64,000 bases of DNA, taken from Guillardia theta CCMP2712. Taxonomy: Eukaryota; Protista; Cryptophyta. Shown here one piece after another: positions 1 through 64,000 of the stretch; the first letter of the stretch is position 1, and each line of letters opens with the position of its first letter. Location: contig NW_005434590.1 in NCBI RefSeq assembly GCF_000315625.1, positions 293,793 through 357,792 on the forward strand, given 5' to 3'. Made by a program: the position numbers and the translations under genes. Under the pieces are notes generated by a model. The model was given only the letters and a program-made list of their open reading frames with translations, did no database searches and had not been told where the DNA came from.

Positions 1-984
1 CCCAGGAACTTGTGGATTTATTTCTCAGTCCAATACTTCTATCGCACTCGTGGTCTTCCTGCTGCGATCCTTTCGGATAATGGGCCAAATGTCTCCTCGC
101 ATTTTTGGGATACAGTATTTCAGACGCTAGGCGTTCAGGTACGCCACTCTTCCAAGTACTATCCCCAGGCCAATGGTCGCGTTGAACGGATCAATGCAAC
201 CATTCTGGATATGCTCCGCACTAAACTTGCTCAGGGTTCATCTGAATGGACAGCCCATCTTCCCTTCATTGAGTTTGCCCTCAATCATGCCCCCCGTCGT
301 GAAACAGGGTTATCTGCCTTTCAAGTGGAATACGGCAAGAATCCACGCTCAGTTATGGACTTGACCCTTGATCAGGTTCTTCCTCAAGCCCGCACGACTG
401 TCGACAACATACGTGCAGGTGAAAACCTTGTTCGAGATACCTTGGCCTCGCTCGCCAATCGAGCAGAGACGCGTCTACTTCCTTCTCGCCGCCCGCTTCG
501 CTGGCAAGTTGGTGATTTGGTCTGGATCGACGCGCGTTTATTCAATCAGCAGTTTGAAATTCGCAAATTTCGAGATCGATACATTGGTCCTTTCCCCATC
601 ACCGAGGTTTGCACCAACAACAATTATCGAGTTGATGTTCGCCAGCGCTTCCCTCGCATGGATCAAGATGTTTTTAATGCCAAGTTCCTACGCCCCCATG
701 TGCGCAGGAAAGATCATTTGCAACAGCCTGTGGTTTCCCAACCTGTCCCTGGATTCTACGAAGTGGCCCGCATCATCAATCATCGTCAACGTAATGGTGC
801 GAAGCAATATCTGGTTCGTTGGAAGGGATTTTCCTCCGCCGACGACACATGGGCACCTGTTGCCCATCTCTCGCGTACACCGGCGCTCCGTCAGTTGCTT
901 CAGAAATATGAACAGCATCGCACGCGTCAAGATGCTTCTGCTTCTTCTCATGGGCAGCGGCAGCGTCGTGCGCCTCTCAATTAG
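1..984 (+). CDS. pol: Ty3/gypsy (chromovirus) pol C-terminus: integrase core, GPY/F motif and chromodomain (5'-partial)
   Basis: Integrase core ILSDNG...PQANGRVERIN, YIGPFPI (GPY/F), chromodomain YEVARIINHR...QYLVRWKGFSSADDTWAP. Confidence 0.93.
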   Translation, partial: PRNLWIYFSVQYFYRTRGLPAAILSDNGPNVSSHFWDTVFQTLGVQVRHSSKYYPQANGRVERINATILDMLRTKLAQGSSEWTAHLPFIEFALNHAPRRETGLSAFQVEYGKNPRSVMDLTLDQVLPQARTTVDNIRAGENLVRDTLASLANRAETRLLPSRRPLRWQVGDLVWIDARLFNQQFEIRKFRDRYIGPFPITEVCTNNNYRVDVRQRFPRMDQDVFNAKFLRPHVRRKDHLQQPVVSQPVPGFYEVARIINHRQRNGAKQYLVRWKGFSSADDTWAPVAHLSRTPALRQLLQKYEQHRTRQDASASSHGQRQRRAPLN

Positions 985-1094
985 GATTTTTACTTGCTGC
1001 GCCTGGAGCGTGTCAGAGGAAAAACAGATTTGACAAGCTGAGAAAGCGAAGTTTTCTGAGTCCTGAGCACTCCAAGAAAGCGCAGAGAAGAGCG

Positions 1095-1690
1095 TGTCAG
1101 AGCTCATAGGGACCGAGCCCGAGTCAGACAAAGGCCTATCAGGATGAAAGGACAGTTGGCTGTCTCGTACTCGTGTTTGAAGCTGACTTCTCCTGGATGA
1201 CCCAGGATACTCTACTCCAGTGTGAAGCTGCTGAAAGGACCCCTGTGGAGGCCTTTGTTGCAGCTACCGTGTACCCGTGGGGGACTTACAAGGTAAACAG
1301 AAGGGGTGCGTCTTGTGGAGTACGACCCGTTGGAAGCAGCTTGCTGCCATGCAAGGACGGGGTTCTCTTCCCTGCGAGAGAGCATGGTATCCTCTCGAAG
1401 GTCAGAAGGGATGCTTGTCAACTTCCAAGGACAGGACACCCCTCCTTTCTGTAGCCAAGAGACGGCACCCCTGGCTCATTCCTCGAAGCTATAAAAGGAT
1501 GAAACTCGTCAGAGCTAGGTGGTCCTCTTCCCCTTTCGTGTGTGTCCACGATTGTGTGTGTGTGTGAAAGAAATAAAAGAGAGTTAGATCTCCTTCTGTT
1601 TCACCGCTTTCCCTCTTAGTAGAGAAATCCAACGTGAGTTCTTATTGAACTGCGCTTGAAGGTCCACTCGAGAATCTTCGAGGTGTGACA
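1095..1690 (+). repeat. 3' LTR of the chromovirus
   Basis: Starts TGTCA after purine tract AGAGAAGAGCG and ends TGACA; contains TATAAAA and AATAAA; the partner LTR is outside the window. Confidence 0.7.
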
Positions 1691-1943
1691 ACAAGCAGAA
1701 AAAAAATATCACATTTACTATGTGTTATGTAGGTTAACTATCAAACACACAACAAACCAAAATAATTGCTTCACACAAATCCTCATATCATGCTCGCCGA
1801 TGACAGATTCGTCATTGATACCCCTCGTCGCAGTACCCCCCTCCCCCTCGTCTCCTGACGACTTTCGGGAGGTAGGATCCGAACCGATGCCAGTTAGAAC
1901 TACACACGTCGATCAGCTAGCAGCCATTTCCTACATGCGTCCA

Positions 1944-2910
1944 ACTAGAAGATGACAATCGGGTGAATCTCCAACAACACACCGTTGTATCTTGGACGGA
2001 GAGAGAGTACCTGAAAGCAGTGGAGTGGGACGTTTTCTATCAGCGTGTAGCATGCATGCTGGAGGAGGATGAAAGTGCGGCGAGCATGGGCTTGAAGACA
2101 TGGAAGAAGAACAGGTCTAGACGAGAGAAGATCAAGCTGAAATACTACCTGGCTGGCGGCTCATGTCGGTTCATGTTCGAGACGCCCGCATCATTGGTGA
2201 AAGAGAGGCTGGATGAAGCTTTGAGTTTCTGTTCAAACCTAGAAGTCGTCTTCAGTGGCATCGTGGGCGACTCATCACCGCAGGCGGTAAACCACTTGAT
2301 TGCGTGCTTCAAGTACAACGGGGAATCGAACTGGATGCCTGTGAGCAAGTATGTCGCGACGAAGCTTGCAGAAGCGGCAGAACTAGACACGCTGAAGAGG
2401 CTGTTCTCAAAGTACGGGGCAAGCAATCCGACTACAAGGGGCCATCTTTTCGAGCTTTTCTCTTTCAAGAAGATAGAGTGCGGGCTGAGCCTGAGGTATC
2501 GGGGATCTCAAGAGGTCAGGCAATGGGAGGGATGTCCAGTCATCACCTTTGATGCAAAGGGAGGCATGCAAACGCTTCCTGCAGAGAGAACTTGCTTGAA
2601 GCCCGTCAACCCCCTTCAAGGAGGCTACGACGCTATCATAGTAGAGCCTCGCGGGAAGTTAGTAGAGTTTGTGCAGGTGACAGAGGCAGACGTCCACTCT
2701 TTCAAGCTGGCTTTCTTCGCAGAGGCTCTCACGGGGCTAGGCATCCCAGCAGCTGGATGGAAGGTGAGGGTGGTGTTCATGGTGCCGCAAGACAGGCTCG
2801 AGAGCTTTCGGATAGGCAAAATCAAGGGCTGCGGTGCGCTGGAGAAGTACGGATGGAAGGGAGGGCAGGAAGAAAGGCAGGCAGAGGTAGCGGGTATGGA
2901 TATCGCGTGA
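1944..2910 (+). pseudogene. 5'-truncated Crinkler/RHS-like NTPase-REase gene (3' half of the broken seventh array unit)
   Basis: Near-identical to the C-terminal 315 aa of 30746..32638; preceded by a 35-bp inverted piece of the same CDS at 1909-1944. Confidence 0.9.
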
Positions 2911-2981
2911 GCTCAAACCGGCGTTAGCAAGGATGAGCCGGGGAGGCGTGTGGTAGGCGAGGCAAAGATCCGACAAGAAGC

Positions 2982-3559
2982 ATAAGAATGGTAAGGAGAA
3001 GGAACAATGTTTTTTAAACATTCAACTGCCAGCTATGTTGGGTGTTGAATAACTTTATTCGGGTGGTGCCGTTGACCCGCGGTCACCTCTAAAAACAGCC
3101 TGTTAGGATGTGATTGCTTTGAAAGCAATCTCTAATGTTTTCATTTCGAGGTGTATGCAAAGAGCACACCTCACAAAACAGCCTGTTAGGATGCGGTTCA
3201 TTTAGGGTGAATAGCATGATCCACAGGGAGATCGTCAGAAAGGATATGAGAAGGGATTAATGCTCTGTGTGCTAGCGCACACCGCCAGCGCTAGCGCGCT
3301 TGGCTATGCCACGAGCGACACTGGTGGCATCCAACGATGGTCATTGACACTACGAGAGGCACAGGTAGCCTCCAACGAGGATCAGAGACGCTCCATCTCC
3401 CCCTGAGCAGGATTCCTCTCCATCTCCCCTAATTGTTCAGATTGGTCACGAAGAAGTACCCAGGGTACTTGGTCAGCATCCCACGTGACCAGTTCTGACA
3501 TTTTTCCCTATATTTGGCATAGGTGGTCATATACGTCATATACACTTTACCGCATGCGG
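2982..3559 (+). repeat. Left outer direct repeat of the PLV (GIY-YIG-less version)
   Basis: 2982-3015 matches 28558-28590; 3352-3559 is near-identical to 29182-29390 in the same orientation. Confidence 0.88.
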
Positions 3560-4136
3560 CTTTTTGCTATCTAATGAGGGTCGGAGGTAAGCCCTGCGCA
3601 GCTGGGCGGTGTGCGCAGCACACAGAGCAAGGGATCCTTTGTCAGTCATCACATAGCAACCCTCCACACAATCACAAACCCTCCACAAACCCTACACAAA
3701 CCCTACACACAGCCTCTCCCTTACCATTATCATCTTACTTTCTATCTATAATCTAGTCTAAATATATGTATTGTGTAGGGTGTGTAGGGTGTGTAGGGTT
3801 TGTGATGAGTTCATCAAAATAAAAATAATTTCAAAGGGGGTAACTCAAATCAAACCCTACACCCTACACACTCTCCACACTCTCCACTAACTAGTCTTCT
3901 ATGTACTAGATGATGATCATGGATGTTGGCGGAGGCGCGGAGGCGCTACCCCAAACTTTTCTACATCCTTTAATCCAACCCCTCCTCGCCATATGAAATA
4001 GTTTGGGGTAACGCCTCCGCGCCTCCGCAGCCCCTCCTACCCCAACTATCACAAAGATTCCTTAATAATTTTTCATAAATCTCTCTTACATCACATCAGG
4101 TATTCAATAGAGTATTTATTCATTCTCTCTATCTTC
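3558..4136 (+). repeat. Left inner inverted repeat (TIR-like, about 575 bp)
   Basis: Reverse complement of 27984-28555; contains (ACCCTACAC)/(GTGTAGGGT) repeats and long hairpins. Confidence 0.93.
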
Positions 4137-4711
4137 TCTCTATCTTCTCTCTATCTTCTCAATCGCTATCTCCATCAATGGGAACAGGGGAACATCTGGT
4201 AATTTAAGCGGAGCACCGGTAACTTACGGGAAACTAGGGGTGGTAACTTATCTGGAACTGGGGGTGGGGTAGGTGGTAACCTATCTGAAGTGTGGGGGGT
4301 GGGGTCATATAAATACCCCCAAGCAACAGTAATAATTCCTTTGGTGGTCAGCACACTTAGAAAAGTGCTCTCTGATAATATCGTGAGATCGATTCCTACT
4401 GATTCCTGCTCTATGACCTGATGAACTGGCGGGCACCCAGTGATTCGGGAAGTGGAGTCGGATGATGGGGGGGCCGGTTGTCCAAAGCTTGACGTCCCGA
4501 TGCTCACTGGCTTGTCAGTGGGGTGCCCCGTCGGGTCTGATGGTGATGGCGATCGGTCTGACCACCAAAGGCCCGAGTAGTACTCTGAACCAGCCGCAAC
4601 CATACCCGTTAGCCTAAGCCGTATTCAAAATAAAAACCGGGCAATTTTGCTCGAATTATCAAAAAAATGATGACCATCGGGCAAAAAAGCTCAAGCGCTA
4701 AATGGTACTAA

Positions 4712-5182
4712 ATGATAGAGATTAATCAACAAGTCTTAAAATGCCCCTCCACCAACACGGACATAAATGAGATCATCTCACACATCTATTGGGAAATCAA
4801 AGAAACCTACGACGAGGTCTTCATCGATGATATTGATGATGAAGATGAGATTGAGCAACATAAGCGTATCATAGAGAGGGATGACCAAGACCTTGACTAT
4901 GAAATCCATATGGCCATTGATAACTATGTTATTGATGAGCTTGATGACAAACGCTATGCTATCATAACACAAGGCCGTGAGCCTCTGCTTGTATTGATGG
5001 AGTACATTGAGGAGTACGGCCAACCAAACTTGGATGATGCCCTCCTTAAAGCTGAAAGACTAAGAGGCATTGTTTCTTATCAGATCATATACGAGCAAAT
5101 CCAAGCCTTGTTTTGTCAAGAAACCATAACAATTGAGATATCATCTATGATGGAGCTCATAGATATCTTAGATAAGGATTAA
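4712..5182 (+). CDS. PLV acidic hypothetical protein
   Basis: 156-aa ORF with TAAATG start context and an upstream AAAAAAATGA motif. Confidence 0.7.
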   Translation: MIEINQQVLKCPSTNTDINEIISHIYWEIKETYDEVFIDDIDDEDEIEQHKRIIERDDQDLDYEIHMAIDNYVIDELDDKRYAIITQGREPLLVLMEYIEEYGQPNLDDALLKAERLRGIVSYQIIYEQIQALFCQETITIEISSMMELIDILDKD

Positions 5183-5227
5183 ACTGACAAGAAGAATAAT
5201 ATGTATCTATATTTTAATATTGCTCAA

Positions 5228-5241
5228 AAAAATGATATAAA
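5228..5241 (+). promoter_or_regulatory. Conserved upstream motif AAAAATGATATAAA (YR gene)
   Basis: Same 14-mer at 10720, 11042, 11367 and (minus strand) 29165-29178, each about 24-60 bp before an ATG. Confidence 0.75.
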
Positions 5242-6152
5242 GGATTGGCATATATAACCATCAAACCAAAAAGAATAAATATCTAAGCCTATATCAAATA
5301 GATGGCACGCGAACGAAAAGCTCCTGAGTTGTTCAAACCAACCAACTTCAAGGCTACGGCCAAAAAGGCTCCGGCACGGAAGGCTCCAATCCAGCCTACA
5401 AATGTCGTTCGACCAGTTCGACCTATTACTGTTCAACGAGCATCGCCAGCCGATGTCCCAGTCTTGGCTGCCATCCCTATCGACGAGCCAGTTCGACCAT
5501 CCAGGAAGCCTGTTGCTAAGGAACCGCCAACCGTGGCTGCTGCTTCATCATACTCTAAGAAATATAGGCATCCAAAGGACTACAAGGATCTTAAAATGGT
5601 CAATGACCAGATCACAAGAGATATGAATCTAGCTGTTCATAATGTTGTATTCAAGAGATATAAAGATGATGAACTCGACTTCACAATCTATGACAAGGCT
5701 TTGAAACTACAAACATCTCTTAGCCCATTCAATGGCCCAAACTCCTGGACGAGCAAGGTTTGCGGTCTCGACTACAAACCATCACAATATGACAGCCTAC
5801 CATATCTTAACAGGCCTACACTTGCCGAGATCAAGGACAATGTCTATGTTGGCGAGAAATTGAGTGATTCCAAGACCGCATCTAATCTCAACACTATCAT
5901 TAAGACAACGACTGCCCAAGTTGACCCCAATGATCTAACAACCGTCTTGAAGCACCACAGACAGATCATCTTGGAGATGCTCCTTTATGCTCAGGAAAAC
6001 AAGAGGTCACCAAGCACATACTGGGACTATATAAGGGCCTTGACAAGGCTTGCGAGGATCTGCCTCGGTGATGATAACGAGCTTTATAAGAAGCTGGCTA
6101 AGCTCGGAGATGACTTTGACAAGGCTGTCATCAAGAACATTGAGACAAAGAA

Positions 6153-7079
6153 TGTTGAAGTTCCCAGTAACCTTCTCTCCACAGACGGTGACACAGTCAC
6201 AGTAGCAGTGACACTCGAAGTAGACAGTGATAGCACCGACTGCAAGTTTCTGTAGCAGTGGTAATAGATATCACGAATGGCCGCGCAGGAATGATATCAG
6301 GATACAGAGAACAAACGGAGGTGATAAGAGATTGGTATAGATGGTCAAGCTTGTTTACTTCAAGCAATCCAGTCTCACAGAGACCATACACCTCGTTCTC
6401 CTTTCCCTGTCCTGCCAATGCGTGCGGCGCTTCTTCCTCTTCCTCGGTCCCTAAAATAGGGGCTGCCCGGTCCTAGGAACTACCACTACCGGTACTCTAC
6501 GCTTCTTATCTGCGATATGATTCTTCGACCGGTCCGAGGCCTGGTTCCGTACCTTGAGGGTCCCCTGAGAAAGAGTCATAGGCTTGACATGACGAGGTTT
6601 TCGATTCTCATCCAACGCTCTCTGTGAAGTTGATGTAGCTGCTCCCTTGACCTTGACAGGTCCTGTGTCTCCGTAGGAGCATGCTTGGAGGTGGTCTCGT
6701 GCATTCCTTGTATGTCCTCCGCTAAGATGATCATGATAGTACTGTCTTCTTTGATCAGACCCCTTGTTCTCCCATGTCCATGACTTCAGGGGTGATACTT
6801 CCAATCTCCCCTTGAGCGTAGCCGTATTCTGCCACCGTGACGGTGTCATCTGCTGTCCTGTCGTGGACTGATATAAGCTGACTCGCTTATCTCCTGCTGC
6901 CATCCACGAGTCCTAAGTTCTTGCTGTCTTCTTCATGATTCTCCTACGTCGTCCTTATTGTAGCTGTTGCTGTCCTCTCCAGGGATGCATTCCGAGGCTC
7001 TAAGCATCTGTGCACTTGAGCCACGTCGATTACTTGGCATTGTCTGAGGTGAAGCTTCCTCCTATCAGGTGCTTCAACA
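6153..7079 (-). repeat. 3' LTR of the copia-derived element
   Basis: Apparently identical to 8758-9684 (offset 2605); adjacent to the PPT. Confidence 0.95.
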
Positions 7080-8757
7080 CCCTCCCTTGGCTCTTGTGTG
7101 CCGATGCCAGCATTGTTACTTTGCCGCGCCTCCATTGACGGTGTCAGGCTTGTCAAATTTGACTATGCCTTTCAAATGACCTGCTGCGGTTGACTCTTCG
7201 CGCGTCGTCGCCGCAGTATTCCCTCCCTTGCCTAGAGTAGGCGGGAGCTGTTGCTTGACAGCAAGGTGGGCTCATGCTTGGTCTCTGGTCGTCTGCCTTG
7301 AAGCTGTATGGTTGCTCATCAGACTTGATATTCCTCTTTCCATAAGCGATCAGCCTCTTGACTTGACTTTCGCAGTAGGGCTGTGCATGGTACTGAAAGG
7401 TTCTCCTCAGCGCCCATCAGCACTGATGTGCCTGGCGACTTGGGACCTCCTTCATTTCTGCAGCATCATTTCATAACTTCGATCGAAGGTATGTCTTCAT
7501 CGTCTGCTTCTTCGTCTTGCGAAGGCTTGGCGCTTCAAGCTGCCTTTCATTTCTTCAACTCTGCTGTAGAGTTGGTTCGTCACAGTGTCATCACGTCGCC
7601 ATCACAATATAGTGGCTTGTAACGAGGCTTTGGGACGTCTCCCTTCCTCGGTCTTCACAACCTTCAAGCTTTCATCTGCCGTGCTCTAGGCTTGCCGCTT
7701 CAATCATCGCGGTGCTTGACCAGTGGAATCATGAGGTAACCCGGTCCTCTCCTCACTGTTGGCCACGTACAGGCTTTGAGGTTGGATTGAAAACAGCTCT
7801 TGTCACTTTTGACATTCAGAGCAACTTTGATCAGGACTGATCCCTCCATCATCGAGATTTTCTCGCTGTCATGTCACCCCTCAGCTTCTTTGCCACACTC
7901 ATCATCATGGTGGGAGAGCTATCTGGTGGCCTCGTCGTCATCTTGTGCGACTCCTGGCTCTGCTTGGCCCGGGGATCCCTGTGACTCGTCCATGTCACTT
8001 GACATAGGGATGATGCGAGGCTCGATGCTGATGTCATCATCAGATGTTCTCAGAGGTTCAGCCTGTCATGAAGTTCAGTATTCAGGTATGATAGTGAAAA
8101 GATATGATATTCCCTGATTTTGATTGTTCATTTAGTGAACCCTCCCTGACTGTCTCTGGTGTCGAACAGATGACCTCAGGCTGAAGTGGGTCCCCTGTGA
8201 CTTCGCATCATCCATCTCCCTCCCTGACGAGGTGCAGGGAGCTTGGCTAGCTTGACAAGGTCTTGCATGAAGCAGCGGCGTAATGATGGTCAAACGGAGA
8301 CCTGAGACATGTCGTTGCCGAACAAGAACGATGCTAGCTGACGAATTTTGGAGACTGGGCAGATCTTGGTGAGAATGTCCGCAGGGTTGTATGTAGTAGA
8401 AATCTTCACAGCGATGATTTCGTTTTCATCCACACTCGTTCGAGTGTACGGTGAAAAACGGATTGAGCGTACCCCACATTTCTTCCTCCGTCTTAAAAAC
8501 ATTGTTGCCCGAATTTTCCTTAAGCTTAGTCAGGTCGATACTTGTTTTTGAGAAAGCTTCATGAATTTCCATTGCCATTTTGATATCAGAACCCATGTTT
8601 GACTCCAGGCTCAGCTGTTACTACCGTTGTCACTCCACAGATACTCTCCAACTGATGTCACTCCGAATGTGAGAGTAAGAGTCCACTGGTTGCCGTGATA
8701 CAAGGTTTCTCGAGAAATAGAATATCTAGGCACTGATATTCTAAAAATTTTAGAATA

Positions 8758-9684
8758 TGTTGAAGTTCCCAGTAACCTTCTCTCCACAGACGGTGACACA
8801 GTCACAGTAGCAGTGACACTCGAAGTAGACAGTGATAGCACCGACTGCAAGTTTCTGTAGCAGTGGTAATAGATATCACGAATGGCCGCGCAGGAATGAT
8901 ATCAGGATACAGAGAACAAACGGAGGTGATAAGAGATTGGTATAGATGGTCAAGCTTGTTTACTTCAAGCAATCCAGTCTCACAGAGACCATACACCTCG
9001 TTCTCCTTTCCCTGTCCTGCCAATGCGTGCGGCGCTTCTTCCTCTTCCTCGGTCCCTAAAATAGGGGCTGCCCGGTCCTAGGAACTACCACTACCGGTAC
9101 TCTACGCTTCTTATCTGCGATATGATTCTTCGACCGGTCCGAGGCCTGGTTCCGTACCTTGAGGGTCCCCTGAGAAAGAGTCATAGGCTTGACATGACGA
9201 GGTTTTCGATTCTCATCCAACGCTCTCTGTGAAGTTGATGTAGCTGCTCCCTTGACCTTGACAGGTCCTGTGTCTCCGTAGGAGCATGCTTGGAGGTGGT
9301 CTCGTGCATTCCTTGTATGTCCTCCGCTAAGATGATCATGATAGTACTGTCTTCTTTGATCAGACCCCTTGTTCTCCCATGTCCATGACTTCAGGGGTGA
9401 TACTTCCAATCTCCCCTTGAGCGTAGCCGTATTCTGCCACCGTGACGGTGTCATCTGCTGTCCTGTCGTGGACTGATATAAGCTGACTCGCTTATCTCCT
9501 GCTGCCATCCACGAGTCCTAAGTTCTTGCTGTCTTCTTCATGATTCTCCTACGTCGTCCTTATTGTAGCTGTTGCTGTCCTCTCCAGGGATGCATTCCGA
9601 GGCTCTAAGCATCTGTGCACTTGAGCCACGTCGATTACTTGGCATTGTCTGAGGTGAAGCTTCCTCCTATCAGGTGCTTCAACA
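8758..9684 (-). repeat. 5' LTR of the copia-derived element
   Basis: Direct repeat of 6153-7079. Confidence 0.95.
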
Positions 9685-10765
9685 GAATCAACTCAACATA
9701 GACGAAGAGAGAAACTTCTTACCGTATTCATACCTGTTGAATATGATCGATGATATGGAGCAAAAATACCTTGAGGCAAAAACTAGATACGGTCCACAAG
9801 GCTATCATACATACAAGCTACATATGAACACTTTGATCTTAATGTCATATCTGTATACGCCACCCCTGCGTTTGGAGCTATCTAATGCCCGCTTCACTAA
9901 GACCCTAAGAAATTTAGAACCAGGCAAAAACTACATATACATTCCGCAAAATGGCAAACTGGTCAAGTATGTCCTGAATGAGATCAAGAAGAAACACAAA
10001 CCAATCGAATATGATGTTGGATATCCTATGAATGATGATCCTTTGGCAAAGAGGCTTACCGAGTTCATCAAGATGTCCCTTCGTGAGTATCCAAGGGAAT
10101 ACTTCATAACCCTTTATACTGACAAAAATAAGCCAGCTAAAAAAGCAATGACAACATATCTCTCAAGTATGTTCGCTGACCATTCCTTGAACGTGAATAT
10201 GTTCCGCTCTTCCTACGTGAGTTGGTTGTACTCGAACAATGTTAGCACGAATATATTGGAAGAAGTGGCATTGAAGATGCGAACAAGCATCTTGACGTTT
10301 ATGAAGAATTATAAGAAGCTGAATTCTGAACAGATTAGGGTCAAGAGGGAAAGAGATGATGATAACAGACCTATTACAATCAATGAGGCGGATGATTCAC
10401 CAGCGGCTCGGGGGCCTGTCGCAAATCCTATTGCTGCCATTCCACAACCACAACCAAGACAACCCCATAAGGAGTACAAAGACCCTATCGTCTTAAGACG
10501 CGCCAGGGTGAACCGTTACATTGAGAAGACAGGCGGTAGAGAGGCCTTCAATGAGCGACAGAAAAAGTACTATAAAGAGAACAGCAAAACTCTATACATC
10601 AAGAAACTGTTGAGGATGTACAACACCACCAAGGAGGCAATAGATCCTATCCAACATACCATAAAGAAGTATAAGCTCTACAAGGAAGGGAATGAATGGA
10701 AATCTCTGGAGCTTGGGTAAAAAATGATATAAAACAGATATGATAAATATTATATTGATAGAGTG

Positions 10766-11032
10766 ATGTTCGACTTGACTTTCTATGATAAAGTCCTTAA
10801 ATGGTCCGATGAGTTGTCTATAAAACCAACACATAGCAGCGTATTATCTCGTCATCAAATGTGGTGTCTTAAAAAACGAGGGGATTGTGGTGGAAAAGAT
10901 CACAGAGATATGGTCAATGATAGATTGTTTGGTCGGTACGTTAAGAGTTGGATGATTTACTTTGATATGTCATTAGACAAGATACATAATCCAAAAATGC
11001 CTTTGAAAGTGATTGGAATTGATAAGATATAA
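10766..11032 (+). CDS. PLV hypothetical protein
   Basis: ORF with ATG about 33 bp after the AAAAATGATATAAA motif. Confidence 0.65.
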   Translation: MFDLTFYDKVLKWSDELSIKPTHSSVLSRHQMWCLKKRGDCGGKDHRDMVNDRLFGRYVKSWMIYFDMSLDKIHNPKMPLKVIGIDKI

Positions 11033-11083
11033 AAAATGAAAAAAAATGATATAAAGTATTTAGCAATAATATTATATGATCAT

Positions 11084-11299
11084 ATGAATAAAGAAGAAAA
11101 AAAAATGAGCGCATCATTAGAATGGTATTATAAAAAGAGAGAGAATGATCCTGAATATGTTCAGAAAGAACGTGAACGTAAGAAATTAGATAATCATAGA
11201 AGATATCATTCATCTGAAGAGGAACGACAAAAACAAATTAAAAGATCTCTTGATAGATACTATAGAATTAAGGCCCAAAAACTGGCCATCGTTCAATAA
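11084..11299 (+). CDS. Small basic helical protein (possible DNA binding)
   Basis: K/R/Y-rich ORF; the ATG after the motif at 11042 is preferred over the track start. Confidence 0.6.
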   Translation: MNKEEKKMSASLEWYYKKRENDPEYVQKERERKKLDNHRRYHSSEEERQKQIKRSLDRYYRIKAQKLAIVQ

Positions 11300-11420
11300 T
11301 TCATACAGTTTTTTTGAAAGCATGCTATATTTTACTATTTGTTCTCATTTTTTGTGTTTTGCCATAAAAAATGATATAAAGATTTCAGCCATAAAATTAT
11401 CTAACCTAAGAATAAAGGCA

Positions 11421-21259: not shown

Positions 21260-21800
21260 TTAGTAATAGCTAGGCCTTAGCAGATCACTAACATAATTGA
21301 GGCGTTCCTGGTTGACCTTCTCACGCAATCGTTCGTTGATCGCGTTCAAGGCTTGTTAATCTTCCAAGATTTTTATCATCAGAACCATGGTGGGGATAGC
21401 GTGGCTCTGAGCGTTTGACTCTCCTAACCACAATCTCCTCATCGCTCTCTTCTTCGTCATCGCTCTCCTCGATAATGATCTTCTTCTTCTTCTTAACAAT
21501 CTTAGATACCTTGGGCGGATCATTTTGCTCCTGTGCTGGTTCGACTGGTTTAGCAACGAGCTTTTCCACAGTCTTATCAAACTCATCACCTTCCTTCTTC
21601 AAGGCCTCCATTTTGATTAATTTGTTAAACTTGCTCTTTTGATTCAACTTAGCTTTTTGCTTTCTTGCTTCCTCTGCTTTGATGCGCATTAATTTGAGAC
21701 GTTCCAAAAGTTCTGGCGAGCACTCCTTTTTCTGCTTGGTGACCACCTGTGCTTGTTGGTCAACATCTGTCTCTTCAATGACCTTCGGTTTTCTTCCCAT
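21260..21800 (-). CDS. Charged K/E-rich PLV protein, probable +1 frameshift near 21350
   Basis: MGRKPK...ERLKLMR...KKKKIIIEESDDEE; the +1 frame continues LNAINERLREKVNQERLNYVSDLLRPSYY to a stop at 21260. Confidence 0.6.
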
Positions 21801-21838
21801 TTGTAAGAAAGTAAAGAAAAAAAAATTACTTAAATTGC

Positions 21839-22183
21839 TCAAGGGCCATGAACTGGCCGAGCCATCTTTGGAACATCCTTAATATTGTGCTTAGTGTACA
21901 TCACAGTAACATCACGATTACCCACCATCTCTTGAAGCATTGGTTGGAAATCCTCGTAGTTAACATCTGGCCTCGATTGCTTGGAGTTGTAGATGTCACG
22001 CTTAAAAGCTGTGTCACGCTGCTGATAATAGTTAGAACTGGTAGGATAGGGCATTTTATTGATATCATCGTTTGGATGGATCCGCGGGTTCACAGTGTGA
22101 TGATCGACTTTATTCACTTCGATATCTAGGAAGCTTAAATGGTTCTTGTAACCATAGCTGAACGTGCTTGGTTGGAGATACAT
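21839..22183 (-). CDS. PLV hypothetical protein
   Basis: 114-aa ORF directly downstream of MCP. Confidence 0.6.
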   Translation of the reverse strand: MYLQPSTFSYGYKNHLSFLDIEVNKVDHHTVNPRIHPNDDINKMPYPTSSNYYQQRDTAFKRDIYNSKQSRPDVNYEDFQPMLQEMVGNRDVTVMYTKHNIKDVPKMARPVHGP

Positions 22184-22219
22184 TCTTCTTTTAATCTAAT
22201 GCGAGATTATTTAGTCTAG

Positions 22220-23717
22220 TTAATTGATACTAATTTGGTTTCCTGAACCGATAGTCAAATGTCTTGTTTCACAGCAGATGATAAGAGGTAACCATACCTG
22301 GTCTGAGGAACTCTTACCAGATGTAACGCTTCCTCGCGTGGACCACTCGATAGAAACAGGGAGCTGCCTTGTGTCGAGGCCTGAAATAACCATAGTGCCT
22401 CCCGCATCGCCAACGTGCGATAAACTAAGGGTGTCGCAGAAGAAGTACTTCACATAATCGCTAATACTCTTATTCCCAGCATAAAAACCAAGATCAGCAG
22501 ACTGATGAAGATTGAATGCTTCAACTGTGTTCTGAATACAGTTCATCAGATTGGATGGAACCTGTGGTAGCTTCTCAGATCCGATGGTCCATTGGCTGGT
22601 GACGAGCTCTTCACCATTCCTTTGGAAGTATACGGTTTGGTTGAAGGTGTTTTCTGATGGTCCTAGGATAAGGGCCTCTCCAAGGGTTTTGTCAGTTGGT
22701 AGCACAAATCCACTCACTTTAGAGAGATCATCGCGGTCAGCCCTGATGAATGTCCCGATCATATAATCGAGACTATCGCTTGCGATTGTGAACCGTGTCG
22801 TTTGCGACTTATACGGGCTTGCCTGGCCAAAGAATGTGGTATAGTTTGGAAAATAAAGCTCGTAATTTGTCCCTTTCATAAGCTGATTTTTAAGGCCCTC
22901 ATAATACCATCCAGGCATATTGATTTTGGTCACGTTGGCTTTGATGTCGCTTAGCTTATAGCTTGGGGCTGGAAATATATTCTCGCTTGCTGTTGTAGAA
23001 GTAGTTCCTTTAGAATTTCCCAAAACAGCAGCACTTGCAAATGTGATGCTGATCTGAACTTGACCAATCATTGAAGTATCTATGACGTTAATGTTTCCTT
23101 GCTGTAGGACACCTAAGAAATTTTTGATGAAATAAGTTGATCTGTCCTTAACAAGATTGCTATCAAGAGCTGTTGTGCTAACAAATCTTGCAAATCGTGC
23201 GTATGTACTAATGGTGCCATCATCATTGACAACGCTCTTGCTCGAGGGATCCACATTCAGACCACAGCATTGAGCGCGGCCCATAGCATCTTGGTTTAGT
23301 GCCACAATGTCAAACAAGATGTTCTGGATCATGGCATAATCGGTGATCACGGTGCTGAACCACAACGCCATTGAATTTTATTTGTATCTCTTGGATAAGA
23401 CTGTAAGTGTTCCTCGGGAATCGGAGAGATGTCACAGATTGTGACCCAGATGCTCCTGATAGAACACCGTTTGTTGTCTCTCCAGTAAATTCCAAGCTAA
23501 AGGTCGACAGATCAAGCAATGAAGAGTAAGGCAACGTGATCTGGATCTTCTGGTTAGGTCCAACCGTGGAGGGCGTGGTAGGCGTGATTTGTATCTTGGT
23601 TTTCGACATGTTCGCTAACGAGCGCACCCGCCATTGTAAGTTAGTTGGAACGTACATTCCAGCCGTTTCAGGAGAGGGCCCAGACATTGCGGCTTGCGAC
23701 ATTGCGTTTTGAAACAT
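22220..23717 (-). CDS. Major capsid protein (double jelly roll), split by a frameshift at about 23350
   Basis: Overlapping ORFs 23310..23717 (ITLPYSSLLDLSTF...FPRNTYSLIQEIQIKFNGVVVQ) and 22220..23371 (TTRFTIASDSLDYMIGTF...ISGLDTR) join to about 500 aa with PLV MCP features. Confidence 0.85.
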
Positions 23718-23764
23718 CTTTGCTTTTAAAAGACAGACAGAAAAAAAAATAAGATTTCAAATTC

Positions 23765-24574
23765 TTAATTTAAGCCGTATTTTTTCCTCAACATCATCTC
23801 ATAATGTTCAAGGCTGCTTGGATGAGAAATAGTATTTGCATGATAAGCCCTCGATAGTATCCCCCATAATCCATACTTAGTGATGAGGTACTGCGATAGC
23901 TTATGGATAGGATTCGAGAATGAATGTTCAAGCTGTATCTTGTATTTTTCAAACAGCTCGATGAATCGAATCTGCCTGTTATAAGACATATTCGAGAACC
24001 TCACAATCTGGTCTCTTGTCCAATCGCTCAAGGCCACAGAGGGTATCTCTACTTGCTGGCCTGGAGATCTTGAACCGGCTGCCGGTGAGTTAACTTCATC
24101 TTGTGACATCGGTCCGCTGTCTTCAAATTCCGACTCGTTAACTCCTCCTGATCCGATGCCTAAGGCTTGGTTCATAATAGAATCGGTCTGATTAAACGAT
24201 TCACGCTCTGGTTTGATGACATCTGGGGCTAAATCTTGAACATTGTTGTCATCATTCGGTGCTAATTGTTGACTGACCACATCAGGATTGTATTGCGTTG
24301 GGATTTCAGTGCTCCCCTGTGGTTGGGTTGCCGCAGCACCATATCGAGATGGAATCCCTAACCCCTCGTTATTGTACATTGGCAGGCTAGGGGCCTTGTT
24401 CATATATGGTATAATGTTTTGTATGTGTGCCTGACTGGGTGGCTCAGGATCATCAGTGTTGGATTGGAGCTCTGGAATATATTTATTCTTCGATTGCTGA
24501 TTGTTCTCATTTTTAATATTCACCTCAACATTTACACCTGTCTTCCTATTTCTTACTTTGGTCTTCACAGTCAT
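23765..24574 (-). CDS. PLV hypothetical (core-protein-like) protein
   Basis: Basic N-terminus plus VNVEVNI motif, disordered middle; upstream of MCP. Confidence 0.65.
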   Translation of the reverse strand: MTVKTKVRNRKTGVNVEVNIKNENNQQSKNKYIPELQSNTDDPEPPSQAHIQNIIPYMNKAPSLPMYNNEGLGIPSRYGAAATQPQGSTEIPTQYNPDVVSQQLAPNDDNNVQDLAPDVIKPERESFNQTDSIMNQALGIGSGGVNESEFEDSGPMSQDEVNSPAAGSRSPGQQVEIPSVALSDWTRDQIVRFSNMSYNRQIRFIELFEKYKIQLEHSFSNPIHKLSQYLITKYGLWGILSRAYHANTISHPSSLEHYEMMLRKKYGLN

Positions 24575-24598
24575 TTATCTTATTGATTGAAATTATTT

Positions 24599-27500
24599 TT
24601 AACTACAATGATATGAACATCCTATGAAAACAGCTATATACTCAACTCCTTGGTAAGTCTCATATCGATGCTTAAAATTCTTGTAATACCAATCTGAATC
24701 TTCATCAATAAAATCAACTGAACAGCTTGTCTTGGCTACTGTATAATTATGAAGTAAATCATCAGATTGCTTCATACTGTATCCCTTGATTGGACTTGAA
24801 CATAGATAATCGCCATTCTCTATGGCTTCAACGCCATAATTACAGCACCATATAGCCCCCTCGCCGACCGCATTGATCATAACTCTATTGTTGTCAAGCT
24901 TAGGATATGAATAATGCCACCTTCCAGTCTTATAGATTCTTTTATCTCCTCCCTCCACGTTGGAGATCACACCATACACAGCTTTGTCACATTGAATGTC
25001 TGTTAATTTGATTATTGGCAGCGAGCTATCAATGCGAATGTTAGAGCTAAAATCATAATCTGTTCTATTCAAGTCTTGATAAAATCCAGTGGTAGAAACC
25101 AATAGACCCTGATAGTAGTCAAGGTTAGATGTTATCTCATCTAATAGATTTGAGGTTACAGCAATACAACGATGAGAGCCCGTGAAGTCTAGATCATCAT
25201 TGGCATTGTCATTATGTCTCAACCATTGCTCACCTGTATCATCTAAAGCACCATATTGAAACATCAAATCATTTGTTGCGCTGGTTCCTCCAAATGATAC
25301 AGAATTCAATAATTTATAAATAACCCATTCTCCACTATCAACAGCACCAGAACCACCCTTGGGTATATAGATACGGTCCAAGCTTATTCCAGTACATTTG
25401 ACATAATTATCTGTTATTCTTCCCCATTCTCCAAGATTTAAATAACCTTGATCATTCATTGAAATACCTTTGTAAATAGCGCATCCACTAGATCGTCCAT
25501 AAAGTCTTGTCCAAGTGCTGTCACTCTGTAAAATTTCAGTGCCTGAAATATGATAGCTCCCATCTGTTTCAATGTTGCCAGTAGATGAAATTGATGAAGG
25601 ACTAAAAGCACCACAACTCAATGTGCCTGAACAAGTAACATTTCCTATCAAAAATGATGTTAGGCTAACATACAAAGTGCCTGTGACCTCCAAATCATCG
25701 GCATAATCTGTGGCGACTAGATTCCCATTGACGGTCAAATCTCCCGAGCATGTAACATTACCGGTAAAGGATGATGTGCCTGTTACACTTAGATTATTCC
25801 CACAGCTTACGGCTCCGGTTAAGGTTGATGTGCCTGATATGCTTAGATTGTTTGCGCAATTGATATTAGCAGCAAAATCAACATCAACGGTTATAGTTCT
25901 AAAATCAAAATTGGTTCCATGTGGATAAATCTTAATAACCTCTCTTTCTTTTACAAGAGCACCATATCCAGACATACCAGTTGCTGAAAATCCTTGATAT
26001 GGATTTGCTTTATCACCTCCAAGTATTGATATAGAAGCATAAGTTGCTCCCTTTGTGATTGTTTCAGTTGCTGAACCACTTGCCCAAGTTGATGAAGTGT
26101 GAACATGAAAAGCTAAGTTTGTTTTCCTATTTGTTCTTTCATCTGATGGTGTGCCTAAACTGTTTTGAATAACCAAGGATTTGCTTTCAATCCACGTATT
26201 ATTGTTTGCTTCATCAAGAGCAACATCAATATTATTTTTGTACTTCCATCTATTATTGACATCGTCATAAATGCCCCATTCATTATTGCCATCATGCGTA
26301 AATACAACCCTGCCATCAATGCTGTATCCTTCCCAATTATTAGTTCCTGAACCATTGATTTGAACACTGCCATATTGACCTGAGACAGTTGATAAATAGT
26401 TTGTATCGTTGATGTATAGATCCCCAACTCCAATGTTCAACCCATCAATATATTCCTTGGTGTAATAGTTCTCGTTAGAAGTGTCAATCTCGGTCTTGGT
26501 GTAATAATTGGGTAAAACAACATCATCAAGAAACAATGTCTTACCTTTGAAGATTGTTTTGTAGTCTCTCAAAACATTGATCATCTCAATAATACCACCA
26601 GAGGTTTCGCTTTCCTGTAGTGTAAAACCAAACACATGTTCATCTAATTCTGTTTGTGTCAGTTCATTCCCTAGTGTTAAGATCTCCTCGCCTTGGAATG
26701 ATATAAGCCTGCTATCTAATTCAGTAGTAGGGTTTCCTTCAACATCGATCTTATATGTGCTATCATATACATATGCTTCGCCAGCAGCTAGATTGAGTTG
26801 TGATCCATCTGTTGTGTTGCGTGAATATATCTTGATTGCTCTGTCTTGATGAAGTCTATGTATTATCTCTGTCTCTAACAGATTTATAACAGTGCCAATA
26901 GCAAGTCGTAAAACATTGATCCAGTTCAATAAAAACAAGCCATCGGCCTTGCTAGTATTCAAGGATGAAGCTATCAACCCCCCAACAAAACCAGCACCAG
27001 CGGAAGCAAAGTCGCCCAGCCCAGAGAAGATATCGAATGCGCTATTTGCTGTATCAACTATATCTCCAAGATTGGCTTCATCATCTGGGTTTGATATGCT
27101 GTTAACACTATCTACTAGTCCATTGATGCTATCAATGATGTCCTGAACAGTAATATATGAGCCATCTTGCTTTCTCAAACTGATTGTATAGGTAGCCGCT
27201 TGATCATCATAGAGCAATTGGATCAGATCGGAGTCATTGTTGAACAGTGCTGTCAATGTTTGATTGTTGGCATTCTCAGCTAGGTTTATGATAGATTGTA
27301 AGGTAGATATTGCGTTGGAGTTGTTTTCAACATCACTTGATAAATCTGTTATTGTTGATTGTAAGGTGTCAATGCTCGTGGTGTTGGCATCAACACTTGT
27401 TTGTAGGGTGTCAATGCTCGTAGTGTTGGCTTCAATGCTCGTTGCGTTGGCTTGAATGTTCGCTGCGTTGGCTTCAATGCTCGTTGCGTTGGCTTCAATG

Positions 27501-27673
27501 CTCGTTGCGTTGGCTTCAATGCTCGTTGCGTTGGCTTGGATATCATCTGTGTTTGTACTAACAACACCCTCCAATGCTTTATGTGCCTCATCTAATTTGA
27601 TGATAGCTGTTTTAAGAGAACTGATCTGATATTGAACTGTATCAACAGACAAGCCACTGATCCAGGTGCTCAT
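24599..27673 (-). CDS. Fibre/tail-spike-like protein with coiled-coil stalk and C-terminal intramolecular-chaperone (Peptidase_G2/IMC-like) domain
   Basis: IEANATS heptads; beta-repeats NLSVTGTSSFTGNVTC; C-terminus FTGSHRC...NAVGEGAIW...ENGDY...KQSDDLLHNYTVAK...FIGCSYHC resembling giant-virus fibres. Confidence 0.8.
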   Translation of the reverse strand: MSTWISGLSVDTVQYQISSLKTAIIKLDEAHKALEGVVSTNTDDIQANATSIEANATSIEANATSIEANAANIQANATSIEANTTSIDTLQTSVDANTTSIDTLQSTITDLSSDVENNSNAISTLQSIINLAENANNQTLTALFNNDSDLIQLLYDDQAATYTISLRKQDGSYITVQDIIDSINGLVDSVNSISNPDDEANLGDIVDTANSAFDIFSGLGDFASAGAGFVGGLIASSLNTSKADGLFLLNWINVLRLAIGTVINLLETEIIHRLHQDRAIKIYSRNTTDGSQLNLAAGEAYVYDSTYKIDVEGNPTTELDSRLISFQGEEILTLGNELTQTELDEHVFGFTLQESETSGGIIEMINVLRDYKTIFKGKTLFLDDVVLPNYYTKTEIDTSNENYYTKEYIDGLNIGVGDLYINDTNYLSTVSGQYGSVQINGSGTNNWEGYSIDGRVVFTHDGNNEWGIYDDVNNRWKYKNNIDVALDEANNNTWIESKSLVIQNSLGTPSDERTNRKTNLAFHVHTSSTWASGSATETITKGATYASISILGGDKANPYQGFSATGMSGYGALVKEREVIKIYPHGTNFDFRTITVDVDFAANINCANNLSISGTSTLTGAVSCGNNLSVTGTSSFTGNVTCSGDLTVNGNLVATDYADDLEVTGTLYVSLTSFLIGNVTCSGTLSCGAFSPSSISSTGNIETDGSYHISGTEILQSDSTWTRLYGRSSGCAIYKGISMNDQGYLNLGEWGRITDNYVKCTGISLDRIYIPKGGSGAVDSGEWVIYKLLNSVSFGGTSATNDLMFQYGALDDTGEQWLRHNDNANDDLDFTGSHRCIAVTSNLLDEITSNLDYYQGLLVSTTGFYQDLNRTDYDFSSNIRIDSSLPIIKLTDIQCDKAVYGVISNVEGGDKRIYKTGRWHYSYPKLDNNRVMINAVGEGAIWCCNYGVEAIENGDYLCSSPIKGYSMKQSDDLLHNYTVAKTSCSVDFIDEDSDWYYKNFKHRYETYQGVEYIAVFIGCSYHCS
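27370..27540 (-). repeat. 21-bp coding tandem repeat (IEANATS heptads)
   Basis: GCTTCAATGCTCGTTGCGTTG repeated with variants. Confidence 0.9.
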
Positions 27674-27693
27674 TTAATTAGAATGAAGATTAA

Positions 27694-27927
27694 TTAAAAA
27701 TGGAGATAGACAGTTTCCTTTCTTATGCCAACACGGCACCGTTTTTTCCTATATGTATGGGTGAAGCTCGATCGCTCATAATAACTGATCTGTTCCTTAG
27801 TCAGAAGCTGGTTTTGAATGAAGAATTGTAAGATATATTGATTTCTAAAGATGACCTCAATAAGATCCTTGATGAATGTATTGTATTCTTTTTGTTTTAT
27901 GCGATAGATATGTTGAGCCTCATTCAT
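27694..27927 (-). CDS. PLV hypothetical protein
   Basis: 77-aa ORF heading the minus-strand block. Confidence 0.5.
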   Translation of the reverse strand: MNEAQHIYRIKQKEYNTFIKDLIEVIFRNQYILQFFIQNQLLTKEQISYYERSSFTHTYRKKRCRVGIRKETVYLHF

Positions 27928-27983
27928 TTATACAATATCAATAAAATAATCTGAGTGGGGGTTCCGCCCCCCAACGGCGGTGG

Positions 27984-28555
27984 GAAGATAGAGAGAATGA
28001 ATAAATACTCTATTGAATACCTGATGTGATGTAAGAGAGATTTATGAAAAATTATTAAGGAATCTTTGTGATAGTTGAGAGGATAGGGGTATAGTTGGCG
28101 GAGACGCGGAGACGTTACCCCTAAATATTTCATATGGCGAGTAGGGGTTGGATCTAGGGGTATAGAAAAGTTTGGGCTAACGTCTCCGCGTCTCCGCCAA
28201 CATCCATGATCATCATCTAGTACATAGAAGACTAGAAGTGGAGAGTGTGGAGGGTTTGGAGTGTGGAGGGTATGATTTTGTTTACCCCTTTGAAATTATT
28301 TTTATTTTGATGAACTCATCATAAACCCTCCACACCCTCCACACCCTCCACAATACATATATTTAGACTAGATTATAGATAGAAAGTAAGATGATAATGG
28401 TAAGGGAGAGGCTGTGTGGAGGGTTTGTGGAGGGTTTGTGATTGTGTGGAGGGTTGCTATGTGATGACTGACAAAGGATCCCTTGCTCTGTGTGCTGCGC
28501 ACACCGCCCAGCTGCGCAGGGCTTACCTCCGACCCTCATGAGAGAGCAAAAAGCC
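27984..28555 (-). repeat. Right inner inverted repeat
   Basis: Reverse complement of 3558-4136 with scattered substitutions. Confidence 0.93.
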
Positions 28556-28557
28556 TT

Positions 28558-29390
28558 ATGAGAATGGTAAGGAGAATGAACAATGTTTTTGATAAGAAAA
28601 GAGAACCCAACTAAGTTGGGTGCTGCTGAACAGCCTGTTAGGATGTGCTTGCTTTCAAAGCAGCGCGGGTCACCATTAACATTTTATGTCTTCTTGTATC
28701 TTGATGTCCTAAAAAGTGCCCTCTGCTTATAGACATTCCACATTCGCACGGTATTTTTTCTTTCATCATATTGGCATAACGGCTGACGCGCTCAGCAATC
28801 TTCTCCTTGTTCTCATCTCTATATTGCTTCTCAGTTCTTCCAGCGACAAGCTTATTGAGATTGCCAATCTCACGGATTAATTCTCCCTCTCTCTTGCGTA
28901 ATTGTTGAACATTATCACAGGGATGTTCTTCGTAGAGTTCAATGTACCAATCATCCCAGCTGGTCTCACGGATCCTTTGATAGAGTTTCATATTGTAGCC
29001 TTTTTCATTAGGATCGAAGCAGTGCTGTTTATGACCTGCCCATCTCTTGCTAAGTGGTTGAATAGTAGAACCAACATATATGAGTGATGTATCAGATCGA
29101 CATCTGATAGTATAGATAACCCCTTTTGAGTAATCAGGCATTCGTTTTTATACTTCCTGATACGTTTATATCATTTTTTCGACGAGAGGCACTGGTAGCC
29201 TCCAACGATGGTCAGTGACGCTCCATCTCCCCCTGAGCAGGATCCCTCTCCATCTCCCCTAATTGTTCAGATTGGTCACGAAGAAGTACCCTGGGTACTT
29301 GGTCAGCATCCCACGTGACCAGTTCTGACATTTTTCCCCTATATTTGGCATAGGTGGTCATATACGTCATATACACTTTACCGCATGCGG
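28558..29390 (+). repeat. Right outer direct repeat, carrying the GIY-YIG gene
   Basis: Both ends match 2982-3559 in direct orientation. Confidence 0.88.
28638..29141 (-). CDS. GIY-YIG endonuclease with C-terminal zinc-finger-like motif
   Basis: GVIYTI...IYVGST...LSKRWAGHK...REGELI...LN; CECG...H...H; upstream AAAAATGATATAAA motif. Confidence 0.92.
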   Translation of the reverse strand: MPDYSKGVIYTIRCRSDTSLIYVGSTIQPLSKRWAGHKQHCFDPNEKGYNMKLYQRIRETSWDDWYIELYEEHPCDNVQQLRKREGELIREIGNLNKLVAGRTEKQYRDENKEKIAERVSRYANMMKEKIPCECGMSISRGHFLGHQDTRRHKMLMVTRAALKASTS

Positions 29391-30745
29391 CGGCTGGTCG
29401 TCAAGGGGCTGGGAAGATAATCAGGCTGATATCTGCAGGATGAGATCGACATGCTGTGGAACAGACTTGCAGGGGTAGTGTGTAGAGGTTGAAAGGCAAC
29501 CTAGTTGATCACTTTCATGTTGTACTTGATCAACCGTGTCATGATGGGAGGTGGTGCAACGTGTAATACGCTCATACAACTACTTGCGCTTACTTGATTT
29601 CCAAGTGTTTCCATCGCCATGTGCAACTTTCAAAAGCCATCACGATGCGATTTCCTCTGATCTCCTTGTTGAAGCAAGGTGAAGTAATGAAGAAAACAGT
29701 TCTTGAAGCTTTCTGCAGTGTCCAAAAAGGTTGCCTTGACCTATTTACCTGTCTCACTCTTCAAAACAAGGTGATTTTGTGTGTGTGAGGGCTCAGTCTC
29801 AAATGCTTGGCAGCAGCCTGAAGCAGCATTTTACTCGCTTCCTTGCCCATAATGTTGAAGCAGATGTAGCAACTTCAAAACCGGTCCATCATCTTCACAA
29901 CCAGTCCATCACATTTGCATCCTCATGGTGTCTGGTGCCTCCTGGCACACAGTTCCTTCAGAGGGCGTGAGCAACTATAGGAGGGGACCATCGACGACTA
30001 CAACGTTGCATGTCATCATCCAACACTGCAACCATCTGTCTTCAACTGCCCCTCAACATCAGATGCGGGACTAAAGAGTGCAGAGTGCAACCATGCAGCT
30101 TACAGGTTACATGGGTCTCCTCGTTGCATCATTCGATAACTAAGAGCGACTCATGACTCTCTGCTGCATCCCGTCGCCATCTCACTCCGCCATGGCTGAG
30201 GTCTAGCAACAAGCAGCTCTTGCCCATGCCATGATCTTGTCAGCGATGAAAGCCATCAACGATGACGCATGAGGGACCTGAAGAGTAAAAGTATCACGCT
30301 CATCAGCTACACGTTCTGATCATACGAGCATTCGTCTCTCCTCTACTTGTAACATACATGTTGCTACCCAGCTTCAAGTCCACAACCTCCGTCGACCCTC
30401 GCGGCGCGCCATTCGGAGATGGCTCAAGTACCCTACCCCCTCTGACGACCCCTAGCGAGTACCGAATACCCCCTCGTGGGTGCGCTGGATGGCAGAGCAG
30501 GTCGGCAAGGCTGACAAGGAGCCGCTTGCTGAGGTCAAGATGCGCAGCCCGCAGAGAGAAGCAAGAGGGAGAGGAGCGAGGGCTATGGGCAGGGCTGTAG
30601 GCTTGATAGGCTTGAGCTCCATCATCATCTCGAGCGCGGTGGTGAGGAGCGACCTGAGGGTTGGAGGGAAGGTTTTTCTGAGCTGTGCTTGTAACAGGGA
30701 GCGTCATTTCCATGTCCTGGGCGATGTGCTGACTACAATCTGAGG

Positions 30746-32638
30746 ATGGCTTTGGGGGGAAGCTGCTTGCGCATACGAGGAGGGGATGCTAGGGAGGGAG
30801 GACGAGGTAATATCTCGAGTGGAGTCAAGGAAAGAAACAAAGGGGCGGGCAAGAGGCGGCGGGTGTGCTACTCTGGAATGAATGTGAGTAGGCAGTCTGC
30901 CGAGACTGAGGTAGAAGGAGAGGTCAAGCCTGTAGGAACAGGTATCAAGGGGGTAGAAGCAAAGATGGACCTTGTGGAAAAAAACATCCAGGATGTACTG
31001 CATGAGATCAGATATGAACAGGATCCCACGATGAAGACCGCCCTTGTCAGGAGACTCGAGCAACTTGGAGAAAAAGAACTTATCCTTTTGAGACAGAGCA
31101 CCGGACCCCATGTGCCACCGATTGCTTGGAACGAGTCAGATGCAAGACTGGATCGGATGGGCTTTTGCAACGACGACAAGTACTTTCGTCTCGATGCATC
31201 CTACCTACAAAGAGACGGAGAGCTCCTTCTCTACTGCCGGGAAGCTTTCAAGAGTCAGCTCTGCTTCTTGAGGGAGAAGGTGGTGGAGCAGCGAGCTTTT
31301 GGCTGGATCAAAGGCCCGCCGGGAACGGGGAAGACGACGACGACGCTAGCCTTCTGCTTGTCTCTTGACATGAGGGAATGGAGCGTAACGCTCATCAGGC
31401 TGCATATATCCGACGACGTTGATTGCATCCGAATCGTCGGTGGTAGGAGGAGATGGTGCAGGATTCCCAAGCGCTCCTCATGGGAAGGGATCAACAGAAT
31501 GCTGGAAGAATGGCAGGACTACAAGAAGGGTTTGGTGGTCCTGGACGGGTTCTTGAGGCATGAGTCACACCACGTAGACTTTTTGGACGCATGTAGGAAA
31601 TGGCTGCTAGCTGATCGAGAGAATCGACGGGTTGTAGTAGCGACATCGATGTCTTCTCGAGGAAAGTCACGACTAGAAGATGACAATCGGGTGAATCTCC
31701 AACAACACACCGTTGTATCTTGGACGGAGAGAGAGTACCTGAAAGCAGTGGAGTGGGACGTTTTCTATCAGCGTGTAGCATGCATGCTGGAGGAGGATGA
31801 AAGTGCGGCGAGCATGGGCTTGAAGACATGGAAGAAGAACAGGTCTAGACGAGAGAAGATCAAGCTGAAATACTACCTGGCTGGCGGCTCATGTCGGTTC
31901 ATGTTCGAGACGCCCGCATCATTGGTGAAAGAGAGGCTGGATGAAGCTTTGAGTTTCTGTTCAAACCTAGAAGTCGTCTTCAGTGGCATCGTGGGCGACT
32001 CATCACCGCAGGCGGTAAACCACTTGATTGCGTGCTTCAAGTACAACGGGGAATCGAACTGGATGCCTGTGAGCAAGTATGTCGCGACGAAGCTTGCAGA
32101 AGCGGCAGAACTAGACACGCTGAAGAGGCTGTTCTCAAGGTACGGGGCAAGCAATCCGACTACAAGGGGCTTGCTTTTCGAGCTTTTCTTTTTCAAGAAG
32201 ATCAAGCTCGGGCTGAGCCTGAGGTATCGGGGATCTCAAGAGGTCAGGCAATGGGAGGGATGTCCAGTCATCACCTTTGATGCAAAGGGAGGCATGCAAA
32301 CGCTTCCTGCAGAGAGAACTTGCTTGAAGCCCGTCAACCCCCTTCAAGGAGGCTACGACGCTATCATAGTAGAGCCTCGCGGGAAGTTAGTAGAGTTTGT
32401 GCAGGTGACAGAGGCAGACGTCCACTCTTTCAAGCTGGCTTTCTTCGCAGAGGCTCTCACGGGGCTAGGCATCCCAGCAGCTGGATGGAAGGTGAGGGTG
32501 GTGTTCATGGTGCCGCAAGACAGGCTCGAGAGCTTTCGGATAGGCAAAATCAAGGGCTGCGGTGCGCTGGAGGAGTACGGATGGAAGGGAGGGCAGGAAG
32601 AAAGGCAGGCAGAGGTAGCGGGTATGGATATCGCGTGA
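30746..32638 (+). CDS. Crinkler/RHS-like P-loop NTPase + PD-(D/E)xK-fold endonuclease (true start uncertain)
   Basis: Walker A GPPGTGKT, Walker B VVLDG, AGGSCR, G.LFE, QGGYDA...FVQVT...H: CR-NTPase + CR-REase pattern. Confidence 0.85.
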   Translation: MALGGSCLRIRGGDAREGGRGNISSGVKERNKGAGKRRRVCYSGMNVSRQSAETEVEGEVKPVGTGIKGVEAKMDLVEKNIQDVLHEIRYEQDPTMKTALVRRLEQLGEKELILLRQSTGPHVPPIAWNESDARLDRMGFCNDDKYFRLDASYLQRDGELLLYCREAFKSQLCFLREKVVEQRAFGWIKGPPGTGKTTTTLAFCLSLDMREWSVTLIRLHISDDVDCIRIVGGRRRWCRIPKRSSWEGINRMLEEWQDYKKGLVVLDGFLRHESHHVDFLDACRKWLLADRENRRVVVATSMSSRGKSRLEDDNRVNLQQHTVVSWTEREYLKAVEWDVFYQRVACMLEEDESAASMGLKTWKKNRSRREKIKLKYYLAGGSCRFMFETPASLVKERLDEALSFCSNLEVVFSGIVGDSSPQAVNHLIACFKYNGESNWMPVSKYVATKLAEAAELDTLKRLFSRYGASNPTTRGLLFELFFFKKIKLGLSLRYRGSQEVRQWEGCPVITFDAKGGMQTLPAERTCLKPVNPLQGGYDAIIVEPRGKLVEFVQVTEADVHSFKLAFFAEALTGLGIPAAGWKVRVVFMVPQDRLESFRIGKIKGCGALEEYGWKGGQEERQAEVAGMDIA

Positions 32639-34019
32639 GCTCAAACCGGCGTTAGCAAGGATGAGCCGGGGAGGCGTGTGGTAGGCGAGGCAAAGATCCG
32701 ACAAGAAGCGGCGGCTGGTCGTCAAGGGGCTGGGAAGACGATCAGGCTGATATCTGCAGGATGAGATCGACATGCTGTGGAACAGACTTGCAGGGGTAGT
32801 GTGTAGAGGTTGAAAGGCAACCTAGTTGATCACTTTCATGTTGTACTTGATCAACCGTGTCATGATGGGAGGTAGTGCAACGTGTAATACGCTCATACAA
32901 CTACTTGCGCTTACTTGATTTCCAAGTGTTTCCATCGCCATGTGCAACTTTCAAAAGCCATCACGATGCGATTTCCTCTGATCTCCTTGTTGAAGCAAGG
33001 TGAAGTAATGAAGAAAGAAGCTTTCTGCAGTGTCCAAAAAGGTTGCCTTGACCTATTTACCTGTCTCACTCTTCTTCAAAACAAGGTGATTGTGTGTGTG
33101 AGGGCTCAGTCTCAAATGCTTGGCAGCAGCCTGAAGCAGCATTTTACTCGCTTCCTTGCCCATAATGTTGAAGCAGATGTAGCAACTTCAAAACCAGTCC
33201 ATCATCTTCAATACCGGTCCATCATCTTCAAAACCAGTCCATCACATTTGCATCCTCATGGTGTCTGGTGCCTCCTGGCACACAGTTCCTTAAGAGGGCG
33301 TGAGCAACTATAGGAGGGGACCATCGACGACCACAACGTTGCATGTCATCATCCAACACTGCAACCATCTGTCTTCATCTGCCCCTCAACATCAGATGCG
33401 GGACTAAAGAGTGCAGAGTCCAACCATGCAGCTTACAGGTTACATGGGTCTCCTCGTTGCATCATTTGATAACTAAGAGCGACTCATGACTCTCTGCTGC
33501 ATCCCGTCGCCATCTCACTCCGCCATGGCTGAGGTCTAGCAACAAGCAGCTCTTGCCCATGCCATGATCTTGTCAGCGATGAAAGCCATCAACGATGACG
33601 CATGAGGGACCTGAAGAGTAAAAGTATCACGCTCATCAGCTACACGTTCTGATCATACGAGCATTCGTCTCTCCTTTGCTTGTAACATACATGGCTCAAG
33701 TACCCTACCCCCTCTGACGACCCCTAGCGAGTACCGAATACCCCCTCGCGGGTGTGCTGGATGGCAGAGCAGGAGTCGGCAAGGCTGACAAGGAGCCGCT
33801 TGCTGAGGTCAAGATGCGCAGCCCGCAGAGAGAAGCAAGAGGGAGAGGAGCGAGGGCTATGGGCAGGGCTGTAGGCTTGATAGGCTTGAGCTCCATCATC
33901 ATCTCGAGCGCGGTGGTGAGGAGCGACCTGAGGGTTGGAGGGAAGGTTTTTCTGAGCTGTGCTTGTAACAGGGAGCGTCATTTCCATGTCCTGGGCGATG
34001 TGCTGACTACAATCTGAGG

Positions 34020-35954
34020 ATGGCTTTGGGGGGAAGCTGCTTGCGCATACGAGGAGGGGATGCTAGGGAGGGAGGACGAGGTAATATCTCGAGTGGAGTC
34101 AAGGAAAGAAACAAAGGGGCGAGCAAGAGGCGGCGGGTGTGCTACTCTGGAATGAATGTGAGTAGGCAGTCTGCCGAGACTGAGGTAGAAGGAGAGATCG
34201 AGCTTGTGGAAGCAGATATCAAGGGGGTAGAAGCGAAGATGAAGCTTGTGGAAAAAAACATCCAGGATGTACTGCATGAGATCAGATATGAACAGGATCC
34301 CACGATGAAAACCGCCCTTGTCAGGAGACTCGAGCAACTTGGAGAAGACAAGAAGCAGCTTGGAGAAGAAAAGAAGCAGCTTGGAGAAAAAGAACTTATC
34401 CTTTTGAGACAGAGCACCGGACCCCATGTGCCACCGATTGCTTGGAACGAGTCAGATGCAAGACTGGATCGGATGGGCTTTTGCAACGACGACAAGTACT
34501 TTCGTCTCGATGCATCCTACCTACAAAGAGACGGAGAGCTCCTTCTCTACTGCCGGGAAGCTTTCAAGAGTCAGCTCTGCTTCTTGAGGGAGAAGGTGGT
34601 GGAGCAGCGAGCTTTTGGCTGGATCAAAGGCCCGCCGGGAACGGGGAAGACGACGACGACGCTAGCCTTCTGCTTGTCTCTTGACATGAGGGAATGGAGC
34701 GTAACGCTCATCAGGCTGCATATATCCGACGACGTTGATTGCATCCGAATCGTCGGTGGTAAGAGGAGATGGTGCAGGATTCCCAAGCGCTCCTCATGGG
34801 AAGGGATCAACAGAATGCTGGAAGAATGGCAGGACTACAAGAAGGGTTTGGTGGTCCTGGACGGGTTCTTGAGGCATGAGTCACACCACGTAGACTTTTT
34901 GGACGCATGTAGGAAATGGCTGCTAGCTGATCGAGAGAATCGACGGGTTGTAGTAGCGACATCGATGTCTTCTCGAGGAAAGAAGAATGACCCTGAAGAC
35001 GATGAAGTGAATCTCCAACAACACACCGTTGTATCTTGGACGGAGAGAGAGTACCTGAAAGCAGTGGAGTGGGACGTTTTCTATCAGCGTGTAGCATGCA
35101 TGCTGGAGGAGGATGAAAGTGCGGCGAGCATGGGCTTGAAGACATGGAAGAGGAACAGGTCTAGACGAGAGAAGATCAAGCTGAAATACTACCTGGCAGG
35201 CGGCTCATGTCGGTACATGTTCGAGACGCCCGCATCATTGGTGAAAGAGAGGCTGGATGAAGCTTTGAGTTTCTGTTCAAACCTAGAAGTCGTCTTCAGT
35301 GGCATCGTGGGCGACTCATCACCGCAGGCGGTAAACCACTTGATTGCGTGCTTCAAGTACAACGGGGAATCGAACTGGATGCCTGTGAGCAAGTATGTCG
35401 CGACGAAGCTTGCAGAAGCGGCAGAACTAGACACGCTGAAGAGGCTGTTCTCAAGGTACGGGGCAAGCAATCCGACTACAAGGGGCCATCTTTTCGAGCT
35501 TTTCTTTTTCAAGAAGATCAAGTGCGGGCTGAGCCTGAGGTATCGGGGATCTCAAGAGCTCACGCAATGGGAGGGATGTCCAGTCATCACCTTTGATGCA
35601 AAGGGAGGCATGCAAACGCTTCCTGCAGAGAGAACTTGCTTGAAGCCCGTCAACCCCCTTCAAGGAGGCTACGACGCTATCATAGTAGAGCCTCGCGGGA
35701 AGTTAGTAGAGTTTGTGCAGGTGACAGAGGCAGACGTCCACTCTTTCAAGCTGGCTTTCTTCGCAGAGGCTCTCATGGGGCTAGGCATCCCAGCAGCTGG
35801 ATGGAAGGTGAGGGTGGTGTTCATAGTGCCGCGAGACAGGCTCGAGAGCTTTCGGATAGGCAAAATCAAGGGCTGCGGTGCGCTGGAGGAGTACGGATGG
35901 AAGCGAGGGCAGGAAGAAAGGCAGGCAGAGGTAGCGGGTATGAATATCGCGTGA
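34020..35954 (+). CDS. Crinkler/RHS-like NTPase-REase paralogue
   Basis: Near-identical to 30746..32638. Confidence 0.85.
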   Translation: MALGGSCLRIRGGDAREGGRGNISSGVKERNKGASKRRRVCYSGMNVSRQSAETEVEGEIELVEADIKGVEAKMKLVEKNIQDVLHEIRYEQDPTMKTALVRRLEQLGEDKKQLGEEKKQLGEKELILLRQSTGPHVPPIAWNESDARLDRMGFCNDDKYFRLDASYLQRDGELLLYCREAFKSQLCFLREKVVEQRAFGWIKGPPGTGKTTTTLAFCLSLDMREWSVTLIRLHISDDVDCIRIVGGKRRWCRIPKRSSWEGINRMLEEWQDYKKGLVVLDGFLRHESHHVDFLDACRKWLLADRENRRVVVATSMSSRGKKNDPEDDEVNLQQHTVVSWTEREYLKAVEWDVFYQRVACMLEEDESAASMGLKTWKRNRSRREKIKLKYYLAGGSCRYMFETPASLVKERLDEALSFCSNLEVVFSGIVGDSSPQAVNHLIACFKYNGESNWMPVSKYVATKLAEAAELDTLKRLFSRYGASNPTTRGHLFELFFFKKIKCGLSLRYRGSQELTQWEGCPVITFDAKGGMQTLPAERTCLKPVNPLQGGYDAIIVEPRGKLVEFVQVTEADVHSFKLAFFAEALMGLGIPAAGWKVRVVFIVPRDRLESFRIGKIKGCGALEEYGWKRGQEERQAEVAGMNIA

Positions 35955-37075
35955 GCTCAAACCGGCGTTAGCAAGGATGAGCCGGGGAGGCGTGTGGTAG
36001 GCGAGGCAAAGATCCGACAAGAAGCGGCGGCTGGTCGTCAAGGGGCTGGGAAGACGATCAGGCTGATATCTGCAGGATGAGATCGACATGCTGTGGAACA
36101 GACTTGCAGGGGTAGTGTGTAGAGGTTGAAAGGCAACCTAGTTGATCACTTTCATGTTGTACTTGATCAACCGTGTCATGATGGGAGGTGGTGCAACGTG
36201 TAATACGCTCATACAACTACTTGCGCTTACTTGATTTCCAAGTGTTTCCATCGCCATGTGCAACTTTCAAAAGCCATCACGATGCGATTTCCTCTGATCT
36301 CCTTGTTGAAGCAAGGTGAAGTAATGAAGAAAGAAGCTTTCTGCAGTGTCCAAAAAGGTTGCCTTGACCTATTTACCTGTCTCACTCTTCAAAACAAGGT
36401 GATTGTGTGTGTGAGTGGGCTCAGTCTCAAATGCTTGGCAGCAGCCTGAAGCAGCATTTTACTCGCTTCCTTGCCCATAATGTTGAAGCAGATGTAAAAA
36501 CTTCAAAACCAGTCCATCATCTTCAAAACCAGTTCATCACATTTGCATCCTCATGGTGTCTGGTGCCTCCTGGCACACAGTTCCTTCAGAGGGCGTGAGC
36601 AACTATAGGAGGGGACCATCGACGACTACAACGTTGCATGTCATCTCTCAATCCGATCCGAACCTCCCCGCTTTCCTCTCATTGCAATTCATTGCCGACT
36701 GCAGAAGAGCTTTCAGGAGCAGCTGCATCTCCAAATAAACACATGTCTTGCCTTGCCTCTTTCATTTCTTTCATCACACTTGTATCATCACAACATAGTC
36801 TTGTTGTATGATTTGCTCTGACTCTTGTGTGTTGGGAACACGGTCCTCGACTTCTACGCTGGGAGCGCCGTTCTGGTACCGCGATCGTGTTCAAGTGTCC
36901 TGGTTCTCGCCGTGCGCTTCATCCACGAGTCATTGTATCAGTTGTGATCAGAAGCGTACAGTGTGGGTAGAGGAGAGGAGGTAGAGGAGAGGATGTGTGT
37001 GTGGAAGCAAGTAGAGGAGAGTAGGAGGTAGAGGAGATAATGTAGGTGAAACATATGTTTCCTTGATCAACATTC

Positions 37076-38338
37076 TCACTCCACAGTTATAAATCTTGCA
37101 ACAAGGCTGCAGCATTTTGTCGTTCTTTCCCTATTCCCATCTGAAGACTCGATCGAGTCTTGTGTGTGATCCGGTTTAACTGTCGTCCTATCCTTCTCCG
37201 GGTGCAACTCATTGCAAAACGTGATGTAACTCAGCTGTACCCTTCCATCGATGTTTCTGACCCGCTCTTGATACCAATACGTCATCATGTTCCTGACTGA
37301 TACTTTCTGTGGCCAATCGAAATCTGTAGCAACCATTTAGCGCTCTCCCCCCCCATTCGAACCAATCGCCCTCTACCTGGTCATCATTCAATGATTGTTC
37401 TTCACTATTCGACGACACATCTTCTTCCATGTCTGATCCTGATCTTGCTTCCGAGCTGTATATTTCCGAAAGCATTTTATTGTCTTGTGTTCATTCCCCC
37501 CATACACACCTCTGTTCGACCCAACTTCCGTCTCGCTCAGAATTGTTTGAATCCAAGGCAGATACCATGGTTTCATTTGGAGCCTCAGGTTCATTCACAA
37601 CGGCAAAGTTCATCCCTGTAATCCTTCTCATTTGCATCAACCAGGTGTGAACATTTCTGTTTCATGTTCTCCTCTCTGCTATGCAGCTTCATCCAAAATC
37701 TCGTGAAACCTTGCCGTGTTTGTTTTGGGTTCTTCTTCAGTGTCTTGTTCATTGTGAACATGCCTTCAATCTTGGATACTTTCGTCACCAGCTCCTTGAT
37801 AGTATGAATGATATCCGTCATTCTTGGAGCCCCATGTGCGAGCATGCCACACTCTTGGCAACTGTGAACCTTCAATACTACTTTGTAACCTAGCTGATTC
37901 AATCTACTCATCGTGTCGTCCAAACATGCCAAATAGCGGAATTTCCCATATGGAGTGCTGTGGATCAGGGAACCATGCTTGCAGAGTGGGACGATGATAC
38001 AAAATACTAGCCAGAAAGAAAGGAATACAATTTCTGTACCCCGCGGCAGTTCAATGAAACTCTTGATGAATTTGTCCCATCCTATTGCTTGTAACTCTCG
38101 CATCCCTTCGGGAGAAAAATCTGGTGGTAGCACAGCAAATTTGGCCGTGCTAGGATCGTTCCCTGCCAAACGTCTGCCACACATCTGATCGCCCCCTGCT
38201 CCTCCCACGATGTACCGGTCTTCTGTGTCACCTGTCAACCACAATAGTCAGCATAGTGCCAAGGAGAGCATCACATTCATGGATGACCTATCCTCCGGTT
38301 GGCTCGAATGCAAACAGTAGGCACTCCTGCATTGTATG
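37076..38338 (-). pseudogene. Degenerate Crypton-like tyrosine recombinase, 3' part
   Basis: With a GT..AG intron at about 38233-38290 it reads VCIRANRRIGDTEDRYIVGGAGGDQMCGRRLAG...FAVLPPDF, the Crypton C-terminal signature; DFDWP...WY further downstream; multiple frameshifts. Confidence 0.72.
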
Positions 38339-39226
38339 TATGCAGCCTGATGAGCGTTACGCTCCATCCCTCATGTCAAGAGACAAGCAAAAGCCTAGCG
38401 TCAGCCCAGGCGGAGTGAGATGGCGACGAGATGCAGAAGAGGGTCATGAGTCGCTCTTAGTTATCGAATGATGCAACGAGGAGACCCATGTAACCTGTAA
38501 GCTGCATGGTTGGACTCTGCACTCTTTAGTCCCGCATCTGATGTTGAGGGGCAGATGAAGACAGATGGTTGCAGTGTTGGATGATGACATGCAACGTTGT
38601 GGTCGTCGATGGTCCCCTCCTCACCATGAGGATGCAAATGTGATGGACTGGTTTTGAAGATGATGGGCTGGTTTTGAAGTTGCTACATCTGCTTCAACAT
38701 TATGGGCAAGGAAGCGAGTAAAATGCTGCTTCAGGCTGCTGCCAAGCATTTGAGACTGAGCCCTCACACACACAATCACCTTGTTTTGAAGAAGAGTGAG
38801 ACAGGTAAATAGGTCAAGGCAACCTTTTTGGACACTGCAGAAAGCTTCTTTCTTCATTACTTCACCTTGCTTCAACATGGAGATCAGAGGAAATCGCATC
38901 GTGATGGCTTTTGAAAGTTGCACATGGCGATGGAAACACTTGGAAATCAAGTAAGCGCAAGTAGTTGTATGAGCGTATTACACGTTGCACCACCTCCCAT
39001 CATGACACGGTTGATCAAGTACAACATGAAAGTGATCAACTAGGTTGCCTTTCAACCTCTACACACTACCCCTGCAAGTCTGTTCCACAGCATGTCGATC
39101 TCATCCTGCAGATATCAGCCTGATCGTCTTCCCAGCCCCTTGACGACCAGCCGCCGCTTCTTGTCGGATCTTTGCCTCGCCTACCACACGCCTCCCCGGC
39201 TCATCCTTGCTAACGCCGGTTTGAGC

Positions 39227-41119
39227 TCACGCGATATCCATACCCGCTACCTCTGCCTGCCTTTCTTCCTGCCCTCCCTTCCATCCGTACTTCTCCAGCG
39301 CACCGCAGCCCTTGATTTTGCCTATCCGAAAGCTCTCGAGCCTGTCTCGCGGCACCATGAACACCACCCTCACCTTCCATCCAGCTGCTGGGATGCCTAG
39401 CCCCGTGAGAGCCTCTGCGAAGAAAGCCAGCTTGAAAGAGTGGACGTCTGCCTCTGTCACCTGCACAAACTCTACTAACTTCCCGCGAGGCTCTACTATG
39501 ATAGCGTCGTAGCCTCCTTGAAGGGGGTTGACGGGCTTCAAGCAAGTTCTCTCTGCAGGAAGCGTTTGCATGCCTCCCTTTGCATCAAAGGTGATGACTG
39601 GACATCCCTCCCATTGCGTGAGCTCTTGAGATCCCCGATACCTCAGGCTCAGCCCGCACTTGATCTTCTTGAAAAAGAAAAGCTCGAAAAGATGGCCCCT
39701 TGTAGTCGGATTGCTTGCCCTGTACCTTGAGAACAGCCTCTTCAGCGTGTCTAGTTCTGCCGCTTCTGCAAGCTTCGTCGCGACATACTTGCTCACAGGC
39801 ATCCAGTTCGATTCCCCGTTGTACTTGAAGCACGCAATCAAGTGGTTTACCGCCTGCGGTGATGAGTCGCCCACGATGCCACTGAAGACGACTTCTAGGT
39901 TTGAACAGAAACTCAAAGCTTCATCCAGCCTCTCTTTCACCAATGATGCGGGCGTCTCGAACATGTACCGACATGAGCCGCCTGCCAGGTAGTATTTCAG
40001 CTTGATCTTCTCTCGTCTAGACCTGTTCCTCTTCCATGTCTTCAAGCCCATGCTCGCCGCACTTTCATCCTCCTCCAGCATGCATGCTACACGCTGATAG
40101 AAAACGTCCCACTCCACTGCTTCCAGGTACTCTCTCTCCGTCCAAGATACAACGGTGTGTTGTTGGAGATTCACCCGATTGTCATCTTCTAGTCGTGACT
40201 TTCCTCGAGAAGACATCGATGTCGCTACTACAACCCGTCGATTCTCTCGATCAGCTAGCAGCCATTTCCTACATGCGTCCAAAAAGTCTACGTGGTGTGA
40301 CTCATGCCTCAAGAACCCGTCCAGGACCACCAAACCCTTCTTGTAGTCCTGCCATTCTTCCAGCATTCTGTTGATCCCTTCCCATGAGGAGCGCTTGGGA
40401 ATCCTGCACCATCTCCTCTTACCACCGATGATTTGGATGCAATCAACGTCGTCGGATATATGCAGCCTGATGAGCGTTACGCTCCATTCCCTCATGTCAA
40501 GAGACAAGCAGAAGGCTAGCGTCGTCGTCGTCTTCCCCGTTCCCGGCGGGCCTTTGATCCAGCCAAAAGCTCGCTGCTCCACCACCTTCTCCCTCAAGAA
40601 GCAGAGCTGACTCTTGAAAGCTTCCCGGCAGTAGAGAAGGAGCTCTCCGTCTCTTTGTAGGTAGGATGCATCGAGACGAAAGTACTTGTCGTCGTTGCAA
40701 AAGCCCATCCGATCCAGTCTTGCATCTGACTCGTTCCAAGCAATCGGTGGCACATGGGGTCCGGTGCTCTGTCTCAAAAGGATAAGTTCTTTTTCTCCAA
40801 GCTGCTTCTTTTCCTCTCCAAGCTGCTTCTTTTCTTCTCCAAGCTGCTTCTTGTCTTCTCCAAGTTGCTCGAGTCTCCTGACAAGGGCGGTCTTCATCGT
40901 GGGATCCTGTTCATATCTGATCTCATGCAGTACATCCTGGATGTTTTTTTCCACCTCAGTCTCGGCAGACTGCCTACTCACATTCATTCCAGAGTAGCAC
41001 ACCCGCCGCCTCTTGCTCGCCCCTTTGTTTCTTTCCTTGACTCCACTCGAGATATTACCTCGTCCTCCCTCCCTAGCATCCCCTCCTCGTATGCGCAAGC
41101 AGCTTCCCCCCAAAGCCAT
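39227..41119 (-). CDS. Crinkler/RHS-like NTPase-REase paralogue
   Basis: Same motifs; 21-aa N-terminal deletion and three extra heptads. Confidence 0.85.
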   Translation of the reverse strand: MALGGSCLRIRGGDAREGGRGNISSGVKERNKGASKRRRVCYSGMNVSRQSAETEVEKNIQDVLHEIRYEQDPTMKTALVRRLEQLGEDKKQLGEEKKQLGEEKKQLGEKELILLRQSTGPHVPPIAWNESDARLDRMGFCNDDKYFRLDASYLQRDGELLLYCREAFKSQLCFLREKVVEQRAFGWIKGPPGTGKTTTTLAFCLSLDMREWSVTLIRLHISDDVDCIQIIGGKRRWCRIPKRSSWEGINRMLEEWQDYKKGLVVLDGFLRHESHHVDFLDACRKWLLADRENRRVVVATSMSSRGKSRLEDDNRVNLQQHTVVSWTEREYLEAVEWDVFYQRVACMLEEDESAASMGLKTWKRNRSRREKIKLKYYLAGGSCRYMFETPASLVKERLDEALSFCSNLEVVFSGIVGDSSPQAVNHLIACFKYNGESNWMPVSKYVATKLAEAAELDTLKRLFSRYRASNPTTRGHLFELFFFKKIKCGLSLRYRGSQELTQWEGCPVITFDAKGGMQTLPAERTCLKPVNPLQGGYDAIIVEPRGKLVEFVQVTEADVHSFKLAFFAEALTGLGIPAAGWKVRVVFMVPRDRLESFRIGKIKGCGALEKYGWKGGQEERQAEVAGMDIA

Positions 41120-42500
41120 CCTCAGATTGTAGTCAGCACATCGCCCAGGACATGGAAATGACGCTCCCTGTTACAAGCACAGCTCAGAAAAACCTTCCCT
41201 CCAACCCTCAGGTCGCTCCTCACCACCGCGCTCGAGATGATGATGGAGCTCAAGCCTATCAAGCCTACAGCCCTGCCCATAGCCCTCGCTCCTCTCCCTC
41301 TTGCTTCTCTCTGCGGGCTGCGCATCTTGACCTCAGCAAGCGGCTCCTTGTCAGCCTTGCCGACTCCTGCTCTGCCATCCAGCGCACCCGCGAGGGGGTA
41401 TTCGGTACTCGCTAGGGGTCGTCAGAGGGGGTAGGGTACTTGAGCCATGTATGTTACAAGTAGAGGAGAGACGAATGCTCGTATGATCAGAACGTGTAGC
41501 TGATGAGCGTGATACTTTTACTCTTCAGGTCCCTCATGCGTCATCGTTGATGGCTTTCATCGCTGACAAGATCATAGCATGGGCAAGAGCTGCTTGTTGC
41601 TAGACCTCAGCCATGGCGGAGTGAGATGGCGACGGGATGCAGCAGAGAGTCATGAGTCGCTCTTAGTTATCGAATGATGCAACGAGGAGACCCATGTAAC
41701 CTGTAAGCTGCATGGTTGGACTCTGCACTCTTTAGTCCCGCATCTGATGTTGAGGGGCAGATGAAGACAGATGGTTGCAGTGTTGGATGATGACATGCAG
41801 TGTTGGATGATGACATGCAACGTTGTGGTCGTCGATGGTCCCCTCCTATAGTTGCTCACGCCCTCTGAAAGAACACACCATGAGGATGCAAATGTGATGG
41901 ACCGGTTTTGAAGATGATGGACCGGTATTGAAGATGATGGACTGGTTTTGAAGTTGCTACATCTGCTTCAACATTATGGGCAAGGAAGCGAGTAAAATGC
42001 TGCTTCAGGCTGCTGCCAAGCATTTGAGACTGAGCCCTCACACACACAATCACCTTGTTTTGAAGAAGAGTGAGACAGGTAAATAGGTCAAGGCAACCTT
42101 TTTGGACACTGCAGAAAGCTTCTTTCTTCATTACTTCACCTTGCTTCAACAAGGAGATCAGAGGAAATCGCATCGTGATGGCTTTTGAAAGTTGCACATG
42201 GCGATGGAAACACTTGGAAATCAAGTAAGCGCAAGTAGTTGTATGAGCGTATTACACGTTGCACCACCTCCCATCATGACACGGTTGATCAAGTACAACA
42301 TGAAAGTGATCAACTAGGTTGCCTTTCAACCTCTACACACTACCCCTGCAAGTCTGTTCCACAGCATGTCGATCTCATCCTGCAGATATCAGCCTGATCG
42401 TCTTCCCAGCCCCTTGACGACCAGCCGCCGCTTCTTGTCGGATCTTTGCCTCGCCTACCACACGCCTCCCCGGCTCATCCTTGCTAACGCCGGTTTGAGC

Positions 42501-44414
42501 TCACGCGATATCCATACCCGCTACCTCTGCCTGCCTCCCTTCCTGCCCTCCCTTCCATCCGTACTCCTCCAGCGCACCGCAGCCCTTGATTTTGCCTATC
42601 CGAAAGCTCTCGAGCCTGTCTCGCGGCACCATGAACACCACCCTCACCTTCCATCCAGCTGCTGGGATGCCTAGCCCCGTGAGAGCCTCTGCGAAGAAAG
42701 CCAGCTTGAAAGAGTGGACGTCTGCCTCTGTCACCTGCACAAACTCTACTAACTTCCCGCGAGGCTCTACTATGATAGCGTCGTAGCCTCCTTGAAGGGG
42801 GTTGACGGGCTTCAAGCAAGTTCTCTCTGCAGGAAGCGTTTGCATGCCTCCCTTTGCATCAAAGGTGATGACTGGACATCCCTCCCATTGCGTGAGCTCT
42901 TGAGATCCCCGATACCTCAGGCTCAGCCCGCACTTGATCTTCTTGAAAAAGAAAAGCTCGAAAAGATGGCCCCTTGTAGTCGGATTGCTTGCCCCGTACC
43001 TTGAGAACAGCCTCTTCAGCGTGTCTAGTTCTGCCGCTTCTGCAAGCTTCGTCGCGACATACTTGCTCACAGGCATCCAGTTCGATTCCCCGTTGTACTT
43101 GAAGCACGCAATCAAGTGGTTTACCGCCTGCGGTGATGAGTCGCCCACGATGCCACTGAAGACGACTTCTAGGTTTGAACAGAAACTCAAAGCTTCATCC
43201 AGCCTCTCTTTCACCAATGATGCGGGCGTCTCGAACATGTACCGACATGAGCCGCCTGCCAGGTAGTATTTCAGCTTGATCTTCTCTCGTCTAGACCTGT
43301 TCCTCTTCCATGTCTTCAAGCCCATGCTCGCCGCACTTTCATCCTCCTCCAGCATGCATGCTACACGCTGATAGAAAACGTCCCACTCCACTGCTTCCAG
43401 GTACTCTCTCTCCGTCCAAGATACAACGGTGTGTTGTTGGAGATTCACTTCATCGTCTTCAGGGTCATTCTTCTTTCCTCGAGAAGACATCGATGTCGCT
43501 ACTACAACCCGTCGATTCTCTCGATCAGCTAGCAGCCATTTCCTACATGCGTCCAAAAAGTCTACGTGGTGTGACTCATGCCTCAAGAACCCGTCCAGGA
43601 CCACCAAACCCTTCTTGTAGTCCTGCCATTCTTCCAGCATTCTGTTGATCCCTTCCCATGAGGAGCGCTTGGGAATCCTGCACCATCTCCTCCTACCACC
43701 GACGATTCGGATGCAATCAACGTCGTTGGATATATGCAGCCTGATGAGCGTTACGCTCCATTCCCTCATGTCAAGAGACAAGCAGAAGGCTAGCGTCGTC
43801 GTCGTCTTCCCCGTTCCCGGCGGGCCTTTGATCCAGCCAAAAGCTCGCTGCTCCACCACCTTCTCCCTCAAGAAGCAGAGCTGACTCTTGAAAGCTTCCC
43901 GGCAGTAGAGAAGGAGCTCTCCGTCTCTTTGTAGGTAGGATGCATCGAGACGAAAGTACTTGTCGTCGTTGCAAAAGCCCATCCGATCCAGTCTTGCATC
44001 TGACTCGTTCCAAGCAATCGGTGGCACATGGGGTCCGGTGCTCTGTCTCAAAAGGATAAGTTCTTTTTCTCCAAGCTGCTTCTTGTCTTCTCCAAGTTGC
44101 TCGAGTCTCCTGACAAGGGCGGTCTTCATCGTGGGATCCTGTTCATATCTGATCTCATGCAGTACATCCTGGATGTTTTTTTCCACAAGCTTCATCTTTG
44201 CTTCTACCCCCTTGATATCTGCTTCCACAAGCTCGATCTCTCCTTCTACCTCAGTCTCGGCAGACTGCCTACTCACATTCATTCCAGAGTAGCACACCCG
44301 CCGCCTCTTGCTCGCCCCTTTGTTTCTTTCCTTGACTCCACTCGAGATATTACCTCGTCCTCCCTCCCTAGCATCCCCTCCTCGTATGCGCAAGCAGCTT
44401 CCCCCCAAAGCCAT
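42501..44414 (-). CDS. Crinkler/RHS-like NTPase-REase paralogue
   Basis: Same motifs. Confidence 0.85.
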   Translation of the reverse strand: MALGGSCLRIRGGDAREGGRGNISSGVKERNKGASKRRRVCYSGMNVSRQSAETEVEGEIELVEADIKGVEAKMKLVEKNIQDVLHEIRYEQDPTMKTALVRRLEQLGEDKKQLGEKELILLRQSTGPHVPPIAWNESDARLDRMGFCNDDKYFRLDASYLQRDGELLLYCREAFKSQLCFLREKVVEQRAFGWIKGPPGTGKTTTTLAFCLSLDMREWSVTLIRLHISNDVDCIRIVGGRRRWCRIPKRSSWEGINRMLEEWQDYKKGLVVLDGFLRHESHHVDFLDACRKWLLADRENRRVVVATSMSSRGKKNDPEDDEVNLQQHTVVSWTEREYLEAVEWDVFYQRVACMLEEDESAASMGLKTWKRNRSRREKIKLKYYLAGGSCRYMFETPASLVKERLDEALSFCSNLEVVFSGIVGDSSPQAVNHLIACFKYNGESNWMPVSKYVATKLAEAAELDTLKRLFSRYGASNPTTRGHLFELFFFKKIKCGLSLRYRGSQELTQWEGCPVITFDAKGGMQTLPAERTCLKPVNPLQGGYDAIIVEPRGKLVEFVQVTEADVHSFKLAFFAEALTGLGIPAAGWKVRVVFMVPRDRLESFRIGKIKGCGALEEYGWKGGQEGRQAEVAGMDIA

Positions 44415-45834
44415 CCTCAGATTGTAGTCAGCACATCGCCCAGGACATGGAAATGACGCTCCCTGTTACAAGCACAGCTCAGAAAAACCTTCCCTCCAAC
44501 CCTCAGGTCGCTCCTCACCACCGCGCTCGAGATGATGATGGAGCTCAAGCCTATCAAGCCTACAGCCCTGCCCATAGCCCTCGCTCCTCTCCCTCTTGCT
44601 TCTCTCTGCGGGCTGCGCATCTTGACCTCAGCAAGCGGCTCCTTGTCAGCCTTGCCGACCTGCTCTGCCATCCAGCGCACCCGCGAGGGGGTATTCGGTA
44701 CTCGCTAGGGGTCGTCAGAGGGGGTAGGGTACTTGAGCCATCTCCGTATGGCGCGCCGCGAGGGTCGACGGAGGTTGTGGACTTGAAGCTGGGTAGCAAC
44801 ATTTATGTTACAAGTAGAGGAGAGACGAATGCTCGTATGATCAGAACGTGTAGCTGATGAGCGTGATACTTTTACTCTTCAGGTCCCTCATGCGTCATCG
44901 TTGATGGCTTTCATCGCTGACAAGATCATAGCATGGGCAAGAGCTGCTTGTTGCTAGACCTCAGCCATGGCGGAGTGAGATGGCGACGGGATGCAGCAGA
45001 GAGTCATGAGTCGCTCTTAGTTATCGAATGATGCAACGAGGAGACCCATGTAACCTGTAAGCTGCATGGTTGGACTCTGCACTCTTTAGTCCCGCATCTG
45101 ATGTTGAGGGGCAGATGAAGACAGATGGTTGCAGTGTTGGATGATGACATGCAACGTTGTGGTCGTCGATGGTCCCCTCCTATAGTTGCTCACGCCCTCT
45201 GAAAGAACTGTGTGCCAGGAGGCACCAGACACCATGAGGATTCAAATGTTATGGACTGGTTTTGAAGATGATGGACCGGTTTTGAAGTTGCTACATCTGC
45301 TTCAACATTATGGGCAAGGAAGCGAGTAAAATGCTGCTTCAGGCTGCTGCCAAGCATTTGAGACTGAGCCCTCACACACACAATCACCTTGTTTTGAAGA
45401 AGAGTGAGACAGGTAAATAGGTCAAGGCAACCTTTTTGGACACTGCAGAAAGCTTCTTTCTTCATTACTTCACCTTGCTTCAACAAGGAGATCAGAGGAA
45501 ATCGCATCGTGATGGCTTTTGAAAGTTGCACATGGCGATGGAAACACTTGGAAATCAAGTAAGCGCAAGTAGTTGTATGAGCGTATTACACGTTGCACTA
45601 CCTCCCATCATGACACGGTTGATCAAGTACAACATGAAAGTGATCAACTAGGTTGCCTTTCAACCTCTACACACGACCCCTGCAAGTCTGTTCCACAGCA
45701 TGTCGATCTCATCCTGCAGATATCAGCCTGATCGTCTTCCCAGCCCCTTGACGACCAGCCGCCGCTTCTTGTCGGATCTTTGCCTCGCCTACCACACGCC
45801 TCCCCGGCTCATCCTTGCTAACGCCGGTTTGAGC

Positions 45835-47769
45835 TCACGCGATATCCATACCCGCTACCTCTGCCTGCCTCCCTTCCTGCCCTCCCTTCCATCCGTACTT
45901 CTCCAGCGCACCGCAGCCCTTGATTTTGCCTATCCGAAAGCTCTCGAGCCTGTCTCGCGGCACCATGAACACCACCCTCACCTTCCATCCAGCTGCTGGG
46001 ATGCCTAGCCCCGTGAGAGCCTCTGCGAAGAAAGCCAGCTTGAAAGAGTGGACGTCTGCCTCTGTCACCTGCACAAACTCTACTAACTTCCCGCGAGGCT
46101 CTACTATGATAGCGTCGTAGCCTCCTTGAAGGGGGTTGACGGGCTTCAAGCAAGTTCTCTCTGCAGGAAGCGTTTGCATGCCTCCCTTTGCATCAAAGGT
46201 GATGACTGGACATCCCTCCCATTGCGTGAGCTCTTGAGATCCCCGATACCTCAGGCTCAGCCCGCACTTGATCTTCTTGAAAAAGAAAAGCTCGAAAAGA
46301 TGGCCCCTTGTAGTCGGATTGCTTGCCCCGTACCTTGAGAACAGCCTCTTCAGCGTGTCTAGTTCTGCCGCTTCTGCAAGCTTCGTCGCGACATACTTGC
46401 TCACAGGCATCCAGTTCAATTCCCCGTTGTACTTGAAGCACGCAATCAAGTGGTTTACCGCCTGCGGTGATGAGTCGCCCACGATGCCACTGAAGACGAC
46501 TTCTAGGTTTGAACAGAAACTCAAAGCTTCATCCAGCCTCTCTTTCACCAATGATGCGGGCGTCTCGAACATGTACCGACATGAGCCGCCTGCCAGGTAG
46601 TATTTCAGCTTGATCTTCTCTCGTCTAGACCTGTTCCTCTTCCATGTCTTCAAGCCCATGCTCGCCGCACTTTCATCCTCCTCCAGCATGCATGCTACAC
46701 GCTGATAGAAAACGTCCCACTCCACTGCTTCCAGGTACTCTCTCTCCGTCCAAGATACAACGGTGTGTTGTTGGAGATTCACCCGATTGTCATCTTCTAG
46801 TCGTGACTTTCCTCGAGAAGACATCGATGTCGCTACTACAACCCGTCGATTCTCTCGATCAGCTAGCAGCCATTTCCTACATGCGTCCAAAAAGTCTACG
46901 TGGTGTGACTCATGCCTCAAGAACCCGTCCAGGACCACCAAACCCTTCTTGTAGTCCTGCCATTCTTCCAGCATTCTGTTGATCCCTTCCCATGAGGAGC
47001 GCTTGGGAATCCTGCACCATCTCCTCCTACCACCGACGATTCGGATGCAATCAACGTCGTTGGATATATGCAGCCTGATGAGCGTTACGCTCCATTCCCT
47101 CATGTCAAGAGACAAGCAGAAGGCTAGCGTCGTCGTCGTCTTCCCCGTTCCCGGCGGGCCTTTGATCCAGCCAAAAGCTCGCTGCTCCACCACCTTCTCC
47201 CTCAAGAAGCAGAGCTGACTCTTGAAAGCTTCCCGGCAGTAGAGAAGGAGCTCTCCGTCTCTTTGTAGGTAGGATGCATCGAGACGAAAGTACTTGTCGT
47301 CGTTGCAAAAGCCCATCCGATCCAGTCTTGCATCTGACTCGTTCCAAGCAATCGGTGGCACATGGGGTCCGGTGCTCTGTCTCAAAAGGATAAGTTCTTT
47401 TTCTCCAAGCTGCTTCTTTTCTTCTCCAAGCTGCTTCTTGTCTTCTCCAAGTTGCTCGAGTCTCCTGACAAGGGCGGTCTTCATCGTGGGATCCTGTTCA
47501 TATCTGATCTCATGCAGTACATCCTGGATGTTTTTTTCCACAAGCTTCATCTTCGCTTCTACCCCCTTGATATCTGCTTCCACAAGCTCGATCTCTCCTT
47601 CTACCTCAGTCTCGGCAGACTTCCTACTCACATTCATTCCAGAGTAGCACACCCGCCGCCTCTTGCTCGCCCCTTTGTTTCTTTCCTTGACTCCACTCGA
47701 GATATTACCTCGTCCTCCCTCCCTAGCATCCCCTCCTCGTATGCGCAAGCAGCTTCCCCCCAAAGCCAT
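45835..47769 (-). CDS. Crinkler/RHS-like NTPase-REase paralogue
   Basis: Same motifs. Confidence 0.85.
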   Translation of the reverse strand: MALGGSCLRIRGGDAREGGRGNISSGVKERNKGASKRRRVCYSGMNVSRKSAETEVEGEIELVEADIKGVEAKMKLVEKNIQDVLHEIRYEQDPTMKTALVRRLEQLGEDKKQLGEEKKQLGEKELILLRQSTGPHVPPIAWNESDARLDRMGFCNDDKYFRLDASYLQRDGELLLYCREAFKSQLCFLREKVVEQRAFGWIKGPPGTGKTTTTLAFCLSLDMREWSVTLIRLHISNDVDCIRIVGGRRRWCRIPKRSSWEGINRMLEEWQDYKKGLVVLDGFLRHESHHVDFLDACRKWLLADRENRRVVVATSMSSRGKSRLEDDNRVNLQQHTVVSWTEREYLEAVEWDVFYQRVACMLEEDESAASMGLKTWKRNRSRREKIKLKYYLAGGSCRYMFETPASLVKERLDEALSFCSNLEVVFSGIVGDSSPQAVNHLIACFKYNGELNWMPVSKYVATKLAEAAELDTLKRLFSRYGASNPTTRGHLFELFFFKKIKCGLSLRYRGSQELTQWEGCPVITFDAKGGMQTLPAERTCLKPVNPLQGGYDAIIVEPRGKLVEFVQVTEADVHSFKLAFFAEALTGLGIPAAGWKVRVVFMVPRDRLESFRIGKIKGCGALEKYGWKGGQEGRQAEVAGMDIA

Positions 47770-49187
47770 CCTCAGATTGTAGTCAGCACATCGCCCAGGA
47801 CATGGAAATGACGCTCCCTGTTACAAGCACAGCTCAGAAAAACCTTCCCTCCAACCCTCAGGTCGCTCCTCACCACCGCGCTCGAGATGATGATGGAGCT
47901 CAAGCCTATCAAGCCTACAGCCCTGCCCATAGCCCTCGCTCCTCTCCCTCTTGCTTCTCTCTGCGGGCTGCGCATCTTGACCTCAGCAAGCGGCTCCTTG
48001 TCAGCCTTGCCGACCTGCTCTGCCATCCAGCGCACCCGCGAGGGGGTATTCGGTACTCGCTAGGGGTCGTCAGAGGGGGTAGGGTACTTGAGCCATCTCC
48101 GTATGGCGCGCCGCGAGGGTCGACGGAGGTTGTGGACTTGAAGCTGGGTAGCAACATGTATGTTACAAGTAGAGGAGAGACGAATGCTCGTATGATCAGA
48201 ACGTGTAGCTGATGAGCGTGATACTTTTACTCTTCAGGTCCCTCATGCGTCATCGTTGATGGCTTTCATCGCTGACAAGATCATAGCATGGGCAAGAGCT
48301 GCTTGTTGCTAGACCTCAGCCATGGCGGAGTGAGATGGCGACGGGATGCAGCAGAGAGTCATGAGTCGCTCTTAGTTATCGAATGATGCAACGAGGAGAC
48401 CCATGTAACCTGTAAGCTGCATGGTTGGACTCTGCACTCTTTAGTCCCGCATCTGATGTTGAGGGGCAGATGAAGACAGATGGTTGCAGTGTTGGATGAT
48501 GACATGCAACGTTGTGGTCGTCGATGGTCCCCTCCTCACCATGAGGATGCAAATGTGATGGTTTGGTTGTGAAGATGATGGACTGGTTGAGGATTCAAAT
48601 GTTATGGACCGGTATTGAAGATGATGGACCGGTTTTGAAGTTGCTACATCTGCTTCAACATTATGGGCAAGGAAGCGAGTAAAATGCTGCTTCAGGCTGC
48701 TGCCAAGCATTTGAGACTGAGCCCTCACACACACAATCACCTTGTTTTGAAGAAGAGTGAGACAGGTAAATAGGTCAAGGCAACCTTTTTGGACACTGCA
48801 GAAAGCTTCTTTCTTCATTACTTCACCTTGCTTCAACAAGGAGATCAGAGGAAATCGCATCGTGATGGCTTTTGAAAGTTGCACATGGCGATGGAAACAC
48901 TTGGAAATCAAGTAAGCGCAAGTAGTTGTATGAGCGTATTACACGTTGCACTACCTCCCATCATGACACGGTTGATCAAGTACAACATGAAAGTGATCAA
49001 CTAGGTTGCCTTTCAACCTCTACACACTACCCCTGCAAGTCTGTTCCACAGCATGTCGATCTCATCCTGCAGATATCAGCCTGATCGTCTTCCCAGCCCC
49101 TTGACGACCAGCCGCCGCTTCTTGTCGGATCTTTGCCTCGCCTACCACACGCCTCCCCGGCTCATCCTTGCTAACGCCGGTTTGAGC

Positions 49188-51100
49188 TCACGCGATATCC
49201 ATACCCGCTACCTCTGCCTGCCTCCCTTCCTGCCCTCCCTTCCATCCGTACTTCTCCAGCGCACCGCAGCCCTTGATTTTGCCTATCCGAAAGCTCTCGA
49301 GCCTGTCTCGCGGCACTATGAACACCACCCTCACCTTCCATCCAGCTGCTGGGATGCCTAGCCCCGTGAGAGCCTCTGCGAAGAAAGCCAGCTTGAAAGA
49401 GTGGACGTCTGCCTCTGTCACCTGCACAAACTCTACTAACTTCCCGCGAGGCTCTACTATGATAGCGTCGTAGCCTCCTTGAAGGGGGTGACGGGCTTCA
49501 AGCAAGTTCTCTCTGCAGGAAGCGTTTGCATGCCTCCCTTTGCATCAAAGGTGATGACTGGACATCCCTCCCATTGCGTGAGCTCTTGAGATCCCCGATA
49601 CCTCAGGCTCAGCCCGCACTTGATCTTCTTGAAAAAGAAAAGCTCGAAAAGATGGCCCCTTGTAGTCGGATTGCTTGCCCCGTACCTTGAGAACAGCCTC
49701 TTCAGCGTGTCTAGTTCTGCCGCTTCTGCAAGCTTCGTCGCGACATACTTGCTCACAGGCATCCAGTTCAATTCCCCGTTGTACTTGAAGCACGCAATCA
49801 AGTGGTTTACCGCCTGCGGTGATGAGTCGCCCACGATGCCACTGAAGACGACTTCTAGGTTTGAACAGAAACTCAAAGCTTCATCCAGCCTCTCTTTCAC
49901 CAATGATGCGGGCGTCTCGAGCATGTACCGACATGAGCCGCCAGCCAGGTAGTATTTCAGCTTGATCTTCTCTCGTCTAGACCTGTTCCTCTTCCATGTC
50001 TTCAAGCCCATGCTCGCCGCACTTTCATCCTCCTCCAGCATGCATGCTACACGCTGATAGAAAACGTCCCACTCCACTGCTTCCAGGTACTCTCTCTCCG
50101 TCCAAGATACAACGGTGTGTTGTTGGAGATTCACCCGATTGTCATCTTCTAGTCGTGACTTTCCTCGAGAAGACATCGATGTCGCTACTACAACCCGTCG
50201 ATTCTCTCGATCAGCTAGCAGCCATTTCCTACATGCGTCCAAAAAGTCTACGTGGTGTGACTCATGCCTCAAGAACCCGTCCAGGACCACCAAACCCTTC
50301 TTGTAGTCCTGCCATTCTTCCAGCATTCTGTTGATCCCTTCCCATGAGGAGCGCTTGGGAATCCTGCACCATCTCCTCCTACCACCGACGATTCGGATGC
50401 AATCAACGTCGTCGGATATATGCAGCCTGATGAGCGTTACGCTCCATTCCCTCATGTCAAGAGACAAGCAGAAGGCTAGCGTCGTCGTCGTCTTCCCCGT
50501 TCCCGGCGGGCCTTTGATCCAGCCAAAAGCTCGCTGCTCCACCACCTTCTCCCTCAAGAAGCAGAGCTGACTCTTGAAAGCTTCCCGGCAGTAGAGAAGG
50601 AGCTCTCCGTCTCTTTGTAGGTAGGATGCATCGAGACGAAAGTACTTGTCGTCGTTGCAAAAGCCCATCCGATCCAGTCTTGCATCTGACTCGTTCCAAG
50701 CAATCGGTGGCACATGGGGTCCGGTGCTCTGTCTCAAAAGGATAAGTTCTTTTTCTCCAAGCTGCTTCTTGTCTTCTCCAAGTTGCTCGAGTCTCCTGAC
50801 AAGGGCGGTCTTCATCGTGGGATCCTGTTCATATCTGATCTCATGCAGTACATCCTGGATGTTTTTTTCCACAAGGTCCATCTTCGCTTCTACCCCCTTG
50901 ATATCTGCTTCCACAAGCTCGATCTCTCCTTCTACCTCAGTCTCGGCAGACTGCCTACTCACATTCATTCCAGAGTAGCACACCCGCCGCCTCTTGCTCG
51001 CCCCTTTGTTTCTTTCCTTGACTCCACTCGAGATATTACCTCGTCCTCCCTCCCTAGCATCCCCTCCTCGTATGCGCAAGCAGCTTCCCCCCAAAGCCAT
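49188..51100 (-). pseudogene. Crinkler/RHS-like paralogue with a 1-bp deletion at about 49488
   Basis: ggggtgacg versus ggggttgacg in other copies splits the ORF just before QGGYDA; could be a sequencing error. Confidence 0.8.
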
Positions 51101-52611
51101 CCTCAGATTGTAGTCAGCACATCGCCCAGGACATGGAAATGACGCTCCCTGTTACAAGCACAGCTCAGAAAAACCTTCCCTCCAACCCTCAGGTCGCTCC
51201 TCACCACCGCGCTCGAGATGATGATGGAGCTCAAGCCTATCAAGCCTACAGCCCTGCCCATAGCCCTCGCTCCTCTCCCTCTTGCTTCTCTCTGCGGGCT
51301 GCGCATCTTGACCTCAGCAAGCGGCTCCTTGTCAGCCTTGCCGACTCCTGCTCTGCCATCCAGCACACCCGCGAGGGGGTATTCGGTACTCGCTAGGGGT
51401 CGTCAGAGGGGGTAGGGTACTTGAGCCATGTATGTTACAAGTAGAGGAGAGACGAATGCTCGTATGATCAGAACGTGTAGCTGATGAGCGTGATACTTTT
51501 ACTCTTCAGGTCCCTCATGCGTCATCGTTGATGGCTTTCATCGCTGACAAGATCATAGCATGGACAAGATCTGCTTGTCGCTAGACCTCAGCCATGGCGG
51601 AGTGAGATGGCGACGGGATGCAGCAGAGAGTCATGAGTCGCTCTTAGTTATCACATGATGCAACGAGGAGACCCATGTAACCTGTAAGCTGCATGGTTGG
51701 ACTCTGCACTCTTTAGTCCCGCATCTGATGTTGAGGGGCAGATGAAGACAGATGGTTGCAGTGTTGGATGAGAGAGAAATGAGTCAGCGATAGTTTCCTG
51801 ATGCTGGTCTTATGATGGCAGATAGCGAGACGCGAGAGGAGCCACGACCCCGCCAACTTCCAACAAATGGAAAACTAACTTCTTGTCGTCATTTTCGAAC
51901 ATAGTGCTACCCATTTCAACTGGACTTCTTGGCCAGAGGAGCCTCGCGAGATTACCTAGGGAGTTACTTAGGCTCTAACTCAACTGCTACCCCCAGGTGC
52001 TATTTGAGATCTACTGTCTACAGCTGACTGCAGGTGCTCTTGAGCTCGATTTCCACTTGAATCCAAGTACAGTTGGCGTCCACACCTAGTCTGAGGGTTC
52101 TTGGCAGGAATCATAACGGAACCGTTCCAGGTCTGGAGCTTCTCAGAGCAGTGCTTGCTGTGATTGGCTGACAGGTCACAGAGCAGAGGAACATTCCACT
52201 TCGAACAGTCGCCTCTAGAAGCGATACTAGCTGTTGCGAAGAGCTTGAAGCTACAGGGTAGCCTGTAGATGGATCGAAGATCAAGAGCCGCGGTGTTTTC
52301 GTTTGATCTGTACTGCCTGACTCTGTGAGCACTGTTGTCCTCCCAGCAAAAGAGTGCGGCTGTCGGAGCGACGAGACAGATGCAAGAGATGAAGAAAGAG
52401 AGAGCTTGAAACTCGTGGGGAGAGCTTATGGCTATCCAAGGGAACATGTCAACTGCAAGGAGACCATGAAACTGTGACCGTTGAAGAGCGAGGCCGCGGC
52501 CATGCCTGAGCCGTGATGCGGTACACTGCTTGAAGGCTGGAAAAGGAGTAGAGTAGCACCATCATGAGTCCAAGAGTCTGTTGCACCAACATGAAGTATG
52601 CAAAAGCTGGC

Positions 52612-53880
52612 CTATATAATTGTTGGATTTTGATCTGAACCATTACCTTTCATCTTCTTGAAGAACTTATCAATCGCCTTGTGTTTGTGGATGTAATTGT
52701 TCATCTTCAGGCGTGCAAACTTGTTTTGACAATTGTGTTCGAACAGGATCTCGCTTAGTCTCACCACGGTGTCGATGTTTCTTTCATAGTGATCCAACCG
52801 AGACGTTCTTGCTGACACTCGTGTCGTATCCTTTGATTCTTCTGTTATGCCTTGTCTCCGTTTTTCTTACTTGGCGTTATTCCGAGTAATATGAGACTCA
52901 TCATAGTACTGCCTTCGAGTATATATTGCTTTTCCCGCCCTTTGAATATTGCAACAGACCAGATTGATCATCGGCATAATGTAGAATAAACCCCAAACGT
53001 CTACGCGAACAAATTGTTTGCGTATCTGAAAAATCGCAGCGATCGTGTATCGATCAGATATATCATGAATCTTCAGAACCGAAAAATGGTAATTGACAAG
53101 ATTTGGCATGTGTAATTGCATCCATTTTTTTGGTTCAGAGTTTTTCTTGATTTTGTCACGGCCAATGACAAGTTGTAATGATTGTCCCATCCAATTATCT
53201 CTTTTTGTTCCCTTATGAAATCCATGACATCCTGTCTTTCGAGAACACGAGTTTTTGGTGGAAAGCTCCATCCGTTTACTGTATTCCGTATATCTTGTAT
53301 CTCCTTTTCTGAAGAAATCCCATTGAGCTTTCCCCATTCCTTTATGTACCTAGTCTGTTTTTGTCCCATCGTATAGGATATATAATTTTGAAAGTTTGTT
53401 GCATATTGATCAGCAGAGTACAGTACTCGAATATCCCCTTCAAGGCTTTCCTGCGTTGTATGGGTTGATACTTGTTCCCTTTTTCTTGCCAAAACGTCTA
53501 AAATATCAAACTGAATTGCATTATTACCTTGCGTTTTTCACCCATCAAAAAACAGGTTGAAAGAAAACTTTCTCTCCACCATTGGTCTTGACCGTTTCTT
53601 CTTGTATCCCTTCTTCTTTTTCTTTGTCTGTCACCCTTCTAGTACGATTGTATATTTGATCAAACAGCCTTGTAATGTACGTATCATCACCTTGCCTTGA
53701 ATCCTTCTCAAAACACCACAACAACAGATGATTGAAGATCAAACTACCTCGATGGCTTATTTTGCTTATGTGTTACATCAATCACATCGAGCATCTTTTG
53801 TTGTTTGAGATGTTTTTTCAAGCACATCTTGACCGTCGACAGTGAATCAGAACAAGATTTTTTTTTGGTTCCCTCTTTTG
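52612..53880 (-). pseudogene. Degenerate, C-terminally truncated Fanzor (eukaryotic TnpB-like) gene
   Basis: Fragments in order: ISKISHRGSLIFNHLLL, YSADQYATNFQNY, TRRQYYDES, KFARLKMNNYIHKHKAIDKFF...PTII, following Fanzor1 motif order; many frameshifts and stops. Confidence 0.65.
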
Positions 53881-53908
53881 CTTTTTCCAATATTTGATCA
53901 GGCTGAAC

Positions 53909-54025
53909 GCGGAAAGGAGGAGGGCGGGAAGGAGGAGGGCGGGAAGGAGGAGGGCGGGAAGGAGGAGGGCGGGAAGGAGGAGGGCGGGAAGGAGGAGGGC
54001 GGGAAGGAGGAGGGCGGGAAGGAGG
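53909..54025. repeat. 15-bp minisatellite (GCGGGAAGGAGGAGG)n, about 7.5 copies
   Basis: Direct inspection. Confidence 0.95.
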
Positions 54026-54380
54026 GAAGATCTTTGTTGAGCACGTTCGGGGTGTGTTCTACACCGCGATGTCTGAGATTTTAATTTTTGGGTCACCATT
54101 GGTCACCGTTTATGCTGTTTTAATCGCAGAACTTACTGGGTGAGTTGAGCGGTTAATGTGAAAAGCTTGTAGTGTTTCACGGTTCACTAACTTCAACTTG
54201 AGTAAGTTTATGTACGGTAAGCTAGTTTATTAATACGTGGCATTCGCTGAAATCACTGCATGAGTCACACTGATATGAAGTATTAATTACATGTAGTGCC
54301 AAGGGATCGGATACAGATCTGCCTCACAGATTCCCTTTGCTGAATCAAAGCACTAGAATGTATCAGCTGAGTCAAAGGTA

Positions 54381-55179
54381 TCAAGGATAAGAGCCAGCTA
54401 GATCTTGGCTTTGATTGTGCTTGCCTCCTGTTCTAGCGTGCTCACTGTCCTCCGTCGTCTCCTGCAGCTCCTCCGTTGCTGAGGGCTCGTGACTGGAGCC
54501 AACAAACCAGCGGATGAAGTCAGAGGAGAAGGGAGGAAGATCTTCGACTGATGAGGAATGTGTTTCCTTTCTCCCACTCTCCTGCTTTACCGTTGGTCCT
54601 CCTCCTCCCGGCAATTGAAGAGGGTTCAACAACGTTGCGTACGTCAGCTGCCCGTCCCGTAGCCTTGTTGCATCATCCTTGACGTACTGGTGCGTCGGGT
54701 TGGCTGGCCAGCTAGAGGCGCAGACTTGAGCATAATTCTGCGGCAGGAGAGAGGGCATCTGTGGCTGAGGCAGGTAAGAGGTTCTGTCGAACATGACCGT
54801 CGTCGGCAGCATCGAGTTGCTTCCTGACGACCTCGAAGCGCTGAGCGAGGCAGGGGAGGTGGCAGCAGGGGAGGACGGAGCTGCCTCAGTATCCTGGGAC
54901 TCGCTTGGATCATCCATGGGCTTCTTCTTGTACGGCCACTCCGTGATGCCCAACCTCCTGCACGCATTCTTCAACGCAGTCACCGAGATGCCCTAGTGCA
55001 ATGGCACGAGTCAGTCAAGAGCTTTCAGGGCCCAGGAGGCTCCTCACCAGCTGATTGGCTGCGTCAGGTTGACGGAGGTGAAACAAGCTTGACACGTCGG
55101 ACTCTGATAGGAACACGGGCTTTGACCGAACCTCCTCCCCTTGCTTCCTCCGTGGGAAAATTTGAACCCTCGGATACAT
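54381..55179 (-). CDS. RWP-RK domain transcription factor, two exons (55179-55048; 54992-54381)
   Basis: Spliced via a 55-bp GT..AG intron: MYPRVQIFPRRKQG...LFHLRQPDAANQL|GISVTALKNACRRLGITEWPYKK. Confidence 0.88.
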
Positions 55180-56399
55180 GGGGGAGTAGAGGAAGAGAGA
55201 GAGAGAGAGGCTGAGAGTATATACAAGACTGAACTAGAATAACAAAAAGACTTTTTGATGTGAGAGTAGATTCTCAAAGTAGACCACAAAACTGAGAAGA
55301 AGGATGCTGGAAGTTGTGGTTTCTTGACGCGTTTGACTGAATTCGGGCAGGCAAAAACAAAATCACAAACCTTTCTGTTGAGCAGGGAGCATGACAAGGT
55401 CCAAGGACTAGTTCATCCTAGGATGTTGATAGAGCTGCTCCTGCTGTTGCTCCCTCCCTCACTTTCCTCGCTCTCCCTCTCCTCCCCGCATCCACCGCTC
55501 TCGTCTCCTCGTTCGCCCGCACCCTGCCACATCACATTCTACCCCCCCACCTACAGTCTTCACCCTACCCTACTGACTTGTTCCCTGTATGGACCACCCA
55601 CCCTTTGTACTTGAAATACACCCTACCTCGATAAGGTTTATCAGTAAAGCATGATCTCCACCCCCATTAAGCTGACCACCTACCCCGTTTTCGCGGTACT
55701 GAATGAACGATCCCGAACGATGGTTACCTGCACCTACCCCGCTTACACCTTTAGAACACCACCCCTCCCGATACCCCCCTGGCATGATACGACCCCCTAC
55801 CCCCATTTCATCTGTATTTGACCCCAGGAAACATCTTAGAACCCTTTTGTGATTTAACTGAAGGGGGTAGTTTTGCAAGGGTACCCCCACCCCTACGACT
55901 GCTGAAATCTTGTAATTTCACTCCACGTCGATTCCCTGCGCCCCTCTTATTACGCTGTTTTAACACCACCCCACCCCACCTTGCTACACCTACCTGCATC
56001 AGCAAGATCGAAAAGGAAACATATCACAGTATATCATTATCTGAACCATCCTCTCTTGCACTTGTCACGGGTTGTTTGCTGACATGATAGATACAATTCG
56101 ATGCCGTTGAGAGCCGTTACTCGAGAAAGGGTCAGAAAAGCGCCTCTCTGTTGGGAATCTCTTGTCACGAGTCACGGGCCAGTTGGTGACACTCACGGCG
56201 GGGCGCTCGGAGGGTCAAAACTGAAAAACTCAGCCTGTGACTCAGTCCGAATCACACAGTGACAGTCACGTGACAGTGAGAAGCCCCGGGCCCTCAGCAG
56301 TGACGGTGGGCCTTGAAGGCCGCTGGCCGGGCAGTAGTGTTATTTTTGATAGTAACCGTTACTCAGCAGTAGCCTTCCGAGGCTCAGAGTCACCGCGGT

Positions 56400-56710
56400 C
56401 CGGCCAGTGGCGGGCCGTACGTACAGTACAGTACCGGCGTACGCCCGGGCCCGGTACGGTACGGTACCGTACCGTACGGTACCGCGTGGTGCCAAACCGT
56501 ACAGTGTACAGTGCAGGCTGATACAAGACCGTGCGGTCAGAGTACCGTACCGTGACGGCCGCCCGGCGGCGGCGACTCCCGTCTGGCCGGGCTTCTTGGC
56601 GCGCCGCCGCACTGGACTCAGCGGCTCGGACCGTCTGAGCCAGTGAGTTCCGGCCCGGGCCCGGTCCGGCGTGGCCGCCCGGCCGGCGGACGGTCCGACC
56701 GTGCGGACCG
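56400..56710. repeat. GC-rich GTAC/CGGCCG palindrome-rich low-complexity patch
   Basis: (CGTAC/GGTAC)n and CCGG clusters. Confidence 0.6.
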
Positions 56711-59427
56711 ATCATGAGTCAAGCCTTGTAGTACCCGGCCAGCCTGCCGTTCACAAACCCATATGCAGCCCCTAGCAAATCTGGTCTTTTTTTTTCTACT
56801 TTTTTTGGGGTTCACATGGGGTCCGTATATACACTTCCTGTTGACTACCCCCTGAGTCACCGATCAGAGGGGGGGTAGAGAGACTGGACATAAGCGGGGT
56901 GGGGTGATTTGAATTACTCTGGCGTGGAACCCTTCCCCCGCCTTGGTTTTAGAGGTACTGCAATTTTAGTTTTACCCATCACACACATGATAGTATAGAT
57001 TGTACTGTATGAAAACATATTGGTACAAAAGAGAGGTTTCATGGTACAGAAGTTCCCCCCTCCACCACCCTACCCCCTTTTTATCTCCTCACAGAGGATA
57101 TTTGAATCCACAGAGAAATCCCTCAATGCTCACTGTTATGAATACTCACTGTTATGCGCATCCACCAGTCATTTATGTCGCATGACGTTTCTTCCTCAAC
57201 AGCATCCCGTCACTGTGCGCCGGCTAGAGGAACGGGCTTCCTGGCAGTCTCCTCTCCATCAGGAGATTCTGTTCCTGGAGCCGCCCCGGGTGTTCGGCCT
57301 CTGCATACTAGAGCGGACAAGTACGTGCAGCCGGGGTGGGAGCTGGAGAACGCTATCAGGGATGCGACTAGGCTGGCACCAAGAGCTGAGGAGGCTAGTC
57401 GTCCTCTCAGTTCTACGCTGGCCATGGGATGAAGGCAGGAAGGGCCAAAGAAGACGACCTGATCCCCTGTGAGGTAGGGACGATGGAGACCGAGGAGGAG
57501 GTAGAGGACTACACTGTGACTCTCAGTCTGTTTCCTTGTTGTCATCGATGCCTGCAGATACCGGGAGGGTCTGCAGGAGACGGCCTTTCGCCGCCTGCTG
57601 TCTTTCGCCGCCTGCTGCTCCCGCAGCAGGCGGCGAAAGACGTCCTGCCTCGATCATTCAACTGCTGGTGCCTGACAGAGACAAACAGCTTCTTTGGGAG
57701 GAAGCTATTTCGGAATTGAAGAGAAGGAAGACGTCAAAGCACTTCCTTTCAAAATTAGGGGTGTTGCTTTCAAGTTAGTCAGATTAATCGGACAAGCGAG
57801 ACTGCTGCAGTCTTTCTATTTGCACAGCATGATGTCAGGGCATGTGGGCGATCAATTTGTACATTTCTACGAGAAATATGGCATTCAACTAGCCTGACTA
57901 TTGAACATGTCGTGCATCGAGCACCGACATCAACTTCAGGGAAGAGATGCATATCGAGCTGCTGCCATGATCGGGAACAGCTACATTGGACTCGGAGAAG
58001 AAGAAAACTGCTACTGCATCTAACGGGCAACTTGACCATGTGTGGGATATGCACTGTCCATGCGGTAGTCACTGATGGACCTTCACGCAATGCAGATGAC
58101 AAGAAGAAATTCAACAATTCGGTTCGAGCACACTTCACTTTGTTGTGGCAGCTCCTTCAAAGTAAATTAATGTCTGAGTAAAGTCGCGTTCAATCTGGAT
58201 GCCTCCAAATCTCTGTGTGAAACGTGCACAATCGTACCATTCTTTCGAACTTGTAAGAGATGCATGTGTATTGCGTCCTCTAATTTCGTTTCAAGGTGAC
58301 TGTCAGTGCGCCCTCGAAATATAACGAACCTGATCCAGGTTCTATCATGTAGGGTTCATCCTTGAAAGGCACAGGAAATGACAGGATTCTGTAAGAGTGA
58401 TGTACTGATGCTCCAACTGCACTGGCCTTTTCATCCGGGGTTTCAAGAAGGGCTTCCCTCGTCTGCGAAACCAGTTAATAGTATACTGCCGTAGTCCTAA
58501 TCTTGTGCAGATCGATGTTGAGACGGAAGAAATCAGTTTGTTTTCTAGTGTTAAAGAAGTTGACATTCTTCCTTTCCGATTTCGGATGATTCCACTTCGA
58601 AATTTCCCATTGACATCAGTAAACCTCACACCATGACATGGTACCAGATTGAATGACATGTCTAAACCTTCAACATGGTGTAGTAATTCAAAGTGCACAG
58701 AATGATCGAAGGCATTTGCTGCAAGGAACAACGGTGCCTCTTGGATGTATCTCATGCGAATGAAGAGGATCAACTTGTTCTCTTGCTCCAATCTCCTCCT
58801 TTTGGCAATACCGAGCGATGAGGCAGCCCTTGACGACGGTGGCCGCCCCGATTGCGCCGCCATTGTCCGTCAAGGCAAGGAGGATTGCAACTGGTACTGA
58901 AAGTAGTACCATAGGGTATGTGTTGGTACCGTACTGTAACTACCGTTAAAATAACTTGTAAAGAGGATTGTTGAAATAAACTAAAACAAATGGGTACTAT
59001 GAAGTGGGGCCTCTAACTCGTTTATCCGAGTCAAAATAGCACGCCTAGAAAAAAAAAAGACCCTACCGAAAAATTTAATTAAGTGCCAAATTAACGAAAG
59101 GCCTGAAAGTGAACGGCATGTACGATCTTGAAACTGATGAGCCTGGCAGTCACCGGCGGTCCGAGTGGCAAGCAACCCGGCGTAGATCCGCAACTTGCGG
59201 GGCAGTGAAAGAGAATTAGGAAAGGAATTAGCCCAACCTGTTCCCGAGTTGTGACCCACCACCCACCCTCACAATAACATCCAACTAAAGGGGAGAAAGT
59301 GGGTAGAGGGTAGTATTCACTGCAGGGGGTGGAATGAAGGATCGCAACGAGAGGAGGGAAGAGAAGGAGAACGAGAGGAAGGGAGAGGGAGAGGGAGAGG
59401 AAGGGAGTGGGGAGATGAAATGGTATG

Positions 59428-59770
59428 GTGAGATGAGATGAGATGAGACGAGGTGAGATGAGATGAGATGAGATGAGATGAGATGAGATGAGATGAGATG
59501 AGACGAGATGAGATGAGATGAGATGAGACGAGACGAGGTGAGATGGGATGGGATGAGATGAGATGAGATGAGATGAGATGAGATGGGATGGGAAGAGATG
59601 AGATGAGACGAGACGAGACGAGACGAGATGAGATGAGATGAGATGAGATGAGGTGAGATGGGATGGGATGAGATGAGACGAGATGAGGTGAGGTGAGAAG
59701 AGATGAGACGAGATGAGATGAGGTGAGATGGGATGAGATGAGATGAGATGAGATGAGATGAGATGAGATG
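59428..59770. repeat. (GAGAT)n pentanucleotide microsatellite
   Basis: Direct inspection. Confidence 0.97.
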
Positions 59771-61273
59771 CGATAAAGAAACGGATTGACCGATTAGGAA
59801 ACCGAATGGTGAAAACGATTGACTGATGAGGAAGAGCATAGTGATCCGAGCGCGATGGAGTAGTAAGTTGATGAGAGAAAAAGTAGTTTCGAGAGGCATC
59901 CATGAGGTTTGCAAGGTTTGCAGGGAACAGCTGAAACATCATAGAAATTGAATTGAAGCAGAGGAGAGGAGGAGTATTTTCAGAAGGTGCACTGCGAAAG
60001 GCAAAACTCGATGTGTTGCATAAGAGCATGCGAGGGGTTGTAAAGGACAGCAGCGATGGCGAGGAGAAATTATGGATATTTCATGTGTGTGTTTGTGTCT
60101 GATTGCAATCGCAGTGCATGGGATGCGGAGGCAACAAGGAGTCGAAACTTTTCTACGTGTCAGACAGGCAGCTGGTGTTGTGTTGTGCAAGTAGCAACGT
60201 GTAGCGACTCTGAGTTGGCAAGAAGGGGCAGTCCCAGTCGGAAGGGAGGAGGGGATAACAGCACTGCAAGTCAGCCATTGCGGTCAGGAATAGCCGGCGC
60301 AGTAGGGCATGCCATTGAACAAACGACTGAAGCGGGAGATACCTGCTGAATGGCAGGACTACTGTTTCCCATACAAGGTATCAATGCGCTTGATGGGCTG
60401 GTTTTGCATGTTTGACCTTGTTTGTTGTAGGCTCTGCAACGGAAAGCTGAGGAGCTTGTTGGAGAAGCAAACGTAGAGGTGCCGAGCTCAGTCTTATTCT
60501 GCAAAGAATGATGAAACATTTTTTCAGGATGAAGCTGTTTTGAAGAATCAAATCAATTGTGCAGTGGAATGTGCCAACACTTTCTACAAGCTGCAGTTGA
60601 TCAAGGTCTCGTTGTTCATGCTTGTTGTCTCAATGCAGTTTCGATGCCTCATCAACACTTGCACGTTGCTCCTTTCTATCATGATGGATTGTCTTGTCAG
60701 ATCTCGGAGGAGTTTTCCTCGTTGCGAGACACGATCGGCACACTCTACGATCTTCACAGTGATCTAGAGCTCAAGAAGTCGATCGAGATGCCAGTCAAGC
60801 ATCACGGTCTCATCTCGTCTCTTCTTCTTCTCCCCACCCTTCTATTCCCTTATCCTCTCCTGTCCTCCTATCCTCTCCACTCCACTCCTCTCCCCCCCCT
60901 CTCCCAACCCCTTGTCTACCCTGCCCTCTCCTGCCCTGCCCATTCCCTCCCCTGTCCACTCCTCTCCTCTTCTCTGCTGACCTCGAGCTTCAGTTGCGCA
61001 CAGCGACGTCTGTTGTGACGACTGTCATCCAACGAGGAGCGAGAAAGCCCGCGGAAAAGTCCTTGGAAGGGTACTAGCAGGAGAGGACTCAACTCGCCTG
61101 CTGCGATCAGTCTTTAACGCCTGGTATTGGGCCCCACATGAGAGGATGGAGTCGAGAAATACGCTGGGAGACTTCATAGGGTCATCGTACTTGTTCAAAG
61201 TGCAGGTCAGTTGACAAGCACGATTCTTGTGTGTTGGAGATGGATAAGGAGGAGGATGAAAATGTCATGGTTT

Positions 61274-61309
<36 letters not shown>

Positions 61310-61350
61310 TGTTGTTGTTGTTGTTGTGGTGGTGGTGGTGGTGGTGGTGA
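61274..61350. repeat. (GTT)n/(GGT)n microsatellite
   Basis: Direct inspection. Confidence 0.95.
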
Positions 61351-62073
61351 CGATTGTCATGATCTTGATGATTTTTAACCATCACGACATGTATTGTAAT
61401 CTAGACAAGGAAGAAAATGCCACTGAACATGGTGAATTCTTCATTGACTTTTTTTCGTTCTCAATCGGCAGGAGGGAGTTTTGAAGGGAGTGCTCGAGGT
61501 CTGTCTTGCCAACATGTTGCAATCTATCGACGTTTCATGCAGAGATGGTTGTGTTTGTTGTCGCAGATCGACTGTCTCCGATCCTTCTCTCTCCTCAACG
61601 CCATTGCGATCAAGAAGGTGAGGAGCAGGACAGGATGGGACGAGAGGGAAGGAGGAGGGAAGAGAAGAGAGTTCAGCGACGAGTGAGTAAGAGGGAGGAC
61701 AGCAAAAAAAGGAGAGGGGGGAAGGGGAAGAGAGCGGGAGGAGAGGGGAAGGAGGGGAGGGGAGGGAGGAGAGGGGAGGGAGGAAGGAAGGTAACAATGA
61801 GTTGAGGTTTGACGAGAGAATGTAGGTGCTTGAGCGACATTGCACTCAGAACATCAACGATATATGTTGCAACCTTAACGATTGTCAGATCATCGAGATG
61901 AAGGGACTTTCAGACGTGATCTGCCCTGATGTTCCTGCTGTGTGCGACTCTGACTGCTGATGTTGAAGATCATCGCAAACATGGAGCATCTCGTTGTTGA
62001 CCTCATTGTCTTGCTCGCTACAGACCTTGAGGTTCCTTCCTTAGCTCGCAACATGCCTGATGCTAGCATGACC

Positions 62074-62151
62074 TGCTGCTGCTGGTGTTGCTGATGTTGA
62101 TGTTGATGATGTTGATGTTGATGATGTTGATGATGTTGATGATGTTGATGT

Positions 62152-62189
<38 letters not shown>

Positions 62190-62265
62190 TTGTTGTTGAT
62201 GATGATGTTGATGATGATGATGATGTTGTTGATGTTGATGTTGATGTTGCTGTTGCTGCTGGTGT

Positions 62266-62301
<36 letters not shown>

Positions 62302-62308
62302 TGCTGCT
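62074..62308. repeat. (GAT/GTT/GCT)n compound microsatellite
   Basis: Direct inspection. Confidence 0.95.
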
Positions 62309-62354
62309 CTCCTCCTTCTCACCTCTCAGTATTTCCTCCTCACTGTCTTTGCAG

Positions 62355-62890
62355 GTCAAGCAAGCGCTCCCAGAAACCTGGACTCAAACGCTCTGCCCCT
62401 ACTGCAACCATGCTGTCCTCAACCCCATCCTCCTCCCCGGTGGCTGTGGAGGACGAAAAGCGTGTTGGCTCTGCCTGCTGCAGCGTTCCAACTGCTGCCT
62501 CGTCCCTTGTCCCCACACCTCAAGGTATGAAGCGAGCAGAAGGGGAAGAGGAAAGGGAGGGGGAAGGCGAGGAGCGAGAAAGAAGAGGGCAGGAGATGTG
62601 GAGTCTTGTTGGGAGGAGGAGGAGGAGGAGAGAAGGAGAGGAGAGGAGGAGGCAAACGAAGAAGGAGCAGGGAGGGGCTGGGAGTAGCAGGGAGGTGTGG
62701 CCGGAGGACGAGAGAACTATCTGTGCTGAATCTTGATCCAGCAAGGAGATTGACCTTCGACTTATCCACGTTGACGGGATGCTCGGGAATTTCCTCCAAT
62801 GTTTCTTTCCCAACGTTCTTGTTGCGCTGAAGATGAAAGAGAGGAAGGAGGAGGAGGAAAAGAAAGATGCGCATGATGCTCAAGGAGGTG
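62355..62890 (+). CDS. Exons of a host gene with a RING-like Cys cluster (gene model unresolved)
   Basis: After ttgcag: CPYC...PILLPGGCG...CWLCL...CPH, flanked by purine-rich intron-like DNA. Confidence 0.4.
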
Positions 62891-64000
62891 AGACAGAGGA
62901 AGCAGGGAGGAGGAGCAGGGAGGAGGAGCAGGGAGGAGGAGGGAGGAGGAGGAAAGGGAGTGGAGAGCACAGGAGCAGGAGGAGACGGAAAGCATGGAGG
63001 AGAAAAGTTGAGGGCAAGGGAGAGAAGAGAGGAAATGTAGGAGGGGACAGGAGAGGAGACAAGAGGAGAGTGGGGAGGGGAGGTGAAGGGGGGGGGATGC
63101 AAGACTCAAGAGAGGAGAGGGTGAACAGTAGGAGAAGAGGAAGGGGATTGTGAAACAGCAGGCGTGAGAGGAGGAGGAGGACAGGGGCAGGATGTCAGGA
63201 CATGTTGTGACGGAGTTAGCAGGGATCCTCTCGGTACTCCACTCGTTGTCTCATGCTCAGACGTCGCTCTCCTCCTCCTCCTCGCACGATCGTCTCCATG
63301 AGCACGAGCACCAGGTCAAGCGCAGCCACTCGAAGAACGCCCACCTGGACGAGCATCACTTCCGACAATCTCTGGTGAGAGAGGGGAGAGGAGAAGAGGG
63401 ATCTTGTTCTGGGATGTGGGAAGGAAGATGTTTGGACAACGATGGTGGTGGTGGTGGTGGTAGTAGTAGTGGTAGTGATGGTGATGGTGATGATGATAAT
63501 GATGGAGATGAGGATGAGGATGATGACGATGATGATGGTGGTGATCGTGATGGAGGTGATGATGATGGTTTAGAACAGTTTTCTTACAAGCCATGCAGGA
63601 TGATACAGTTGAGCATGTACTTGAGAGCATGAGCGAAGTTGCGCTCGAGATTTCAAACTTCAAGGTCCCTCGATGCTCCTCCTCCTCCTCCTCTGCCTTC
63701 TTTTCCCTCGCTCTCCTCCTCGCTCTCCCTCGCTCTACGCTCCTCCCTCCCTCCCTCCTCTCCTCCTCCCTGCTACTTCTCCCTCTCTTTTCATTCTCCT
63801 TTCGTCTTTGACTTCCCTTGCAGGGGAGATAGCTAGTGGCGAGCTGATAGAGCTTGAGATGGACATCGGGAAAGTCGGATGAAGAGAGGGAGAGAGCTAG
63901 GAGCAGGTGGGAAGGGAAGGGAAGGGACAAGACGGAGGAAGGAGGGACAGGAGCAGGGAGGGGGGGGAAGGAGGGTGGTGGGTTGAGGAGGAAGGGTTGG

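Follow-up and report, generated by a model that had tools for sequence, protein, structure and literature searches.

The 64,000-nt window of Guillardia theta contig NW_005434590.1 contains seven head-to-tail units of 3.3 kb each, now lying in two inverted arms (all positions are those of the window). The plus-strand arm includes the complete units U6 (30016-33350), which carries the annotated gene GUITHDRAFT_115440, and U7 (33349-36645), used here as the reference unit. It reaches further left than the first-pass annotation had it: the tail of U5 (unit positions 2676-3297) lies at 29387-30017 on the plus strand and the C-terminal half of its gene (unit positions 1659-2677) at 1963-2981, also on the plus strand, the latter severed from the tail by a 26.4-kb virus-like insertion. 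A further 36-bp scrap (unit positions 1551-1586) was found on the minus strand at 1909-1944, at the left inversion junction J1. Beyond U7, which ends in GCATGTCA(TC), lie the plus-strand B flank (36646-36965) and a 5'-truncated copy of a Crypton-like element (36966-38335, minus strand; full length ~3.6 kb) that ends at the right inversion junction J2. The minus-strand arm continues past its unit end to 38336 via a broken, internally deleted unit, the head of U5 (38336-38584), in which unit positions 1-184 are joined to 1310-1377, positions 185-1309 are deleted and the break falls at 1377. It is followed on the same strand by U4 (38583-41790, with unit positions 3211-3258 deleted; ORF 39227-41119), U3 (41809-45144; ORF 42501-44414), U2 (45143-48499; ORF 45835-47769) and the first unit of the insertion, U1 (48498-51771), whose shortened ORF (49457-51100) encodes 547 aa. 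The minus-strand A flank (51772-52617), a low-copy non-coding repeat, closes the locus.

The array units are 98.2-99.5% identical to one another, and the unit-unit junction reads GCATGTCA|TCATCCAACAC at seven internal places. The U3/U4 junction is spanned by a 20-bp tandem duplication (41791-41810, minus strand; 41776-41819 in Tandem Repeats Finder, period 20, 100% matches), which looks like simple slippage as it lies between two TGCA direct repeats. At the plus-arm end, GCATGTCA runs to 36643, with TCTCTC directly after it at 36644-36649; the minus arm opens with TCATCC at 51771, and TCTCTC comes before it on the minus strand at 51772-51777. The junctions, both array ends, the flanking hexamers and the 20-bp duplication were thus all confirmed where the first-pass annotation had placed them. 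The first base of the array is unit position 1 and the last is position 3297. By our own estimate, at 1/3297 per base and allowing an offset of a few bases, about one random array fragment in 1000 would have such in-phase ends.

Each unit is a cassette composed of a promoter region, a two-exon gene, a 3'UTR and a poly(A) site. In U6, exon 1 (30489-30641) is separated by a 56-bp intron from exon 2 (30698-32638), and the U7 ORF (34020-35954) encodes 644 aa. A poly(A) end near 36511 and 3' reads place the unit junction ~130 bp beyond the transcript end. An origin of the cassette as a retrocopy was rejected, because the intron is retained and the unit continues beyond the poly(A) site and carries no A-tail. 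The sole gene in the unit encodes an AAA+ protein with a putative restriction-endonuclease (REase) fold; no recombinase is present inside it. The GPPGTGKT (Walker A) and LDG (Walker B) motifs are invariant in 11 paralogues, which assigns the protein to the P-loop NTPases, and the NTPase domain showed fold and profile matches to RFC/ORC-type AAA+ proteins, with only sub-threshold Pfam AAA/STAND matches. Residues 46-132 form a long coiled coil in the predicted model, and the array protein showed no match to the N-terminal header profiles PF20147, PF07999 or PF20445. The C-terminal domain was modeled with a pLDDT of 91; its best structural matches are almost all PD-(D/E)xK-fold nucleases (McrC, BspD6I, Card1, FokI, and SdaI), with Z scores of only 5-6 and Foldseek E-values of at least 0.025, and its conserved pattern D...QxT...H..K differs from the canonical PD-(D/E)xK motif. 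Residue 552 of the 644-aa protein is a conserved aspartate.

A profile search retrieved 1832 cluster representatives. Two homologues, P0043 (E 1e-89) and P0118 (E 4e-59), match Pfam PF20147 (Crinkler) above the cut-off, and the closest Atlas clusters bear the names Crinkler or RHSP (scores 0.93-0.98). Other Crinkler-type clusters of the G. theta genome are located in C17, C13, C19, C28, and C193. The family is a large set of mostly intact, expressed Crinkler-type AAA+/restriction-endonuclease-fold genes, with at least 55 loci that are divergent (31-58% identity) and have only the coding region in common. It therefore looks like a host gene family rather than a set of decaying transposon copies, and the earlier proposal that the ORF is a transposon gene was not upheld. 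Its product's most likely role is that of an ATP-dependent nuclease for conflict or immunity and not of the enzyme that moved the block.

The flanks of the array allowed the insertion site to be reconstructed. Paralogues of the A flank were identified in C118 (six copies), C47, C146, and C36. In three of these loci (C118, C47, and C146) the end of the A flank abuts the start of the B flank, the homologue of the first ~220 bp of the B flank following directly after the A-flank homologue, with collinearity on both sides. Since the flanks are joined directly at these three empty sites, the inverted arms together make up a single insertion of exactly seven units, and the first-pass annotation is borne out in describing a discrete insertion whose ends fall on whole units. 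An array-free allele or orthologue of the site would be expected to read ...CATTTC(C/T)CT(T/C)TCTCTCAATCC... The paralogous empty sites already carry a 12-nt pyrimidine tract, TCCCTTTCTCTC, that aligns without gaps to both flanking hexamers together (15-20/25 matches, compared with 8-10/25 for the 6-nt shift expected from a duplication). Comparison of the concatenated flanks with the C118, C47, and C146 empty sites thus revealed no target-site duplication. The A-side and B-side TCTCTC are the left and right halves of the pre-existing tract, and the insertion point falls between two of its nucleotides (host bases C|T) within the low-copy non-coding repeat, with no target bases gained or lost. 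On its main test, the first-pass annotation was accordingly borne out by half: empty sites exist, as paralogues, but show no duplication, and the TCTCTC flanks mark an insertion into a pyrimidine tract and not a 4-6 bp duplication. For a product of end joining the insertion is remarkably clean, donor and target having both kept every base, a point against joining by host repair. Testable flanks of this kind are available at one insertion only.

The same loci bear on the possibility that a resident gene was duplicated in place by unequal crossing-over at (TC)n, the TCTCTC match being coincidental. Any tandem duplication in place yields outer ends in phase with the junction, and the junction here has TC in common with both flanks. 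However, at the three paralogous loci the flanks meet and no gene intervenes, so that the gene was not resident at the site, and the junction occurs in much older copies elsewhere (see below) and hence was not created in this array. We consider duplication in place to be quite improbable. The structure could also be suspected of being a repeat collapsed or mis-joined in the Sanger-era assembly, since the units are 98-99% identical and the arrangement is palindromic. In contrast, the unit/B-flank boundary (36645/36646) is crossed by contigs of the independent runs X1 and X2, an X2 contig passes from the A flank into the unit start, and the read depth of the units is roughly 5-10 times that of the flanks, a ratio that fits about seven copies. 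An assembly artefact is thus very improbable. In reads and contigs, a circle junction and an array junction give the same sequence and are indistinguishable.

Exact-match searches of the 87-Mb genome revealed exactly one unit start without a preceding unit end and one unit end without a following unit start. At least eight copies cross the junction and end elsewhere. The copies in C143, C56, C19, C193, and C80 contain contiguous GCATGTCATCATCC at 69-95% piecewise identity to the reference unit; they read through the junction and have their break points elsewhere in the unit (419/310, 1400/1605, and 3014/184 among them). A contiguous junction in copies this divergent, compared with array units that are 98-99% alike, indicates that the junction is older than the array. 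Two of these copies are permuted and about one unit long. The C143 copy runs through 419..3297,1..310 with an inverted scrap of positions 362-392 and has lost 108 bp; its flanks are unique in the genome, with no paralogue to serve as an empty site, and the case for random circle opening therefore draws on copies of less certain history. The C56 copy (1400..3297,1..1605) exceeds one unit by 205 bp, which is not what a plain monomer circle yields. The ends of the C193 arrays are scrambled by a 36-bp satellite and were not definable in the detailed map. Metagenome contigs L050 and L051, which contain relatives, have no terminal overlap that would indicate a circle or an array. Inspection of the two unit ends revealed no terminal inverted repeat, as the first-pass annotation had reported, and no hairpin beyond chance (folds z about 0). 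The defined ends that it also proposed are contradicted by these data: each terminus occurs once in 87 Mb and the remaining copies end elsewhere, an observation it had itself named as counting against the idea.

These results weigh on the view that the unit moves as an element whose ends are specific. An enzyme would then cut a circle or head-to-tail multimer exactly at GTCA|TCATCC and insert it into pyrimidine tracts; this enzyme would be the unit's own ATPase-nuclease or, acting in trans, a Crypton tyrosine recombinase of the genome. The cassette would then be a self-propagating element of an undescribed kind, passing from arrays to circles and on to precise re-insertion at pyrimidine tracts. 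Such an element would account for the base-precise insertion in both donor and target and for the in-phase ends; only 320 bp separate the array from a Crypton-like fragment, and a descent of the Crinkler-RHS NTPase+REase core from prokaryotic transposons has been put forward, according to a passage in PMC5289972 that cites Zhang et al. (2016). However, its termini would be used once in the genome while at least eight copies span them, target-site duplication, terminal inverted repeat and hairpin are all absent, and the paralogues are mostly intact and alike only in coding sequence. The common crossover core would be only 2 nt (TC), and the unit lacks a recombinase. We regard this reading as rather improbable.

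Based on these results, we propose, with a probability of about 0.6, that host repair pasted in a block of cassettes which an older array had supplied as a circle or concatemer. The donor would have been a circle that an older 3.3-kb tandem array had released by looping out, or else a concatemer templated by that circle. The donor DNA may have been opened once, within the short untranscribed spacer, and host repair would then have joined it into a chromosome break. It could have arrived as a multimer, or as a monomer that was expanded afterwards by out-of-register recombination. A linearised circle or a rolling-circle concatemer yields in-phase ends, and the array shows two features of a circle-derived (eccDNA-type) insertion duplication: the corresponding empty sites lack it, and its two ends are neighbors in the source sequence. 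The donor circle is inferred from the phase of the array ends and from the empty sites, and no circular molecule was observed. What survives of the DNA element amplified through circles that the first-pass annotation envisaged is the discrete insertion with in-phase ends; the transposon with fixed ends and a target-site duplication does not. Alternatively, the units may have been copied by templated repair from an array elsewhere into a break in the pyrimidine tract, with no free circle. The TC microhomology at both joins is consistent with such copying, and the messy scraps at J1 and in the C143 copy show template switching in this family. Entry and exit at the same base are unexpected, however, unless the template was circular, in which case templated repair merges with insertion from a circle. 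On balance, we consider templated repair without a free circle unlikely.

After its insertion, the array was rearranged. An inversion with breaks inside U5 and in the neighboring Crypton-like element split it into two arms of opposite orientation, U5 received a 26-kb polinton-like virus, and a 1.15-kb piece of the inversion junction was copied ~52 kb upstream. One arm stops at unit position 1377 and the other at 1659, and the 36-bp scrap at J1 derives from the gap between them; a single break in one unit accounts for both arm ends. A simple two-break inversion was rejected, as it would have left the remainder of the Crypton-like element at J1, and a search of window positions 1-2000 and of the 18 kb upstream did not find that remainder. 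The missing remainder suggests a more complex rearrangement, or a later deletion or transposon insertion. The Crypton-like fragment was located through a weak protein-level match from the spacer of the C17 Crinkler-type array, which has no DNA in common with the array unit; a genome search for tyrosine recombinases with Pfam PF00589 gave no match. The virus-like integration comes with six built-in empty-site controls.

Thanks to its paralogous empty sites, the locus is an unusually well-documented natural case in which a whole gene array was placed with base precision at a non-homologous site, and it also records an inversion, a virus-like integration and a Crypton-like neighbor. It indicates that a conflict- or immunity-type family of Crinkler-RHS-like ATPase-nucleases can spread through a protist genome as DNA with no dedicated transposase. 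If the minority reading as a self-propagating element were true, it would tie Crinkler-type genes directly to mobility, so far only an evolutionary inference, and would be direct evidence for the proposed transposon ancestry of the Crinkler-RHS effectors.

Among known systems, Cryptons are tyrosine-recombinase transposons with a circular intermediate and without terminal inverted repeats or target-site duplications. The array likewise lacks both and would also involve a circular intermediate; unlike Cryptons, its unit has no recombinase gene, the common core is just 2 nt and the ends are not reused in the genome. Helitrons have a 5'-TC and a 3'-CTRR with a nearby hairpin, insert between A and T, and encode a Rep/helicase. 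They resemble the array in the absence of target-site duplications, in forming tandem arrays and in the unit beginning with TC. A Helitron was nevertheless rejected, as the unit shares only the 5'-TC and has a 3' end of GTCA, host bases C|T, no hairpin and no Rep/helicase. A cut-and-paste transposon was also rejected for want of a target-site duplication, repeated termini, inverted repeats and a transposase. The Crinkler-RHS (CR) proteins share with the array protein the core of a P-loop NTPase and, probably, a restriction-endonuclease fold, as well as the head-to-tail arrangement of their genes, whereas the array protein has a coiled coil instead of a Crinkler/RHS header and no secretion signal. 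The CRN genes of Phytophthora infestans form perfect tail-to-head arrays in a Helitron-like arrangement (PMC5289972); the array described here, in contrast, lacks Helitron features and resides in a free-living alga. In yeast, XylA formed circles and then integrated into the chromosome as a tandem array (PMC4352087), and circles of CUP1 have also been described (PMC6890164). In both yeast and G. theta a gene-sized circle would give rise to a head-to-tail chromosomal array, although the yeast array re-forms at the homologous locus under selection and the G. theta array stands at a non-homologous site. A further precedent is insertion-based duplication, in which extrachromosomal circular DNA is cut and re-integrated (Takahashi & Innan, 2020; PMC7188851). 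Like the array, such a duplication is a copy at a new site that is circularly permuted, with ends adjacent in the source; here, however, genes in tandem form the source, seven units were inserted as a multimer, and the joining was precise to the base.

The window corresponds to C84:293793-357792 of Guillardia theta CCMP2712. The repeat unit was defined as window positions 33349-36645 (3297 bp, counting a 2-nt TC common to both unit ends; the true period is ~3295 bp), and identity among the array units (U1-U7) is 98.2-99.5%. In gene orientation, the A flank bordering the array start (51772 onwards, minus strand) is followed by U1 (51771-48498), U2 (48499-45143), U3 (45144-41809), and U4 (41790-38583), which carries a small deletion, and then by a U5 head (38584-38336; unit positions 1-184 fused to 1310-1377), after which the array breaks. 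The rest of U5 (1963-2981 and 29387-30017; unit positions 1659-3297) is split at 2676/2677 by a 26.4-kb insertion and is followed by U6 (30016-33350), U7 (33349-36645), and the B flank at the array end (36646 onwards). A 36-bp scrap at 1909-1944 corresponds to unit positions 1551-1586, from the interval absent between the arm ends; together with those ends, it indicates that the two arms are parts of a single unit-5 break. Two independent breaks fall at unit position 184 (...CCATGGCTGA; window 38401/38402, C19:735849), one bounding the U5 internal deletion and one terminating the C19 fragment.

The junction GCATGTCA/TCATCCAACAC reads as described in the first-pass annotation and is present at seven places, and the array ends were also confirmed, with the plus arm ending at 36643 before TCTCTC and the minus arm starting at 51771, with TCTCTC immediately before it on that arm's strand. 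The 20-bp duplication reported at 41791-41810 is exact and sits between two TGCA repeats, a pattern that slippage would give. Contigs of two sequencing runs (X1 and X2) span 36645/36646 with zero differences, AGGAAACTATCGCTGACTCATTTCTCTC continues directly into the unit start in an X2 contig, and read depth of the unit is ~5- to 10-fold that of the flank. The junction checks, bridging contigs, and depth show that the array features are real and not an assembly artefact. Contigs of run X6 (freshwater metagenome, 2023) are 95-100% identical to the marine alga's locus, B flank included, and stem from contamination, from a prey culture, or from a closely related organism.

Each flank was queried against the G. 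theta genome for empty sites. The final 46 bp of the A flank is present at 93-98% identity in C118 (six tandem copies) and in C47, where it abuts sequence 72-83% identical to the opening 50-200 bp of the B flank; in C146, A-like and B-like sequences lie in the same orientation 165 bp apart. An empty site of the kind that the first-pass annotation had asked for thus exists, in paralogues rather than alleles. The A and B flanks were therefore once contiguous, although 15 kb separates them in the window today and they are inverted relative to each other. The array is a single insertion of exactly seven units whose halves were later parted by an inversion. The paralogues read CATT-TCCCTT-TCTCTC-AATCC and the window minus the array CATT-TCTCTC-TCTCTC-AATCC, an ungapped alignment of equal length with two transitions. 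The proposed 4-6 bp target-site duplication was not borne out, since the 6-nt shift that it predicts gives 8-10 of 25 B-side matches versus 15-20 of 25 at zero shift. Both hexamers thus come from a 12-nt pyrimidine tract that was already there, one from each half, and the insertion neither gained nor lost bases. The target non-coding repeat is itself arrayed six times at C118:56799-75117 (period ~3.7 kb).

Several other elements occupy the locus. The spacer (36966-38335) derives from a ~3.6-kb Crypton-like element family, of which it is a 5'-truncated copy; the family also occurs at C48:353040-356620 and in C103. A weak Phage_int_SAM_4 match comes from the two frames of the family, and its nearest Atlas cluster bears GCR1_C/NDC10_II. 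The window copy is severed at the inversion junction J2, and the half that it lacks was not recovered in the neighbouring sequence. A 1153-bp duplicate of window 38184-39327 (C84:285408-286558, ~8 kb upstream of the window; 96.7% identity) includes J2 and was therefore copied after the inversion. The 26.4-kb insertion in U5 (2982-29386) looks like a polinton-like virus, a group reported for cryptophytes (PMC12220804), and the six remaining units serve as its empty-site controls. It contains ~580-bp inverted repeats (3558-4136 and 27984-28555; 91% identity), a PriCT-2/D5-type primase-helicase (11250-13745), a lectin-fold 1025-aa protein (16353-19430), a Zot-like ATPase (20330-21241), and a GIY-YIG nuclease (28638-29141), as well as two 100% identical 928-bp direct repeats 2.6 kb apart (6152-7079 and 8757-9684) that look like a young LTR-type insertion. 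High-copy repeats lie at 1-1690 (at least 12 copies, 94-96% identity; the first ~600 bp more abundant, LTR-like) and 52618-54035 (at least 10 copies, 87-94%).

Exact-pattern scans of the whole 87-Mb genome recovered one unit start lacking a preceding unit end and one unit end lacking a following unit start, both in the window. In all other copies (C143, C56, C19, C193 with three repeats and a partial copy, the diverged C80, and the C84:285408-286558 duplicate), the junction is ordinary contiguous sequence. In unit coordinates, the copies end instead at 419/310 in C143 (108 bp short of one unit, then an inverted piece of the absent stretch), at 1400/1605 in C56 (205 bp longer than one unit), and at 3014/184 in C19, with sharp breaks that lack flanking repeats, and in distant paralogues (~70% DNA identity) matching is confined to the coding region. 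The discrete transposon proposed in the first-pass annotation is contradicted by these copies, which cross the junction and end elsewhere, and it thus fails the criterion that the annotation itself had set. A ~45-bp motif (core CTACTGATTTTTAACTTAAC; ~594 copies genome-wide) occurs in opposite orientations on either side of the permuted C143 copy (C143:62735-62777 and 66485-66526) and lies near several other Crinkler-type copies and one Crypton-like element (C56:64808-64826, C193:33440-33469, C80:284605-284749, C48:356716-356744), exceeding the expected one per 147 kb; it may be a MITE end, an insertion hot spot, or a regulatory element.

The annotated gene, which retains a 56-bp intron, begins ~470 bp into the unit; sense-strand RNA reads accumulate past the stop codon. 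Four reads have poly(A) ends near 36511, placing the junction ~130 bp past the transcript end, in a short untranscribed spacer. A 20-bp minisatellite (CTTCAAAACCAGTCCATCAT) lies at the poly(A) site (window 36501-36539, unit 3153-3191; 2-3 copies per unit) and is expanded to ~15 or more copies at C56:66650-66948. The contiguous junction also occurs in copies that, piece by piece, are only 69-95% identical to the reference unit. Identity among the array units is higher, at 98-99%, which indicates that the tandem or circular arrangement is older than the present array.

The 644-aa product comprises a long coiled coil, an AAA+ domain with invariant Walker A and B motifs (RFC/ORC-like by fold and profile), and a 175-aa C-terminal domain (model pLDDT 91) whose best structural neighbours are nearly all PD-(D/E)xK nucleases, at Z scores of just 5-6. 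The product matched neither the Pfam Crinkler nor the RHSP model. A profile search returned 1832 cluster representatives, the Pfam Crinkler header occurred in two of 10 long matches, and the closest Atlas clusters bear the names Crinkler or RHS; the product thus has a core of Crinkler-RHS type but not a header of that type. The G. theta family comprises at least 55 loci (31-100% identity), and 67 of 72 matches are stop-free. Such mostly intact loci show the pattern of a selected host family, unlike decaying transposon copies.

If a circle, or a concatemer templated on one, was opened once, its two ends would by construction be adjacent bases of the unit; for a random array fragment we estimate the chance at ~1 in 1000. 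There are documented precedents for circles looping out of tandem arrays, for the re-insertion of cut circles, and for the integration of circles as arrays (PMC6890164, PMC7188851, PMC4352087). The adjacent-base ends and these precedents favor passive, repair-mediated insertion of a circle-derived cassette, to which we assign a probability of roughly 0.6. That the unit is itself an active mobile element is improbable; the points in its favor are a join base-precise on both donor and target and the Crypton-like copy (36966-38335) in local company. The spacer of the Crinkler-type array on C17 has no DNA in common with the 3297-bp unit. A Helitron, a terminal-inverted-repeat transposon, a retrocopy, and a Crypton each fail a tested defining feature. 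We concluded that the array is a well-resolved further case of a known event type rather than a new element class, its nearest known counterparts being eccDNA-type insertion duplications and the head-to-tail CRN arrays of Phytophthora infestans (PMC5289972).
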